64,000 bases of DNA from Candidatus Calditenuaceae archaeon HR02 (GCA_002898395.1 BEHE01000004.1:32001-96000); one strand, 5' to 3'. Positions 1-64,000 are shown, counted from the first letter of the stretch. Notes: a model not told the origin generated them from the sequence alone. Numbers and translations: made by a program.

Positions 1-2
1 GG

Positions 3-629
3 TTGCCATTACGTGTCCACGGCCTAGCTGATTCAACAAGCGTCTATGCTAGAGTTGCAGAATTGTTAGAGTTTGTAGGTTTAGGTGAAGATTTTATGTT
101 CAAGTATCCTCATGAGCTAGGTGGAGGTGAGAAGCAACTAGTTGCAATAGCTAGGGCGCTTGCACCAAACCCATCTTTTCTAATCCTTGACGAGCCTACT
201 TCCGCATTAGATGTTTCATCGCAGGCAAAGGTCCTTAACACATTAAGGAGAATACAGAAGGAAAAAGACATTAGCTATCTCCTAATCACACACGATTTAG
301 GGGTTGTAAGAAACATAGCACACCGAGTAATAATAATGTACCTGGGGAAAATATATGAAGAGGCCCCCACGGACGAATTCTTCAGATGGCCACTACACCC
401 ATACACTAAGATGCTTCTATCTTCAATCCCAACATTGACTAGAGAGGATGAAGAAATCAAACCTAAAGGGGTGGAGGCTGTAGGAGAAATCCCAAGCGCA
501 CTAAGCCCACCAAAGGGGTGTAGATTCCACACTAGATGCCCCTTCGCAAAGCCTATTTGTAGCGAGAGCGAGCCGCCCGAAATTGTGGCAGATAACGGGC
601 ATGTCGTAAGGTGCTGGCTTTACGAATAG
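3..629 (+). CDS. Oligopeptide/dipeptide ABC transporter ATP-binding subunit (OppF/DppF-like), 5'-truncated by window edge
   Basis: YPHELGGGEKQ signature-like motif, LILDEPTSALD Walker B, ITHDL, PLHPYT and C-terminal PPKGCRFHTRC oligo-HPY motif. Confidence 0.9.
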   Translation: MPLRVHGLADSTSVYARVAELLEFVGLGEDFMFKYPHELGGGEKQLVAIARALAPNPSFLILDEPTSALDVSSQAKVLNTLRRIQKEKDISYLLITHDLGVVRNIAHRVIIMYLGKIYEEAPTDEFFRWPLHPYTKMLLSSIPTLTREDEEIKPKGVEAVGEIPSALSPPKGCRFHTRCPFAKPICSESEPPEIVADNGHVVRCWLYE

Positions 630-636
630 CGCTTTA

Positions 637-1740
637 TTATAGATACTCCTCAATTGAGAGGGATTTTGGCAATTTAGTTAAGTTGGTGTGTCCATCTTCA
701 GTGATAATCACGTTGTCTTCCAACCTAACTCCAAATCTTCCCGCCAGATATATCCCTGGTTCAACGGTGAATACCATTCCCTTTCTTAGCTCTTGGACAT
801 TATCCTCTTTGATATAAGGGGGTTCATGGACTTCTAATCCTAAACCATGCCCCGTCCTGTGGATGAAGTATTCCCCGTATCCGGCCTCAGATATAGTCTG
901 TCTAGCTTTTTTGTCTAGATCTCCAGCCTTCAAGCCTTCCTTAGCAATAGTAAGTGCTGCCGATTGGGCTCTATACACTATGTCAAAAATTTGTTGCTGC
1001 TGCTGCGAGGGTCCTCCACAAGTGATGGTCCTGGTGATGTCAGAAAAGTACCCCATAAATCTAATACCTATATCTAATAGCACTATTTCCCCTTTACCTA
1101 TCCTCCTATCTGTCGGCTCCTGATGGGGAAGTGCAGAGTTGCCTCCTGACTGTATAAGAGTGAAGGCAACCTCGTCTGCGCCTAGTTCCAATGCCCGCGT
1201 CCTGACAAAGGTTGCAAGCTGCTTCTCAGACAAGCCAGCCCTGACGTGACCAATAGTTTCTACCATGAGTTTATTATTGATGTCAGCGGATTTTTCTAAG
1301 CATCTAATTTCTTCGGCATCTTTAATGATTCTTAAAGAGTACATAGTTTCATCGATAAGTGAAAGATCGGTCTCTGAACCTGAAGAAATTATGGGGTGGA
1401 CAAATCTATAGGGCGTACCCCCGTCCACGCCTAGGTGTTTAACTCGGTATTTTGAAAAAAGCCCCTTCAATATGTTTATCGGGTCCTCCACATCACTGTA
1501 GGTAAGAATCTCAATGTTTTGTAACTTGCAATTCTTTTCCGCCCTATCCTTTTCAAGCTTAGGAACTATTAGACACGCTGTATCTTGTTCTCTGAATAAG
1601 ACTAAGGCGACCAAGCGTTCGAGAGAAATTGCACCATAACCAGATAAGTAATACATGTTCGGCTCGAAGGTCAGCATTACAGCGTCGAGTCCTAGGCGGT
1701 CTATATCTTCCAGCAGCCTCTTTAACCTGTTTGAATACAT
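637..1740 (-). CDS. pepQ: Xaa-Pro aminopeptidase/prolidase (M24B)
   Basis: Creatinase-like N-domain; LLDIG..YFSDITRT, HRTGHGLGLEVHEPP, TVEPGIY, GVRLEDNV metal-binding motifs. Confidence 0.9.
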   Translation of the reverse strand: MYSNRLKRLLEDIDRLGLDAVMLTFEPNMYYLSGYGAISLERLVALVLFREQDTACLIVPKLEKDRAEKNCKLQNIEILTYSDVEDPINILKGLFSKYRVKHLGVDGGTPYRFVHPIISSGSETDLSLIDETMYSLRIIKDAEEIRCLEKSADINNKLMVETIGHVRAGLSEKQLATFVRTRALELGADEVAFTLIQSGGNSALPHQEPTDRRIGKGEIVLLDIGIRFMGYFSDITRTITCGGPSQQQQQIFDIVYRAQSAALTIAKEGLKAGDLDKKARQTISEAGYGEYFIHRTGHGLGLEVHEPPYIKEDNVQELRKGMVFTVEPGIYLAGRFGVRLEDNVIITEDGHTNLTKLPKSLSIEEYL

Positions 1741-1842
1741 GGTGAATCACCAGAATAATGATAGCGGGCTATAAAATTGTATTCCGAAAGCGGGGGGTCT
1801 GCAAGGACAAAATACCTTTTTCATATACCGTCAATCAATTAT

Positions 1843-3597
1843 TTATCTCACTGTTTTCTTCTGCCTTTCCAATCTTATCCTTTGTCTCAACTCTTTTGTA
1901 GCATCCCAGTTTATCTCTAGAGTGTCAGGATTCAATACTACGCCATATACGTCTCTAGCCACTTCGATGGTTATATACTCGTTCTTTACATCCATTCTAA
2001 CTCTCTCGGGGTCCCTTTCCAGAGGGTCACCCCACCCTCCTCCGCCACCGGACCTCAAGCTCACCACTTCTCCTTCTCTTAATTTGAGGGCGGCAATCTT
2101 TCTAGTAACCTTGGGCTCCTCACCGTGCTTGAATATTACGCAATAGTTAGGGGTGCCATTCATTCCTCCTGCAACTCCCCATGGAGGGAACTTACTCCGA
2201 CCTATTGAGACTGTAAAGTAGGCCTCATCGCATAAGACGCGATAATCCTTTATCACCCCAAATCCTCCTCTGAATTTTCCATGACCAGTGCCTCCTTCCA
2301 CATTTAGACAGTACCTGTCAACCATTATGGGCATACGTTTTTCGTAAACCTCGTTTGATGCTATGAAGGTCTCACCGTCTCCACAGGCTACTAATCCACT
2401 CTCACCATCTTTGTCGTATCCTGCCCCCCATCCTCCCGGCTGAGGTTCAACGATAGCGAAAGGCTCGCCTGTCCTATTATCTACTCCTCCAAGTATCGTA
2501 GCTAGAATCGACAAAAAATGACCCGCAGTCAACTTGTCCGGCACGTGAGGGGCGAGAGCTTTCCAGACTAGATCAGTGGCATACGCCATTGACTCCCAGT
2601 AGGTAGAAGTTGGTGTAGGCTTCACTGGATGAAAAACGGAGCCAGGCAGCGCAATCACTCTTAATGGTCTGAAATACCCCCCATTGAAATGTACATGCGG
2701 GTCCGTAACAGCCATGTACGTCTCTCTTACACCCGAGACAGTTGCGGCGTATGGAGAAGCAATGGAGCCCTTAGCCGAGCCGCTTCCAGTAAAGTCTGCT
2801 ACAAACTCATTTTCACTTATAGTCACTTTAACCTTGACATACACAGGGTTATCTGTTAAACCGTCATCGTCGATGTAGTCCTCAGCTTCGAAAACTCCCT
2901 TTGGCAACTTACTAATATTTAATAATGCGAGCCTGTATCCATCATCTATGATTTTTTCCATTGCTTTCTTCACCATCTCTATGCCATACTTCTCTACTAG
3001 TTTTTCAACACGGCGAGACGCAACCTTCATTGAGGCTACTTGTGCCTCCATATCGCCGAGGGTATGTTGAGGAAGTCTAGAGTTCTCTAAGATAATGTCT
3101 ATCACGTCTCTGTTCGGTCTACCTTCATTGTATATTTTTATGCAGGGTAAAAGTAGTCCTTCTTGATAGATCTCCGTCGAATCGGATGTCCAACTACCGA
3201 AATGCATTCCCCCCACCTCACTCCAGTGCCCTTTGTTCAAAATTATTGATAGGAGTTCATCTTTGTAGAAGACTGGCATCGCTAAAGTAACATCGTTTAG
3301 ATGTGTACCTGATTTGTATGGGACATTAAGCCCAACTACATCGCCCGGAAATAGTTCACCGTTCCACTTATCTAGCACTTCTCTTGCCGCGAAGTCGAGG
3401 ACGCCTGAGAAACCAGGGACACCAGGTGCTTGCGCTATCAAATCTCCCTCCGAGTTGGTCATTGCGACCGCATAGTCTAATACCTCATAAATTACCGGGC
3501 TCTTTGCAGTCCTGCCGAAGGCGTAAAACATTTCTTCATTAGCTGTGATAAGACCGCTTTTAATTATCTCCAGAGTGAAAAGGTCGGATTTGCTCAT
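1843..3597 (-). CDS. Hydantoinase B / 5-oxoprolinase subunit B family
   Basis: RTAKSPVIYEVLDY, THLNDV, GHWSEVGG, EIYQEG, GHGKFRGG, GGGGWGDPLERDP motifs. Confidence 0.92.
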   Translation of the reverse strand: MSKSDLFTLEIIKSGLITANEEMFYAFGRTAKSPVIYEVLDYAVAMTNSEGDLIAQAPGVPGFSGVLDFAAREVLDKWNGELFPGDVVGLNVPYKSGTHLNDVTLAMPVFYKDELLSIILNKGHWSEVGGMHFGSWTSDSTEIYQEGLLLPCIKIYNEGRPNRDVIDIILENSRLPQHTLGDMEAQVASMKVASRRVEKLVEKYGIEMVKKAMEKIIDDGYRLALLNISKLPKGVFEAEDYIDDDGLTDNPVYVKVKVTISENEFVADFTGSGSAKGSIASPYAATVSGVRETYMAVTDPHVHFNGGYFRPLRVIALPGSVFHPVKPTPTSTYWESMAYATDLVWKALAPHVPDKLTAGHFLSILATILGGVDNRTGEPFAIVEPQPGGWGAGYDKDGESGLVACGDGETFIASNEVYEKRMPIMVDRYCLNVEGGTGHGKFRGGFGVIKDYRVLCDEAYFTVSIGRSKFPPWGVAGGMNGTPNYCVIFKHGEEPKVTRKIAALKLREGEVVSLRSGGGGGWGDPLERDPERVRMDVKNEYITIEVARDVYGVVLNPDTLEINWDATKELRQRIRLERQKKTVR

Positions 3598-5654
3598 ATT
3601 ACTCGCCTCTCAGAGATAACAACATTACCATATTTATCTACTGATACCCTCTGTGTATTCAGAACGAGGATGGTGGAAGTGGGGTCTTCAATAATTGCGG
3701 GCCCATCAATCTTGAAATGCGGAGCCAAATTCTGCTTATTATAGACAGACAATGTCAAGTCATCACCATTCAAATACACCCTTCTTTCTCCTATCAAAGC
3801 GTCATCCGATGTTTCGACTGAATTTTCAATCTCCTTGAGCTCGAACTTTCTTATCTTATACTCTCCAACGACATGGAAGTTCACAATTTCCACCGGGCCT
3901 TCTAGTCTAAATGCATATGCTCGTTCGTGATACTCGTGGAACCTGTTTATTATGATGTCAATATCCCCGCTGATAATATTTATCGATGGGATTGGAACCT
4001 TCACCGTATGCTCTTGGCCATAGTATCGCATGTCCGCAAACCTCTGAACCACCGCCTCGCCTACGCCGAGCTCTTCCTTAAAAATTTCAAGAACCTTGCT
4101 CTCGAGCTGTGAGTATATATCGTTTATCCGATTTATGGCCGTCTCCTTATCCAGCCTGACAATCTCTGTATATACAAGATCGTGCCGTATATCTGTGGTG
4201 AGCATTCCCCATGCGCTGAAAACTCCTGGAGGGATCACGGGGACTATTATCTTCTTTATCTCAAGTTCTTGAGCTATGAACGGAGCGAACATTGGCCCTG
4301 AACCGCCATGTACTATAAGGGTGAAATCCCTTGGGTCATAGCCGCGCTGGACGGAGACCACTCTAATGGCGAAGGCTGCATTCTCATTTGCGAGTTTAAT
4401 GATACCCTCGGCTGCTTCTTGGACGGAGATGTTGTAGTGGTCTGCAACCTTTTGTTTAATCACCTCGTGGGCCAATTTCTTATGTATTCTCATAGCCCCA
4501 CCTAAGAGGTATTCAGGATTGATTAGACCGTTCACTACATAGGCGTCTGTTACGGTAGGTTCTGTTCCTCCTTTCCCATAGCATGCAGGCCCAGGATAGG
4601 CTCCGGCGGCCTTCGGGCCAACCCTCAAGTTCCCTATTGAGTCAATCCAAGCAATACTTGTCCCTCCGTTCCCTATCTCGAATGTATCTACAACCGGAAC
4701 CCTCACCGGATATCCTGCAGAAGTCTTCGTCCTCTCTACATAATATTCAGTATGAACTCGGGGGATTAGGCCTTCAATAAGACTAGCTTTTGTAGTGGTG
4801 CTCCCACCATCTAGAACGATTACGTTACTATCACCCAATAGTTTAGCGATGTATACTCCGCCTATGACCCCTGCTACGGGTCCGGACTCTATCGTATATA
4901 TGGGGAATTTCTTAGCTATGTCGAAAGTTGCCACACCTCCGTTGGAGAGCATGACAAAGGGGCTTTTCTTGAAGCCTTTTTCTTTGAAAGCCTCTTCTAG
5001 CCTTGTCAAGTATTTTATCAGTTTAGGTTTAACATAGGCATTGAGGACAGCTGTCATGGTGCGTTCATATTCTCTCCACTCTCTAGTTATTTCATGCCCT
5101 AAAGTTACAGGTACATCCATGCTCTCCTGAACTATCTCGCCTGCCCTAAGTTCGTGGGTAGGGTTTGCGTAAGAGTTTATAAAACTTATACAGATACTCT
5201 CAACTCCCTCCCGAAGAAATTTTTCCAGCGCTTTCTTTACATCCTCCTCTTTTAAGGGCTTAAGGATTTCTCCGCTAGCAGTGACGCGCTCCTCCACTTC
5301 TAAGCGCAAATACCTCGGAACGATAGGGTCAGGTTTTTGGTATCTGAAATTATACATATCTCTTCTGTTGGATCTCTGGAGTTCTAAGACATCTCTAAAT
5401 CCCTTAGTTGTTATTAGGCCGACCTTGGCTCCTTTTCTCTCAATGATTGTATTGATGACTAGGGTCTGTCCATGTATGATGGAAAGTACTTTGGAAAAGT
5501 CTATTCCGCTCTTAGAAATTGTTTTTAATACGCCGATTGAGGGGTCGTGGGGGGTTGTTTCATCCTTAACCCAAATGAGCTCTCCAGTATCATCATTATA
5601 ACCCACTAAGTCGGTAAAGGCACCTCCAATATCAATACCTATCCTAAATACCAA
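3594..5654 (-). CDS. Hydantoinase A / 5-oxoprolinase subunit A family (ATP-dependent)
   Basis: IGIDIGGAFTD, GLITTKGFRDVLE, EYERT, ESGPVAG, DGGSTTT, AGAYPGPACYG, RGYDPRDF motifs. Confidence 0.92.
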   Translation of the reverse strand: MVFRIGIDIGGAFTDLVGYNDDTGELIWVKDETTPHDPSIGVLKTISKSGIDFSKVLSIIHGQTLVINTIIERKGAKVGLITTKGFRDVLELQRSNRRDMYNFRYQKPDPIVPRYLRLEVEERVTASGEILKPLKEEDVKKALEKFLREGVESICISFINSYANPTHELRAGEIVQESMDVPVTLGHEITREWREYERTMTAVLNAYVKPKLIKYLTRLEEAFKEKGFKKSPFVMLSNGGVATFDIAKKFPIYTIESGPVAGVIGGVYIAKLLGDSNVIVLDGGSTTTKASLIEGLIPRVHTEYYVERTKTSAGYPVRVPVVDTFEIGNGGTSIAWIDSIGNLRVGPKAAGAYPGPACYGKGGTEPTVTDAYVVNGLINPEYLLGGAMRIHKKLAHEVIKQKVADHYNISVQEAAEGIIKLANENAAFAIRVVSVQRGYDPRDFTLIVHGGSGPMFAPFIAQELEIKKIIVPVIPPGVFSAWGMLTTDIRHDLVYTEIVRLDKETAINRINDIYSQLESKVLEIFKEELGVGEAVVQRFADMRYYGQEHTVKVPIPSINIISGDIDIIINRFHEYHERAYAFRLEGPVEIVNFHVVGEYKIRKFELKEIENSVETSDDALIGERRVYLNGDDLTLSVYNKQNLAPHFKIDGPAIIEDPTSTILVLNTQRVSVDKYGNVVISERRVI

Positions 5655-5912
5655 ATATTGTCACCTTCCATCATCCCTTTAGCGATATTCTCATTAATAT
5701 AAAACTAACTCTTAGTATGCAGTCTAATGCGATAGGTGTGTATGATTTCATCTGGCGGTAAAAACTTGGCCGGCCGCACCAGTAGGATCTAGCCTTGATT
5801 GTTAATGATTAACTGTTAGCAGGCGCTCTAGAGCGTTCAATAGGCCATGATTTTCGCTGAGGGATAGCGTTGGGCGCTGGAGTTATAGGCTGGCTTGTTG
5901 TAGGATTATTGG

Positions 5913-7121
5913 ATGGAGCTTGCGGGGTTGGTGGGTAAGCCGAACGCGGGTAAGAGTACTCTGTTCTCTGCTTTAACGTTGGTGGATGTTCCGATTGCGA
6001 ATTATCCGTTCACTACTAAGAGCCCTAATAGGGGGGTGACATATCTCAGGTTTAACTGTGTCTGCAGGGAGCTGGGCGTTAAGGATAACCCCAGAAACTC
6101 GCTCTGCGTGGATGGTGTGAGGCTTATCCCAATCCAAATTATTGACTGCCCCGGTATTGTTCCGCAGGCTCATCTGGGTAGGGGGTTAGGCCTCCAGTTC
6201 CTTGACGAGATTAGGCAGGCAAGTGCTTTGATCGTTGTAGCTGACGCCTCTGGTGGGACAGATCTTGAGGGTAACATCGTTGAGCCCGGGACTCAGGACC
6301 CCGTTGAGGATGTGAGGCTCGTTGAGAGGGAGCTGGATGAGTGGCTTCTCGGCATTATCGCGAGGGATTGGCCGAGGATTGCGAGGGCTGTAGAGGCTAA
6401 GCAGGCCGCCCTTTCAGAAGAGATTGCACGGGTATTCTCTGGGCTTGGAATCGGTAGGGAGGAAGTCGAGGCCGTCATAAGTAGGTCTGAGTTGAGCCTG
6501 GCCCATCCTACCGGGTGGAAAAAAGAGGAGCTTCGCATATTCGTAAATGAATTGAGAAGACTGTCGAAGCCGATAATAGTGGCTGCGAACAAAGCCGATG
6601 TGCCGGGAGCGCAGAAAGGGGTCAAGAGGCTTGTAGATGCAGGGTATGAGACTATCCCTTGTAGCGCTGAGGCTGAGCGGGCCCTGAGAATAGCGGCTGA
6701 GCGGGGGCTGGTGAGCTATAGGCCGGGGGACAAGACATTCAAGATCATCGACGATTCCAGGCTAAGCCCAGCCCAGAAAAAAGCCCTCGACAGGCTTGCA
6801 GCATTTATGGAAAAAAACGGTGGAACAGGTGTCCAAGACTTGATAGACAGGGCTTACTTAGGCATTTTGGGTTATATTCCTGTATTTCCGGTCGAGGATC
6901 CTGCAAGATTGACAGACAAGAACGGAAACGTCCTCCCAGACGTGTATCTTCTCAAGCCGGGTTCAGGCCCCAGAGACCTAGCGTATAAGATCCATTCCGA
7001 GCTAGGGGAGGGATACCTCTACGCCATCGACGCGCGGCGAAAGCTTAAGCTCTCATCCGATTATAGGCTGAGGCCAGGAGACGTAGTATCCATTGTCTCG
7101 GCCGCTAAGAGGGGGGCTTAG
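5913..7121 (+). CDS. ychF: YchF/Ola1-related Obg-family translation-associated NTPase (archaeal type, TGS domain)
   Basis: GKPNAGKST P-loop, NYPFTT, DCPG, NKAD, C-terminal TGS (LAYKIHSEL..GDVVSI). Confidence 0.9.
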   Translation: MELAGLVGKPNAGKSTLFSALTLVDVPIANYPFTTKSPNRGVTYLRFNCVCRELGVKDNPRNSLCVDGVRLIPIQIIDCPGIVPQAHLGRGLGLQFLDEIRQASALIVVADASGGTDLEGNIVEPGTQDPVEDVRLVERELDEWLLGIIARDWPRIARAVEAKQAALSEEIARVFSGLGIGREEVEAVISRSELSLAHPTGWKKEELRIFVNELRRLSKPIIVAANKADVPGAQKGVKRLVDAGYETIPCSAEAERALRIAAERGLVSYRPGDKTFKIIDDSRLSPAQKKALDRLAAFMEKNGGTGVQDLIDRAYLGILGYIPVFPVEDPARLTDKNGNVLPDVYLLKPGSGPRDLAYKIHSELGEGYLYAIDARRKLKLSSDYRLRPGDVVSIVSAAKRGA

Positions 7122-7384
7122 AGTTTCCAGAGAAGGAGTAGCCAGGCCATCCCTAATCGTCCCTAGTTATCAAGCCCACTGGTTCTTGAAAATATACAGA
7201 AGCCTGTTGGCAGTAGATGGTAAAACCTTAGCGTCGTGCGGGGAGAGGCCTTTTTACTCCTAGGCCATGCTCTTCAGAACTGGATGAGGCGCAGAAATGG
7301 TATCTTCTTCGGCCTTTCTTCCCGCAACCCTTACCACGAAGTGGATAGACCTCTGACTACAAAACAGAAAGGCCGCATCGAATG

Positions 7385-9880
7385 CTAGAGGAACTCGTCT
7401 AGGGTCCGCTTAACCGTCTTGCCGCCGCTGACGATCTCGTCGAAGTCCATGTCCAGGCTATCAAGTACTTGCTGGAAAACTCCTTTCAAATACTCGATGT
7501 AGGCTTCTACGTCGACCTGGTTCTTATTGATCTCTATTCGTGGGTGTAGTGGTGTGACTCCTAGTCTATCCTTTGTCTTAACATATTGGATTATGTCCCC
7601 TGAGCCTACCTTGACACCTATCGCGGCCAGTTTCTGAGCGGCCTTGACATGGGGGGGAGTAGTCTTGGTGTATTGCTCGGGGGATTTAGACAACATAACG
7701 CTGAAGGCGAGGTCTGAGACCTCGAACTCTCGGTTTATCAGCTTGTTGTGGCTCTCTCTTATTAGCTTCACAAGATCTGCCTTGAACCTCTCGAAGTCTT
7801 CAGGCTGCCTGATCTGTTTCAACCCTTCAATCATCTCTTCAAAGAGGTGGTGGGCCAGGTTGAAGATGTGCCGCTTTTTACCCGTAAGTCCCTTAACATC
7901 TACCACTCCCTTAACGGTCAGGCCGAGGTAGTTCTTCTTCCTTTGGGATAGGACGACGTAGACGTATTCTTTATCTACTTCAAGGTCAAGTCCGAGACTC
8001 TCGTCTGCCCATCTTATCAGCGTTCTGAGCATTTCTTCGTTGTATCCTTTTAAAAATAGCGAGTCGGTGTCACCGTAGATTACTGTTCCGCCGAGCTCTC
8101 TCACCTTTTCAATAGCCTCTGAGAAGACGTATCTACCTATAGCCGCTGTACTCTCTGCGAGCGGTGGGCAGTACAGTGGGAACTCCTCGAATCCGAAGAC
8201 TCCATAGCTGGCGTTGAGGAAAACTTTGAGAGCCTTCTGTATCACGTCGTACCATATCCTCTTTTCTCTCGGTATCGTCGGGTCTGAGCTTCTCGGCTTG
8301 TATATTCCTACTCTTATGTCTCTTAAGGAGCCTATAATCTGGCTCTGGAGGCCCCGCCTCTTCGTGCAAACCCAGTGGCCAGTCTCAGGCACCACATTCG
8401 ACCTGCACTCTTCATGAGGGCAACGAATGGTTTCGTAGCTTAGGTTCCACCTCTTCAATGCTGAGGGGTAGAGGGAGGCGAAGTCAAGCACCTTAACGCC
8501 GAAATGTATCCCTGGTACAGGCTCAACAACTATGGCACCTCTATACTTCTTGCCCTCTATTATCGCCTTCGTAGTTGTCATTCCCTTCTCTCGGAGTATC
8601 TCCTCCGGTCTAGGTATCAGCCACCCTCTCCGCCTATGCTCAAAGTAGATGAGATTCTTTATCCAGCCTGAGACCCCGTGTCTGCAGAGGTCTTCAACAG
8701 GCAGCCGACTAATCCTGCATAAGACGAGGATCAGCCTGATGATGAGCCTATCATTGTTTGAGAGTAGTTCGTAGACTAGTAGCGCGTCTCCGAAGCTGTA
8801 TGTCGCGAGTTCGCGGGGTGAAAGCTCTGAAATCGGCCTCTCTATCTGTATCTTCCCCCTCCCTAGCAGCGCTTGTGAAATCGCCTCAAGGGTATATTCG
8901 CGGTATTTGTTGTCGAAGGCGTAGACCTGGATTGACTTGTTTAGGAAAAAGCTGTAGAGATCGATGTGTGCAGCGTTCTGAAATGTCGCTCCCTCCCTCC
9001 CGATCACGATCATGTTCCGCCCGCGATTGACTCCAAGCCTTTTTGCCCTATTGTGAAGGTAGGGTAGGTCGAACTGGTCTCCGTTGAAAGTGGCTATTAT
9101 CGCATAATTGGAGAGGGCGTCGAAGACGTCTCCGAGCATCTTTTCCTCAGAGTCGTACACTGAGACCTTGAAATCCAGTCCAGTCGTGTCAAGAGAAAAG
9201 TCGCCCCTTCTCAGCATGAAGACATCTCTACGGCCATCGGATCCGCATATGGAGACTGCGATGACAGGGTCTTCAGCCTTTGACGGGTCGGGGAGGCGGG
9301 TCGAGACTGGGCTGAAAACCTCGATGTCAAGGGCGCAGTAGGGGGGGTCAAGCTGCTCCGCCTCCATAACTGTAATCCAGCTAGCAACCTCGCTGAGGTC
9401 GTCTTCACTGAGCTTTTTTATCTGGGAAGCTAGCTTCCTCGCCTCATTCAGGTCGAGAGTCGCAGGTGTGAGACCATCTCCAGAGGCATGGTACGGCATC
9501 CCACAGATAAGGCCCCGGTCGTACAGGTAGTTGAGGTGGTAGGGAATGTCGGATTCCCACGTTTCTATCCGCTCTCTGACCGAGTTCTTCCTACCACCGA
9601 TGGTGAGCGGGTCCTTCACTATTATTTTTGTTAGTTTGATCTTTCGCAGTCTGAGGGCATCGAACTTCTCCTCTTCCTTTACTTCAACTATGCTGTCTCT
9701 TATGTCCTTAAGCGCATCTAGGACTTCTTGTGGTGAGAGGTTGGTGTAGCAGTAGGGGAGATGCCCCGAGTCGTCATACCTAATCTCTACTCTCCCAGTG
9801 TCTTGTCTCAGAAGTTTGAGATATGCTACCCCCTTCTCGCCATCGTATCCGGCCGACAGGAGGAGAAGCTTGTCGCCCAT
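7385..9880 (-). CDS. polB1: DNA polymerase family B, PolB1 type
   Basis: ExoI DIE, ExoII FNGDQFDLPYL, DFASLYPS, KVFLNASYG, YGDTDS, KKNY; N-terminus LLLSAGYDG typical of PolB1; start placed at ATG 9880. Confidence 0.93.
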   Translation of the reverse strand: MGDKLLLLSAGYDGEKGVAYLKLLRQDTGRVEIRYDDSGHLPYCYTNLSPQEVLDALKDIRDSIVEVKEEEKFDALRLRKIKLTKIIVKDPLTIGGRKNSVRERIETWESDIPYHLNYLYDRGLICGMPYHASGDGLTPATLDLNEARKLASQIKKLSEDDLSEVASWITVMEAEQLDPPYCALDIEVFSPVSTRLPDPSKAEDPVIAVSICGSDGRRDVFMLRRGDFSLDTTGLDFKVSVYDSEEKMLGDVFDALSNYAIIATFNGDQFDLPYLHNRAKRLGVNRGRNMIVIGREGATFQNAAHIDLYSFFLNKSIQVYAFDNKYREYTLEAISQALLGRGKIQIERPISELSPRELATYSFGDALLVYELLSNNDRLIIRLILVLCRISRLPVEDLCRHGVSGWIKNLIYFEHRRRGWLIPRPEEILREKGMTTTKAIIEGKKYRGAIVVEPVPGIHFGVKVLDFASLYPSALKRWNLSYETIRCPHEECRSNVVPETGHWVCTKRRGLQSQIIGSLRDIRVGIYKPRSSDPTIPREKRIWYDVIQKALKVFLNASYGVFGFEEFPLYCPPLAESTAAIGRYVFSEAIEKVRELGGTVIYGDTDSLFLKGYNEEMLRTLIRWADESLGLDLEVDKEYVYVVLSQRKKNYLGLTVKGVVDVKGLTGKKRHIFNLAHHLFEEMIEGLKQIRQPEDFERFKADLVKLIRESHNKLINREFEVSDLAFSVMLSKSPEQYTKTTPPHVKAAQKLAAIGVKVGSGDIIQYVKTKDRLGVTPLHPRIEINKNQVDVEAYIEYLKGVFQQVLDSLDMDFDEIVSGGKTVKRTLDEFL

Positions 9881-10003
9881 CCCCTCGCCCTGACCTAGCC
9901 TCAACTGCATCTAGACTTTTGTTGGCCTCTTAGCTGTATAAGCGTTTTTCTATGCAGAGAAAATCAACTTAAATAAGACTAACCCGTGATATCCTGAAAA
10001 GTT

Positions 10004-12271
10004 TTGAGAAGGGGGAGAAGGCTAGCCGGAATAGTGGCCTTAGCCCTCGCCGCTAGGCTGGCCCCCTCAGCCTTTACCGGGCACGGCTGGGACCTATTCG
10101 TGTGGCTAAAAGCGTCGGACTTCTTTCTTAACGAGCAGATTAACATATACAGCTATCCACAGTTTGAGGGGTTTCCATGGGGCTTTTACGCCTACCCACC
10201 GCCTTGGTTATATCTGCTAGCAGGCTCAACATATGTCGCATCCCTGCTGGGAGGGGTGAGAGAGGTATCTATTCTCTTTTTGAAGCTACCCATCATCTTG
10301 GCCGATGTGTTCTGCGGACTTGTACTGTGGCTCACAGCAAAGAAGCTAGGGTTAGGGGAAGAGGATGCTTACAAATTGGCCACACTATATCTCCTAAACC
10401 CCCTAACAATCTTTGTCTCAAGTATTTGGGGAATGTTTGACGCAATACCCGCCCTCTTCACACTGCTGGCTCTCTATCTACTATTGTCGGGCCTGGAATC
10501 GGCAGCCGGCGCCTCACTCGGCCTAGCAACTTCCTTCAAGATATACCCGGTCATCTTTCTGCCATCAATATTGCTAGTCCAGGTCAAAAAACACGGTCTC
10601 AAGTGCGCCATAACCAACCTACTTCTACCATTTGCATGGATACTTCTAATTGTCTCCCTCCCATTTTTAGGCGACCTGCCCAGCTATTTAGAAAAGCTCC
10701 TCTACCACAGGTCAAATGTTGGGCAATTTACCTACTGGACGCTCTTGGGGATTTTCATTGGAGGTGAGATTGCTAGCGCTGTTGGGTGGGCACTGTTCAC
10801 CGCAGCCCTCGCCATAACACTCTACAAACAGTATGCGGACCCCAGGCGAAGTAGAGATCTGACCACGATCCTTGCAGGTATCTTCACACTTTTCTTAGCA
10901 ACCTCTCCGAAGGTAAACGTCCAATACCTGGTCCTTGGACTTCCACTCCTCTTACTGGCGGCTTGGATCCATGATGACCCGGAGTCGCGGAGGGAGGTTA
11001 GGAAGAGGCTTACACTACTCCACATGGCGGCTCTAGTCTTCATGTTCGGGAGCATCTTCATTATTGGATATGACCCAGCAAACTTGGGGAAAGTATCAAA
11101 TCTCAGCCTGTTAGAGTCAGGGCTGGCAGGCTCGCTAATCCTTGTCGCGGCGGGGGTTGCTGGGTGGGAGTCTGTAAAGCTCGCCCTCGCACTGAACAAG
11201 CTAACACTACTAAAAAGAAGGCTAGATGAGAGGGCTGGGATTGCATCGATTATAGTGGTCGCCCTGATAGTTGTCACTGTCCTCCCCAGCCCAGCGGGTG
11301 TAAGACTGCCCCCGCAGCCGGTCAGGGTCGACATCCTAGAGAGCCCCGACTCGATATTTCAAGTGGGAGCCACCAGCATACCTCAAGACTTGTACCTAAA
11401 ACTCGGCGAGCCCACACACGTAGTGATCCCTCTATCGCCAGACTTCTTCATAGACTATCCTGAATTGAGTCCGCGTAGCGAAGTCTCCAGATACTTTAGG
11501 TTCAGATTGGATTCAGGTGGATGGACATTCTTTGACCTCTTCAAGCTTGTTAATGGGCTGAAGGCGTCTGGGCTTAAGGTTTTGGTAGGAGTATTCACGA
11601 AGAGCAAGGACCTACTAGTCTCTTATGGCATGCAGGGATACGAATCAAGCTGGTTCAGGGGAAATCAATACCTTGTAGATAAAAATGATAGAATGGCCTT
11701 TGGAGTAATGCTTCCCCTGAACATCAGTTTAGCTCAGTTCTATGCACAGCGGGTCTCAACGGCAGTCTATTCGATCGGATTTGACGGCATATACGTGTTA
11801 TCCCCCCGAGAGGGCCTTGTCTCGATTGGAGATGTGGAGTGGATTGAGCCTCTACTGGTTGAACTACGTGCCCACCTCGACAGCTCGAAGGAGGTCTTTC
11901 TCGATGGCGTAGACCCCTCACTAGGGGGCGATGCCATAGAGAGGCTGATGAATTATGCCGACTACATAGTTATTAGATCCCCCATATGGCTCCGCGAGAT
12001 AACCTCAGAGGAGCCGAGGCTCGGCCCTGAATACATGGAGCAGCTGAGAGCTGTGCTGGACGAGCTGGGCGGAAATAGGAAGTCGCAGATACTCTACTCT
12101 GTAAACGTGATGGATTTCTCGAGCGGCTGGCTCATCCCCGCAATACAGGTTCAGCTTCAAGTTGATACATTTTCCTCCCTAATTAATAGAGGGTTTGTGA
12201 TATATTTCGCTTCGAGGTATATCCCCTACCGTCTAACCCTCGATTCATCGGCGTTGAGGAGTGGGGCATAA
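10004..12271 (+). CDS. GT-C fold membrane glycosyltransferase (PIG-M/GT87-like) with a C-terminal soluble domain
   Basis: Many TM helices; YAYPPP, KLPIILAD, LNPLTIFVSSIWGMFD, KIYP motifs; ~320 aa hydrophilic C-terminus. Confidence 0.7.
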   Translation: MRRGRRLAGIVALALAARLAPSAFTGHGWDLFVWLKASDFFLNEQINIYSYPQFEGFPWGFYAYPPPWLYLLAGSTYVASLLGGVREVSILFLKLPIILADVFCGLVLWLTAKKLGLGEEDAYKLATLYLLNPLTIFVSSIWGMFDAIPALFTLLALYLLLSGLESAAGASLGLATSFKIYPVIFLPSILLVQVKKHGLKCAITNLLLPFAWILLIVSLPFLGDLPSYLEKLLYHRSNVGQFTYWTLLGIFIGGEIASAVGWALFTAALAITLYKQYADPRRSRDLTTILAGIFTLFLATSPKVNVQYLVLGLPLLLLAAWIHDDPESRREVRKRLTLLHMAALVFMFGSIFIIGYDPANLGKVSNLSLLESGLAGSLILVAAGVAGWESVKLALALNKLTLLKRRLDERAGIASIIVVALIVVTVLPSPAGVRLPPQPVRVDILESPDSIFQVGATSIPQDLYLKLGEPTHVVIPLSPDFFIDYPELSPRSEVSRYFRFRLDSGGWTFFDLFKLVNGLKASGLKVLVGVFTKSKDLLVSYGMQGYESSWFRGNQYLVDKNDRMAFGVMLPLNISLAQFYAQRVSTAVYSIGFDGIYVLSPREGLVSIGDVEWIEPLLVELRAHLDSSKEVFLDGVDPSLGGDAIERLMNYADYIVIRSPIWLREITSEEPRLGPEYMEQLRAVLDELGGNRKSQILYSVNVMDFSSGWLIPAIQVQLQVDTFSSLINRGFVIYFASRYIPYRLTLDSSALRSGA

Positions 12272-12313
12272 GGCTAAGGTTCTTAAGGCGGGCGTGGCAA
12301 GTCGGATTGATAG

Positions 12314-12922
12314 ATGAGTACAGGGTGGGAGCCGAAGACGCTCGTTGGAAAGCTTGTCAAGGAGGGGAAAATAACCTCTATCGAGGAGTTATTCGCCAAT
12401 AATTACCGGGTAACTGAGCCAGAGATAGTTGATTATCTTGTACCCAATCTCCAGCAAGAGGTCATAGACATCAAGCTTGTGCAGAGACAAACAGATGCAG
12501 GCGAGAAATCGAGGTACAAAGCGATAGTCGCTGTGGGCAACGGTGACGGGCTGGTCGGCCTCGGCACAGCCAAGTCAACCCAGGTGGTAATGGCTATCGA
12601 GAGGGCTGTCAGCAGGGCTAAAATGAGCCTGATATACGTCCAGAGGGGGTGTGGGAGCTGGGAGTGTGCCTGCGGCGAGCCGCATAGCCTCCGAGTAATG
12701 GTTAAGGGGCGGTGCGGCAGTGTAGAGGCTCACCTGCTGCCTGCTCCCCGTGGGCTGGGACTTGTAGCTGGCGACATCGCCAAGATCATGCTGAGGCTCG
12801 CAGGTGTTAGAGATTGCTGGCTAAGAAGCTTTGGTGAGACGCGAACACCGTTAAGCATGGCAGGCGCCATATACGACGCGTTGAAGAAAACGAACTACAT
12901 AGTTCTCCCTAGCATGTGGTGA
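12314..12922 (+). CDS. rps5: 30S ribosomal protein uS5
   Basis: WEPKTLVGKLV, VQRQTDAG, RGCGSWEC, PAPRGLGLVAG. Confidence 0.97.
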   Translation: MSTGWEPKTLVGKLVKEGKITSIEELFANNYRVTEPEIVDYLVPNLQQEVIDIKLVQRQTDAGEKSRYKAIVAVGNGDGLVGLGTAKSTQVVMAIERAVSRAKMSLIYVQRGCGSWECACGEPHSLRVMVKGRCGSVEAHLLPAPRGLGLVAGDIAKIMLRLAGVRDCWLRSFGETRTPLSMAGAIYDALKKTNYIVLPSMW

Positions 12923-12929
12923 AGATGCT

Positions 12930-13403
12930 TTGGATAAAGCCCCACCAATAATTGTCATAAGGGTCAGAGGCCCCTCTGGGATGGACTCTGAGACGGAGTA
13001 TACGTTGAGGCTTCTAAACCTGAAGAGGGCTAACCACGCCGCCATACTACCCCTGAACCCAAGTGTTAGAGGTGCCATTAGGAAGGTTGACCCCTATGTG
13101 ACTTGGGGCGAGGCTACCCCCGAGATTCTGGTCAAGCTATTCAGAAGAGCCGATCTCCAGCCGGGGGTAAAGGTTGAGGAGGAGCTCGCCAGGCTCGGCG
13201 TGGCTAGTTATGAGGAACTGGCTGAAAAGATCTGTAAAGGTGATTTGGATGTGGGTGTGTTGAGAAGGATTTTCAAGCCCGCATTCAGGCTCCACCCACC
13301 CAGAGGGGGCTTCAAGGGGAGTATAAAGCGCCCTGTTAGTCAGAAAGGAGTTTTAGGATACGCGGGAGAGAGAATTGGAAGACTTATAGAGGCTATGTGC
13401 TAG
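12930..13403 (+). CDS. rpl30: 50S ribosomal protein uL30
   Basis: IVIRVRG, TLRLLNL, YVTWGE, FRLHPPRGG; follows rps5. Confidence 0.96.
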   Translation: MDKAPPIIVIRVRGPSGMDSETEYTLRLLNLKRANHAAILPLNPSVRGAIRKVDPYVTWGEATPEILVKLFRRADLQPGVKVEEELARLGVASYEELAEKICKGDLDVGVLRRIFKPAFRLHPPRGGFKGSIKRPVSQKGVLGYAGERIGRLIEAMC

Positions 13404-13459
13404 AGAGTTGTTGGGAGGATATATATCAGGGGTTGGTGTGAGAAGTTAGGGTGTCCCTG

Positions 13460-13894
13460 ATGCCCACGAGGCTTCGAAAGATACGGAAGAGGCGTGGGTC
13501 ACGCACGCATGGCTGGGGGCAGATAGGCCAGCATAGAAAGCATGGAGCAAAGGGAGGCCGGGGAATGGCGGGAGGACATAAGCACAAGTGGACATGGATT
13601 ATAAAATATGCGCCCGACCACTTTGGCGAGAAGGGTTTCTACCCACCCACATCAAGAGAAGTTAAGGCGATAAACCTAGACCAAGTCTCATTGATAGCTG
13701 AGAAGCTTAAGACTAGGGGCGCTGCAAAGAGTGAAAATGGGAAGATAATAGTTGACCTCCCTTCACTTGGGTATGATAAGGTGCTCGGCAAGGGCCGGCT
13801 GACAATTCCAGTAAAAATAGTCGCTAAGTCGTGGACACCTAAGGCCGAGGAGAAGATTTTAGCCTCAAACTCAGTAATAGTGGCGGCTGAATAG
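13460..13894 (+). CDS. rpl15: 50S ribosomal protein uL15
   Basis: RGSRTHGWG, GGRGMAG..KHKW, KVLGKG. Confidence 0.97.
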   Translation: MPTRLRKIRKRRGSRTHGWGQIGQHRKHGAKGGRGMAGGHKHKWTWIIKYAPDHFGEKGFYPPTSREVKAINLDQVSLIAEKLKTRGAAKSENGKIIVDLPSLGYDKVLGKGRLTIPVKIVAKSWTPKAEEKILASNSVIVAAE

Positions 13895-13898
13895 GGAG

Positions 13899-15329
13899 AT
13901 GAGCGAGGAGAGGGGGCGGCTGGGTGAGGTTCTCACAAGGCTCCTCCCAGAGGCCGCTAAGCCGGTCAGGAGACTGACGCTTTCAGAACGGCTTGTTTGG
14001 ACGGCTCTAGTGCTGGTGATCTACGAGGCCATGAGCAGCACAGCACTCTATGGCGTATCAGTGTCACCAACGCAGGCCAGCCCCCTACTCCTCAATATAA
14101 TCTTTGCATCAAACATTGGGACATTAACTACGCTCGGAATAGGCCCCATCGTCACAGGGGGCCTGATCCTCCAGCTCCTCGTAGGGGCTGAGATACTGCG
14201 CCTAGACCTGAAGAAGAGTGAGGATAGGGCGCTATTCACTGCTCTCAGCAAGGTTTTCACACTGGTTATAGCTATATTTCAGGGGGCGGCCTATATTCTC
14301 GCAGGATACTTCGGATCACTCACACCCACTACACAGATTCTGGTATTTGCACAGCTCTTCTTCGCAACAATCGTAATAATGTTAATGGATGAGCTGGTGC
14401 AGAAGGGGTGGGGCCTAGGTAGCGGTATAAGCCTCTTCATCGCCGCCGGAGTGGCCGGCCAGATATTCTCTGACCTCTTCTCGCCCCTTATCCTCCAGGA
14501 TGGTTTCTTCCACGGGGTAATCCTTGCGATAGCCCAGGGCTTATTCAGCCCCCAGGGTATTGGGCCTCTATTCATAAGACATGTGGCTCAGCGCGGCGAC
14601 ATCTTAGGCCTCATTTCAACCGTCTCGATAATACTGACTCTAATCTATCTGGAGGGGGTTAGGGTCAACATTCCCATCAGCCACTCGAGATATAGTGGGT
14701 TTAGAGGAACATATCCCATCAAGCTACTCTACGTCTCCAATGTCCCAGTCATCTTCGCCTCAACAATATTCACAAACATCTACTACCTTTCCTCAATCGT
14801 ATGGTCACGATACAATACAGACAACTCAAACCCAATCCTAAACCTCCTAGGCACATTCACCTTAGCCGAGGGAACAAATCGACCCATCCCAACCGGCGGT
14901 CTAGCCTACTACGCTCTAGGCCCGTCAAACTTTACAGAGGCTGTGGCAGACCCCATAAGATCACTGGCTTTTGTCGGGCTGATGGTTGGTTTCTGCCTCA
15001 TGCTGGGGCGGTTCTGGATCACTGTCGGGGGGCTCTCGCCTGATAGGGTTGCTGAACAGCTTATAGCTGCGGGCATGCAGGTTCCCGGCTTCAGGAGGTC
15101 GCCGGTCATCATCTCATCAATCTTACGCCGATACATCTACACAGTAGCCATAATAGGCTCGATCATAGTCGGCCTCTTGGCAAGCACAGCAAACTATGTT
15201 AACGCCTTCGGAACAGGGACTGGCCTACTACTCATGATCGGGATACTCTACCAGTACTACCAGATATTGGTGAGGGAGCGCGTAGCCGAGACCTACCCCG
15301 CCCTAGCACGACTCGTGGGTGAGGAGTAG
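13899..15329 (+). CDS. secY: Preprotein translocase subunit SecY
   Basis: LGIGPIVTGGLILQLL, DELVQKGWGLGSGISLFI, YPIKLLYVSNVPVI, QVPGFRR, GTGLLL. Confidence 0.97.
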   Translation: MSEERGRLGEVLTRLLPEAAKPVRRLTLSERLVWTALVLVIYEAMSSTALYGVSVSPTQASPLLLNIIFASNIGTLTTLGIGPIVTGGLILQLLVGAEILRLDLKKSEDRALFTALSKVFTLVIAIFQGAAYILAGYFGSLTPTTQILVFAQLFFATIVIMLMDELVQKGWGLGSGISLFIAAGVAGQIFSDLFSPLILQDGFFHGVILAIAQGLFSPQGIGPLFIRHVAQRGDILGLISTVSIILTLIYLEGVRVNIPISHSRYSGFRGTYPIKLLYVSNVPVIFASTIFTNIYYLSSIVWSRYNTDNSNPILNLLGTFTLAEGTNRPIPTGGLAYYALGPSNFTEAVADPIRSLAFVGLMVGFCLMLGRFWITVGGLSPDRVAEQLIAAGMQVPGFRRSPVIISSILRRYIYTVAIIGSIIVGLLASTANYVNAFGTGTGLLLMIGILYQYYQILVRERVAETYPALARLVGEE

Positions 15330-15331
15330 AG

Positions 15332-15805
15332 ATGGTTGAGGCCGCTGTTTTCGAGATATTGGGCTTTTCAACAATGCTGGCACTAGTCTCTGCAGGCCTT
15401 AGACGCGTGATCCTAAGCAAGGAGGACATGCTAGCTATGCAGGAGGTCACCAAGTATAATCGAGAGCTCATGAAGGCCCTTCGGGAGAAGGATGTGAAGG
15501 CCGTGGAGAGGCTGGAGAAGAAGAAGGAATACATGCAGAGGGTTCAGGCCAAGATATTTGGAAAAAACATGATACTCATGCTAATCTCCATGGTCATCTT
15601 TTTCACCTTTTTCTTCTTCGCAAATGCGAGGTATGGTCACACACCCCTCCTAACCATGCCACCCGGGCTTGAGCTCCCATTCATCTCCGTGGGGGGAAAG
15701 ATACAGTTCTTCGGATGGTATCTCCTGACGTTTTTCGCTATCAGCCTGCCGGTAAACAAGTTTTTAGGCATGAAGATTACTACTTCAAGCGCGGCCAAGA
15801 AGTAG
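15332..15805 (+). CDS. DUF106 / EMC3-TMCO1 (Oxa1 superfamily) membrane protein
   Basis: TM, coiled coil, TMs; GWYLL motif; conserved position after secY. Confidence 0.85.
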   Translation: MVEAAVFEILGFSTMLALVSAGLRRVILSKEDMLAMQEVTKYNRELMKALREKDVKAVERLEKKKEYMQRVQAKIFGKNMILMLISMVIFFTFFFFANARYGHTPLLTMPPGLELPFISVGGKIQFFGWYLLTFFAISLPVNKFLGMKITTSSAAKK

Positions 15806-15811
15806 TAGGGG

Positions 15812-16018
15812 GTGTTCCAGAATTTGACCAGGAAGTGCGCATGGTGTGGCAGGCCGTTGAGCGGTGTATCTGATGGGCGGAAGCTTCCGTTAAGTTGGAA
15901 GAGGGTGGAGAGGCTGTATGGAGGATATCTCTGCCACGCCTGCCTGAGAGAAGCGATACTTAGATGGGTTGTGAAGGAGGCTGCGGCAAGCGGCCCTATA
16001 GGTCAAAGTAGTGCCTGA
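15812..16018 (+). CDS. rpl34e: 50S ribosomal protein eL34, short form lacking the N-terminal basic extension
   Basis: [12 protein letters not shown]...[16 protein letters not shown] matches the eL34 zinc-finger core; syntenic position after DUF106. Confidence 0.85.
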
Positions 16019-16571
16019 CTGCCAAATATACTATCTCAAAAACCTCCTCACTACTAAGCCGCGAAGTGTCTAGGATGAGGTGAAAGGGGGTGAAATCCTC
16101 GCCCAGCTTCAAGCCGTACAGCTTTCGGTAGAGTTCCATGTTTCTGGCATCGCGCTCCTCGAGTATCCTACGCGCCTCCTCCAAGCTGAGCCCAGCCCTC
16201 TTGGCAAGCCTCTCAACCCTCACGTCTCTATCAGCCTTGAGCCAAACCTTGAACCCACCATCGAAAAGCCATGGTAAGACCCAGCTATCGATGACTACAC
16301 CGCCACGATGCGCCAGCCGCAGAAGCTCTTCATCAACCGTCTTGTCCAAGCTCCCGTCCTTCTCCCTGAGGGCTAGGAACTGCATACCTGCCTCGCTCTC
16401 CCACCACCTGCTCCCGGAAGTGTCATAGCCCTTCTTCATGGCGATGGACTTCAAGGCCTCGCCCCCCGAATAGCGCTCAACACCCAGCCTCTCGGCGAGG
16501 AGACGCGACAACGTGCTCTTCCCAGAAGCCGCAAGACCACTCACTATAACCACGATGTCCTTCTTATGCAC
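15996..16571 (-). CDS. cmk: Cytidylate kinase, archaeal type (inverted relative to the cluster)
   Basis: [12 protein letters not shown]-loop, DKTVDE, GGVVIDS, KVWLKA..VRVER, YRKLYG, LILDTS. Confidence 0.9.
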
Positions 16572-16665
16572 GGGATATTGATTTGCACAGCGAGTTAAAA
16601 AGGGTAGAGACTCGTGCGCGGCTGAGATTTATTACGGGGCAGTAACGGTAGGTGGATTCAGGTAG

Positions 16666-16953
16666 GTGGATATGGTGGCCGAGGTTGGAAGAATAGTGGT
16701 GAAGGTTGCAGGGCGCGACGCTGGTCTAAAAGGCGTTGTAGTGAATGTGGTGGGAGGCAACAGGGTGCTCGTGACCGGGCCGCCCAGCCTGACAGGCCTT
16801 AGGAGGCGCGCAGTGAACATCCTCCACATCCTGCCAACACAGTACAAGATCGAAGTAAAGCGTGATGCAAGCGACGCGGAGGTTGTCAAGGCCCTCGAGG
16901 AGAGCGGGCTTATCGACTACATGAAGAGGAGGGCTGAGATATCCAGGTGGTAG
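16666..16953 (+). CDS. rpl14e: 50S ribosomal protein eL14
   Basis: [40 protein letters not shown]. Confidence 0.96.
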
Positions 16954-18003
16954 GCATACTCCTGCGGCACAGCACCAACCCCTGGCCTACTGAGCGAGAA
17001 TTCGTGACACTTAGGGAGGCGGACACAGACCCAAGGTATGGTTCAAGACCTGAGGAGCGGCCAATGCATGACCTGTTAAACTATGGCTACATTCCTCTAG
17101 ACAAGCCACGCGGCCCCACCAGCGGCGAGATAACTGAGCGGGTCAGGAGAATGCTGGGGGTTGAGAGGGCTGGGCATGGCGGGACCCTAGTCCCCGGTGG
17201 GTGGGGGAGATCCCGCTGTCTCCGGACTCCTCCCGATCCTCCTAGGAAGAGCTACTAAGGCCTCCGAAGAAATCCACACATATCCGAAGGAGTACATCTG
17301 CTTGTTAAGGCTCCACGAAGAGGTAGACGACCACGCCCTCGAATGGGGGCTCTCACAGTTCGTAGGAGAGTTCTACCAGACTCCACCTGTAAGGTCCAAC
17401 GTGGCCAGACAGGTCAGGAAGAAGGAGCTGTTCGAGGCAGAGGTGCTGGAGAGAGATGGACGAGACATCCTCCTAAGAATGATCGTGAGCGGCGGCACAT
17501 ACGTCCGCAAGCTGTGCCACGATCTGGGACTAGTCTTGGGGGTTGGAGCCCACATGGTTGAGTTGAGGCGAGTACGGGTAGGCCCTAAGTCCGAGAGGGG
17601 GGCAGTCACAATCCAGCAGCTCCAACGCGCGGTATGGCAGTATCGGGAGAGCAGGGATGAGAAGGGGTTGCGGAGTATCATTAGACCCATAGAAGAGCTC
17701 CTTGAATACATACCTAGAATAATCATCCTAGACTCTGCCGTCGACGCCATCTGCCACGGCGCACACCTAGCCAGGCCCGGAATAGCCCAAGTCGAGACAA
17801 GAATTACCCCAGGAGCGACAGTAGGAATCTTCACACTCAAGGGCGAAATCGTCGCAATAGCCAGAGCACTAAAATCAACAGAAGGAATGCTGAGAGAAGG
17901 CGGAATCATAGCCAAGACCGACAGAGTCCTCATGACACGCGGCACCTACCCCCCAAAATGGGGAAAGGGAAAATCTAAAACAAGCTGGCACACAACGTAT
18001 TAA
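16947..18003 (+). CDS. cbf5: H/ACA RNA-guided pseudouridine synthase Cbf5; two exons 16947-17190 and 17210-18003
   Basis: Exon 1 has [16 protein letters not shown]; exon 2 in another frame has [31 protein letters not shown] and a PUA domain. Removing 19 nt restores GHGGTLDP. Confidence 0.95.
17191..17209 (+). other. 19-nt archaeal BHB pre-mRNA intron in cbf5
   Basis: TCCCCGGTGGGTGGGGGAG lies between G and AT of the catalytic Asp codon; exon helix GCGGGA/UCCCGC, central helix CCCU/GGGG, bulges AG^U and AG^A. Confidence 0.92.
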
Positions 18004-18006
18004 CGG

Positions 18007-18092
18007 GCCGGGGTGGCAGAGTGGATAATGCGCAGGCCTGGAGAGCCTGTGGCCCATTTCGGGCCGCGAGGGTTCGAATCCCTCCCCCGGCG
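18007..18092 (+). tRNA. tRNA-Ser(GGA)
   Basis: GCCGGGG/CCCCGGC acceptor stem, CAGGC-CTGGAGA-GCCTG anticodon arm, long variable arm, GAGGG-TTCGAAT-CCCTC T arm, discriminator G, no encoded CCA. Confidence 0.96.
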
Positions 18093-18530
18093 TTACTGTT
18101 AAATCATTAATAATAAGCATGAAGGGAGGAGGGGGTTTCGTCTGTACTTCTTCTCTCTCTTGCCGATACCTCTTTGTAAGATCTTACAAATCTTCCACCA
18201 GCTCTTCTTTGTAATACTGTATCATCTTTATTGAGAGTTCGATGAGGTATCTCTCTTATCAGTGGACTCGTCTTTATTCCAATTTCCGCAAGTAGCTGTC
18301 TGATGTGTTCTAGTGATTCAATGTTAGTGTTTGCGTAGGCTGGCATCAATCCCACCCCATCACCATCGAAGAAGCTCCTGGAGAATCTTACATTCGCCTC
18401 AGAGTCCATCTATTCCGCCACTATCTTGTAGATAATATAGCGCGGTTAGTGTGGCGTACACTCTGTAAAGACCGTCCCTGAATCTTATCCATGGCCTTAG
18501 TCCCACCCTCCTCAGAGTCCCAGCTCACGA
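18093..18530 (-). mobile_element. Decayed LAGLIDADG endonuclease element, copy 1 (3' of tRNA-Ser GGA)
   Basis: Fragment SFFDGDGVGLMPAYANTNIESLEHIRQLLAEIGI is homologous to 58600-58992; DNA similarity continues to the tRNA-proximal end; frameshifts and deletions; distal boundary approximate. Confidence 0.8.
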
Positions 18531-18726
18531 AGCCAGCCGTCTAAACCTAGATCAAAATTGGATGTCGTGCGACAAGGGTTACTGGTTTTCCAAGGGGTGG
18601 AGCTATAGGCTGAGTGGAGTAGATGTATGGTGTTATTATTGGACGCGCAATCCTTGGACGATCCTAGTGTCATACACACTCCGTAGCTGCCGAAGCCTCA
18701 GTCCTCATAAGCCCATAGTCTCTCTT

Positions 18727-18771
18727 CAGCTTCTTATCCTCTTGACTTTTTCCTTAGTTTTGTGTTGCATC
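18727..18771 (-). repeat. 45-bp repeat, 38/45 identical to 40119-40163
   Basis: GATGCAACACAAAACTAAGGAAAAAGTCAAGAGGATAAGAAGCTG vs GATGCAACACAAAACAAAGAAACAAGTCAAAAAGATAGGAGGCTG (manual alignment). Confidence 0.7.
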
Positions 18772-18796
18772 CTCACCCTGATGGTCCGTGAGTGAA

Positions 18797-19081
18797 AGTG
18801 ATGTTTTTGTGTTCTATGTCCATCCCGAAGACTATCAGAGGTTCCTCGACTACGTGGGAATATCTATAACTAGGAATAATGAGGTATCTCATCGATTTCT
18901 CCATAAAGGTGATGTGGCGTTATATGGGGTGAGGTAGGAGAAATGAAGGTGTGGTGGGAGATTTGTGAGATTTTGAAGAAAAGTATCGGCAGTAATATGA
19001 TGAAGCGCAGACGAAAACCCGCCCCCCTCCCCCCTTATCCCCTCATACCTACCACATTGGAAAATCCATAATTATTAAAAT
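18797..19081 (+). mobile_element. Decayed LAGLIDADG element, copy 2 (3' of tRNA-Gly)
   Basis: 18836-19070 is nearly identical to 59058-59291 (one indel and one substitution by eye); encodes DVFVFYVHPEDYQRFLDYVGISITRN. Confidence 0.85.
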
Positions 19082-19174
19082 TGCGGCGGGCGGGATTTGA
19101 ACCCGCGATCCCCAGCGTGGCAGGCTTCCACGCAGTCCGATGCTTGGTGTCCTACCAGACTAGACTACCGCCGC
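19082..19174 (-). tRNA. tRNA-Gly(GCC) with 19-nt intron at 29/30 (19126-19144)
   Basis: GCGGCGG/CCGCCGC acceptor stem, discriminator A; removing AGCATCGGACTGCGTGGAA restores CCAGC-CTGCCAC-GCTGG; T arm GCGGG-TTCAAAT-CCCGC. Confidence 0.93.
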
Positions 19175-19199
19175 TTCAAGGGTTCTGGTGCAACGCCTG

Positions 19200-19207
19200 T
19201 ATAAAAA
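19200..19207 (-). promoter_or_regulatory. Probable TATA box of tRNA-Gly
   Basis: TTTTTATA on the minus strand, ~26-33 nt upstream of the tRNA 5' end. Confidence 0.55.
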
Positions 19208-19718
19208 TTCTAGAGATGGGCTGAACATATCGGCCTCTCCTCGCCCATATCTATTTGGGCCGGTGGTCTCTTCCACGGAATTGACTGTGGCTGTTGAGGT
19301 GGAAGTGTCTGGCGGTTTTCGGCGAGAAGGTGGCTTTGAGGGGTTAGCTTTAGGGTTGGTGGGGGCGAGGTTTTCGGGTTGATTGGTCCTGATGGTGCTG
19401 GTAAGACGACATGCTTCCGGAGCCTCGCTACGATTTTGAAGCCAGGTGGGGGTAGTGCAAGGATATTCGGCCTAGATGAGGGGGGCGCGAAGGGGGAGGC
19501 CGCGATCTCATACCTTCCAGAAGAGGCGGGAGTGTATAGAGTCTGAGCGACGAAGACTACATCAGATTCTTGGCGAGGGTCTACAACAGGTTTGAAGGAA
19601 AGGCGCTACGCGAGGATGAGAAGATCTCCGGTCTCGGAGAGTCATTCTCCAATAGCTCGAGGATGCCGGTTTAGTAGAAAATATTTACCGTCGCCAGCAT
19701 CTACGTGGGACGGGACTC

Positions 19719-21314
19719 TTGCTGTGGGAGATTTTAGCGGCCGTAGCGCTGTCTTGGACTAGGATTGTTACGGCTCTAGCCATATCCGTCTTCGCCGCTA
19801 TAATTGTTGGAATATATTCGGGAATATATAGGCGGGTTGATAGGATTGCGATCCCTATCCTCGATGTTCTCCAGAGCGTGCCAATACTGGGTTTCTTCCC
19901 ACTGGCAGTCTATGTGCTGGCAAGTGCTGTACCAGTACTCGGCTATGAGCTTGCATCGATCTTCCTCTTATATACTTGCACATTCTGGAATCTGGCTTTC
20001 GCGGTCTATGAGGGTGCTCGATCTATTCCGCATTCCATGATCGAGGTTGCGGAGCTCAGCAAGCTGTCACTAAGAGATAGGTTTGGGAAAATCTACGTGC
20101 CGGCCGTTTTCCCCAAAATTGTAGACCAGTTGCCCGCGAGTTTAGCCAATGCATTCTACTTCCTAGCAGCCAGCGAGGTAATCGCTCTCGGAGAAGCCGA
20201 GGTAAGGGTTGCGGGTATAGGGACGCTCATCCTAAGATATCTGGAGAAGGGAAACTATGCAGGCATCGCGATCGGTCTACTTGCAACGGCACTAAGCATT
20301 ATCGCAGCATACCTTTTCATTCTGATGCCCCTCATATCCTATTCAGACAGATACAGGTTCGACATAGCTCAGCCCCCCGCAGTACAGAAGACACCTATGA
20401 TCATGGGGCTCTACTCCCGTATTAAGTCCATCCAAGCACCCTTGAGGATGGAGCCGAGGCGCGTTGCTGGGTTTACTCACCGCGTTTTCCCAATCCAGTT
20501 CGTCAACATAAGGTATGTGGGAAGCGACATTAAGCGGCTTATATTCATAGTCTTTATTGTTGTTCTGCTTATTTTCGCCGGGCCTGGGATCTATGCAAAC
20601 ATAGGCGATATGTGGGCTGCGGTATCCAGCGTGGCTAGTGCTGGTTTGCGGCTGGGATTGTTTAGCATCGGGGAGGCACTCGCCTACTCCTTCTCCCGCG
20701 TATTAGTGTGCTTGGCACTTATGCTTGCAATAAGCCTACCAATCGCTTACGTCGTTTCAGAAAAACCAGGCCTCAGGAATACCATCCTTCCAGTCCTTCA
20801 GATCATCGCTTCCCTCCCCTCACCGCTAATATTCCCAATCATTTCGGGCTTCTTTGTGGGCGGTACCTTTTCCCGAGAACTTGGGGCGGTACTACTAATG
20901 TCGCTGGGCTCCGTATGGTATGTTTTTTACTCAACATTAAGCGGCTTCAACAAAGTTCACGGAGAATATCGAGAGCTTGCTAGGCTGTATAGACTCTCGG
21001 GGATCAACAAGTTCAGGTATATTTACCTCCCATTCGCGACACCATCGATAGTGACGGGTTTGATAACTGCAACGGGCGGTGCATGGAACACTGTGATAGT
21101 TGCGGAAAGGCTTGGTGAGGGTGGGAGAATATTTGAGGTCCAGACGCCGGGTCTAGGTAAGCTAATGTCCACGCTAGCAGAAATAGCAGACACCTCGGGC
21201 CTAGTGTTCACAGTCATGGTGATGACAGCCTTCGTGATACTCGTTAACAGACTATTATGGCGAAACCTATATGATTATTCTATAAGAGCGCTGAGGATTC
21301 ATGAGCAACTCTGA
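19719..21314 (+). CDS. NitT/TauT-family ABC transporter permease with two TM domains
   Basis: ILDVLQSVPILGF, FWNLAFAVY, second repeat LQIIASLP..GGAWNTVIVAE. Confidence 0.88.
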   Translation: MLWEILAAVALSWTRIVTALAISVFAAIIVGIYSGIYRRVDRIAIPILDVLQSVPILGFFPLAVYVLASAVPVLGYELASIFLLYTCTFWNLAFAVYEGARSIPHSMIEVAELSKLSLRDRFGKIYVPAVFPKIVDQLPASLANAFYFLAASEVIALGEAEVRVAGIGTLILRYLEKGNYAGIAIGLLATALSIIAAYLFILMPLISYSDRYRFDIAQPPAVQKTPMIMGLYSRIKSIQAPLRMEPRRVAGFTHRVFPIQFVNIRYVGSDIKRLIFIVFIVVLLIFAGPGIYANIGDMWAAVSSVASAGLRLGLFSIGEALAYSFSRVLVCLALMLAISLPIAYVVSEKPGLRNTILPVLQIIASLPSPLIFPIISGFFVGGTFSRELGAVLLMSLGSVWYVFYSTLSGFNKVHGEYRELARLYRLSGINKFRYIYLPFATPSIVTGLITATGGAWNTVIVAERLGEGGRIFEVQTPGLGKLMSTLAEIADTSGLVFTVMVMTAFVILVNRLLWRNLYDYSIRALRIHEQL

Positions 21315-22068
21315 AATACTGATGGAGCTTAGGAATGTGACACACGGGTATAGCCTGAGGTCTGGGTCGACACTCAAGGTAATAGAGAACCTGAATATCC
21401 AGGTGAGGTATGGAGAGTTTTTGGGGATAGTGGGGCCGAGTGGGTGCGGAAAGAGCACCATTCTCCGGATCATGGCTGGGCTCGTCAAACCCCTCTCAGG
21501 AGTCGTTATATTTCGGGGAGAAGTGTTGAACGGCACTACGCCACGCATATCGCTGATGCATCAGGTCCCAACACTCCTACCCTGGCTAACAGTCAGAGAG
21601 AACATATATCTGGCCCTCATGTCTAGGAAGGATCTGACTGAGCGTGCGAAGCAGTTAAAAGTGTCTGAACTTCTTGAGCTTGTTGAACTTAGTGGTTACG
21701 AATCTGCATATCCATATGAGCTGAGCGGGGGAATGAGGCAGAGGGTTGCGCTCGCCCGAGCACTTGTTACAGACCCCGACCTCCTCCTCTTGGACGAACC
21801 ATTCAGCAACCTCGACCCACTCACCTCGCTCAGCTTAATTCGCGAGTTAGAGGGCATGTGGTTTGACACGACCCTCCCGCCGATCTCTATAGTGATGGTA
21901 TCGCATAACATAGAGGAGGTTGTCATGCTTGCTGACAGAGTGGTTGTTCTGGGGGGGCGTCCTGCAAAGATTTTGGCAGAGGTCCCCATCGAGCTCTCAC
22001 GGCCAAGGAACAAGAAGTCAGAGGAATTCTATAGGCTCGTCGATGAGTTATTCTCTCTGATTAGCTAA
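21301..22068 (+). CDS. NitT/TauT-family ABC transporter ATP-binding protein
   Basis: GPSGCGKST, LLPWLTVRENI, LSGGMRQ, LLLDEPFSNLD, VSHNIEE. Confidence 0.92.
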   Translation: MSNSEILMELRNVTHGYSLRSGSTLKVIENLNIQVRYGEFLGIVGPSGCGKSTILRIMAGLVKPLSGVVIFRGEVLNGTTPRISLMHQVPTLLPWLTVRENIYLALMSRKDLTERAKQLKVSELLELVELSGYESAYPYELSGGMRQRVALARALVTDPDLLLLDEPFSNLDPLTSLSLIRELEGMWFDTTLPPISIVMVSHNIEEVVMLADRVVVLGGRPAKILAEVPIELSRPRNKKSEEFYRLVDELFSLIS

Positions 22069-22564
22069 CCTTTACCCCCCGCCTAACCTTGAATAATCCC
22101 TCCTCACCATTATATTCTAGATAACCGGTCGTAACTAGCCAGTCGAGGAGGAAAGACTTCGCCATGGTGATGCTCTCTGGGCTGTCGTCGCATAGGTTGA
22201 GGTCTCTGCAGATCTGCTCGACGGATATGGCGTCCTTCTTTTGGACCATATAGCGGATTATTGATTTGAAGGGTTCAGCGTTTTTTGCCAGCTCGCGGAG
22301 CATTCTTATCTTCCCAGAATGCCTACGCCTCGAGAAGGATCGGCCCAACTCGGTTAATATTGCATCACCCTCATCAACCTTCACCAGGCCTAGGGACTCG
22401 CAAGCCTCAAGAATTTCCAATACAACCCCCGACTCCATTCCAGCCTCACTTACAAGCGTGGCTACATCTGCCCTACCATTCAGCAGTTCTAGGACCTCAA
22501 CCAACCCCGAAACCATTGCGGGAGTAACACGGATGGGGCATCTCGGCCCCTGTTGGTCCAACAC
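22061..22564 (-). CDS. Stand-alone AAA-associated C-terminal domain protein (winged-helix-like)
   Basis: SGLVEVL..GRADV..LEACESLGLVKVDEGDAILTELGRSF..LLDWLVTTGYLEY resembles the domain normally fused C-terminally to this ABC ATPase family. Confidence 0.7.
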   Translation of the reverse strand: MLDQQGPRCPIRVTPAMVSGLVEVLELLNGRADVATLVSEAGMESGVVLEILEACESLGLVKVDEGDAILTELGRSFSRRRHSGKIRMLRELAKNAEPFKSIIRYMVQKKDAISVEQICRDLNLCDDSPESITMAKSFLLDWLVTTGYLEYNGEEGLFKVRRGVKVS

Positions 22565-22658
22565 CCTATCACTTGTTTTATCTCGATTCTCATATATAAC
22601 TATGCAGATTTATATTTGCCAGATATTCCGGAAAAAGAGAGATAGGGACCAATTTCCT

Positions 22659-23816
22659 TCAGAGACTTAGTACCATATCTAATATTTTTTCAACAGGCCT
22701 AACATTGGCTGTAAAACTAGAGTATCTATTTATGGCCGCGGCCTCTATCTCGTCTAAAGCCTTCTTAACAGATGCTGAGAGGCTCTCAAGGCTTAAATCC
22801 TCCTCTTTGAGGATTACAGCCACCCCTTTTCCGGCGAGGGATTTTGCATTTGATTCTTGCTCAGTCTGCCTCGGTATAGGGATTAAGACGAGTCTACAGT
22901 TGAATGCTAAGGCCTTGGCTGCGAGTGTCTGGCCTGCCCGGGTCACTACAACGTCTGAGGCTGCCAGAAGCTCATACTCGTTTTCATACCACTCCACAAA
23001 TCTTAGACCTTCTCTTGACTGGTCGCCGACAGCGCCCGTCATTATGGCTTGAAAGTCTTTTTGTCGATGGAGGAGGGGCATCATGAGGTCTCTCAAGCGT
23101 ATACGGTCTGGCTGTGGGCCTGTAGGTATTACCGCTATTAGCGGGATTGAGGGGTCGAATCCGAGCTTCTCTTTGAGCCTGTCGCGAGGGGGGTAGTCAC
23201 TCGGTAGCTTCTCAAGTATCGGGCCCACAAACTCTGCACGAGGCTCATCCACCTTACGCATCCTTAGGTTTTCTGTTGAGATTGTGAGGGGGTGTGGGTA
23301 GTCGGCTATTAGGAGCCTGTGGGAGAGGCTCCACACAACTGTGAACGAGTTTATGATGTCTTCGAAAAAGGCGGCCAGTCTGGGGAGACGGTCTCTCTGA
23401 AGCAGGACGTTGTACTGATTGAGGATGAGAGTGCTTGGGATGCCGGTTAGGCGTGAGGCCAGGACCGCTGAGGCTCTGGTGTCTGAGACCACAACCTCGG
23501 CCCCAGACTCTTCGATGATTCTAGCCTCGATGAGTGTTTGAGCAGCAACCTTCATAGGCAGGAAGACGTTGCTCAACAGTGTTGCCTTAATGCTCACCGC
23601 GCCCCGCGCGTCACGCCCATAGTCGACTGCGGGCACCTTCAAGACGCTTAGACCCACCCTCTCAAAATAGTCGACTGCGTCTCCATAGGTAGATACTGTG
23701 ACATCATGCCCCCTCTTGATAGCCTCGAGTATTATTGGCCGACACCTAGATGCGTGCCCCAGCCCTAATCCGCATACACTGAAGTGGATCCGCGCCATGT
23801 AACCGGCTCCCTGCAA
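22659..23816 (-). CDS. GT-B glycosyltransferase, GT28/MurG-like
   Basis: CGLGLGHASR, VVVSD, VGPI, VVTRAG, PIPRQTEQESNA. Confidence 0.85.
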   Translation of the reverse strand: MQGAGYMARIHFSVCGLGLGHASRCRPIILEAIKRGHDVTVSTYGDAVDYFERVGLSVLKVPAVDYGRDARGAVSIKATLLSNVFLPMKVAAQTLIEARIIEESGAEVVVSDTRASAVLASRLTGIPSTLILNQYNVLLQRDRLPRLAAFFEDIINSFTVVWSLSHRLLIADYPHPLTISTENLRMRKVDEPRAEFVGPILEKLPSDYPPRDRLKEKLGFDPSIPLIAVIPTGPQPDRIRLRDLMMPLLHRQKDFQAIMTGAVGDQSREGLRFVEWYENEYELLAASDVVVTRAGQTLAAKALAFNCRLVLIPIPRQTEQESNAKSLAGKGVAVILKEEDLSLESLSASVKKALDEIEAAAINRYSSFTANVRPVEKILDMVLSL

Positions 23817-23823
23817 TTGTGTT

Positions 23824-24438
23824 TTAAGTACGTGGCGTCTTGAGCATTATCCTCTTAACAATCCCACGCGGGGACTCTTCTGCGAAGATATCAGCATTAA
23901 ACCTGTAGATCTTCACGTCCCTCCTCAGCCAGTCCGTAGGCCTCAACCCGGCTTTCAGGCAGAGGTGCATAAGGAACTCCTCAGCATCCCAGCCATACTC
24001 CACTGGGACTTGGGGGAGTAGGATGCCTGCCCCCTCGTCAGCTTCTATGATCAGGCCGTCAAGACCTATCCTGATCTGCTCAGGGAGAGAGGACCTCGGC
24101 TCAGAAATAATCTCCTCAGGCTCTGTGAGAAGTGTCAGTTCGACAACCACTCTATCTGCCTCGGACGGGGTTAGGGGTGGGAATCGCGGATCGTAGAAAG
24201 CCGCAAGCCTGGCTGCTGTGATGGTGTCGTCGACGATGTTGGAGCGGGGCAGTGGCAGGCCCATGCAACCCCTCAACTCCTTTTTCTCGTGTTGATAGAG
24301 TGTAACGAAGACACCCCTACGGATGGCTGGGCTCCTAAGAGAGCTCTCCAAATGCAACTCTTTCTCAAGCCCGAGATCCTTCATGATTGCCGACCTAGCC
24401 AGCCTGACAAGCCCCACCCCAACCTCTTCACTTATCAT
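23824..24438 (-). CDS. AMMECR1-domain protein
   Basis: RGVFVTL..LRGCMG, AAFYDPRFPPL, GILLPQVPVEYGW, CLKAG. Confidence 0.92.
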   Translation of the reverse strand: MISEEVGVGLVRLARSAIMKDLGLEKELHLESSLRSPAIRRGVFVTLYQHEKKELRGCMGLPLPRSNIVDDTITAARLAAFYDPRFPPLTPSEADRVVVELTLLTEPEEIISEPRSSLPEQIRIGLDGLIIEADEGAGILLPQVPVEYGWDAEEFLMHLCLKAGLRPTDWLRRDVKIYRFNADIFAEESPRGIVKRIMLKTPRT

Positions 24439-24465
24439 TCCAACAACATATGTGAAAACATTCTT

Positions 24466-24942
24466 TTATCCCTTGCTCAAATCTTCTACCAGCTTCCTCA
24501 CCCTCTCCAGAGTCCTTGTGATGTTTTTCCAGTGCCCTCCAACCCAGTATTCCTGGCCGCAAGACCCACACTTCCATCTCTTGTTAGAAGACGGCTGGAG
24601 TTGTCCATTGCAGAGGGAGCAGAGCCTAAACTTCACGGCTAAGAAATCGTCGTAAGATATTCCGTACTCGCCCATTAGGTGGATGGCGATGTGCGAGAGC
24701 TGGTTCTCAGTCCCGCTTAGCGGCAGTAGGATGGATTGACCTCCCATAGACAATATTCGCTTATAGAGCTCGGTGTCTGAGGTGAGGACTATCCTCCCCT
24801 CTTCGTACGCCTTCTGAACAATCTCGTCATCTTCTCGCGGATAGTAGATGGTGTCGTATCCCAGCATCCTAAGCCATCTCGTGAGTTTACCGTGCATCGA
24901 GTCTGTCAGGAATTTAGGTTCCCGCGATGCTCCCCTTCTCAA
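24466..24942 (-). CDS. Mut7-C RNase domain protein (PIN-like plus Zn ribbon)
   Basis: FLTDSMHGKLTRWLRMLGYDT, RIVLTSD, CSLCNG..CGSCGQEYWVGGHW. Confidence 0.88.
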   Translation of the reverse strand: MRRGASREPKFLTDSMHGKLTRWLRMLGYDTIYYPREDDEIVQKAYEEGRIVLTSDTELYKRILSMGGQSILLPLSGTENQLSHIAIHLMGEYGISYDDFLAVKFRLCSLCNGQLQPSSNKRWKCGSCGQEYWVGGHWKNITRTLERVRKLVEDLSKG

Positions 24943-25492
24943 GTTCTAGCCGACACTCCTCGCAGAGATACTGGTCATCAATCCTCACAAGCATGTCACT
25001 CCACTCACCGCACGAGTCACAGTATCCCTCGAGGTAGGACTCCCTCTTCACGATGGGCCCACCGCTGAGCTTGAACTGCTCCTTGATGATGGATATGATA
25101 TCGGGAGTAATCTTTAGGACGTCTTTCAGGCTTATAATCCCTTGTACATTCCCCTTGTAGCTTACTATCAGCCTGCTGATTCCAAGCCTGGTCATCAGCC
25201 TGACTGCGTCTTCGATCGTCGCGGAGGGGTCAACTGTTATGAGGGGTGACGACATAATCTCCTCAAGCTTCACCTCGCTGGGCCTTTTATCCTGCGCAAC
25301 AACCTTCTCCACAAGGTCCCTTTTAGTCACTATGCCCACTGGACGCCCATCTTTCCTCACCAATATGCTGCTTATCCTGTACCTAGCCATCATCTCGGCA
25401 GCGACGTTGGCTGTACTCTCCGCGCTCAACTCTATGACTGGGCTCGTCATTACTTCCCTGACCGTTATCTCCTCGCTTAGGAATGGGCCCAT
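24914..25492 (-). CDS. CBS-pair protein with C-terminal zinc ribbon
   Basis: VREVMTSPV, GIVTKRD, IMSSPLITV; GYCDSCG..LCEEC. Confidence 0.88.
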   Translation of the reverse strand: MGPFLSEEITVREVMTSPVIELSAESTANVAAEMMARYRISSILVRKDGRPVGIVTKRDLVEKVVAQDKRPSEVKLEEIMSSPLITVDPSATIEDAVRLMTRLGISRLIVSYKGNVQGIISLKDVLKITPDIISIIKEQFKLSGGPIVKRESYLEGYCDSCGEWSDMLVRIDDQYLCEECRLELEKGSIAGT

Positions 25493-25570
25493 CCAATAAG
25501 TAATTGAAGCAGCCTGATAAAAACGTATCTAAACTCAATTAACCATAGATGAAGAGACGCTACCAACTCT

Positions 25571-27469
25571 TCAGGGCGACCATCTTAGCACGCGGCATTT
25601 TCCATAGGGAATAAGGGCTTCGAAATCGTTTGGCCTTATACGGTTTTCGCCGAGCCTAAGCACTTCCCCGACCTTAGCTGCCAGTATTCTAGCAACTTTG
25701 GAGGCATCTTCTTGGCCAGGAGATAATACAGCGTAGACAACTGCCTCGGTCCTCACCCAGGACTCGACACCTACGATCGGGCCGAGCTTCTCAGAATATC
25801 CTACACAGATTTGGAGTTGTACGTGGATGTAGTTTTTTGGTGGCTTAATGATAAACGAGCCTCGTGGGAGATACATCCCCTCTGGAGGTGTGAAGCTTAT
25901 CTGATGCGGCTCCACCCAGTATACAGACATTCCTGAGAGCCCCTCCCGCCAAGCACGGCTGAAAGATGCACAAAGTGTGGCAGCCTCGCGAATCTCCTCA
26001 TCCCCGGCCCCCGCCCCATCCTTCAGTATGGCGACGGGTGATCCCCTAATTTCTGCGTGTAAAACAATGTCGCCTTTTTCCAGGTGTTTCTTCAGTAGCC
26101 GCATGTTTGAGCTGGCATCTTTTCCAAGGACGATGAGTCTACCTCCGCTTGTCATCGACCATCGATATCTGTGAAACCATTCTGTTCGCCGCCTCCTTAC
26201 CTCAACAACTTCCACGGTCCGAGGGACAGAGATTGTGGACTTTAGACGTGAAGCCCTTGCCTCAAGCTCTGAAATCTCGCTGAGCAGGTTCTCCACACCT
26301 TTCATCGTCGTTTTAGCATTCTTGAAGAGCCTGTCGATCTGGATAGTCACGGGCTCCCTGATGCTTAGCTGCACAGTCTTTCCATCCAGCTCAAGTATGG
26401 CTACGCCTGTGCTCCTGTCTAAAGACTTCACCACCCCACTTGGCGAGCCACCCGCCCTAATCTCCGCCCATAAATCCTTCAACTCGGCTAATCTCATATG
26501 AAGTATTGATGCCTGCTCTTTGAGCTCCTGAGCCCTTAGCCTTAACTGGTCGGCAAGAGTCCTCTTCTCAGCAATCTCCTTTTCAATCCTCCGAACCTCC
26601 TCCTCTATTTTTTGTCTGTGCTCGGAGACCCTAACCGCCTGGATATAAGACTCATAAACCAAGCTGACCGCCTCATTCAGACTAGCCGTGTGGACTTCCT
26701 CGAAGCCTTTCTTGTCCAGGTGGATGAGTGGGAATGGCGCAAACGTCACATACACGTCACCGGCCCTATATGCTGTTGGTCTCGGGTTTTCAAGAAGCTT
26801 GAAGAGATAACCTACGCCATCCGCAATCTTCTCTCTCTCGCCTGCATCTAGTTCTGCAACCTTTTTGGATGGGTTGACACCAGTCCTCGCCAACACCTCG
26901 TTAGAGTATTTAGTGCCTAGCCCGAGCTCTCTCGCGAGAGCTACCCCTACTTTTATCTTCCCATCCACACTTGAAAGCAGTGCTAGGGCGTCCTCACGCC
27001 CAGATACAGTCGCCTTCCTAGCGGGCCAGGCGTAGGGCTCGCCTCTACGCAGACCAGTTGAGAGAAGCACAACGCCCCTCTCATCCAAGAGGTTCAATCC
27101 TCCACCGGGGAAGACTTCTATGATAAGGCCGTAAACCACCCCGCCCCTTTCGAAGCGGAGCCTAGCTATCCTCTCACCGGTGACCTGCTCTGCAGATTTC
27201 AACACACAACCCTTGAGATACCTTCTGAGCGAGGATGTGAGGTCGTCCAGCTGGCCGTGGACCTGGTATACGCCTGGGGCGAGAAATATGGCCTTAGAAG
27301 GGATCATCTTTAGGTCTCTTACATCCTCTGTCCCCTTGAGCCTGATAATATATGATGAATCCACACCTCTGTAGGCTTGTGAAACGTATCTTGGATGAGA
27401 AGCACTAATCTCCCTCAGGAGGACGGCCAGGTCTAGGCTGTTTATCTCGAATCTGGGTTTTTCCTGCAC
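25571..27469 (-). CDS. rqcH: NFACT-family ribosome quality control factor (RqcH/NEMF-like)
   Basis: INSLDL, ERIARL, coiled coil, WFHRYRW, GKDASSN, LHAEIRGSP, YLPRGSFII. Confidence 0.88.
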   Translation of the reverse strand: MQEKPRFEINSLDLAVLLREISASHPRYVSQAYRGVDSSYIIRLKGTEDVRDLKMIPSKAIFLAPGVYQVHGQLDDLTSSLRRYLKGCVLKSAEQVTGERIARLRFERGGVVYGLIIEVFPGGGLNLLDERGVVLLSTGLRRGEPYAWPARKATVSGREDALALLSSVDGKIKVGVALARELGLGTKYSNEVLARTGVNPSKKVAELDAGEREKIADGVGYLFKLLENPRPTAYRAGDVYVTFAPFPLIHLDKKGFEEVHTASLNEAVSLVYESYIQAVRVSEHRQKIEEEVRRIEKEIAEKRTLADQLRLRAQELKEQASILHMRLAELKDLWAEIRAGGSPSGVVKSLDRSTGVAILELDGKTVQLSIREPVTIQIDRLFKNAKTTMKGVENLLSEISELEARASRLKSTISVPRTVEVVEVRRRRTEWFHRYRWSMTSGGRLIVLGKDASSNMRLLKKHLEKGDIVLHAEIRGSPVAILKDGAGAGDEEIREAATLCASFSRAWREGLSGMSVYWVEPHQISFTPPEGMYLPRGSFIIKPPKNYIHVQLQICVGYSEKLGPIVGVESWVRTEAVVYAVLSPGQEDASKVARILAAKVGEVLRLGENRIRPNDFEALIPYGKCRVLRWSP

Positions 27470-27503
27470 CGATTATGGATTGTGGGATCGTTTTTATCAA
27501 GAT

Positions 27504-28160
27504 TTAGGCGAGGGCCTGGAGCACGTGTTCGATGTAGTGAATTTCTGGGAGGGCGCCTTCAAACTCTATCTTTTCGTTGACGACCGTCTTAGGCACTGCC
27601 ATCACTTGATACTTTTGTGCCAGGTGTGGGAACTCTATGACCTCCACCATGTCGCCGACTATCTTCGGATTCTCTAGGGCCATTTGGTGCGCAATCCTAA
27701 CTGCGCGGGGACAGTAGGGGCAGGTGGGTGTTACGAATACCTGTATGTGGAGCGGCTTATCCACCGATTTAACCATCTCGAGGGCTCGGGGGGAGAGCCT
27801 CGACCTCCCCCTTGAGACGTCCACAATGTCTTCCAAAAGGGTTGTAAACTCATATCCGCTGGGGACCCCGAAGAAGCGTATCCACGACTCCCTTTCACCG
27901 AGGAGGATAGTAGCAGGTATCTTGTCTATGCGCCACCTCTCCGCCAAATCTCTGTCACGCTCAAAGTCGTAGACCTCTAGGCTCAGATTTCCATTCAGCT
28001 CAGCCAACTCGCTCAAGAGACGCCCAGTAACCTCGCAATAATCGCACTCAAACTCCTGCGTGAAGTATAGTATTCGGACAGTAGATGCTACCTCCTCGCC
28101 TAACTTCTTCCTAACAAACTCCTTGTCGCGCGGCTTGAGTATTGAGTTCACAGCATACAC
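27504..28160 (-). CDS. Protein disulfide oxidoreductase (two thioredoxin folds)
   Basis: CDYC and CPYC motifs, FFGVPSGYEF, VMAVPKTV, FEGA. Confidence 0.9.
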   Translation of the reverse strand: MYAVNSILKPRDKEFVRKKLGEEVASTVRILYFTQEFECDYCEVTGRLLSELAELNGNLSLEVYDFERDRDLAERWRIDKIPATILLGERESWIRFFGVPSGYEFTTLLEDIVDVSRGRSRLSPRALEMVKSVDKPLHIQVFVTPTCPYCPRAVRIAHQMALENPKIVGDMVEVIEFPHLAQKYQVMAVPKTVVNEKIEFEGALPEIHYIEHVLQALA

Positions 28161-28243
28161 CCTATGTTTCGAGCCTATAACTATTTTCTAATGTCTCGTG
28201 CCCGAGCCAAGGATTAAATTATGACGAGGACATCAAGTTTTGA

Positions 28244-30283
28244 ATGGCTGTAGAGCGGCTACTGAAGGCGACTGTAGTGGCTCCATCGAGTAGCGCGCAA
28301 GAACTTTTGAAGGCGCTGGTAAAGTTCGGGGAGTTCCACCCCTCCTCGCATGAGGACCAAAAACCTGCTAAGATACTTGAGCCGCTATATGAGCGGGCTA
28401 GAAGGATCTTCTTAGAGCTTGAAGCTGCGGCTAGGGAGCTGGAGGTAGAGGCAGGGGGTGGTGTGATAGAGGTCCTTTTGAAAGGTGAGCCGGAGCCCGA
28501 GAGCATAAGCGTCAGAGATTTGGAGGATCTTTTGGAGTCGCTCTCGAGCAGGGCCCAGCCCATCTTATCAGAACTTAGGGGGCTGAACAAGAGGATAGAT
28601 GAGATTAGGCCGGAGATTGAGAGGCTAGAGCGGGAAAGGGATAGGCTCACCATATACGTCCAGCTAGGTCTAGACCTCTCAAGAATATCGCGGCTCAGGC
28701 ACGTATACGCTGCGGCATTCGTAGCCTCGCCCCGCGATGTAGATGAGATAACCAAGTCACTAGAGGAGGCCACAGTCGCCTTCAAGCCGATACAGAAAGA
28801 CATGGCCCTCATGGTCGTTGTGTCGAAACCCTCCCACCGCGAGAAGATTGAGAGAGTTCTGAGGACATTTAACCTTACGCCGGTCGATGTAAGAATTGAT
28901 GAGCCTCTCGGGAAGATCTCTGAGAAGCTTAGGGAGGTTGAGGAGAGGCTTGCTGAGCTGAGGGCCGAGGTTGAGAACTTGGAGGGGAGGAAGAGGTGGA
29001 TTAGGGAGGAGAGGGGGAGGGAGATCGCCACATTGAGGATGCTTGCGCAGGGTGTAATCGACTCTCTCCAGAGAGTGAGAGGTGAGAGGGGTAGGCTACT
29101 AGTTTTAGAGGGTTATATCCCTCAGAGGCTGAGCGGAGACTTCATCCGAGTAGTGGGTGGCAAGGCATACGTCCAATTGTCTCCAACCACCCACCACAAT
29201 GGTTCTGTAGAAAAAATGCCTCCGACCCGTCTTAAGAATAACTGGATTACAGAGTCTTTCAAGCCCGTAACACTCATCCAAGGGCCGCCATCCTACTATG
29301 AAGTGGATCCAACACCATTCGTCTCAATCTTCCTATCAGTATTCTATGGAGTCATGTTTGCAGACCTCGGACAGGGGCTAGTCCTCACCCTTCTTGGCCT
29401 CATCCTCTCGATAAGGGCTAAGAGCGGGTTGAGGCTCTGGGGACGCCTCATAATGATCCTAGGAATCTCGTCGTCTATTGCTGGATTCTTTATACAAGAG
29501 GCGTTCGGGTTTAAGCTTTCACAGGTAACTGGGATGAAGCCTATCCTCGAGCTGATCGAACACCAGGGTGAGTCTGCTGCCATTAGCTCTGAGGCCGTCA
29601 TCAAGCTTTTCACATTTGCACCACTCCTAGGTTTCATTCATGTCTCAATCGGCCTTGCCGTCTCAACCTATATTCTCCTCAAACACGGTGAGGTGGGGGA
29701 GGCCATCTTCTCTAAGGGGGCCTCGCTTGGAATGTACGTCTGCGGGCTTCTTTTCGCTCTTGCATTCATCACCACGCGAGGCTTCGAGACCCTGCTCAAC
29801 AGCACCCAGCCAGTCCCGCTTCTGGGGCTTCCAGCCAGCCTTGTCGGAGCCATAGGAGTCTATGGATTGTTGACCTGCATGGCTCTGATCGTTGGAGGAA
29901 GAGTTGTAGGATCATTCCTAAACCTCTTTCCACGGGGGAGTGTAGTTGGGTATTTCGGGACAGGGCTTCTCGAAATACTTGAGAACATAATCCACTTCAT
30001 GTCGAACACCCTCAGCTATCTCAGGATCTCCATACTAATGATAATCCACGTTGCCTTGATGCTCTTGATTAACTCGGCATGGGAGGCACTGGGCATAGCC
30101 TCGATAGGAATACTAGTGATCGGTAACATAGGCGTTATGGGGCTTGAGGGACTGCTCGTCTTCATACAGGCTCTTAGGCTTCACCTCTACGAGTTCTTCA
30201 CCAAGTTCTTCACGGGAGAAGGCATAATCTTTAGACCACTCTCACTCAACTCTGAGAGGATAAGGGTTGTTTTCAGGGATTAG
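28244..30283 (+). CDS. atpI: A/V-type ATP synthase subunit I (a)
   Basis: PPTRLKN, EVDPTP, FYGVMFADLGQG, SNTLSYLRI, QALRLHLYEFFTKF. Confidence 0.95.
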   Translation: MAVERLLKATVVAPSSSAQELLKALVKFGEFHPSSHEDQKPAKILEPLYERARRIFLELEAAARELEVEAGGGVIEVLLKGEPEPESISVRDLEDLLESLSSRAQPILSELRGLNKRIDEIRPEIERLERERDRLTIYVQLGLDLSRISRLRHVYAAAFVASPRDVDEITKSLEEATVAFKPIQKDMALMVVVSKPSHREKIERVLRTFNLTPVDVRIDEPLGKISEKLREVEERLAELRAEVENLEGRKRWIREERGREIATLRMLAQGVIDSLQRVRGERGRLLVLEGYIPQRLSGDFIRVVGGKAYVQLSPTTHHNGSVEKMPPTRLKNNWITESFKPVTLIQGPPSYYEVDPTPFVSIFLSVFYGVMFADLGQGLVLTLLGLILSIRAKSGLRLWGRLIMILGISSSIAGFFIQEAFGFKLSQVTGMKPILELIEHQGESAAISSEAVIKLFTFAPLLGFIHVSIGLAVSTYILLKHGEVGEAIFSKGASLGMYVCGLLFALAFITTRGFETLLNSTQPVPLLGLPASLVGAIGVYGLLTCMALIVGGRVVGSFLNLFPRGSVVGYFGTGLLEILENIIHFMSNTLSYLRISILMIIHVALMLLINSAWEALGIASIGILVIGNIGVMGLEGLLVFIQALRLHLYEFFTKFFTGEGIIFRPLSLNSERIRVVFRD

Positions 30284-30385
30284 TAGGGCTCACCACCCTG
30301 TTTAATCTTTAGAGACGAGTTCTTCTATTCTTAGAATTGAGGCATGCAAATATACTCCCGGCTGTAGGGGGTTATTGTAGGTGTC

Positions 30386-31579
30386 TTGCTAGCGATTAAG
30401 GGTGGAAGACCGGTCCGTTCAGAGCCGTTTCCAAGCTGGCCAGTCTGGGGTAGGGAGGAAGAGGAGATGCTCTTGTCGGCCCTGAGGTCTGGGGTTTGGG
30501 GGCTGGGAGGCCAGCTGGTGGAGCGGTTCGGCGAGGAATTTGCGGGCTATGCAGGGTGTAAGCATGGTGTACCCTGCATGAACGGCACCACAGCCTTGAA
30601 GATCGCCCTGAAAACACTGGGCATCGGCCCAGGAGACAGAGTGATAACAACGCCATACACGTTTGTCGCCACCTCCTCTGTACTAGTAGAGCTCGGAGCA
30701 ATACCTGTTTACGTCGACGTAGTGGAGGGCGGGGTTAATATAGACTCAAGGCTTGTTTGGGAGACTATTGACAGCGGCGTAAAAGCCATCCTTCCAGTCC
30801 ACGTGGGCGGGCATCCCGTGGAGATGGATCTAGTTCTTAAGGCCTCAGAAAGCCTGGGCGTGCCTGTGGTTGAGGATGCTGCAGAGGCCCATGGTGCCGA
30901 GTGGAAGGGTAGGAGGGTGGGGAGCCTGGGCGTTATGGGGTGTTTTAGCTTCCAGTCCAGCAAGGTGATGACGAGCGGTGAGGGGGGGATTATCACTTTG
31001 AATGACTCGGAGCTGGCGGAGACCTGTAGGGCCCTAGTAAACTGTGGACGGAGTCTTGGCAGGGACTGGTATGAGGGCGATCTTCTAGGCTACAATTACA
31101 GGATGACAGAGTTTCAGGCAGCCATACTTCTGTCCCAGCTGAGGAGGTTGGATGAGCAGATCGAGAGGCGTCAGAGGAATTTTGAGGAGCTGGCGAGGCT
31201 GTGCAGGGACTTGGAGGGGTTCAGGCTGATTACGCCCCCCCACGGCACTGATAGGACTCCCCACTACCTCGTTATAATTCAGGCGGATGGGGAGTACTTT
31301 AGGGGTGTCTCAAAACAGAAGATTGTTGAAGCACTACGTGGCGAGGGGGTACCTGCGTCGGTAGGATGGCCCATGCCGCTATACCGCTTTCCACCAATCA
31401 AGAGATACCTTGAGCACCATGGTGTCAGAGTCAGTCAGGGCGAGTTTCCCAATACGGAGAAGGCGGCCTCCGAGTTTCTATTCGTGCACCACAGGGTGTT
31501 GTTAGGTGGTCGTAGGGAGGTGGAGGATGTTTACAAGGCCTTGAAGAAGGTTGAACAGCACGCGGGTGAGATGGCATGA
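30386..31579 (+). CDS. DegT/DnrJ/EryC1/StrS PLP aminotransferase
   Basis: NGTTAL, TFVAT, VEDAAEAHG, SFQSSKVMTSGEGG, GYNYRMTEFQAA. Confidence 0.92.
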   Translation: MLAIKGGRPVRSEPFPSWPVWGREEEEMLLSALRSGVWGLGGQLVERFGEEFAGYAGCKHGVPCMNGTTALKIALKTLGIGPGDRVITTPYTFVATSSVLVELGAIPVYVDVVEGGVNIDSRLVWETIDSGVKAILPVHVGGHPVEMDLVLKASESLGVPVVEDAAEAHGAEWKGRRVGSLGVMGCFSFQSSKVMTSGEGGIITLNDSELAETCRALVNCGRSLGRDWYEGDLLGYNYRMTEFQAAILLSQLRRLDEQIERRQRNFEELARLCRDLEGFRLITPPHGTDRTPHYLVIIQADGEYFRGVSKQKIVEALRGEGVPASVGWPMPLYRFPPIKRYLEHHGVRVSQGEFPNTEKAASEFLFVHHRVLLGGRREVEDVYKALKKVEQHAGEMA

Positions 31580-32826
31580 ATCTTTTAGTCTTTGAGGATG
31601 AGGCTTGGCGGAACTTTAAACAGCTCACGTACATTAGGCCCGTATACCGGATATTCACCACCAACGGCCCCCTCATAAAAAACATCTTGAAAAACTTCAG
31701 GGATGTCAAGGTGTACACCTATGCGAGAGAATACTTGGGGAGGATAGAGAATGAGCGCGACCCATCAGTGAAATTCAATTCAATCCCTGAACATGATGAG
31801 GAGGCCCTATTAATTAATGGGCTGGCAAGGAGGCCTGAACTCGTAGCCTCGCTCGCCGAGAAAACAGGGGGGCGCGAGTTCATCCTCTTGGCTGAGGGCA
31901 GGTTTCTAGCAGCTAGGCTGAGAGGCGAGAGGGTTGCAGAGGTCGAGAAGCCTGCCGACATACTGGAGAGGTTGGCCTCGTTAATAGGTGTAGTTGAGAC
32001 ACTCGAAGCTCCTGCAGAGTCCATCTACCATTATCCATGGGAGGTTTTAGACGGCCAGCGTCTATCTGCTCCACGTTTAGAGGGGGAGCTCCAGCTTGAC
32101 AACAGGGTTGCAGTCCTCGGTGACCCGGCAAGCATGTCTATTCCGGCAAGCTGTGAGGTCGAGCCCTTCACCGTAATCGATACGCGGAGGGGGCCAGTCA
32201 TCCTGGGCGAGCGTGTGAAGATTGAGTCTGGGACCAAATTGATCGGGCCATGTGTTATTGGTGAAGACTCGATAGTTTATGGCGGGAGGGTGGGGCCGCA
32301 TCTCTACACCGGCCCAGTCTGCCGCATATCGGCAGAGATAGAATACGCCATAATGTATGGCTATAGCAATAAGCACCACTATGGGTACATCGGGCACTCC
32401 ATTATCGGGGAGTGGGTCAACATAGCCGCGGGAACTACTACGTCAAACCTCAAGACGACTTACGGCGAGATAAAAGTGATCCTCGACGGGAGAGTCATCC
32501 ACACTGGGAGACAATTCCTAGGCTCAGTGATAGGAGACCATGTACGCACTATGATCGATACATCCATAATGACGGGAAAGCTGGTCGGGCCATTCAACGT
32601 CCTAAGCGGCGTGGTGGCCAAGAACATTCCACCCTTCACAGGGATTAATTTCAATAGGGAGATGTATGAGCTCGAGCTGGAGGCTGAGCTTAGAGTCATG
32701 GAAAGGATGATGAAGAGAAGGGGGTTAAAGCCTAGTGAAAACTACTTAGAGCTTATAAGTCATCTCTACGAGCTCACTAGGCCTGAAAGGAAGGATCAGC
32801 TGGGGCACAGGACCGACCATCCTTGA
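31576..32826 (+). CDS. GlmU-related putative sugar nucleotidyl/acyltransferase with left-handed beta-helix
   Basis: LTYIRPV N-terminus, LLING, hexapeptide repeats, NKHHYGYIGHSIIGEWVNIAAGTTTSNLK. Confidence 0.8.
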   Translation: MNLLVFEDEAWRNFKQLTYIRPVYRIFTTNGPLIKNILKNFRDVKVYTYAREYLGRIENERDPSVKFNSIPEHDEEALLINGLARRPELVASLAEKTGGREFILLAEGRFLAARLRGERVAEVEKPADILERLASLIGVVETLEAPAESIYHYPWEVLDGQRLSAPRLEGELQLDNRVAVLGDPASMSIPASCEVEPFTVIDTRRGPVILGERVKIESGTKLIGPCVIGEDSIVYGGRVGPHLYTGPVCRISAEIEYAIMYGYSNKHHYGYIGHSIIGEWVNIAAGTTTSNLKTTYGEIKVILDGRVIHTGRQFLGSVIGDHVRTMIDTSIMTGKLVGPFNVLSGVVAKNIPPFTGINFNREMYELELEAELRVMERMMKRRGLKPSENYLELISHLYELTRPERKDQLGHRTDHP

Positions 32827-34100
32827 GCAGCCCACCACGCTTCATACTCGTCGGATGCGGCCTAATGGGTAAGAGACATATACGGGGGCTCGCGGAGGCT
32901 AGGCGGCACGGGCTATGCAGTGCGAGGCTTGTAGGTGTTATTGATAAGGTTCCCGAGAGAGCCTCGGAGGCCGCAGAGCTCGCTGAGAAGCTGCTTGGTG
33001 AAAGGCCAGCCGTTTTCACCTCGTTAGAGGATGCTATGAAAGGCGCCGAGCTTGAAGCAGCCGACATATGCACAGAGCCTGCCTCGCACCACTTAGTCGC
33101 CGAGCCACTCCTAGAGGCTGGTGTCAGCTGCCTCGTTGAAAAACCACTCTCAATAACTGTGAGAGGTTGCCGGCGGATCTTGGACGCCTCCGTCAGGGGT
33201 GGAGCAGTGCTAGCTGTTGCTGAGAACTATAGGAGAGACCCCGTAAACAGGTTGGCCAAGGCCGTCATAGATGGTGGCGAACTGGGCCGCTGGATTGGGG
33301 CTCTGCATATAATTGCCGGTGGAGGAGATGCTGTACTATTGTCCGCATGGAGGCATAAACTGGCTGGAGGAATATTGATCGACCTTTGCTGCCACTACAT
33401 GGACATCTATAACTATTTTTTCGGGGCGCCGGAGAAGGTGTCTGGGTTCGCCGCACTCCTCAGAAAAGTGAGGTATGCCAGAGAAGCCGGAGGCTTGGCT
33501 GTGAGGAAAACCCCGGTTGAGGCGGAGGCCGAAGACTCCCTCGACGCGACTCTACACTACAGAGATGAAATCGTTGCTAAATTCATCGCGAACCTCGCCG
33601 TCACTGGCGAGGGTGTTTGGCATAGGCTTGTCTTCCTTGAGGGCGGCTCAATAGAGATACCAATGGAGAGGACGGGTGAGCCGCTGAAAATCTCCAAGCC
33701 TCTTGACCAAGACTACCTCGAATTGATGCCTCACACAACATTCCTAGGTCAGAAGCCGGGAGAGCCTTATAAAGTCTCACCAACCGCAGCGGAGGAAATC
33801 TATGACAGGGAGACCAGAATCCTCTTTCCCGGAATACTCAACGGGTATAGAATGGACTTCTGGGAGGCGGACCGCAAGCTAATAGCGCTGGAGCTCGCTG
33901 ACTTCTTCCACTGCGTAGAGGAGGGGGGAGTCCCTGAGACTGGAGGTAGGGAGGGGATGCTCTCAGTAGCCATGGTTATTGCAGCTCTCGAGTCATCCTA
34001 TGCAGGGAAAAGTGTCAGGCTCGAGGATGTGCTGGACCTCAAGATTGAGGGTTATCAGGAAAGGGTAAACAGAGAAATCGGGCTAATCTCAGATAAATAG
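32823..34100 (+). CDS. Gfo/Idh/MocA family NAD(P)-dependent oxidoreductase
   Basis: VGCGLMG..H, LVEKPL, AENYRRDP, GGILIDLCCHYMD. Confidence 0.9.
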   Translation: MSSPPRFILVGCGLMGKRHIRGLAEARRHGLCSARLVGVIDKVPERASEAAELAEKLLGERPAVFTSLEDAMKGAELEAADICTEPASHHLVAEPLLEAGVSCLVEKPLSITVRGCRRILDASVRGGAVLAVAENYRRDPVNRLAKAVIDGGELGRWIGALHIIAGGGDAVLLSAWRHKLAGGILIDLCCHYMDIYNYFFGAPEKVSGFAALLRKVRYAREAGGLAVRKTPVEAEAEDSLDATLHYRDEIVAKFIANLAVTGEGVWHRLVFLEGGSIEIPMERTGEPLKISKPLDQDYLELMPHTTFLGQKPGEPYKVSPTAAEEIYDRETRILFPGILNGYRMDFWEADRKLIALELADFFHCVEEGGVPETGGREGMLSVAMVIAALESSYAGKSVRLEDVLDLKIEGYQERVNREIGLISDK

Positions 34101-34118
34101 AGGGGCTACACTATAGAG

Positions 34119-34745
34119 TTGGCTATGGAGATAGCGATAGGTGTGGCGTCTTTTCAGGGAGACGTCGAAGAACATTTAGCCGCATTGAGGGAGGCTGTGA
34201 AGAAAATAGGGGTCAGAGGCACTGTCTCCACTACAAGGCTACCTGAGGAGATTGAGAGCGTGGACGCCGTAGTGATTCCGGGCGGTGAGAGCACGGTTAT
34301 AGCGAAGCTATCAAGCTACAAAAAATCCCTAGACGTGCTTAAGAACAGAATCAACGAGGGGCTGCCCGTGCTAGGCACGTGTGCAGGACTGATAATGCTG
34401 GCTAGAAGGGTTTACGACCGCGTCGTCGGGGAGACTGGACAGCCGGTCCTCGGAGTCCTAGACATACTTGTTGAGCGCAACACCTATGGGAGGCAGAGAG
34501 ACTCCTTTGAGGCCCAAATCGATATACCTGCTCTCGGATTGAAGTCGTTCAGGGCCGTCTTCATAAGGGCACCAGCAATACTTGAGACAGGTCCCGGAGT
34601 AGAGGTTCTAGCCAGCTTTGCGGACAAACCTGTAGCTGTGAGACAGGGCAACATACTGGGGACCACATTCCACCCCGAATTATCTGGAAGCACAGTGTTC
34701 CACGAGGAGCTGATAAGGCTCGCAACCAGCTACAAGTCTCGATAA
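34119..34745 (+). CDS. pdxT: PLP synthase glutaminase subunit
   Basis: QGDVEEH, IPGGEST, GTCAGLI, RNTYGRQRDSFE, FIRAP, FHPEL. Confidence 0.96.
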   Translation: MAMEIAIGVASFQGDVEEHLAALREAVKKIGVRGTVSTTRLPEEIESVDAVVIPGGESTVIAKLSSYKKSLDVLKNRINEGLPVLGTCAGLIMLARRVYDRVVGETGQPVLGVLDILVERNTYGRQRDSFEAQIDIPALGLKSFRAVFIRAPAILETGPGVEVLASFADKPVAVRQGNILGTTFHPELSGSTVFHEELIRLATSYKSR

Positions 34746-34788
34746 GCTACATCATAGTAAAATAAAGGGAGCGGAGGTCTTAGATGAG

Positions 34789-35109
34789 TTGGGAATAAAG
34801 ATGCTTGAGAAGCTCTCAGAGAAGAGAAACGACGTGATTGGTAGAAGCGAGCTTAAGCTCTCGGCCTTGGTTGAGAGTGGCACCCCGAGTAGGGGGGATG
34901 CCCTTAAGGCTGTCTCCGATTGGCTGAAAGTCGAGGCAAACAGGATATCTATCGTGAAGATAGAGCCAAGCTTCGGCTCGCCGAAATCCCTTATACATGT
35001 CAGGGTATACGACTCTCCCCACACATTAATGCTCTTCGAGCCTCGATATAGGCTTGTCAGGCTAGGCGTGATCCAGGCTGAGAAAGATAAGGGGAAAGCG
35101 GCGGCATAG
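34789..35109 (+). CDS. rps24e: 30S ribosomal protein eS24
   Basis: RNDVIGRSE, GTPSR, IEPSFG, VRVYDS, FEPRYRL. Confidence 0.9.
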   Translation: MGIKMLEKLSEKRNDVIGRSELKLSALVESGTPSRGDALKAVSDWLKVEANRISIVKIEPSFGSPKSLIHVRVYDSPHTLMLFEPRYRLVRLGVIQAEKDKGKAAA

Positions 35110-35181
35110 AGGCCGGCAAAAATGTAATTATTGGATATGTATTTAAGTAGTCGTCATTTTTCATACGTCGGGTGACCATAG

Positions 35182-35529
35182 TTGGCAATGCCTGAGCCCG
35201 AAGACGAGGAGCTTGAGGAGATCCGGCGAAGGAAAATGGCTGAGCTACAGGCTCGGGCCGCACAGGAGGAGGCTAGGAGGCGAGCTGAGGCGGAGAAGGC
35301 AGCCATTCTACGCGTAGTCTTGACGCAAGAGGCCCGGCAGAGGCTTGCAAACATTCGGATGGCGCGGCCTGAAGTAGCCGAGGCGGTGGAGAACTACCTA
35401 GTGAACCTCGCCCGCTCAGGTAATCTTAAGTCCCAGATCACCGACGACCTCCTAAGACAGATTCTAGAGAAAGTGATGCCCCCGAAACGGGAGACTAAGA
35501 TAGTGAGGATGAGCAGGGACGAGCTGTGA
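35182..35529 (+). CDS. PDCD5-like dsDNA-binding protein
   Basis: DEELEEIRRRKMAEL, LTQEARQRLANIRMARPE, ITDDLLRQIL. Confidence 0.92.
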   Translation: MAMPEPEDEELEEIRRRKMAELQARAAQEEARRRAEAEKAAILRVVLTQEARQRLANIRMARPEVAEAVENYLVNLARSGNLKSQITDDLLRQILEKVMPPKRETKIVRMSRDEL

Positions 35530-35578
35530 TCTCTAACACTCATATAGAGCTGGGTTAGAGACTAGATGGTGAGAAGGG

Positions 35579-35731
35579 ATGGCTAAGACTCTCCCGCTTA
35601 AGAAGCGTCTCGCCTCAGCCTTGAAGCGGGCCGAGAGTGTCCCTGCCTGGATAGTCCTTAGGACTGGCGGGGAGATTAGGACAAGCCGTAGGCGAAGAAA
35701 CTGGCGTCACTCAAGCCCTATTAAGCCCTAG
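35579..35731 (+). CDS. rpl39e: 50S ribosomal protein eL39 (not in the ORF track)
   Basis: Manual translation MAKTLPLKKRLASALKRAESVPAWIVLRTGGEIRTSRRRRNWRHSSPIKP; position before rpl31e. Confidence 0.93.
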   Translation: MAKTLPLKKRLASALKRAESVPAWIVLRTGGEIRTSRRRRNWRHSSPIKP

Positions 35732-35742
35732 GTGATAAGCTA

Positions 35743-36027
35743 ATGTCTCAACTCCGTAAGGAGGTAACATTGAACTTGAGGGAGGCTTACGAGGCCCCCA
35801 AGCTCCGCAGAGCAAAGCGGGCCTTGAACATTATACGTGAGAAGGCGGCTCGAATAGCGAAGACTGAGAGGGTGAAGATATCGGAAGAGTTGGCTAGGTT
35901 CATCTTCTCCAGAAGCATTGAACGCCCTCCCAGGAAGGTTACGGTAGTCGTTGAGAAGGACGAGGAGGGTGAAGCTATTGTGAGCCTGGGGGGTGAGGTG
36001 GCTGCCGAGCAGGGCGCAGACCAATAG
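35743..36027 (+). CDS. rpl31e: 50S ribosomal protein eL31
   Basis: TLNLREA..RRAKRALNIIRE..RSIERPPRKVTV. Confidence 0.94.
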   Translation: MSQLRKEVTLNLREAYEAPKLRRAKRALNIIREKAARIAKTERVKISEELARFIFSRSIERPPRKVTVVVEKDEEGEAIVSLGGEVAAEQGADQ

Positions 36028-36691
36028 CGTACTTTTCGTCGACGTTTTTGGCACACCCTACATAGGTCTCTTCGCGGCGAACAGTGAAGACCTCCTAATA
36101 GTTCCGCCTGGCCTCCCCCCTAGAAAGGTCGGACTCATGGCTGGCATTCTGGGCTCAGAACCCGTCCAAACATACATTGCGGGATCCATCCTTATAGGCC
36201 CGCTCGTCTGCATTAACAGCACCGGCGTCATACTGCCGAAAACGATCTTAGACGATGAAGTATCACAGATAAGGTCTGCAGCTCCCGACCTCAATGTCTA
36301 CATCTACAGGGGTAAGGAGACTGCGATGGGTAATTTGGTGAGCGCCAACGACCACTGTGCCGTAATATCTCCAGACGTCCAGTCCGGCGAGGTTAGGGCA
36401 ATAGCCGATACCTTGGGGGTGGAGGCCATATCCATGACAATTGCTGGTAGAAAGCATGTAGGCTCAATCTGCCTACTCACCAACCGTGGGGGATTAATCC
36501 ATGTCGATGCGACTGATGAAGAGGTTAGAGTCATCGAAGAGTACTCGAAGGTTAGGATCCTGAGGGCTACTGTGAACAATGGAAACCTTTTCGTAAAGAG
36601 CGGAGTGCTCGCAAACACTAAAGGGGCCCTGATAGGGGCGAGGACTGTTGGGCCAGAGTTAATGACAATATCTACCGCACTGGGTCTATAG
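35993..36691 (+). CDS. eif6: Translation initiation factor aIF6
   Basis: PYIGLF, IAGSILIG, GNLVSAND, TNRGGLIH, ATVNNG, TVGPEL; start uncertain. Confidence 0.92.
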   Translation: MRWLPSRAQTNSVLFVDVFGTPYIGLFAANSEDLLIVPPGLPPRKVGLMAGILGSEPVQTYIAGSILIGPLVCINSTGVILPKTILDDEVSQIRSAAPDLNVYIYRGKETAMGNLVSANDHCAVISPDVQSGEVRAIADTLGVEAISMTIAGRKHVGSICLLTNRGGLIHVDATDEEVRVIEEYSKVRILRATVNNGNLFVKSGVLANTKGALIGARTVGPELMTISTALGL

Positions 36692-36777
36692 CACATCCTT
36701 AACCGGATGTTTCGGAATACTAAGACGTCTCAGAAACTGTATTTATATTATCGTTACACACTATTTGCCCTGAGGGA

Positions 36778-37230
36778 ATGAGTGTCAAGATATCCCGCGA
36801 AGACGTTGAACGGGCCCTATCGGAGCTGACAGTTTTAGAGAGGATAGCCCGCGAACTCCAGGCTAGGCTTCTAGCTTTAGAGAGCTCTATAGGCGAACAC
36901 AATAGATGTCTAGAACTTCTCGACGAGATGGCGAAGTCCCAGGGCGAGATCAGGGGACTAATGCCGATTGGGGGAGGCGTCCTAGTAGAAGGTGTTATAA
37001 CGAATCCAGACGTCTTCAAGGTAAACATAGGCGATAACGTGTTTATCGAGATGTCGTTAGATAAGTGTCGCGGCTGGCTACTAGCTAGGAAGCAGAGGCT
37101 GGAGCAGGCGAGGGTAGAGGCTGGCCGGGCCTTACAGTCATATTCAGAGAGGATTGAGGCTATTAGAAGGTTTCTCGCCTCTATAGAGAAGGTTGCTGGC
37201 CCAGAGCCGGCTGGTGAGGGTGGAACCTAG
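36778..37230 (+). CDS. pfdA: Prefoldin subunit alpha
   Basis: Coiled coils flanking LMPIGGGV..VNIGDNVFIEMS hairpins; syntenic with aIF6 and ftsY. Confidence 0.9.
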   Translation: MSVKISREDVERALSELTVLERIARELQARLLALESSIGEHNRCLELLDEMAKSQGEIRGLMPIGGGVLVEGVITNPDVFKVNIGDNVFIEMSLDKCRGWLLARKQRLEQARVEAGRALQSYSERIEAIRRFLASIEKVAGPEPAGEGGT

Positions 37231-38139
37231 ATGCTGGAGGGCCTCAAGAAGGCCTTCCAAACACTTACTGAAAGAGTTTCCAAGACAAGGCTTTCTGAAA
37301 AGGAGCTCAGAGACGCGCTCGAAGATTTCAAAATCCAACTAGTGAGCAGCGACGTCTCGATCGAGACATCAGAGCATATTGCTGAGCTTTTGAGGCCTAG
37401 GCTCGCGGAGGTTCAGGTTCCGCGATTTGGCGGTGGCGAAGAGACCATCATGAAGGTCTACCGAGATGTGCTCTCTGAGATTCTGCTGGATGCTTCCCCT
37501 GAAAAACTGCTCGAAGAGATCAGGTTGAAGAAGGATACTAGTGGGGAGCCTTACGTCATACTTTTCGTCGGACCCAATGGAGGAGGGAAAACTACAACTA
37601 TAGCAAAGATTGCATGGTGGCTCAAGAAGAATCGTTTAATTCCTGTTCTAGCATGTGCTGACACGTTCAGGGCTGCAGCCATAGAGCAGGCGAAGAAATT
37701 GGCGGCACAGGTTGGGATTCGAGCAGTTAGTCAGCGATACGGGGCCGATCCAGCTGCGGTAGCTGTGGACACTATAATATCTGCTAAGGGCGGACGGGAA
37801 TCAGTGGTGCTGATAGATACGGCTGGCAGGAGTGAAGCGAAAAAGAACCTTCTCGAGGAGATGAAGAAGATAAAGAGGACCTCAAACCCCGACTGTGTTA
37901 TACTTGTGCTAGACTCATTGACTGGTTCCACAGCCCGCGAGCAGGCTCGGATATTCCATAACGATGTGGGGGTCAACTATGTTATACTCACAAAGATGGA
38001 TAGCGATTCAAGAGGTGGTCTGGCCTTAACCGTCTGCCACGAGATAAAGAGGCCGATACTATTCATTGGAGTTGGACAAGGTCTTGACGACCTAATACCA
38101 TTCCAAAAAGAGTTCCTATTAGAGAGGATTCTAGCCTAG
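37231..38139 (+). CDS. ftsY: SRP receptor FtsY
   Basis: GPNGGGKTTTIAK, ADTFRAAAIEQ, DTAGR, TKMD, GVGQ. Confidence 0.95.
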   Translation: MLEGLKKAFQTLTERVSKTRLSEKELRDALEDFKIQLVSSDVSIETSEHIAELLRPRLAEVQVPRFGGGEETIMKVYRDVLSEILLDASPEKLLEEIRLKKDTSGEPYVILFVGPNGGGKTTTIAKIAWWLKKNRLIPVLACADTFRAAAIEQAKKLAAQVGIRAVSQRYGADPAAVAVDTIISAKGGRESVVLIDTAGRSEAKKNLLEEMKKIKRTSNPDCVILVLDSLTGSTAREQARIFHNDVGVNYVILTKMDSDSRGGLALTVCHEIKRPILFIGVGQGLDDLIPFQKEFLLERILA

Positions 38140-39699
38140 GCTCCTTCTCATAACTGCGGACCTAAGAAGCTCTTCACCCGCTTCTTCCTCTCTACCCTCA
38201 AGCAGGGATATTAGGAAGTTCTCGACAGTGTTGACATATTTCCGGTCTGAGAGTGTCCATGGGCCGCATTTAATTCCGAGCATCTCCTCTGCCGTAGCTA
38301 TATCCTCCATGTAGCTTGGTATAAAGCGTTCTAGAAAGTTAGGTCCAAAGACTTTCTGAACTTGCTGTCCCCGCTCTGCGAGGGTTGAGAGATTCTCCCA
38401 GCTAAAGTGTCTTGCGGCGAAGCTCAGATCATGGACCAAGTTGACATGAAGTTCCCTTACAGAATCATATTCCTCCTCCCCCAACTCTCTAAGGGCTCTT
38501 AAACCAATTAGCTCAGGGGGAAGACCTAGTGAGTAAAAGAATGCGGTAAAGGGTATGGCTCGGGGGAGTGTTGTCTTTCTAAATGACCTATAATAACTGA
38601 ATAGACCTATGTGGAGTTTTCTAGCCCGCCTATGTGGTATGAAACGAGACTTTGAATTTACTTCTTCTGCAGCATTCTCAAGCGAGTCGCCGTAAATTTT
38701 CATGAGCGTTGAGATGGCACTCAATATTATCTCTTCGCCACCTCTATCTATCAAAATCGGGCTGCCATAGGGTAGGTGTGTATTTAGTCTTTCGATTGCT
38801 TTCATAGCAAGTTCGCTAGGATGGTCGTACCTAAACGCAGATTGAATGGTCACCGTCCATACTCCTGCATACTCCTCAACAAACTTCTCTACATTGTTGG
38901 GCGAGTTGTGGCCCCTGAAGGGCAGGCATCCCGCTCCTATGATTGGATATATTGGTATGCCGAGCCTCTCACTTAGTGTCCTGCATTTTGAGAGGGCTAT
39001 TTTTGCCAAGACCGTAGCGGTTATAAACCCATAGGTTAAAGCGGGGTCAGATCGCGCTATGAAAATTCTGAGATAAGGTGGTGCGAATAGCTCGACGTAT
39101 TTGGTGATAATGTCGTCGATTTTTATAATAGTGCCCGCGTCCTCGAAGAGGGGAATTATCTCCAAGTCCTCAGGCGTAACGTCTCCTAAAAGGTCCCTGA
39201 GCGTGAACCCCCTAAAGTCTATTGAGGCGCTAAAAGGTTCTACGACACACCGTCTGTAGACCTCTCTCACCCGAACCATGTCTGTGTGGCTGGATGTAAA
39301 TGGGAGTATGACCTCGAAGACTACGGCCCTGTCGCCGTTGTAGAAGATGCGGGCTACGTCGTTGTGGCGTGGGATTGCTTGGAGGGACTCTAAGAAGACC
39401 TTCCTCTCAGCTATCTCTATCAGGGGATTAGGGACCCTGAACGTAAGGAATACATCGCGGCCTAGAACCTTCTCTCGGAAGTATTCCGGGTATGTGATTA
39501 GCAGCTTCCTCACAACGTAGGGATCTATATCCTTCCCCTCGGCATCCCACATGACCTCTTGGCAACCATACTCGGAGTAGGCGAGGTAGGCCTCTCTAAC
39601 CTCGTCCTCTCCCGCTATCACCTCACCGCTACACCACGGGGGGGAGACCGCGTTGTCCGGGTGCTGAGACGCCATAGTCCTCGGAATTAGTCTCTCCAA
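38131..39699 (-). CDS. ppcA: Archaeal-type phosphoenolpyruvate carboxylase
   Basis: IPRTMASQHPDN, MWDAEGK, IIPLFED, ARSDPA, PFRGH, TIQSAFRYD, LPRAIPFT. Confidence 0.95.
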   Translation of the reverse strand: MERLIPRTMASQHPDNAVSPPWCSGEVIAGEDEVREAYLAYSEYGCQEVMWDAEGKDIDPYVVRKLLITYPEYFREKVLGRDVFLTFRVPNPLIEIAERKVFLESLQAIPRHNDVARIFYNGDRAVVFEVILPFTSSHTDMVRVREVYRRCVVEPFSASIDFRGFTLRDLLGDVTPEDLEIIPLFEDAGTIIKIDDIITKYVELFAPPYLRIFIARSDPALTYGFITATVLAKIALSKCRTLSERLGIPIYPIIGAGCLPFRGHNSPNNVEKFVEEYAGVWTVTIQSAFRYDHPSELAMKAIERLNTHLPYGSPILIDRGGEEIILSAISTLMKIYGDSLENAAEEVNSKSRFIPHRRARKLHIGLFSYYRSFRKTTLPRAIPFTAFFYSLGLPPELIGLRALRELGEEEYDSVRELHVNLVHDLSFAARHFSWENLSTLAERGQQVQKVFGPNFLERFIPSYMEDIATAEEMLGIKCGPWTLSDRKYVNTVENFLISLLEGREEEAGEELLRSAVMRRSLG

Positions 39700-39767
39700 C
39701 CACTTGAAGAGCGAGAAGAACCATTATTTATCTTAATTAGAAGATAGTGTGTTGGACTGTTATAGAT

Positions 39768-39853
39768 GCCGGGGTGGCAGAGTGGATAATGCGCAGGCCT
39801 TGAGAGCCTGTGGCCCATTTCGGGCCGCGAGGGTTCGAATCCCTCCCCCGGCG
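39768..39853 (+). tRNA. tRNA-Ser(TGA)
   Basis: Identical to 18007-18092 except the wobble base (CT-TGA-GA). Confidence 0.96.
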
Positions 39854-40023
39854 TTACTGTTAAATCATTAATAATAAGCATGAAGGGAGGGGGTGAGTTT
39901 TCGTCTGCGCTTCATCATATTTCTGCCGATGCTTTTCTTCAGAATCTCACAAATCTTCCACCAGTCCTTCATTTCTCCTATCTCATCCCTGTGATGCCGT
40001 ATCGTCTGTGTTGAGAGTTCGAT
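39854..40023 (-). mobile_element. Decayed LAGLIDADG element, copy 3 (3'-terminal portion only; 3' of tRNA-Ser TGA)
   Basis: First 37 bp identical to 18093-18129; the rest is the reverse complement of a sequence closely similar to 59113-59255. Confidence 0.8.
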
Positions 40024-40118
40024 ACCCCCGACGCTAGTAGTGGTGCGTATGGTAGGGGGTTTAAATACTGCTCAAAACACCAACAACACATAAACACAGA
40101 ACAGATTATGATGTCCTA

Positions 40119-40163
40119 GATGCAACACAAAACAAAGAAACAAGTCAAAAAGATAGGAGGCTG
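40119..40163 (+). repeat. 45-bp repeat matching 18727-18771 (inverted)
   Basis: 38/45 identity by manual alignment. Confidence 0.7.
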
Positions 40164-40493
40164 GGGATAATCCATTCAGTTCACGGGCGTAGGCATGGCC
40201 CTCCTAAGTATCTGATCTGATATGTTCATAGTTACTGAGTTGGGTGTAGTTGTGACTAATACGATGTTTTCCAGGCCGAGGGGTATTATTTGGCGTCTAC
40301 TCAGTAATGAGAAGATGGGGGAGATACCGCTGCTCAAGAGGTTTAAGCAAACCTAACCCCGTCATGATCGGTTAAACATTTATAGGATCGACTATGTGTA
40401 ATAGCCAGACTCATGACAACACTTATTACATCCATTATAGACCGTTTTTAGCCTGTTCCACATTCTCTAAAAGCTGGCGTCCAGCCCAAGTAT

Positions 40494-42818
40494 CTATCTT
40501 CTGAGCCGAGAAGACTTTAGTGCGGCTATCGCCGCCTGCCCTAGCGCTATTCCGCCATCCCCAGCCGGTACCTCTCTCGGCAAAAGAATGTCGAGCCCTT
40601 TATCCCCGAGAGCCTCCCTAAGACCCTGGTATATGTATTCGTTTACAGCAGCTCCGCCTGATAGGGCTACAAACCTTCGCCCCTCTATAAAGTGGCTAGC
40701 CACAAGTCCGAGACCATATCCTACGGCGTGCTGCACCATGTAGCCTATCTCCCGCCTATCAGCCCCGCCCCTTAAGAGGTCGAGTGCCTGTAGGAGTATC
40801 TCGGCTGTATCTACCGTGTATATCCCCCTGTCTTTGACATGTACCTTAAGCCTCTCTGTGGTTGGCTTTGAGTTGTCCTCGAGCACGATCGCTGGTTCAC
40901 CCTCGTAGGTCCGGCGGCTGCAGAAGCCCAGCATTACAGATGAGGCGTCTAACACTCTGCCAGTGCTCGAAGTGAGTGGTAGGTCGCCTTCGAGTTGGTT
41001 TAACAGGATGTGAAACTCCTCCCATCCTCTCCTAAATCCCCTCTCGACAATTTTCATCTCGCGAAAGACCTCTGAAATCTCTTCTCTAGACAGCTTGTCA
41101 GAGAGTATTCCAGCCAACATTCTTGCAGGATATTCTACCGCTAGGTCTCCTCCCGGCATTTTCTGGGGTTTGAGGCATCCCACCCTCTTGAATCCGTTCA
41201 GACTAGCTAGAAGAACCTCTCCACCCCAGGCTGACCCATCGGACCCAAGCCCAACACCATCAACCGCAATTCCCACCACCTCTTCTTCACAGATACCGTG
41301 CTCCGCCATGACGGCTGCTATGTGAGCCCAGTGGTGCTGAATCTTAAGAAGCTCGGCACCATACTTTCTAGACCATTCTTCGGCGAGAAGCGTGGAGGGG
41401 TAGAGAGGGTGTAAGTCGGCCACCATGACTGAGGACCCAAGAGGTATCTGGTACGTTTTTATTAGTAGTCCCAAATATTTCTCCAAGTCTAGGAAGGACC
41501 CATATTCATCTACGTCACCTATAAACTGTGTCAGGACAATCTTATCATCAAATGCCACTGCGCCCGCGCTCTGCAGCATAGCACCAAACGCAACAACCTT
41601 CCTCGAAGTGTGGAATGGGAGCTGGATCCACCTGGGCGCGTACCCCCTGCCCCTCCTTAGGAGTGTCAACCTATCTGCCGTGAAGCGGGCCACGCTGTCA
41701 TCAACTCGATTCACAATCACTCTATTGTGTGTGAGGAAATAGTCGACTATTCCGCGCAGCCTGTCAAAGGAATCTTCATCGCTAGTGCACATAGGCTCGT
41801 TGTGAGGGTTACCACTCGTCATTATTGCGTATTTATCCCGTATCCAAGATAGGAGAAGGTAGTGTAGGCCGGTGTAGGGGAGGAATACACCTAGCTTCCT
41901 CAGGTTGGGTGCGACGAGGCGGGATATGGGCGCGTCATCAAGCATAGGCAAAAGCAATATAGGCTTCTCAGGTGAGTCAAGTATTCTCACCGCCTCAGGT
42001 CTAAGCTCTACGAGACGCGACACGGTATATATGTCCAAGCACATGACGGCGAAGGGCTTGGTAGGCCTTCTCTTCCTAGACCGAAGCTCAGCCAGAACGT
42101 CGTCATCAGTAGCCAAGGCCGCAATATGATAACCGCCCAACCCCTTTACTGCCACAATATGCCGAGAGTCAATCAGTCTTGCAGCCTCTTCAATAGCACG
42201 TACACCGTCGGCTAAGACTTCACCCCCACTGCTAAGGAGACGGACACTGGGACCACAGACTGGGCAGCTGATCCCCTGAGCATGAAACCTTCTCTCATCC
42301 TCGGGGTTAGAGTATTCTCTGAGACAGCTCTGGCATAAGGGGAAGTCCCTCATCGATGTGTTTTCCCTGTCATATGGAACGCTGTATATCATGGAGTAGC
42401 GCGGTCCACAGAATGCGCAAGAGTTGAACGGGTATAGGTGCCACCTCGTCTCTGATAGTATTTCATATAGACAGTCCCTACATATTGAGAAGTCCGGTGG
42501 AATAATTGATCTGAAGTGAGCTGAGGGGTCGCTTTGCTCGATCTTAAAGTCTGGGTAACCCTTAGGGGTAGTCTGTGTTATCGAGTACTCGTCTATTCGC
42601 GCCTTCTCTGGCTTCAACTCCCACAGCAGTTTGATAAACTCCTCAACCCTCCCAGGTTCCCCTTCTACATGAATCTCGACACCGCTCCCGCCCACGTTCT
42701 TAACGTAGCCGGTTACACCTGCCAGCCTAGCAACTCTAAAAACAAATGGTCTGAAGGCGACGCCCTGCACAATTCCTGAGAGCCTCAGCCTCACAGCCTT
42801 CAAGAGATCCACCGACAA
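40494..42818 (-). CDS. hypF: [NiFe]-hydrogenase maturation carbamoyltransferase
   Basis: Acylphosphatase GIVQGVAFRPFV, zinc fingers CRDC/CAFCGPRY/CQSC/CPVCGP, KGLGGYH, QHHWAH, GDGGIALGQ. Confidence 0.96.
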   Translation of the reverse strand: MSVDLLKAVRLRLSGIVQGVAFRPFVFRVARLAGVTGYVKNVGGSGVEIHVEGEPGRVEEFIKLLWELKPEKARIDEYSITQTTPKGYPDFKIEQSDPSAHFRSIIPPDFSICRDCLYEILSETRWHLYPFNSCAFCGPRYSMIYSVPYDRENTSMRDFPLCQSCLREYSNPEDERRFHAQGISCPVCGPSVRLLSSGGEVLADGVRAIEEAARLIDSRHIVAVKGLGGYHIAALATDDDVLAELRSRKRRPTKPFAVMCLDIYTVSRLVELRPEAVRILDSPEKPILLLPMLDDAPISRLVAPNLRKLGVFLPYTGLHYLLLSWIRDKYAIMTSGNPHNEPMCTSDEDSFDRLRGIVDYFLTHNRVIVNRVDDSVARFTADRLTLLRRGRGYAPRWIQLPFHTSRKVVAFGAMLQSAGAVAFDDKIVLTQFIGDVDEYGSFLDLEKYLGLLIKTYQIPLGSSVMVADLHPLYPSTLLAEEWSRKYGAELLKIQHHWAHIAAVMAEHGICEEEVVGIAVDGVGLGSDGSAWGGEVLLASLNGFKRVGCLKPQKMPGGDLAVEYPARMLAGILSDKLSREEISEVFREMKIVERGFRRGWEEFHILLNQLEGDLPLTSSTGRVLDASSVMLGFCSRRTYEGEPAIVLEDNSKPTTERLKVHVKDRGIYTVDTAEILLQALDLLRGGADRREIGYMVQHAVGYGLGLVASHFIEGRRFVALSGGAAVNEYIYQGLREALGDKGLDILLPREVPAGDGGIALGQAAIAALKSSRLRR

Positions 42819-42910
42819 ATCTGGCCCTGAGAATGTCTACTCATATCGTGCGGGTGTTGCGATATATAAGGATGATAACCTTATTAAATCTTTGAGATGA
42901 TGTTATATTT

Positions 42911-44080
42911 GTGGGGCAGCAAGGCGACTTAAGATACCTCACTAAGAAGATGTTTAGAGACAAAGCACTGGCATCTCAGATAATCAAGATAATCAAAGAG
43001 TATTGGGAGATATTGCGCACTAAAAAAGGTTTTGAAGAGGTTAAGATAATGAATTTTTGTGGTACCCACGAATACACGACAACCCACTACGGGATTAGAA
43101 GTGTACTACCTCCTGGCGTTAACCTTGTAGCGGGACCCGGATGCCCTGTCTGCATCACGCCGTCATTTTACGTGGAGACGGCTGTCAAGCTTGCTTTGGA
43201 GGGTTTAACCCTCTACACTTATGGTGACGCGTATAAGCTCCCGGCTGTAAAGGAGGTGGAGGGGTGTAGGAGCCTCTCAGATGCCCGGATGATGGGTGCT
43301 GATGTACGGGTTGTGTATAGCTTCTTAGACGCTGTAAGAGATGCGGCTAGAGGCGATAAGTCCTCGGTCTTTTTAGCGGTTGGCTTCGAGACAACATGCC
43401 CTGCATACGCCTCGGCAATCGCTAACAGGCTTATCCCCCATAATCTAACACTTATCGTGGCTGGGAGGCTGACACCGCCTGCGGCGAGGTTCGCAGTGGA
43501 GAGGGTGGGGGCTGTTTCGGGCGTTATAGCCCCCGGCCACGTATCCACAATAACCGGCGCAGGCGTCTGGAAGTTCCTCCCCGAGGAGTTCGGCATACCC
43601 ACCGTGGTCTCTGGGTTCGAGCCACTCGATGTGCTGATAGCCATCACTCTAATCCTTAAACAGTTAGTGGAGGGTGAGCCTAAGCTCATTATAGAATATT
43701 CTCGAACGGTGACGATGGAGGGGAATAGACATGCCAAGAGACTACTCTCTGAAGTCTTCGAGACAGTAGACGCTGCTTGGCGGGGAATAGGGTTCATCCC
43801 GAAGAGCGGGTATGCCCTTTACGAAAACCTCAGCCGGTACGATGCATTCAAAGTATACGGCGTCAAGGAGCCGAGTAGGGAAGAGTGGCGACACGACCTA
43901 CTCCCAGGCTGTATGTGTGGGCAGGTGATACTGGGGGCGGCTAAGCCCACCGACTGCAGGCTCTTTATGAAGAGATGTACGCCAGGCACTCCATATGGGC
44001 CTTGTATGGTGTCTGTTGAGGGGGCATGTTCGATCTGGGCTAGGATGGGTGGCCGGGAGGCTCTTGCAGAGGTGGTGTGA
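42911..44080 (+). CDS. hypD: Hydrogenase maturation protein HypD
   Basis: CGTHE, GPGCPVC, GFETT, PGHVS, CMVSVEGAC. Confidence 0.97.
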   Translation: MGQQGDLRYLTKKMFRDKALASQIIKIIKEYWEILRTKKGFEEVKIMNFCGTHEYTTTHYGIRSVLPPGVNLVAGPGCPVCITPSFYVETAVKLALEGLTLYTYGDAYKLPAVKEVEGCRSLSDARMMGADVRVVYSFLDAVRDAARGDKSSVFLAVGFETTCPAYASAIANRLIPHNLTLIVAGRLTPPAARFAVERVGAVSGVIAPGHVSTITGAGVWKFLPEEFGIPTVVSGFEPLDVLIAITLILKQLVEGEPKLIIEYSRTVTMEGNRHAKRLLSEVFETVDAAWRGIGFIPKSGYALYENLSRYDAFKVYGVKEPSREEWRHDLLPGCMCGQVILGAAKPTDCRLFMKRCTPGTPYGPCMVSVEGACSIWARMGGREALAEVV

Positions 44081-44081
44081 C

Positions 44082-44387
44082 TTGTGTTTAGGGGTTTATG
44101 GTAAGGTGGTAAGAGTTGAGGAAGAGTTAGCAGTCGTAGACTTCGGAGGCGGACTGACTAAAGACGCTCTAGTGGGAGTGGAGGAGATTAGAGAAGGAGA
44201 CTATGTGGTGGTTCACGCAGGGACTATAGTTTCGCGGCTCAGCGATGAAGAATTTATGGAGGTCTTCCGGTATGTCGAGGAGGCCGCTAAACAGTTGGCC
44301 CAAATTGAGAGTAGGGCTGCTGAATACTTGGAGAGTATAAAGATGAGACTCGAGAAACTCGAGGAAAACCTCTCGAGACAAAAGTGA
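44082..44387 (+). CDS. hypC: Hydrogenase assembly chaperone HypC (TTG start)
   Basis: MCLGVYGKV..VDFGGG..GDYVVVHAG; N-terminal Cys2 fixes the start at 44082. Confidence 0.93.
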   Translation: MCLGVYGKVVRVEEELAVVDFGGGLTKDALVGVEEIREGDYVVVHAGTIVSRLSDEEFMEVFRYVEEAAKQLAQIESRAAEYLESIKMRLEKLEENLSRQK

Positions 44388-44394
44388 AAACACT

Positions 44395-45420
44395 TTGAGC
44401 AAGATTTCCCTCGCACATGGCTCTGGAGGGATAGAAACCTCCCAGCTACTAACGAGGCTGATACTTAACAGGCTGCCCGAATGGATGAAGAGTCTTAGGG
44501 GAGGCCTAGGCTTAGACTTCCCGGACGACTCGGCTGCAATTCCAATAGGGGAGGGCTATATTGTCACAACAATTGACGCCTACACTGTAAGCCCCATCTT
44601 TTTCCCGGGAGGAGACCTAGGGAAGCTGGCAGCGGCTGGGACGATAAACGACATCCTCATGCTAGGAGGAAGGCCAGTCGCCGTTCTCGACGCAATAGTT
44701 ATTGAGGAGGGGACGAACATAGATGATCTCTCAAGGATAGTTGATTCTATGATCAGTGTTTTGCGGGAGGAAAAGATATGTCTGGTGGGCGGAGACATTA
44801 AGGTAATGCCGAGAGGGCAGCTAGACTCTATTTTAATAACTACTGCAGGCATAGGTGTCGCGTCGAGGATAATAGTAGATAAAAACATCAGACCCGGCGA
44901 CAAGATAATTATATCAGGGTATATTGGTGAACATGGAGCGGCGATTCTGGCTGCCCAACAGGGAATAAAGTCCGATGAGTTTAAGAGCGATGTATCGCCC
45001 CTAACCAAGCTAATGCTACCCCTAATCGAGGGCTATGCTGGAGATATTCACGCTGCTAGGGATCCTACTCGAGGTGGAGTCGCCATGGCATTGAACGACT
45101 GGGCTAGGGGCTCCCAGACAATGATTGTATTGTATGAGTCAGAGTTACCAATAAGAGAACCAGTAGTAAACCTCTGCGAGATGATGGGGGTAGACCCTTT
45201 GAACATAGCCTCTGAAGGCACAACACTACTAGCTGTGTCCCCTGATAAGGCGGAGGAGGTGCTATGCCGAATGCATGAGCTGGGGTATAGGGAGGCGCGT
45301 ATAATAGGAGAGGCTAGGGAGAGAGCCTCTAGCGTCGGGTTGGTTGTCCTTAAAACCTTGATTGGAGGTGCAAGAATACTTGAGCCACCTAGCGGAGAGT
45401 TGGTTCCACGTATCTGCTAA
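44395..45420 (+). CDS. hypE: Hydrogenase maturation carbamoyl dehydratase
   Basis: AHGSGG, PIFFPGGDLGKLA, RDPTRGG, C-terminal PRIC. Confidence 0.97.
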   Translation: MSKISLAHGSGGIETSQLLTRLILNRLPEWMKSLRGGLGLDFPDDSAAIPIGEGYIVTTIDAYTVSPIFFPGGDLGKLAAAGTINDILMLGGRPVAVLDAIVIEEGTNIDDLSRIVDSMISVLREEKICLVGGDIKVMPRGQLDSILITTAGIGVASRIIVDKNIRPGDKIIISGYIGEHGAAILAAQQGIKSDEFKSDVSPLTKLMLPLIEGYAGDIHAARDPTRGGVAMALNDWARGSQTMIVLYESELPIREPVVNLCEMMGVDPLNIASEGTTLLAVSPDKAEEVLCRMHELGYREARIIGEARERASSVGLVVLKTLIGGARILEPPSGELVPRIC

Positions 45421-45436
45421 ATGTTCGGGATAATGA

Positions 45437-47149
45437 TTAGCTGCCGCCAGTTCCGCCAGTTAAGCGGGCTTTCTCCTCATCCCTAAGCACCCTCCTCAGA
45501 ACCTTACCGACCATAGTTGTCGGTAGCTCTTTTCTAAACTCAACCTCCCTTATCGCCTTATACGGCGCGACACGTTCATTCACAAACTTCATAATCTCCT
45601 CCTCGGTTGCCGTAGCACCCTCTCTCAAGACGACAAAAGCCTTAGGGATCTCCCCAGCCACAGAGTCCGGCTTTCCCACCACTGCAGCAAGCTTTACGGC
45701 GGGATGCTCATATAGTATGTCCTCCAGCTCACGCGGGTAAACGCTGTATCCCTTATACTTGATCAGGTCTTTCTTCCGGTCGGTTATATAGAAGTAGCCA
45801 TCCTCATCCATCTTGGCGAGGTCACCGGTGTAGAGCCACCCGTCACGCAGAACCATACTTGTTTCCTCCGGCCTCTTCCAGTACCCCTTCATGACCTGTG
45901 GCCCCTTCACCACTAGCTCCCCGATCTCCCCGACCGGTAGTTCCCGCGTTCCCGTCTCAGCGTCCACTATCTTAGCATCTGTACTGGGCCAGGGTATCCC
46001 TATTGACCCAACCTTGACAGTCTTCATCGTGGGATCTAGTGGGTTACAATGTGTTACTGGCGCCGCCTCGGTTAAACCGTACCCCTCCACCAACACAGCA
46101 CCCGTCAGCTCCATGAATCTTTTCTGGACCTCGGGTGGGAGTGGAGCTGCACCTGAGATGCAGAACTTCACCGATCTTAGATTGTATTTTGAGACTTGGG
46201 GGTGGTTGACTATCATAGCATATAGTGTGGGGACGCCTGGAAATAGTGTGACTTTATACTTTTGTATCGACTTTAACACCTCGAGGACATCGAACCTTGG
46301 CAACACAACCATTGTCCCCCCAGCATAGATTGTGAAATTCATGCTAACAGTCATGCCGTAAATGTGGAAGAAGGGCAGGACGGCGAGCCCCACATCAACA
46401 CCCTTTTCAGCCCTAAGCCAGGCTGCGCATCCAACCGCATTGGCGACTAGGTTCTCGTGTGTCAGCATGGCGCCCTTCGGCAAACCTGTTGTACCGCCGG
46501 TGTATTGTAGCACCGCGAGGTCCTCCTTGGGATTAATTTCTACTGCAGGCGGTTCCGCTGAAGTCCTTTCAACCAGCTCTTTGAAGAAGTAAATATTCGG
46601 TCCCGGCGGTATCTTAGCCGTGGGTATCTTCTTTAGCAGGGTTCCCAGCACCGCTTTGATCCTAGGCATATACTCTCCCAGCCGCGTTACCACAGCAAAC
46701 TTGATCTGGGTTTTCTCCCAAACCTTTTCAAACCTCGGATAGAGGGCGTCGAGCAGGACGATGGCCTTTGCTTCCGAATCTGCTAACTGGAACTCAAGCT
46801 CTCTCTCAACGACCAGAGGGCTAACCCCAGACACAATACCCCCTAGCTTCAGAACGGCATAGTAAGCAATCACGAACTGGGGCATGTTTGGAAGGTAGAG
46901 GGCGACTACATCCCCCTTCCCAATTCCTAGTCGGTGTAGAGCGGTTGCGAAACGATCTACAAGGTTGTTTAACTCGCCATATGAGATCCTCTTCCCAAAG
47001 AAGACGATGCAGGTCTTCGCCGGAAATTCTTTCGCACTCCTCTCTAGGAAGGTGTGCAATGGAACATTCGGATACTCAAGGGTCTTCGGAACACCTTCAG
47101 GCCAAAACTTAAACCAGGGCCTATCCATAAAGCTACTCCTTTCCTCCAT
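45437..47149 (-). CDS. fadD: Long-chain fatty-acid--CoA ligase
   Basis: QYTGGTTGLPKG, EGYGLTE, GPQVMKGYW, YTGD, TDRKKD, VGKVLRR; start at ATG 47149. Confidence 0.9.
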   Translation of the reverse strand: MEERSSFMDRPWFKFWPEGVPKTLEYPNVPLHTFLERSAKEFPAKTCIVFFGKRISYGELNNLVDRFATALHRLGIGKGDVVALYLPNMPQFVIAYYAVLKLGGIVSGVSPLVVERELEFQLADSEAKAIVLLDALYPRFEKVWEKTQIKFAVVTRLGEYMPRIKAVLGTLLKKIPTAKIPPGPNIYFFKELVERTSAEPPAVEINPKEDLAVLQYTGGTTGLPKGAMLTHENLVANAVGCAAWLRAEKGVDVGLAVLPFFHIYGMTVSMNFTIYAGGTMVVLPRFDVLEVLKSIQKYKVTLFPGVPTLYAMIVNHPQVSKYNLRSVKFCISGAAPLPPEVQKRFMELTGAVLVEGYGLTEAAPVTHCNPLDPTMKTVKVGSIGIPWPSTDAKIVDAETGTRELPVGEIGELVVKGPQVMKGYWKRPEETSMVLRDGWLYTGDLAKMDEDGYFYITDRKKDLIKYKGYSVYPRELEDILYEHPAVKLAAVVGKPDSVAGEIPKAFVVLREGATATEEEIMKFVNERVAPYKAIREVEFRKELPTTMVGKVLRRVLRDEEKARLTGGTGGS

Positions 47150-47311
47150 ACATTCCCCTATATATTTTCCTTTATATAAAAACTTTTTACTCGGCTCATA
47201 GAGTGCCGGAAAGTTAGAAGAAAATCTCAACACTGATGAATTCCTGAATTCCGGGCAGTGTGCATTGAACGCTTATATAATTCTAAACACAATATATTAT
47301 ATTGAGCCCAT
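47150..47311. promoter_or_regulatory. Divergent promoter region between fadD and acyl-CoA dehydrogenase
   Basis: AT-rich; TTTATATAAA at ~47171 and TTATATAA at ~47273, each ~25-40 nt from a start codon. Confidence 0.55.
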
Positions 47312-48463
47312 ATGGATTTTAGTCTTAGTGAGGAGCAGTTAGAGATTAAGAGAGCCGTAAGAGAATTTTGCGAGAAGGAGTTTAAGCCCGAGCTCGCGTT
47401 AGAGCTGGACCAGAAAGAGGAGTTCCCCATGGAGCTGTATAGGAAGGCTGCAAGCCTAGGGTTCGTTGGCATCGCAATCCCCGAGCAGTATGGCGGGCAG
47501 GGCTACGGATATCTCGAGGCATGTCTTGTAGTCGAGGAAATGTGTAGGGCTGACTCTTCTCTAGGCCTCGCAACAATGATCGGGTCTTTTGGAAGCGAGC
47601 TCATACTTGCGTATGGCACGGAGGAGCAGAAGGAGAAGTACATCCCAAGGGTCGCGCGCGGAGAGTATATATCGGCCGCGGCCTTTACAGAGCCGGGAAG
47701 GGGCAGCGACCTCACCAAGATGGACACGACCGCTATCAAATACGGTGACGAATGGAGGATAAACGGAACCAAGACCTTCATAACAAATGCTCCTATAGCG
47801 GATTTTATCATAGTTCTTTGCCAGACAGATACCCGTGTCCGGCCGACTTATCGTGGACAAACTCTCTTCGTAGTCGACAAGGGAGTTCCGGGCCTAGAGG
47901 TGACGAAACAGAAGAATAAACTTGGCATAAGGTGTACCGCCACAGGGGAGGTCTCACTCAGGGACGTAAAGGTCTCTGATGCAAACATTGTAGGTCAGCT
48001 CAACCGCGGATTTTATCACTCCCTAGAGTTTTTCGACAGAAGCAGGACCATTGTCGCAGCGCAAGCTGTGGGTACGGCTCAAGGCGCCTTCGAGATAGCG
48101 CTTAGATATGCCAAGACTAGGGAGGCTTTCGGCCAACCTATAATACAGTTCGAAGAGATTGGGTGCAGGCTTGCCGAGATTGCGACCAAAATAGAGGCAG
48201 CGAGACTCCTCACATACAAGGCTGCCTCACTGATTGATAAAGGACAGATGGACCCCATGCTGACATCGATGGCAAAGCTCTACGCCAGTAGGGTTGCTGT
48301 AGAGGCTACTGACGCTGCGATCCAGACGCTCGGAGGCTACGGGTACATGGGCGAATACAGGGTGGAGAAGTATTTCAGGGATGCAAAGATAACAGAGATA
48401 TATGAGGGGACCTCCGAGATACAGAAGCTCACAATATTGAAATACCTGTTACAGAAATACTAG
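47312..48463 (+). CDS. Acyl-CoA dehydrogenase
   Basis: FTEPGRGSD, INGTKTFITNA, REAFGQPI, LGGYGY, ITEIYEGTSEIQ. Confidence 0.95.
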   Translation: MDFSLSEEQLEIKRAVREFCEKEFKPELALELDQKEEFPMELYRKAASLGFVGIAIPEQYGGQGYGYLEACLVVEEMCRADSSLGLATMIGSFGSELILAYGTEEQKEKYIPRVARGEYISAAAFTEPGRGSDLTKMDTTAIKYGDEWRINGTKTFITNAPIADFIIVLCQTDTRVRPTYRGQTLFVVDKGVPGLEVTKQKNKLGIRCTATGEVSLRDVKVSDANIVGQLNRGFYHSLEFFDRSRTIVAAQAVGTAQGAFEIALRYAKTREAFGQPIIQFEEIGCRLAEIATKIEAARLLTYKAASLIDKGQMDPMLTSMAKLYASRVAVEATDAAIQTLGGYGYMGEYRVEKYFRDAKITEIYEGTSEIQKLTILKYLLQKY

Positions 48464-48477
48464 GTGTGTGGTGAAGC

Positions 48478-49269
48478 TTGTCTCGGCCTTCTTACGAGAC
48501 TATCAAACTTGAGCGAGAGGATCGTGTGGCCTGGATAGTACTGAACAGGCCGCACAGATTGAACGCGTTTAATGAGGACATGATCCTAGAGCTACTTGAC
48601 GCCTTAAACACAGTTGAGGATGACCCAGGAGTTAGGTGTGTGGTCATTACGGGGGAAGGTGACAGGGCCTTCAGTGCGGGTGCTGACATAACTGCCTTTC
48701 CGAAGACTACTCCCACACTTGCCGAGGAGTTGTCCCGCAAGGGACAGAAGGTCTTTTCGACTATAGAGGAGATGTCCAAGCCAGTCATAGCGGCTATTAA
48801 CGGATACGCCCTAGGAGGAGGGCTTGAGCTGGCAATCTCTTGCGACTTCAGGATAGCATCAGAGCATGCCGAGTTGGGCTCTCCAGAGATTAATCTCGGG
48901 ATAATACCGGGCTGGGGTGGGACTCAGAAGCTGGTAAGGCTCGTGGGGCTGAGAAATGCCAAGAGGCTAGTGTTTCTTGGCGAGAGGATAAAGGCTGAAG
49001 AGGCTCTCAGAATAGGGTTAGTAGACAAGGTGGTGCCTTTCGAAAACCTCAGGGAGGAGACAATGTCCCTTGCAAAAAAGCTGTCAGAGGGGCCGCCCAT
49101 CGCATTGAGGTATGCCAAATATGCCCTCAACTTCGGCAGCCAGGTTCCACTAGAAGTAGGGCTGAGGCTGGAGTCAGCGCTGATGGCCCTGTTATTCTCT
49201 ACTAACGATGTGAAGAGGGGGATTGAGGCCTTCATGTCGAGGTCCAAGCCAGAGTTTAAAGGCGACTAG
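48478..49269 (+). CDS. Enoyl-CoA hydratase (crotonase)
   Basis: LNRPHRLNA, FSAGADI, GGGLELAISCD, PEINLGIIPGWGGTQ. Confidence 0.95.
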   Translation: MSRPSYETIKLEREDRVAWIVLNRPHRLNAFNEDMILELLDALNTVEDDPGVRCVVITGEGDRAFSAGADITAFPKTTPTLAEELSRKGQKVFSTIEEMSKPVIAAINGYALGGGLELAISCDFRIASEHAELGSPEINLGIIPGWGGTQKLVRLVGLRNAKRLVFLGERIKAEEALRIGLVDKVVPFENLREETMSLAKKLSEGPPIALRYAKYALNFGSQVPLEVGLRLESALMALLFSTNDVKRGIEAFMSRSKPEFKGD

Positions 49270-49285
49270 ACGGCGGGTCAGGGGC

Positions 49286-50452
49286 ATGAGGCGCGTCGCA
49301 GTTATTGGGGTGGGGCACAGCAGGTTTGGTGATAGACAGGATGTCAATGTTAAAGAACTTGCATTCGAGTCAGTTAAGCCCGCTCTCGAGGATGCGGGAC
49401 TAACTCCCAAAGACATACCCTATGTTACTGTCGGCTCTATCGGGGTATGGTATGAAGAGCCCCTACCGGCCGTCGCTATTGCCGAGTATTGTGGACTGAC
49501 AGGCGCAGGTCTTGTCAGGGTTGAGGCGGCATGTGCAACTGGTAGTGCGGCCGTATACTCCGCATACACAGCAATAGCCAGCGGGGCTGTTGATTTAGCA
49601 CTGGTTGTTGGGGTTGAGAAGATGAGGGAGGTGGATACATCCCTGGCTGTCGAGTTGATAGGGCGCGCGGGATCGTATCTATGGGAGTTTGAATACTTCG
49701 GCATGACCTTCCCAAGCTACTATGCGCTGTACGCTACAGCCTATATGAATAGGTATGGCGCAACAGAGGAGGACCTAGCGCTAGTTGCTGTCAAGAATCA
49801 CAAGTATGCTGCCCTAAATCCGCTTGCACACTTACAGAAGGAAATCAGCGTCGAGGATGTCTTGTCGTCCTATATGATTTCTTGGCCGCTAAAGCTCTAT
49901 GACTGCTCCCCAATCACCGATGGGAGTGCCGCCCTTGTACTCGCTTCAGAGGAGAAAGTAAGGGAACTCAGGGTTGACACACCAGTATGGATAGCAGGTG
50001 TAGGATATTCCTCAGGGTCAAGCACCCTCTCCCAGAGGAGTGACTTTTTAGGCTTGGACGCTGCAGTGAAGGCTTCTCAAATGGCGTATAGGATAGCTGG
50101 TGTCAGGCCTGACCAGATAGACTCAGCCAACGTTCACGACTGTTTCACAATAGCTGAGCTCTTAGCGTATGAGGACTTGGGATTCTGCAGAAGAGGCGAA
50201 GGAGTCAAGATGATTAGGGACGGGGAGACCGAGATAGGCGGCAGGATTCCTGTTAACGTGGATGGCGGGTTGAAGGCGAAGGGGCATCCAATAGGTGCTA
50301 CGGGGGTCTCTATGATAGTTGAGCAGACCAAGCAGCTAAGGGAAGAGGTTAAACCGTCTGCGCGCCAAGCACCTATGAAGAACTACATAGCACTGACACA
50401 CAACGTAGGCGGGACTGGCCACTACTGCTACGTGACCGTCCTTAAGAGGTGA
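49286..50452 (+). CDS. Thiolase (archaeal/SCP2-type acetyl-CoA acyltransferase)
   Basis: VEAACATG, KNHKYA, DCSPITDG, VHDCF, KGHPIGATG; start ATG 49286. Confidence 0.93.
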   Translation: MRRVAVIGVGHSRFGDRQDVNVKELAFESVKPALEDAGLTPKDIPYVTVGSIGVWYEEPLPAVAIAEYCGLTGAGLVRVEAACATGSAAVYSAYTAIASGAVDLALVVGVEKMREVDTSLAVELIGRAGSYLWEFEYFGMTFPSYYALYATAYMNRYGATEEDLALVAVKNHKYAALNPLAHLQKEISVEDVLSSYMISWPLKLYDCSPITDGSAALVLASEEKVRELRVDTPVWIAGVGYSSGSSTLSQRSDFLGLDAAVKASQMAYRIAGVRPDQIDSANVHDCFTIAELLAYEDLGFCRRGEGVKMIRDGETEIGGRIPVNVDGGLKAKGHPIGATGVSMIVEQTKQLREEVKPSARQAPMKNYIALTHNVGGTGHYCYVTVLKR

Positions 50453-50461
50453 GAGTAGAGC

Positions 50462-50902
50462 ATGTCTGGACTGCCAGTAATAAAATCGCGTAAGCTCGAG
50501 ATAACATACAATATTCCCATCAGCAAAACCGTACGGTTCTGGGAGGGTTTGAAGGAGGGTAAGATCCTGGCGACGAGATGTAGGAACTGTGGAAAACTCC
50601 ACTTCCCCCCAGCTGCAGATTGCAGCCAATGCTACTCCTCTGATATGGAATGGGTCGAGCTGAGCGGGGAGGGAAGGCTCGTCACCTATACTCACGTTAT
50701 AGTCAGGCCCAAGAGCTTCCAGGAAGAACAGCCCTACACGGTCGGTATAGCCGAGCTCAAGGAGGGTGTAAAGGTGCTCGCATGGCTAACAGACGTCAAG
50801 AGAAAGGACATCAAGATTGGCATGGAATTGAAAATGGTCCCAAAACAGCTACCAGACGGAAGGATAGCTTACGTCTTTAAGCCGTTAACAACAAGGGAGT
50901 AG
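50462..50902 (+). CDS. DUF35 Zn-ribbon/OB-fold thiolase partner
   Basis: FWEGLKEG, CRNCG..FPP..CSQC, GRLVTYT; directly after the thiolase. Confidence 0.92.
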   Translation: MSGLPVIKSRKLEITYNIPISKTVRFWEGLKEGKILATRCRNCGKLHFPPAADCSQCYSSDMEWVELSGEGRLVTYTHVIVRPKSFQEEQPYTVGIAELKEGVKVLAWLTDVKRKDIKIGMELKMVPKQLPDGRIAYVFKPLTTRE

Positions 50903-50964
50903 CAGAACAGTGGGACTAAGACGTATATATCTGTACGCGTTTATCATTATCGCGGTGGGCGTTA

Positions 50965-52155
50965 TTGTTGGATGAGGTTAGGAAAGTGGCTGTTATTGGC
51001 GCTGGGATGATGGGGCACGGCATAGCTCAAGTCTTTGCTATGAGGGGGTATGAGGTGAATCTGCTTGACATTAGTGAGGATATTTTGAGGAAGGCGATGC
51101 AGAATATTGAATGGAGCTTAGGGAAGTTTGTAGAGAAGAAGAGGATTAGGAGGGAGGATGCCGATGCCGCACTATCAAGGATAAAGCCAACCATCTCCTA
51201 TGAGGCGGGTGTTGGTAACGTTGACCTCGTCATAGAGGCTGTTCCCGAGAAGATGGATTTGAAGAAGAAGATATTCAGTACAGTAGACAAGATTGCCCCC
51301 CCTCACGCGATACTAGTATCCAACACCTCCACCCTCAGCATAAGCGAGATGGGCGAGGCTACTAGTAGGCCCGACAAAGTCGCCGGAATGCACTGGTTTA
51401 ACCCGCCCCAGCTCATGAACCTCATCGAGGTGGTTAAGGGCGACAAGACTAGCCAAGAAACCATCGATAAGATAATCGCCCTAAGTAAGGCTCTGGGCAA
51501 GACGCCCATCCTCTGCAAGAAGGATGCACGCGGGTTTATTGTTAACCGGGTCCTAGGCCAGGTCTTTAATGAGGCTTTCTGGGCCTACCATAGGGGTGAA
51601 GCGAGTATGGAGGGGATAGACGCGTCTATCAAGTATACTGGAGGTTTCCCGATGGGCTGGTTTGAGCTTTGCGACTTCGTCGGACTGGACATTGCATACG
51701 AGGTCGGAAATGTACTTTACCAGGCGTATGGTGAAAGGTTTAAGCCCTGCTCAGAAGTTATTGAACCACTCGTCAAGCAAGGGAAGCTAGGCCAGAAGGC
51801 AGGCGGAGGATTTTATGACTGGTCGAAGGGCAGGCCTCGCATCCGCTTCGAGCTCTCCGACGAGTATGATGTGGAGAGGTCTTGGGCGGTTGCTGTTAAT
51901 GAGGCGGCGTGGCTAATCCAGGAAGATGTAGCTGACCCTGAAAGCATCGACACAGGAATGAAGCTGGGGACGGCGTGGCCTATGGGGCCGTGTGAATACG
52001 CAGACAAAAAGGGAATAGACATAGTAATTCAGAAATTGGAGGAGCTCTACAAGAGATTTGGGATGGAGATGTATTCACCGTGCCCCCTTCTGAAGGAATA
52101 TCTCACCAATAGGTGGCTAGGAAAGAAAACAGGTAGAGGATTTTACCAGTATTGA
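50965..52155 (+). CDS. 3-hydroxyacyl-CoA dehydrogenase with duplicated C-domain
   Basis: GAGMMGHGIA, EAVPE, SNTSTL, GMHWFNP, GFIVNR, two PMG repeats. Confidence 0.93.
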   Translation: MLDEVRKVAVIGAGMMGHGIAQVFAMRGYEVNLLDISEDILRKAMQNIEWSLGKFVEKKRIRREDADAALSRIKPTISYEAGVGNVDLVIEAVPEKMDLKKKIFSTVDKIAPPHAILVSNTSTLSISEMGEATSRPDKVAGMHWFNPPQLMNLIEVVKGDKTSQETIDKIIALSKALGKTPILCKKDARGFIVNRVLGQVFNEAFWAYHRGEASMEGIDASIKYTGGFPMGWFELCDFVGLDIAYEVGNVLYQAYGERFKPCSEVIEPLVKQGKLGQKAGGGFYDWSKGRPRIRFELSDEYDVERSWAVAVNEAAWLIQEDVADPESIDTGMKLGTAWPMGPCEYADKKGIDIVIQKLEELYKRFGMEMYSPCPLLKEYLTNRWLGKKTGRGFYQY

Positions 52156-52171
52156 GCAGTTAAGCAGCCCA

Positions 52172-53152
52172 TTATTTCACTCCTTTTGCTTCTTTAATTT
52201 TCTTTATTAGGGCTGGGACTATCTTGAAGAGGTCGTCAACCACGCCGTAGTGGGCTACGTTGAATATTGGTGCATTAGGGTCCTTGTTTACTGCAATTAT
52301 CAACTGGGAGTTCATCATACCCATAATGTGCTGGAATGCCCCGCTGATGCCGAGAGCGATATAGAGCCTTGGTTTGACCGTCTTGCCTGATGAGCCGACC
52401 TGTCTGTCAGGTGGGAGCCAACCCTTATCCACTATTGGCCTTGAACACGCAACTACGCCACCCAGTAGCCTAGCCAGCTCCTCTGCGAGTGGAATGTTTG
52501 TCTTTTCACCTATTCCGCGCCCTATAGCAACTATGATATCTGCAGACTCTATAGACACTCCAGACTCGGCAGGAACAACTAAGCCCCTAACCCTTACTCT
52601 CGCCTTGCCGCCCAGCTCCGGCGGAGCCATCTTCACGACAACGCCCCTTCTTGCTGTCTTGCTCGGACGAAATGCACCTGCCCTCACAGTCAAGATATAG
52701 CCCTCCGCCACTCTAGCACTGACCCTAGCGTTGAGCTTCCCTCCATACATCTGGCGTGTGGCGTAGAGACGTCCATTCGCGAACTCTACGTCGATGCAGT
52801 CTGTGATCAACGGGAATCCCAACTCTACAGCGAGTCTGGGAGCGAGGTCCATTCCCAGCGAGGTGTGCCCCACTACCAAGACCCTAGGCCGCCTCTCCCT
52901 GAGAATGTGGGATACTACCAGTTGATAATTCTCAGAGTGATATTGTGAGAGCCTCTCATCCTCTGTCAGTAATACAGTGTCGCAATATTCAGATAGTTGC
53001 TCTGCAAGCTTTTCAACCTCGGAGCCTAGGACTAGTGCAGCAACTTTCAAGCCCGTCTTCTCGGCAAGCTTTCTCCCCGCTGCGAGCGCCTCGAACGTTA
53101 TCTCGCGGGCCTCTCCACCTCTCTGCTCCGCCAGAACTATAATCTCGCTCAA
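52172..53152 (-). CDS. etfA: Electron transfer flavoprotein alpha subunit
   Basis: GRGIG, SRPIVD, QVGSSGKTV, GISGAFQH, NKDPNAPIF. Confidence 0.95.
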   Translation of the reverse strand: MSEIIVLAEQRGGEAREITFEALAAGRKLAEKTGLKVAALVLGSEVEKLAEQLSEYCDTVLLTEDERLSQYHSENYQLVVSHILRERRPRVLVVGHTSLGMDLAPRLAVELGFPLITDCIDVEFANGRLYATRQMYGGKLNARVSARVAEGYILTVRAGAFRPSKTARRGVVVKMAPPELGGKARVRVRGLVVPAESGVSIESADIIVAIGRGIGEKTNIPLAEELARLLGGVVACSRPIVDKGWLPPDRQVGSSGKTVKPRLYIALGISGAFQHIMGMMNSQLIIAVNKDPNAPIFNVAHYGVVDDLFKIVPALIKKIKEAKGVK

Positions 53153-53935
53153 CTACAACAACCCCCTCGCCCTTAAAAGCTCGATTATCTTCGAAGCCAC
53201 CTCCTCCGGGCTTCCGCCAACAAACTCGATACGTCTCTCAACCCGCGGAGCATATAGCCCCTCGACACGTATCCAAGGCTCACCAACCTCCTCCAAACTC
53301 AGGCCGAGATCGTCGAGAGACATGACCTTGATCTCCCTCCTCATTGCCATCCTAATCCCGAGCACCGAGACATATCTCAGCTCAACAATACCTGTCTGGA
53401 CCGTTATCACCGCCGGCAAGTCAAGCTCTACGACCTCTTCAACACCTCCTTCCAACTCCCTATGGACGACAGCACGGCCATCAACTATCTCAATCTTCTT
53501 TGCGAGGGTGGCGTGTGGGAGGTTAAGGTATTGGGCTATGGCTGGCCCCGTTATGGCGTAGCCATCGTCGTTTGCCTGAACACCTGTGAGTATCAGGTCG
53601 AATGACGTCTTTTTTGCGGCCGCCGAGAGGACTTTAGCGACCGTGAAGGGGTCGTATAGGTTAACTCTAGGGTCTCCTATTCTGATGGCCTTGTCGGCCC
53701 CCTTGGCAAGGCACCTCCTCAAGACTCTGTCAGCCTCTTCGCCGCCGATAGAAACCGCGGTCACACTCCCACCATGCTTCTCCCTCAACACGAGTGCGAC
53801 CTCCAATGCATAGTCATCCCACTCATTTATGTCATAACTCAGGCCTCGTCTCTCTATCTCCCTCCCACTGCTATCAACCTTCAGCTCCGCAGAGGATACA
53901 TCGGGGACGTACTTCACACACACAATAATATCCAA
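53153..53935 (-). CDS. etfB: Electron transfer flavoprotein beta subunit
   Basis: IIVCVKYVPD, INEWDDYALE, GADKAI, GVQAND; start placed at TTG 53935. Confidence 0.94.
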   Translation of the reverse strand: MDIIVCVKYVPDVSSAELKVDSSGREIERRGLSYDINEWDDYALEVALVLREKHGGSVTAVSIGGEEADRVLRRCLAKGADKAIRIGDPRVNLYDPFTVAKVLSAAAKKTSFDLILTGVQANDDGYAITGPAIAQYLNLPHATLAKKIEIVDGRAVVHRELEGGVEEVVELDLPAVITVQTGIVELRYVSVLGIRMAMRREIKVMSLDDLGLSLEEVGEPWIRVEGLYAPRVERRIEFVGGSPEEVASKIIELLRARGLL

Positions 53936-54028
53936 ACCGAGCCACAACTCCGGCACGGCTACTATCTGTGCCAACAGACCCATATATTGCCAACCGATAT
54001 AAACCTTAGATTATGGAAGGCTTGGACA

Positions 54029-55111
54029 CTATCCCATCGTAACCGTGACCCCCATGGTCTCAAGCTTTTCGAGGAAGAGGCGGGTCTCTATGATGGCTTC
54101 GGGAGGGAATACGCCCCTCTCCACTATCTGGTCTTGTAGGATTAGGTGTGCGCCCAGTGCGGCTGGAGCTGTGGTGAGTTTTCGCATCCTGTTTACCGAT
54201 GCGTAGCTGACCCTCTTCTCACCCCTTTCGATAACTACTTTCACTCCGCTCAAAGCCACCCCACCAGTCCTGAACAAGTCTTCTATTTTGTTGATAAACT
54301 TGGAGAGCTTCTCGACCCTCCACCTGGTAGACGTCAATCCTAGTCTGACAAACAGCTTCGCAAGATCGGTCTGCCACTCCGGTATAAGACAGCCGCGAAT
54401 AGTCACCCGCTTCAAGACCCTTAGGTTGCGGGATATTGTTAATGGCTCTGGATGCCCAACGTAGTATAGTTTCAGCTTACCAACAACCGGAAACTCAAAT
54501 GTCACCCTTGAAGAGCCCGCCCTAACCATCGTTATACTCCCGTCGAGAAACATGGGCACTTCGCCTGTCATGGCGTGGAAAAGATGCATAATTACGGCCA
54601 GCCCTCTTGAGTCCGCGGCTGAGCCGAACCATCCTATATCGACAGAGTCGGCCTCACCTCCAAGCTCCTCAACACCCATCTTGGCCAGTATGTTGGATAG
54701 ACCCGGCGTCCATCCAAGTCCAGTTATGTATGTGACCCCGTTCTTCATGGCCTGGGCGGAAAGCCCCAAGATCTGCTCAGCCGCGTCGTGGTCGTCACAC
54801 AGGTCTATCCCGCTCTTGCCAGCAACAATTAGCGTCTCCGCAATCGCAAAGCCATGCTTATAGAAGGGGCCTATAGCATTGACTACCACGTCATACCCCT
54901 TAACAATATTGGCCAACTTATCCCGAGATGACGCATCAACCCTGACCACCCCAACCTCCCCAATATCCCTGAGCGAATTAGCTATACTCTGGGCTTTTGC
55001 CGTGTTGATATCACCAATATCGACCTGAACCCCCAGCTTCACTAACTCCTCCACCACCCCACTCCCCATATCACCAGCACCCCCTAGAACAAGGGCTGAG
55101 CCAATTGTCAC
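54029..55111 (-). CDS. Saccharopine dehydrogenase-like NAD(P)-dependent oxidoreductase
   Basis: LGGAGDMG, VNAIGPFY, DLCDD, GLGWTPGLSN, GHPEP, GVFPPE. Confidence 0.85.
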   Translation of the reverse strand: MTIGSALVLGGAGDMGSGVVEELVKLGVQVDIGDINTAKAQSIANSLRDIGEVGVVRVDASSRDKLANIVKGYDVVVNAIGPFYKHGFAIAETLIVAGKSGIDLCDDHDAAEQILGLSAQAMKNGVTYITGLGWTPGLSNILAKMGVEELGGEADSVDIGWFGSAADSRGLAVIMHLFHAMTGEVPMFLDGSITMVRAGSSRVTFEFPVVGKLKLYYVGHPEPLTISRNLRVLKRVTIRGCLIPEWQTDLAKLFVRLGLTSTRWRVEKLSKFINKIEDLFRTGGVALSGVKVVIERGEKRVSYASVNRMRKLTTAPAALGAHLILQDQIVERGVFPPEAIIETRLFLEKLETMGVTVTMG

Positions 55112-55199
55112 GGGATAATCACCGGGTCTAAATTACTTACAATTTTTATAAATCTTTAATGGGACATTATTAATATACCAGTTAAATAATAAATAGTAG

Positions 55200-56981
55200 T
55201 TGGTGGGTTTCTTGGCAAGGTTTTCAGGCGGGGAGATACTGGTCGAGTGCCTCTTGAAGGAAGGTGTGGTGTATGTTTTCGGGATTCCTGGAGACAGGTG
55301 CATTCCCTTCTACGATGCAATCTACAGGATAGGCTCCAAGCGCGGTATGAAGTTTGTGATGACGCGGCATGAGCAGGCGGCCGCGCACATGGCAGATGCC
55401 TATTACCGAATCACTGGGAAAGTTGCCGTCTGCACCGGGACTGTCGGTCCAGGGGCGGCGGACCTGGTCCCCGGTGTCTATGCCGCTTTTGCCGACAGTA
55501 TACCGATGGTCATAATAACCGCCCAAAACCAAAGCTTCAGAATTTACCCCGAGCACGGAAGTATGCAATCGCTTGACCAGCACGAGCTGTTCAGGCCAAT
55601 CACTAAGTGGAGCGCCGTGATAAACCACATATCGAGGATTCCCGAACTGGTTCAGAGGGCTTTTAGAGTTGCGCTAACTGGAAGGCCAGGGCCAGTCCAC
55701 CTAGACATCCCATCTGATGTCGTGTTTGGCGAGATAGAGATTGAGCCGGAGAAGAGCATCCACCCACCCCACATGTATAGGCCCACCCACCCTGTACAGG
55801 CCGATACCACTCTCGTTAAAGAGGCCGCCATGATGCTAGCCCACGCCAAGCTTCCACTGATACATGCCGGCGCTGGTGTTCTCAGGGGTATGGCGTCTGA
55901 AGAGCTAAAAGCTCTTGCTGAGCTCTTGAAGGCTCCTGTAGTGACGAGTCTCGCGGGTAGGGGTGCGGTTCCAGAGGACTCGGAATATTGCCTAATACCC
56001 GGTAGTCCGGGAGCGCTTGCTGCACAGTCGATGGCAGACGTCGTGTTGCATGTGGGAGGTAAGCTGGGGGACACCGATATGTGGGGGCGCTCTCCCCCCT
56101 GGGGGGAGGTTGGGGTACAGAGGTGGATACAGATAGACATTGACCCCGAGATGATAGGCTTGAACAGGCCTGTTGATCTCGCTCTCGTCGGAGACGCTAA
56201 AGCTGTTCTGCGTCAGCTGATTGGGGAGCTTCGGAGTATGCGCGTCGAGCCTGTGAGAGACCTGTCGCAGTTTAGGAGGCTGACCGAGGAGTGGGAGAGG
56301 GGATTCCTTGAGATAGCGCTTACGAGTTCCCATCCTATACATCCGCTTAGAGTTGTCTACGAAGCTAGGAGATTCTTTCCACGCGACGCGGTCAGTGTAG
56401 TAGACGGAGGAAACACAGCAGTCTGGGCACACTATCTAAACAGGATCTACGAGCCCAACACCTTCCTATGGGCGGCCGACTCGGGCCATCTCGGCTCAGG
56501 CCTCCCATACGCGATAGCAGCAAAAATCGCTAGGCCGGAGAGACCTGTCTATCTCTTAACCGGTGACGGCGCTTTCATGCTCAATGTGCAGGAGCTCGAG
56601 ACGGCGGCGAGGCTCAAAGCAGAGATAGTAGCAATAGTCTTCAACGATGCCCAATGGGGCATGATAAAGGGTGCGCAGAAACTATACTTCGGCTCCAGAT
56701 ACATCGGTGTAGACTTTACAGACGTGCGACACGACCTTATCGCCGAGGCCATGGGTTGCATGGGCATACGTGTCGAGAGCGCAGATGAGCTGAGAGAGGC
56801 GCTTGAGGAAGCCGCAACTGCAGGGAAGCCCGCCGTCGTGGATGTCAGGGTTAATAGTGAGGCCAACCTCACTCCGCCGGACCTTGAGACGCTTGCCGCC
56901 ATCTGGCTGGAGGGCTGCGAGCCGCCGGAGAGGGAGTATAAAGAAGAAGAGATAGAGACCGAGGCACAGGCGCCACTCTAA
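55200..56981 (+). CDS. ThDP-dependent enzyme (acetolactate synthase / 2-hydroxyacyl-CoA lyase superfamily)
   Basis: RHEQAAAHMAD, GPG, GRPGPVHLDIP, GDGAF..FND ThDP motif. Confidence 0.88.
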   Translation: MVGFLARFSGGEILVECLLKEGVVYVFGIPGDRCIPFYDAIYRIGSKRGMKFVMTRHEQAAAHMADAYYRITGKVAVCTGTVGPGAADLVPGVYAAFADSIPMVIITAQNQSFRIYPEHGSMQSLDQHELFRPITKWSAVINHISRIPELVQRAFRVALTGRPGPVHLDIPSDVVFGEIEIEPEKSIHPPHMYRPTHPVQADTTLVKEAAMMLAHAKLPLIHAGAGVLRGMASEELKALAELLKAPVVTSLAGRGAVPEDSEYCLIPGSPGALAAQSMADVVLHVGGKLGDTDMWGRSPPWGEVGVQRWIQIDIDPEMIGLNRPVDLALVGDAKAVLRQLIGELRSMRVEPVRDLSQFRRLTEEWERGFLEIALTSSHPIHPLRVVYEARRFFPRDAVSVVDGGNTAVWAHYLNRIYEPNTFLWAADSGHLGSGLPYAIAAKIARPERPVYLLTGDGAFMLNVQELETAARLKAEIVAIVFNDAQWGMIKGAQKLYFGSRYIGVDFTDVRHDLIAEAMGCMGIRVESADELREALEEAATAGKPAVVDVRVNSEANLTPPDLETLAAIWLEGCEPPEREYKEEEIETEAQAPL

Positions 56982-58018
56982 TACTTCACGAGCACCTTTA
57001 AGGCCTTCTTTTTCTCAAAAAGTTCAAATCCCATAGGAACCTTCTCCAAGTCGACCCTATGTGATATTATTCTGCTTGGATCAATCTTTCCACTGGCTAT
57101 AAGTCTCGTTAGTCTCTCTCCGCTCCTTATTGGGTTGCCGATGGAGAAGATAACTCTCTTCTCGGTCAGCCACAGTCCACCAACCGGAATATTGTATTCT
57201 TGGAGATGAAATCCTACAACCGAGACAGTGCCTTTCTTCCTCACCATGTCGATGGCCGTGCGTAGCGGTTCTACCGTCTTTCCTACGGCCTCTACAACGA
57301 TATCAGCTCCTCGCCCATCAGTCATATTCCGAACCTCTTCGGCGGGGTCTACCTCTGATGCGTTAATAGTAGTGAAGCCGAGAGACCTAGCCATCTCTAA
57401 CCTCTCTCTTACCATGTCGATAGCTATCACGTGAGAGGCCCCGTAGGTGGCCGCACACATGCCGCTTAACAATCCGATAGGGCCGCATCCCAAAATAGCT
57501 ACTATGTCGCCCGGCTCCATACCAGCGTTAATAATTGCGTCGTGTCCTGTCGGAAGGGCATCACTCACCATAACTAGCTTCTCGTCCGGAACGCCTTCCG
57601 GAGCCTTAATCATCACGGTGTCGGCGTATGGAACCCTGACAAGATCTGCGAAAGCACCGTCTAGACTCTCACCATAGGCAGGGCCCATGCCGAAAATATT
57701 CGTATTTTCACACTGGGTATGTAACTGTCTTCGACAAAACCAGCAACTCCCATCAGCAATCCAAGCGGATACTATTACCCTCTCACCCTCCCTGAAGCGC
57801 TTAACGTCTTTACCAACCTTCTCCACCACACCCATAAACTCATGCCCTAAAACCCCTCCCGGCACAACTGTCAGCGCTCCAGTGTAGACGTGCAGGTCGG
57901 TTCCGCAGATAGCTGCCGCCGTAGGCCTCACTAATGCGTCTTCATTAAGCCTAATGGTTGGCTCCGGCGCCTCCTCAACCCTCAGGTCAAAGGGGCCATA
58001 CCACTTAACAGCCCGCAT
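56978..58018 (-). CDS. Zn-dependent MDR alcohol dehydrogenase
   Basis: CGTDLH, GHEFMG, DGSCWFC..C structural Zn site, GCGPIG. Confidence 0.92.
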   Translation of the reverse strand: MRAVKWYGPFDLRVEEAPEPTIRLNEDALVRPTAAAICGTDLHVYTGALTVVPGGVLGHEFMGVVEKVGKDVKRFREGERVIVSAWIADGSCWFCRRQLHTQCENTNIFGMGPAYGESLDGAFADLVRVPYADTVMIKAPEGVPDEKLVMVSDALPTGHDAIINAGMEPGDIVAILGCGPIGLLSGMCAATYGASHVIAIDMVRERLEMARSLGFTTINASEVDPAEEVRNMTDGRGADIVVEAVGKTVEPLRTAIDMVRKKGTVSVVGFHLQEYNIPVGGLWLTEKRVIFSIGNPIRSGERLTRLIASGKIDPSRIISHRVDLEKVPMGFELFEKKKALKVLVKY

Positions 58019-58027
58019 AGAGACACC

Positions 58028-58486
58028 TCAAGCAAGAAACTCGGTGGGCACTTTCTTGATAGCGTTGACGAACGCGGAGGAGGCCGCCGCATTAGAGAGA
58101 AGCTTGGCGACATTACCCTTAACCTTCAGCTGCCCCGTCATTACCGCCACTGTGGGGCTGAGCCTACCTAGTGCCACTTTTTTCATGACATCATAGGAGC
58201 CCATTATCACTATGGGAGCCTCCTTCTCATCCGCCTTCGACAATATCTCAAAACCGCGACACTTCCCGTGATAGAGGTCAAGCCAAACGGCTACCTGCTC
58301 CGTCTTAAAATGCTCTTTAACCGGTGGCGGCAGGCTAGTTATCGCAAGGATAATAGGATCCTCCCAACCCCGGGCAGCCGACTCATACTCTTTATCACTG
58401 TTCAGAATGTCAACAAACGCCTGAACCCACTCCCTAGAACCGAAAATATAACGGCCACTCACATGGTTAGAGAAAGGTTGATCCAA
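58028..58486 (-). CDS. SCP2 (sterol/lipid carrier) domain protein
   Basis: FGSREW..LN..Y..AA.GW, LDLYHGKC, AVMTGQLKVKGN. Confidence 0.85.
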   Translation of the reverse strand: MDQPFSNHVSGRYIFGSREWVQAFVDILNSDKEYESAARGWEDPIILAITSLPPPVKEHFKTEQVAVWLDLYHGKCRGFEILSKADEKEAPIVIMGSYDVMKKVALGRLSPTVAVMTGQLKVKGNVAKLLSNAAASSAFVNAIKKVPTEFLA

Positions 58487-58599
58487 ATATAAGCTTTAAC
58501 TCTAAAACTGATATTCTACCCCATAACAAGCTGTGCAACATAGAGGAGTTCAGCATCGCAGCCTACAGCAAATGACCGTCTTCTTCAAGGGCATACGCA

Positions 58600-59301
58600 A
58601 TGCTTCACAAACTACAATTTCACTTAAGCAATTCAGACCTTATGTTGCGTGTCAGGGATCGAGAGTTTGCGGAGGCATTTGCTGAGGCTCTAAGGAGGAT
58701 AGGGTTAAGACCATCGATAATATTCAGGGACGGCCGTTACATAGTGAACGCAACATCAACCGAGCTATATTATCTACTAGATAGTGGCGAGTGGCGGAAA
58801 TACATGGACTCCGACCCCGAGGCTAGACTGGGATTCCTCGGGGGCTTCTTGGACGGTGACGGAATAGGGTTGATGCCAGCCTACGCGAACACCAATGTCG
58901 AATTACTTGAATATATCAGACAGCTATTTGCAGAGCTTGGAATAAGGGCGAGTCCGCTGATGCTAATGTCTAAGAAGGGTAGCAAACGATGAGATTCGAG
59001 GAGGCAAATATGGATAGAAAGGACGTTTATGTAATGTAGATCCGCCCCGAGGATTACCAGAGGTTCCTCGACTACGTGGGAATATCTATAACTAGGAATA
59101 ATGAGGTATCTCATCGATTTCTCCATAAAGGTGATGTGGCGTTATATGGGGTGAGGTAGGAGAAATGAAGGTGTGGTGGGAGATTTGTGAGATTTTGAAG
59201 AAAAGTATCGGCAGTAATATGATGAAGCGCAGACGAAAACCCGCCCCCTCCCCCCTTATCCCCTCATACCTACCACATTGAAAAATCCATAGTTTTTAAA
59301 T
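58600..59301 (+). pseudogene. Decayed LAGLIDADG endonuclease element, copy 4 (longest; 3' of tRNA-Lys)
   Basis: ORF 58600-58992 LRVRDREFAEAF..FLGGFLDGDG..ANTNVELLEYIRQLFAELGI; continues past stop/frameshift as KDVYVM*IRPEDYQRFLDYVGISITR; no first LAGLIDADG helix seen. Confidence 0.85.
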
Positions 59302-59376
<75 letters not shown>

Positions 59377-59520
59377 ACATATTCTGGCTTGGAGTTCCGT
59401 GGATTTAACGTTATGTATCTGCGGGGAGAGCATGTTAGTTTTGCGTCTTTTACACGCTCTGTGGTAGGGGTTTCGTGGGTGGTCTTTTATATGGTGGTTC
59501 TTGTTTCTCTGCATGGATGG

Positions 59521-60840
59521 TTGGTGAAGGTCCCACTGACTCCACCTCGTGGAATGGATGACATCCTCCCGGAAGAGATTCCCCTGCATAGGAGTCTCGT
59601 AGAGACGGTGAGGCTTCTTTTCAGGCTCTATGGATATAAGGAGGTGGAGACTCCGCCTGTCGAGTATTACGAGCTCTTCGCCGTTAAGTCTGGACAAGAG
59701 ATTCTCAGCCATATGTATGTCTTCGAGGATGCGCACGGCCGCAGGCTCGCCCTCAGACCAGAGATGACGGCACCAATAGCTCGACTGGTAGCCGGTAGAC
59801 TGAGTAGGAGCCCGCAGCCCATCAGGCTGGGCTACGTCGCGGATTGTTATAGGTTGGATGAGCCCCAGTGGGGGAGGAGGCGAAGGTTCTATCACGGTGG
59901 CTTCGAGATCTTCGGCTCAAAGGAGCCCGCCGCTGACGCAGAGTGCATGGTCATTTTTGACGACTTTCTGAGGAGAGTCGGCATCAAAGACTATTACTTC
60001 AAGGTGGGCCATGTGGGTGTCCAAAGGGCCATCATGTCTGCAGCAGGTATCTCGGATGTGGATCAGGACACTATCCTTGCCCTCCTTGATAAGGGGAGGG
60101 TGGAGGAGGCTGAGGAAAGCGTCCGCAAACTGGCTAAGAAGGGGGAGGGGGGTACGCTTTTCAGTGAAGTGGCAACGCATCCAGCAGGCCCGGCGATAGC
60201 AACCGTAGATGAGTTGTCGGTCAGGCTTGTCGGTGTTGAGAAGGCGGCTAAGGAGCTTGGAAACCTGAGAAAGATCATAAAATTGGCGTCACAGGTTATC
60301 GAGCCCTCTAAGATCATTTATTATCCAGGCTTTGCGAGGGGGCTTTCATACTACACCGGCTTTATTTTTGAGGCTTATGGGGAGGGCGCCGGGATAGCCC
60401 TGGGTGGTGGGGGGCGCTATGACGGCCTGGTCTCGCTGATCGGCGGCCCTGAGGTTCCTGGAGTGGGCTTCGCAATAGGTTTAACAAGGATTATGCAGTA
60501 TTTGACGGACAGGTTGATGGTTAAGCCACAGCCCGACTCTCCACTAGCCTTCGTAGTGCCACTAGCCGAGGAGTCTGTAGAGTTTGCATTCAAAGCAGCC
60601 CACGAGTTCAGGAGAGCGGGTGTGCCGACAGAGTTTGAGCCGGCAGCCTACAGTCCTTCTGAGGCGATACGACGGGCTGAGAGGCGTGGTGCAAGGTTCC
60701 TCGTATTGGTTGGGAGGCGCGAGGCCGAGAGGGATGTTGTGAGTGTGAGGGACTTGGCTGGGAGGTTTCAGGAGGAATGGCGAGTCGAAGAGATATATGG
60801 CCGGGCGGAAGCGCTTCTAAGTAGAACTAGGGTGGGGTAA
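59521..60840 (+). CDS. hisS: Histidine--tRNA ligase
   Basis: PRGMDD, LRPEMTAPIAR, RLDEPQWGRRRRFY, ARGLSYYTG, GGGRYDGL, anticodon-binding domain; start approximate. Confidence 0.94.
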   Translation: MVKVPLTPPRGMDDILPEEIPLHRSLVETVRLLFRLYGYKEVETPPVEYYELFAVKSGQEILSHMYVFEDAHGRRLALRPEMTAPIARLVAGRLSRSPQPIRLGYVADCYRLDEPQWGRRRRFYHGGFEIFGSKEPAADAECMVIFDDFLRRVGIKDYYFKVGHVGVQRAIMSAAGISDVDQDTILALLDKGRVEEAEESVRKLAKKGEGGTLFSEVATHPAGPAIATVDELSVRLVGVEKAAKELGNLRKIIKLASQVIEPSKIIYYPGFARGLSYYTGFIFEAYGEGAGIALGGGGRYDGLVSLIGGPEVPGVGFAIGLTRIMQYLTDRLMVKPQPDSPLAFVVPLAEESVEFAFKAAHEFRRAGVPTEFEPAAYSPSEAIRRAERRGARFLVLVGRREAERDVVSVRDLAGRFQEEWRVEEIYGRAEALLSRTRVG

Positions 60841-61661
60841 TGAGCTCCATCCTTGCACTTGAGATAGTTATTGTCATCTCTACACTCTCTATACTCTCCT
60901 ATAAGTTGAGGATACTCGACCTTTATGGCACATTGCTTGCAGCATCAATTGGAGGAATAGTATATCTAACCGTAGGTAGAATTGGTATAATCCTGCTGAC
61001 AGTCTTCGTCGTCGTCGCAGGCATCTTCACAAAGCTTGGTTATGATAGGAAGAGCCTAGTAGGTGCAGCTGAGCCCAGGAAAGGGCTGAGGGGTTGGAGG
61101 AATGTGTTAGGTAATGGTCTTGTTGCGGCTGCGGCTGCGGTAGTGTACACTTTAGCTCCCCAACACTCCGAGATAATTCTAAGTGGCTACATCGGAGCAA
61201 TAGCAGCAGTCTTCGCCGACACTATGGCAACCGAGATAGGCCTACTCCAGAAGAGAGACCCGATACTAATTATAGGGTTAAGGAGGGTTAAGCCTGGGAC
61301 ACCTGGAGGAGTTTCCCTCCTAGGATACATGGGTGCTCTATTCTCAGCTGTTATATTGGTTGCAGCCTACCTATTTTTGGTGGGTTCCAACCCCCTCGCC
61401 CCACACATAGTGGGGCCGGCGGTTATATCAGCAAGCCTGGTCGGGACGACCGTAGACAGCGTAATAGGTCAGCTTTTACAGGGTTTGTACAGATGCGAAG
61501 CATGTGGAAAAATTACAGAACTTAGCACGCATTGCGGTAGGATGGGTAAATTGATCAAGGGCTACCGGCTGATAGACAACCACACCGTAAACATCATATG
61601 TAGCTTAAGCGGCGCAGTAGTGGGAGCAACTATCACCCTGCTTTTTTATAGTACTGTTTAA
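60840..61661 (+). CDS. DUF92 (TMEM19-like) membrane protein
   Basis: [41 protein letters not shown]. Confidence 0.9.
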
Positions 61662-64000
61662 TGAACTCCGGCTTAATCTTCGTTAGGCTGTCTTCGGGTA
61701 GGGTGCTCAATATCTCCCAAGCAATAGATAGCGACTCATCGAGAGATCTGTTTTCATCGACTCCTTGTCTAAGGAAGCGGTTCTCGAATAAGTCGCCAAA
61801 CTCGATCAGTTTTATGTCCTGGGCTGAGAGACTCGACTTGCCGACTATCTCTGCCAGTGATCTGAGCTGTACAGCTCTGGAGTATGAAGCGTAGAGCTGG
61901 TTTGAGACGTCGCCGTGGTCTGGTCTCGTCTTCTTAGGAGCTATGACGCCTGGGCCCATTAGCCTTGAAAGACTCATTAAAACGTTGATTGGTGGATAGA
62001 TACCTTTCCTGTGCAGGTCCCTGCTCAGGACTATTTGTCCTTCAGTGATGTAACCCGTCAGGTCCGGTACAGGGTGTGTGATATCGTCGCTGGGCATGGT
62101 TAGTATTGGCATTTGCGTTATTGTGCCCTTCTTTCCCTTTATCCTACCAGCCCTCTCATAGATGGAGGCTAAGTCACTGTACATGTAGCCAGGGTATCCC
62201 TTCCTCCCAGGAACCTCCTCGCGCGCAGCGCTAATCTCTCTGAGCGCCTCGCAGTTCGAGGCGATTATCCCGTTAGCTACGAGGAGCTTGTGGGTCCCCT
62301 CGACGGTGAGGTCATAGACGTATTCCTCGAAGGGCTCGATTTCCTCTACGCTCACGACCTCGTCCAGAACGTAGTTTCCGTAGATCAGCTGACGCAAGGC
62401 AAAGAGGTCTGGGTCGTCGGGTCTTGCCTTTTCCTCGAGGGAGCGTAGCCATCCCGAGAGCGTCGACCTACAGACCCTTCTCCTTAGGTTCTCAACCTGT
62501 GAGACCATGCTGCTCGGTCCGATGTCCTCCTGCATCAGTCCGTACCTCTCCCTCAGCCTTCTCAGGAGCTGACCGACCACCCGCGGACCCAGATAGAACC
62601 GCTCGGCCGTCGTACGTGACCCTCCTACTGAGATGGCCCAGCGTTTTCCGGGATGGGACGGCCTCACCAGCCCCCCCAGCCTCTCGAGGCTGATCGGCCC
62701 CGTCACCACCACGTCGTAAACCTCCCGCCCGCTGAACGAGCTCCTCGATCTCCTCTCCTGTATAACGCTCGGTACCCCGAGCCTCTTCAGCAGCAGCTGG
62801 ATCCTGCTTGCCCTCATTCTGCTGCGCGTAGCTATGCGGACAGCCCTGCCGCCCCTCGCGACAGAGCCGTCGCCGTTTATGTAGCCCGCTATGAAGGCTG
62901 CGATGTGGTCCTCCTCCAGCGTGAGTAGCCTCAAGAGCTCCTCGGGTGTTCCGAGCTTAGCGAGGTTCAGCAAAATTCTAGCCGCGATGAGGCTATTGAA
63001 CCTCACAATCGTGACGCCGTTACTGTTCTCGTGGACCTGCGGCTCGGGCCCATCGAAGACGCGCCGGAAGAGGTCGATGAAGGTCTCGACGAGCTCCCGC
63101 GACCTGTTGCTGAAGCTCACATAGTAGGCTCCCTGCCCATCGGACACGTTCACGGTTCCGTCCGAGAGGACCATCCCGAGGAGGCGCGTCAGGTCGGGCG
63201 TGACGTAGGCCTCCCTCAGCCTCACCCGCTGCTTCCCGTCCGCGGTCATGTGATCGACCAGCGCCGTCGCCTCTGCGACGTCCCAGCCGAGGTCCTCTAC
63301 TACCCGTAGGAACTCGTCTAGCCTGTACCTCCGCTTTGCGTGGGAATCGGTGACCCGCTCGTAGCTCAGATTGAGCCTGCGGCACGCCTCGGAGAGGCTG
63401 CCGTACTTCCCTTCCAGAGCCCGCTCGACGCGGTCGTCCCGCAGGTGGACGAAGAAGCGCTCTGGCTCCCTCTCGGCGAGCAGCCTGAGCAGCGGGATCC
63501 TTTCGGTCCGGAACTCAAGTCTCTCCACCGAGTACAGCTCATCACCCGGTCTGATCCTCTCTGCCCGGACCAACTCCGGACCTGACAAGGTGTCGACCAG
63601 CAATCTTTGATCTGGTGTGACCTTGAGACTCGCGCCAGATCTGGTCCTAAGCAGCAGGAGACGCCTGGGCGCGACGATCTTCTCGACGGCCTGGATCCTA
63701 CACTCCCTCAGGCTGAAACCGTCCCACGAGAGGACCGAGCCGTGCGCTAGCTCACGGGGCGTGACGTAGCTCAGCAGGGCCATCCCTTTGCCAGCGCTGA
63801 CAACGCTGCTGACCGGTCGCAGCGCTTGGGCAGCCTTGAGGTGCGCCTCCTCGACGAATGCGCCTATCTCCCTGACCGTCCCGTCCGCGAATATGAGCTC
63901 TGTGTCCCCTGCGAAGCAGTAATTGGTCATATCAGTAATGATTACTAGAATGTTGTAGTCTCTCTCGAAGGCTAGGAACTCGGCTAGTGTGAGGGCTACG
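61633..64000 (-). CDS. atpB: A/V-type ATP synthase subunit B with intein; 5' end lies outside the window
   Basis: Exteins ..[19 protein letters not shown] / [47 protein letters not shown]. Confidence 0.95.
62254..63918 (-). mobile_element. 555-aa intein with LAGLIDADG homing endonuclease in atpB
   Basis: Block A CFAGDT, block [19 protein letters not shown] and [10 protein letters not shown], block F YVYDLTV, block G IIASN followed by Cys+1. Confidence 0.95.

Follow-up and report, generated by a model that had tools for sequence, protein, structure and literature searches.

Textbook homing endonucleases act on one site and one allele. I-DmoI is encoded inside an intron of the 23S rRNA and has one allelic target. 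The 3' ends of tRNA genes are the classic att sites of tyrosine-recombinase elements. The yeast Ty3 and Dictyostelium TRE retrotransposons lie at a fixed distance and orientation relative to tRNA genes, to which they are directed by RNA polymerase III factors in an RNA-mediated process. SegB, which is encoded by T4-like phages, belongs to the GIY-YIG family.

We analyzed a window of 64,000 nucleotides from Candidatus Calditenuaceae archaeon HR02 (GCA_002898395.1, BEHE01000004.1:32001-96000), together with the rest of the genome and its relatives. The genes described below resemble those of I-DmoI and other archaeal monomeric LAGLIDADG enzymes, including the endonuclease domain of the intein PI-PfuI, in encoding a single chain with two motifs and a conserved Asp/Glu pair. 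Unlike I-DmoI, they are free-standing, N-terminally extended and located behind dozens of different tRNA genes. Free-standing phage genes of the SegB type are likewise intron-less, intergenic and placed beside conserved genes, and their spread depends on break repair ("intronless homing"), the route that we propose here; SegB acts in a tRNA gene region, namely, a tRNA gene cluster (see PMC13096335). However, SegB is present at a single locus in each phage genome and passes from one genome to another during co-infection, whereas the present family occupies most tRNA genes of a cellular chromosome; the junction with the tRNA is exact here, and no exact tRNA-end junction is described for SegB. 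As in Ty3 and TRE, a mobile family uses tRNA genes generally as safe landing sites, but in this case it is an archaeal DNA endonuclease gene without a reverse transcriptase. Tyrosine-recombinase integrative elements share the address, the tRNA 3' end; the elements found here have neither an integrase nor att direct repeats and comprise about 1.4 kb with one open reading frame (ORF). The initial annotation of the window knew of no described element with this architecture. Our literature search likewise found no account of archaeal LAGLIDADG genes docked at tRNAs in the main texts of openly accessible papers, including PMC3082918, PMC6125680 and PMC13619312; PMC6563490 is indexed with 0 occurrences of "homing endonuclease."

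Relics behind the tRNA genes of the window

ARAGORN and Rfam, each independently, detected exactly four tRNA genes in the window:

18007-18092, plus strand: tRNA-Ser(GGA) (ARAGORN; Rfam RF00005, 61.1 bits), target gene of copy 1
19082-19174, minus strand: tRNA with a noncanonical intron, probably Gly(GCC) (Rfam, 50.8 bits; no isotype from ARAGORN)
39767-39854, plus strand: tRNA-Ser(TGA) (ARAGORN and Rfam; sequence read)
59301-59377, minus strand: tRNA-Lys(TTT) (ARAGORN; Rfam, 67.4 bits), target gene of copy 4

The Ser(GGA) and Ser(TGA) genes differ by a single base, which lies in the anticodon. For the intron-bearing tRNA, a deletion scan that removed 12 to 25 nt 5' of the anticodon yielded Gly-GCC in 147 variants, by far the commonest outcome, in agreement with the Gly(GCC) call of the initial annotation.

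All four genes carry a copy of one LAGLIDADG family, which we call family A. Each copy starts at the first base past the tRNA and is 5' truncated and frame broken; as placed by tblastn with the best genomic copy as the query, each reads toward the tRNA 3' end:

18093-18530, minus strand: family-A remnant 1 (tblastn HSPs at 18102-18524, amino acids 97 to 294 of the reference copy)
18782-19081, plus strand: family-A remnant 2 (tblastn 18782-19047, amino acids 207 to 293 plus tail)
39855-40023, minus strand: family-A remnant 3 (tblastn 39889-40023, amino acids 242 to 286)
58621-59300, plus strand: family-A remnant 4 (tblastn 58621-59263, amino acids 77 to 291 plus tail)

The tail of remnant 1 abuts the 3' end of tRNA-Ser(GGA), beginning directly after the tRNA, and its frame-broken body gave a weak match to Pfam LAGLIDADG_3 at 18107-18409 (E = 0.022). 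Remnant 2 abuts the 3' end of the probable Gly-GCC gene and is 94.1% identical in DNA to the copy at tRNA-Lys over 286 nt (blastn). Only the last ~45 codons and the tail are left of remnant 3. Remnant 4, which abuts the 3' end of tRNA-Lys, is the longest copy in the window; it contains a stop at 58990-58992 and frameshifts and shares 84% DNA identity with a near-full copy on contig C25. The ORF at 58600-58992, which contains LGFLGGFLDGDG, exceeded the Pfam cut-off for LAGLIDADG_3 (E = 7.4e-5; 23.4 bits versus 22.5). The same tblastn search found no family-A copy in the window beyond these four. The window copies are pseudogenes, 5' truncated and with stops or frameshifts, and no full element is present among them.

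The initial annotation had described a homologous sequence behind every tRNA of the window, and tblastn, ARAGORN and Rfam confirmed this for 4/4 genes. Its copy coordinates proved correct to about 20 bp against the tblastn placement, and the coding strand pointed toward the tRNA 3' end in all four copies, as it had stated. The LAGLIDADG core that it named is the ORF that passed the Pfam cut-off, and its C-terminal extension was found in the translations.

Docking in this genome and its relatives

We scored a LAGLIDADG locus as docked when it was convergent with a tRNA 3' end and within -10 to 200 bp of it. Across the whole genome, 27 of 37 loci were docked, on 27 of the 44 tRNAs, where about 0.1 docked loci would be expected by chance (44 tRNAs × 211 bp × 1/2 for orientation/1.73 Mb × 37). 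Tails were present on 2 additional tRNAs (blastn), and short tail remnants were seen by eye on at least 4 further tRNAs counted as unoccupied. Of the 44 tRNA genes in this genome, at least 27, and probably 33, have been visited. The docked genes include a second, paralogous family, family B, with two intact genes, and both families have their junction at the first bases past the tRNA.

The remaining 10 of the 37 loci had no adjacent detected tRNA. The initial annotation had noticed no copy away from a tRNA, which holds within the window but not genome-wide. Copies scattered without tRNA bias, the outcome that would have spoken against its view, were not found, and its docking observation is real and understated. 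By eye, some of the 10 nondocked loci lie beside tRNA fragments, a tRNA interrupted where its contig ends, or a tRNA-like sequence that went undetected. Across the loci of this genome and its relatives, tRNA-like fragments were seen in L032, L043 and C6, by eye only.

Among relatives, 28 of 60 matches holding the C terminus were docked (26 by ARAGORN and 2 more by Rfam), and 32 loci had no adjacent detected tRNA. The Rfam search of loci lacking an ARAGORN tRNA added 2 cut tRNAs among 20 loci; at 16 further relatives' loci, it detected no tRNA next to the copies. In one congener, G002, 5/5 full-length copies were docked, and in another, G001, 8 copies met the tRNA flank within its first bases. 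Match numbers per genome ranged from 2 to 61 among the 7 congeners. In a related clade (family f2 genomes), 0/10 copies were tRNA linked. In named Caldarchaeales and Nitrososphaeria records, 18 of 62 copies were docked, and every one of the 18 ranked within the top 37 matches; docking was absent (0/25) from the 25 weakest, which came largely from DPANN archaea, Halobacteria and bacteria.

Protein and ends of the element

Family A encodes a protein with a helix-turn-helix (HTH) and a two-motif LAGLIDADG region (Pfam LAGLIDADG_3), and its nearest solved relative is I-DmoI. Intact relatives scored 50 to 62 bits against LAGLIDADG_3. The intact genes include one of 294 amino acids at G000:C29:518-1402 and copies in G002. 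A profile of 14 family members matched I-DmoI residues 12 to 171, nearly the whole length, with an E value of 1.3e-10, and the PI-PfuI chain 1dq3 with an E value of 2.7e-6. D106 and E201 (first-row numbering) were invariant in the alignment and aligned to D21 and E117 of I-DmoI; the family-A translations have D in both LAGLIDADG motifs, but the genes are broken. Homology to the solved I-DmoI predicts that these proteins are monomeric two-motif LAGLIDADG homing endonucleases. Compared to I-DmoI, they carry an N-terminal extension of 85 to 200 residues with HTH-like segments, in which the matches to the transposase-type domains HTH_21 and HTH_32 were weak and subthreshold. LAGLIDADG was the sole confident domain; neither a transposase fold or motif nor an integrase domain was detected in the element ORFs scanned.

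The full element measures about 1 to 1.45 kb and consists of a promoter region and one ORF. Its predicted product has one or two N-terminal HTH modules, an I-DmoI-type monomeric two-motif LAGLIDADG nuclease and a short Pro/Lys-rich tail. The ORF ends 0 to 100 bp from the last tRNA base, with transcription toward the tRNA, and the T-rich end of the element replaces the natural tRNA trailer. An intact full-length ORF, which the initial annotation had suggested seeking, was found for no family-A member, either in the genome, whose assembly is 93.65% complete, or among the database proteins searched, where the 191-amino-acid stop-free part as the query matched 2 proteins only, both apparently from this genome's own contigs, C25 and C4. 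In a DNA search, family A was absent from the 7 congeners and present in this genome only.

At the end away from the tRNA, several copies join a repeat, which we call repeat X:

40021-40163, minus strand: repeat X, ~140 bp, containing TATTTAAA, with 34 blastn matches in the genome
18727-18771, plus strand: partial repeat X at the left end of remnant 2 (blastn, 84% over 45 nt)

Of the 22 family-A loci, 10 have repeat X directly at their left end, as does one further, blastn-level copy, and the junctions fall at three or more points. The left end of remnant 3 is fused to X, at a junction common to 5 other copies, so that truncated derivatives with one identical X-tail junction occur at several loci (6 places). 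Repeat X also occurs by itself, in front of host genes and of a different repeated ORF; when a 280-amino-acid repeated ORF was scanned against Pfam, nothing exceeded 0.06. The distal ends of the elements are ragged. The C-terminal end is present in every one of the 22 family-A loci that bear a tail, and their N-terminal start varies from amino acid 1 to amino acid 243. One of three copies tested for terminal inverted repeats, a G001 copy, had a weak 25-nt pair, 76% complementary, near both ends, formed by G-rich versus C-rich low-complexity sequence; the other two had none.

Movement among tRNA loci

Comparison with congeners, a check suggested in the initial annotation, revealed empty orthologous sites. 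At tRNA-His, G002 carries an insert, and G006 and G003 have an empty site (spacer of ~41 to 42 bp); at tRNA-Arg(TCT), an insert is present in G002 and absent from G004 (~36 to 44 bp between flank and tRNA). In both comparisons, the insert measures ~1.4 kb, lies between the host gene and the tRNA, and contains a single, stand-alone LAGLIDADG ORF that is not in an intron or intein, which upholds the claim of an intron-less element. At tRNA-Lys, the present genome carries family A, G001 carries family B and G005 retains a family-B stump; neither family was detected at this locus in G002, G003, G006 and G007. Insertions have also occurred in series: on contig C11, an N-terminal fragment of family A is followed by family B and then tRNA-Trp, and on contigs C29 and C15, an A tail is followed by B and then tRNA-His. 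Among public sequencing runs, one DNA run contained 0.32 of the sampled words, and none of RNA was listed; on G000:C29:1-6400, contigs of the DNA run gave short low-depth pieces, none bridging or skipping an element.

Copies cluster by genome, not by tRNA identity. On a quick tree of 23 rows (SH-aLRT support only), genome labels changed 10 times versus a shuffled mean of 16.0, a value reached in 0/1,000 shuffles, and tRNA labels changed 19 times versus a mean of 19.9 (304/1,000 shuffles). One clade united the G001 copies located at tRNAs for Thr, Pro, Ser and Asn. Genome clustering could also arise from gene conversion among resident copies. Movement between tRNA loci, as the initial annotation had proposed, is supported by this clustering together with the differing occupancy of the same locus among congeners.

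The four window sequences are dead, decayed relics of a free-standing homing-endonuclease gene. We consider it reasonably probable that the family to which they belong has the 3' boundary of tRNA genes as its target and moves from one tRNA locus to another by a putative route of cleavage and repair. Alternatively, the copies could have spread passively, by duplication of a tRNA with its flank or by ordinary gene conversion, the LAGLIDADG protein having no active part. The Ser(GGA) and Ser(TGA) genes, one base apart, share the same tail, the tails of Leu(AAG) and Leu(GAG) are identical over 60/60 nt, and concerted evolution would also yield clustering by genome. We nevertheless regard passive spread as unlikely, given the near-identical copies behind unrelated tRNAs (the 94% between probable Gly-GCC and Lys-TTT; the single G001 clade), the clean empty sites in congeners, the different families at one orthologous locus, and the invariant catalytic residues. 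Moreover, dN/dS in intact copies was 0.14 to 0.36 in 22/22 pairs with dS below 1.4 (66 pairs in total). Such purifying selection fits a host function and an active selfish enzyme equally well, and it would also be expected of a domesticated HTH-LAGLIDADG protein that the host retains because it binds the ends of tRNA genes, where it might serve in termination or insulation or protect the att sites of tRNA genes from viruses and plasmids that integrate. The position conserved across Caldarchaeales and Nitrososphaerales records, and the T-runs on both strands beside the tRNA, supplied by the element end, would suit that role. Domestication is nonetheless improbable: match numbers vary from 2 to 61 among congeners, most copies in this genome are pseudogenes, the same tRNA locus may be occupied, empty or filled by another family in a sister species, and lineage-to-tRNA fidelity is absent.

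Transposition of an element with defined ends, either repeat X or inverted repeats, instead of homology-based break repair, could account for the recurrent X at left ends, the X-tail chimeras, the inverted pair of the G001 copy and the subthreshold HTH_21 and HTH_32 matches. This is quite unlikely, as the pair is of low complexity where found and absent from the other copies tested, X also stands alone, LAGLIDADG is the only confident domain, and the distal ends are ragged. Remnants of viruses or plasmids that used tRNA 3' ends as att sites and carried the LAGLIDADG gene as cargo would explain the address and the tRNA fragments near some copies, but they would be expected to leave a direct repeat. 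In 27 rows from 26 docked loci, the longest same-orientation match to the tRNA 3' end on the far side was 0 to 11 nt in 26 rows, similar to the reverse-complement control (0 to 10 nt); the exception was a second tRNA-like copy in L035. With no att-like repeat, no integrase and a one-ORF insert of merely ~1.4 kb, an integrase-type element is largely refuted and, in our judgment, very improbable.

According to our model of a homing endonuclease that targets tRNA ends, the enzyme would recognize the boundary between the GC-rich T-arm/acceptor 3' strand and the AT-rich trailer of an unoccupied tRNA gene and cut there. The break would be repaired from an occupied locus, the 3' part of the tRNA serving as the proximal homology. 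The last ~28 nt are near identical across many different tRNAs here, so that the repair homology proposed in the initial annotation does exist. Copying would start on the tRNA side, enter the element and often halt early, which would generate 5'-truncated copies with ragged distal junctions. Insertion would destroy the site, and the usual life cycle of homing endonucleases (invasion, fixation, decay and loss) would follow; family A would have burst through this genome and is now entirely dead. Family B retains intact members. LAGLIDADG enzymes normally read ~20 specific base pairs; dozens of tRNA targets would need unusual tolerance or a target located mostly in the shared T-arm/acceptor.

A bolder reading is that enzyme breaks at tRNA ends act as a general engine of archaeal tRNA gene remodelling, carrying the endonuclease gene to most tRNA loci as a "homing transposon" and giving rise to tRNA half-genes, 3'-end duplications and paralogs with one-base anticodon switches. 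It is prompted by an arrangement on contig C28, where an intact LAGLIDADG gene separates a tRNA-Gly-like 5' half from a 3' fragment ~3.1 kb away, by the duplicated tRNA 3' end in L035, and by the near-identical Ser-GGA and Ser-TGA genes with identical docked tails. We offer it as a long shot; if true, it would explain, in a concrete and testable way, how disrupted and split tRNA genes arise.

The docked genes point to a different homing-endonuclease lifestyle, in which the apparent target is the 3' boundary of tRNA genes in general, and relatives across Caldarchaeales and Nitrososphaerales share the docking habit. Such a family would be the DNA-level counterpart of the eukaryotic tRNA-targeting retrotransposons. 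If confirmed, it would offer a set of thermostable LAGLIDADG enzymes that have diverged in nature and have related targets, explain the repeated flanks at which assemblies of these archaea break beside tRNA genes, and possibly account for fragmentary and duplicated tRNA genes.

tRNA genes of the window and the sequences docked to them

ARAGORN and Rfam each called four tRNA genes in the window, and the two sets were the same.

tRNA genes of the window (called by ARAGORN and Rfam)
18007-18092, +, tRNA-Ser(GGA)
19082-19174, -, tRNA, probably Gly-GCC with a short intron (called by Rfam; given a 4-base "anticodon" and no isotype by ARAGORN)
39767-39854, +, tRNA-Ser(TGA)
59301-59377, -, tRNA-Lys(TTT)

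The sequences homologous among these four loci start right after the last tRNA base in each case. Translated towards the tRNA, they are pieces of one protein, spanning residues 97-294, 207-293, 242-286, and 77-291 of the best copy in the genome. The longest piece (58600-58992) carries LGFLGGFLDGDG, and its Pfam LAGLIDADG_3 score is above threshold. The claim of the initial annotation that each tRNA is followed directly by a homologous sequence, with its coding strand pointing towards the tRNA, was thus borne out at all four genes. All four copies are pseudogenes with stops and frameshifts.

When 12 to 25 nt just 5' of the anticodon were deleted from the 19082-19174 gene, 147 variants were called as Gly-GCC, far more than gave any other result. 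The name Gly(GCC), assigned earlier, is therefore probably right, and the intron probably lies at a noncanonical position, 5' of the anticodon. The genes for tRNA-Ser(GGA) and tRNA-Ser(TGA) are a single base apart, at the first anticodon position, and have the docked tail (the element end at the tRNA side) in common, suggesting that one arose recently from the other by duplication or conversion, with a change of anticodon.

Distribution in the genome and the encoded protein

The window copies belong to family A, one of two paralogous LAGLIDADG gene families. The closest relatives at the protein level carry source names indicative of Caldarchaeales ("Aigarchaeota"). We searched the assembly that includes the window (G000; 1.73 Mb, 36 contigs, 93.65% complete) by tblastn, using one family-A and three family-B proteins as queries. 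A locus was scored as docked when the distance from its last aligned codon to the 3' end of a convergent tRNA was -10 to 200 bp. This search revealed 37 LAGLIDADG loci, 27 of them docked, compared to about 0.1 expected by chance according to our own arithmetic. The docked loci take up 27 of the 44 tRNA genes that were left after removal of three dubious ARAGORN calls (two with introns of 574 nt and 974 nt, and one antisense to tRNA-Gly). Since two further tRNAs have tails at the blastn level and at least four "unoccupied" ones (contig C8 Arg-CCG, C18 Val-GAC, C6:52748 Glu-TTC, and C15 Ala-CGC) have trailers that, by eye, open with the same tail sequence, about 33 of the 44 genes seem to have been visited.

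The initial annotation had noticed no copy away from a tRNA. The strong tRNA bias held across the genome, but 10 of the 37 loci are undocked. One of these abuts a tRNA truncated by a contig end, and another was displaced outward by a later insertion. A near-full family-B copy has a tRNA-like sequence about 135 bp beyond it (C6, about 91750-91850, near the 5S rRNA at C6:91520-91638), in which a T arm and acceptor are recognizable by eye and which was called by neither ARAGORN nor Rfam. For the remaining undocked loci, no tRNA was found. On C28, a tRNA 3' fragment adjoins an extra blastn-level copy that is not counted in the 37. C28 also carries a tRNA-Gly(TCC)-like 5' half that ends after the anticodon loop (about 8789-8832, +) and, on the same strand about 3.1 kb downstream, the matching 3' fragment (11950-11975, +); the interval contains a complete tRNA-Gly(TCC) (11802-11877, -) as well as an intact LAGLIDADG gene. 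The two pieces come either from a duplicate that was disrupted or from a gene that is split.

Many contigs terminate within these elements, indicating that the repeats break the assembly. An assembly artefact, raised earlier as a possible source of the repeated flanks, was ruled out because the copies are 68 to 94% identical, their flanks are unique, and they recur in independent assemblies.

Family A comprises 22 loci with a tail and one N-terminal fragment in this genome. The search for an intact full-length reading frame, proposed in the initial annotation, found none for family A in G000: the best copy (C25:17476-18366) is interrupted by one stop. A protein database search with a stop-free stretch of 191 aa matched only fragments from the same genome, and family-A DNA was found in none of seven congeners (G001 to G007). 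Family B shares about 30% identity with family A, and its two intact genes and several fragments show the same docking, at other tRNAs.

Intact family-B genes of G000
C29:518-1402, 294 aa
C28:8966-9835, 290 aa

In an alignment of 14 members, two LAGLIDADG motifs come after an HTH-like N-terminal region about 85 aa long. The profile matched I-DmoI (E 1.3e-10, spanning I-DmoI residues 12-171), and the positions corresponding to I-DmoI D21 and E117 (D106 and E201 of the first row) are invariant. Longer forms in G002 have about 70 to 120 extra N-terminal residues with weak, sub-threshold matches to HTH_21 and HTH_32. Five G002 copies are intact (L022, L027, L031, L033, and L037). Among intact copies, dN/dS was 0.14 to 0.36 (22 unsaturated pairs of 66); judged from these sequences, the intact copies are under purifying selection.

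Junctions, empty loci, and movement

The boundary at the tRNA side is exact: in families A and B, and in eight copies from G001, the conserved element end starts with the bases that immediately follow the tRNA. Similarity reaches into the tRNA for at least about 25 nt because the T arm and acceptor strand are nearly alike in many different tRNAs here; for example, 27 of the last 28 nt are identical between Asn-GTT and Arg-CCT. T-runs are present on both strands of the element end, indicating that it replaces the tRNA trailer, and it probably terminates both transcripts. In some copies the ORF extends up to the tRNA or through it antisense. One G002 LAGLIDADG ORF (L031:866-2026, +) is not terminated ahead of the tRNA-His gene and continues antisense through it.

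The far-side ends are ragged, and in G001 similarity opens about 40 to 70 bp upstream of the ORF. In family A, the C-terminal end is kept in 22 of 22 loci, while the N-terminal start varies from aa 1 to aa 243. Beside a docked copy in G006 (L035, contig C3 of that genome), 35 nt of a tRNA-Val-like 3' end are present twice, at positions 1904 and 2131, 227 bp apart. A dispersed repeat of about 140 bp (repeat X) adjoins 10 of the 22 family-A loci, and one more copy, at their left end, with at least three junction points; one chimera of repeat X and tail is present at six places. In G000, blastn gave 34 matches to repeat X, which contains the TATA-like TATTTAAA.

Repeat X in the window (blastn)
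18727-18771, +, partial
40021-40163, -

Various host genes and a repeated 280-aa ORF also have repeat X upstream of them. Possible identities of repeat X are a mobile MITE resembling a promoter, the homology arm at the distal side, or a component of the element itself. The ORF family (about 280 aa) lies about 350 bp downstream of repeat X and starts MMRFYCDVHRK (L154:258-1097, -, on C7 of G000, with similar copies on C13, C6, and C18); some copies are broken. It had no Pfam match better than E 0.06 and may encode a protein of an unknown mobile element.

Comparison of orthologous tRNA loci, suggested in the initial annotation, uncovered empty alleles. The tRNA-His locus holds a copy in G002, while G006 and G003 have only about 41 to 42 bp between the upstream region of the neighbouring gene and the tRNA, a size difference of about 1.37 to 1.41 kb. 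Likewise, tRNA-Arg(TCT) is occupied in G002, and G004 has about 36 to 44 bp at the same place. The tRNA-Lys locus of the window carries family A in G000, family B in G001, and a family-B stump in G005. For G002, G003, G006, and G007, the search detected no LAGLIDADG homolog at this locus. In its place, G002 carries a gene for a small membrane protein (L080:425-985, +), a very hydrophobic ORF of 186 codons stop to stop, orthologous to window positions ~58500-58600, where G000 has a family-A remnant. The neighbourhood was remodelled, and not by insertion alone.

The seven congeners have 2 to 61 matches per genome. A quick maximum-likelihood tree built from 63 copies groups them by genome, with the G001 copies at Thr, Pro, Ser, and Asn tRNAs in one clade. 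For the 23 rows carrying both labels, genome required 10 changes compared to a shuffled mean of 16.0 (0 of 1,000 shuffles as low), and tRNA anticodon required 19 compared to 19.9 (304 of 1,000). Two nested arrangements, a family-A N-terminal fragment followed by family B and tRNA-Trp, and a family-A tail followed by family B and tRNA-His, suggest that newer insertions come in at the tRNA end and older ones are displaced outward.

Range among relatives and proposed mechanism

Across 30 related genomes, 28 of 60 matches including the C-terminus were docked (convergent tRNA within 360 bp); by our own tally these fall as 27 of 46, 1 of 4, and 0 of 10 in genome families f1, f4, and f2. The f2 copies form a well-supported sister-family clade of intact homologs from the AT-rich genomes G019, G022, and G025, with no tRNA neighbour in 10 of 10 (L010, L011, L013-L015, L018, L019, L053, L058, and L068). 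Among named records, 18 of 62 loci were docked, all within the 37 best matches, which come from Caldarchaeales/Aigarchaeota, Nitrososphaerales/"Thaumarchaeota," one Archaeoglobaceae record, and one Aenigmatarchaeota record. None of the 25 weakest (mostly DPANN archaea, Halobacteria, and bacteria) was docked, and these serve as an internal control for docking.

We consider it fairly probable, from the sequences compared here, that these elements are free-standing homing endonucleases that target the tRNA 3' boundary and spread among tRNA loci. According to this model, the enzyme would cut the naked boundary of tRNA end and trailer, and break repair would copy the gene from an occupied locus, with the tRNA 3' part common to tRNAs as proximal homology and a distal join that would be illegitimate or by short homology. 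Such copying from the tRNA side would account for the fixed orientation and the 5' truncations. Alternatively, retention of the tail could reflect selection for a tRNA trailer instead of repair polarity, and the grouping by genome could reflect gene conversion. An integrase-type element was rejected, as the far-side att-type repeat of the tRNA 3' end is missing (match of at most 11 nt in 26 of 27 rows, as in the control). No integrase domain was found in the element ORFs scanned, and terminal inverted repeats were not convincing, with one weak 25-nt pair (76% complementary) in one of three copies.

In the open-access full texts covered, we found no account of LAGLIDADG genes that dock at the 3' ends of tRNA genes in archaea. 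Together, these analyses establish a gene family with a tRNA address, a defined orientation, and an exact proximal junction, which is gained and lost at tRNA loci, spreads within genomes, and is under selection.
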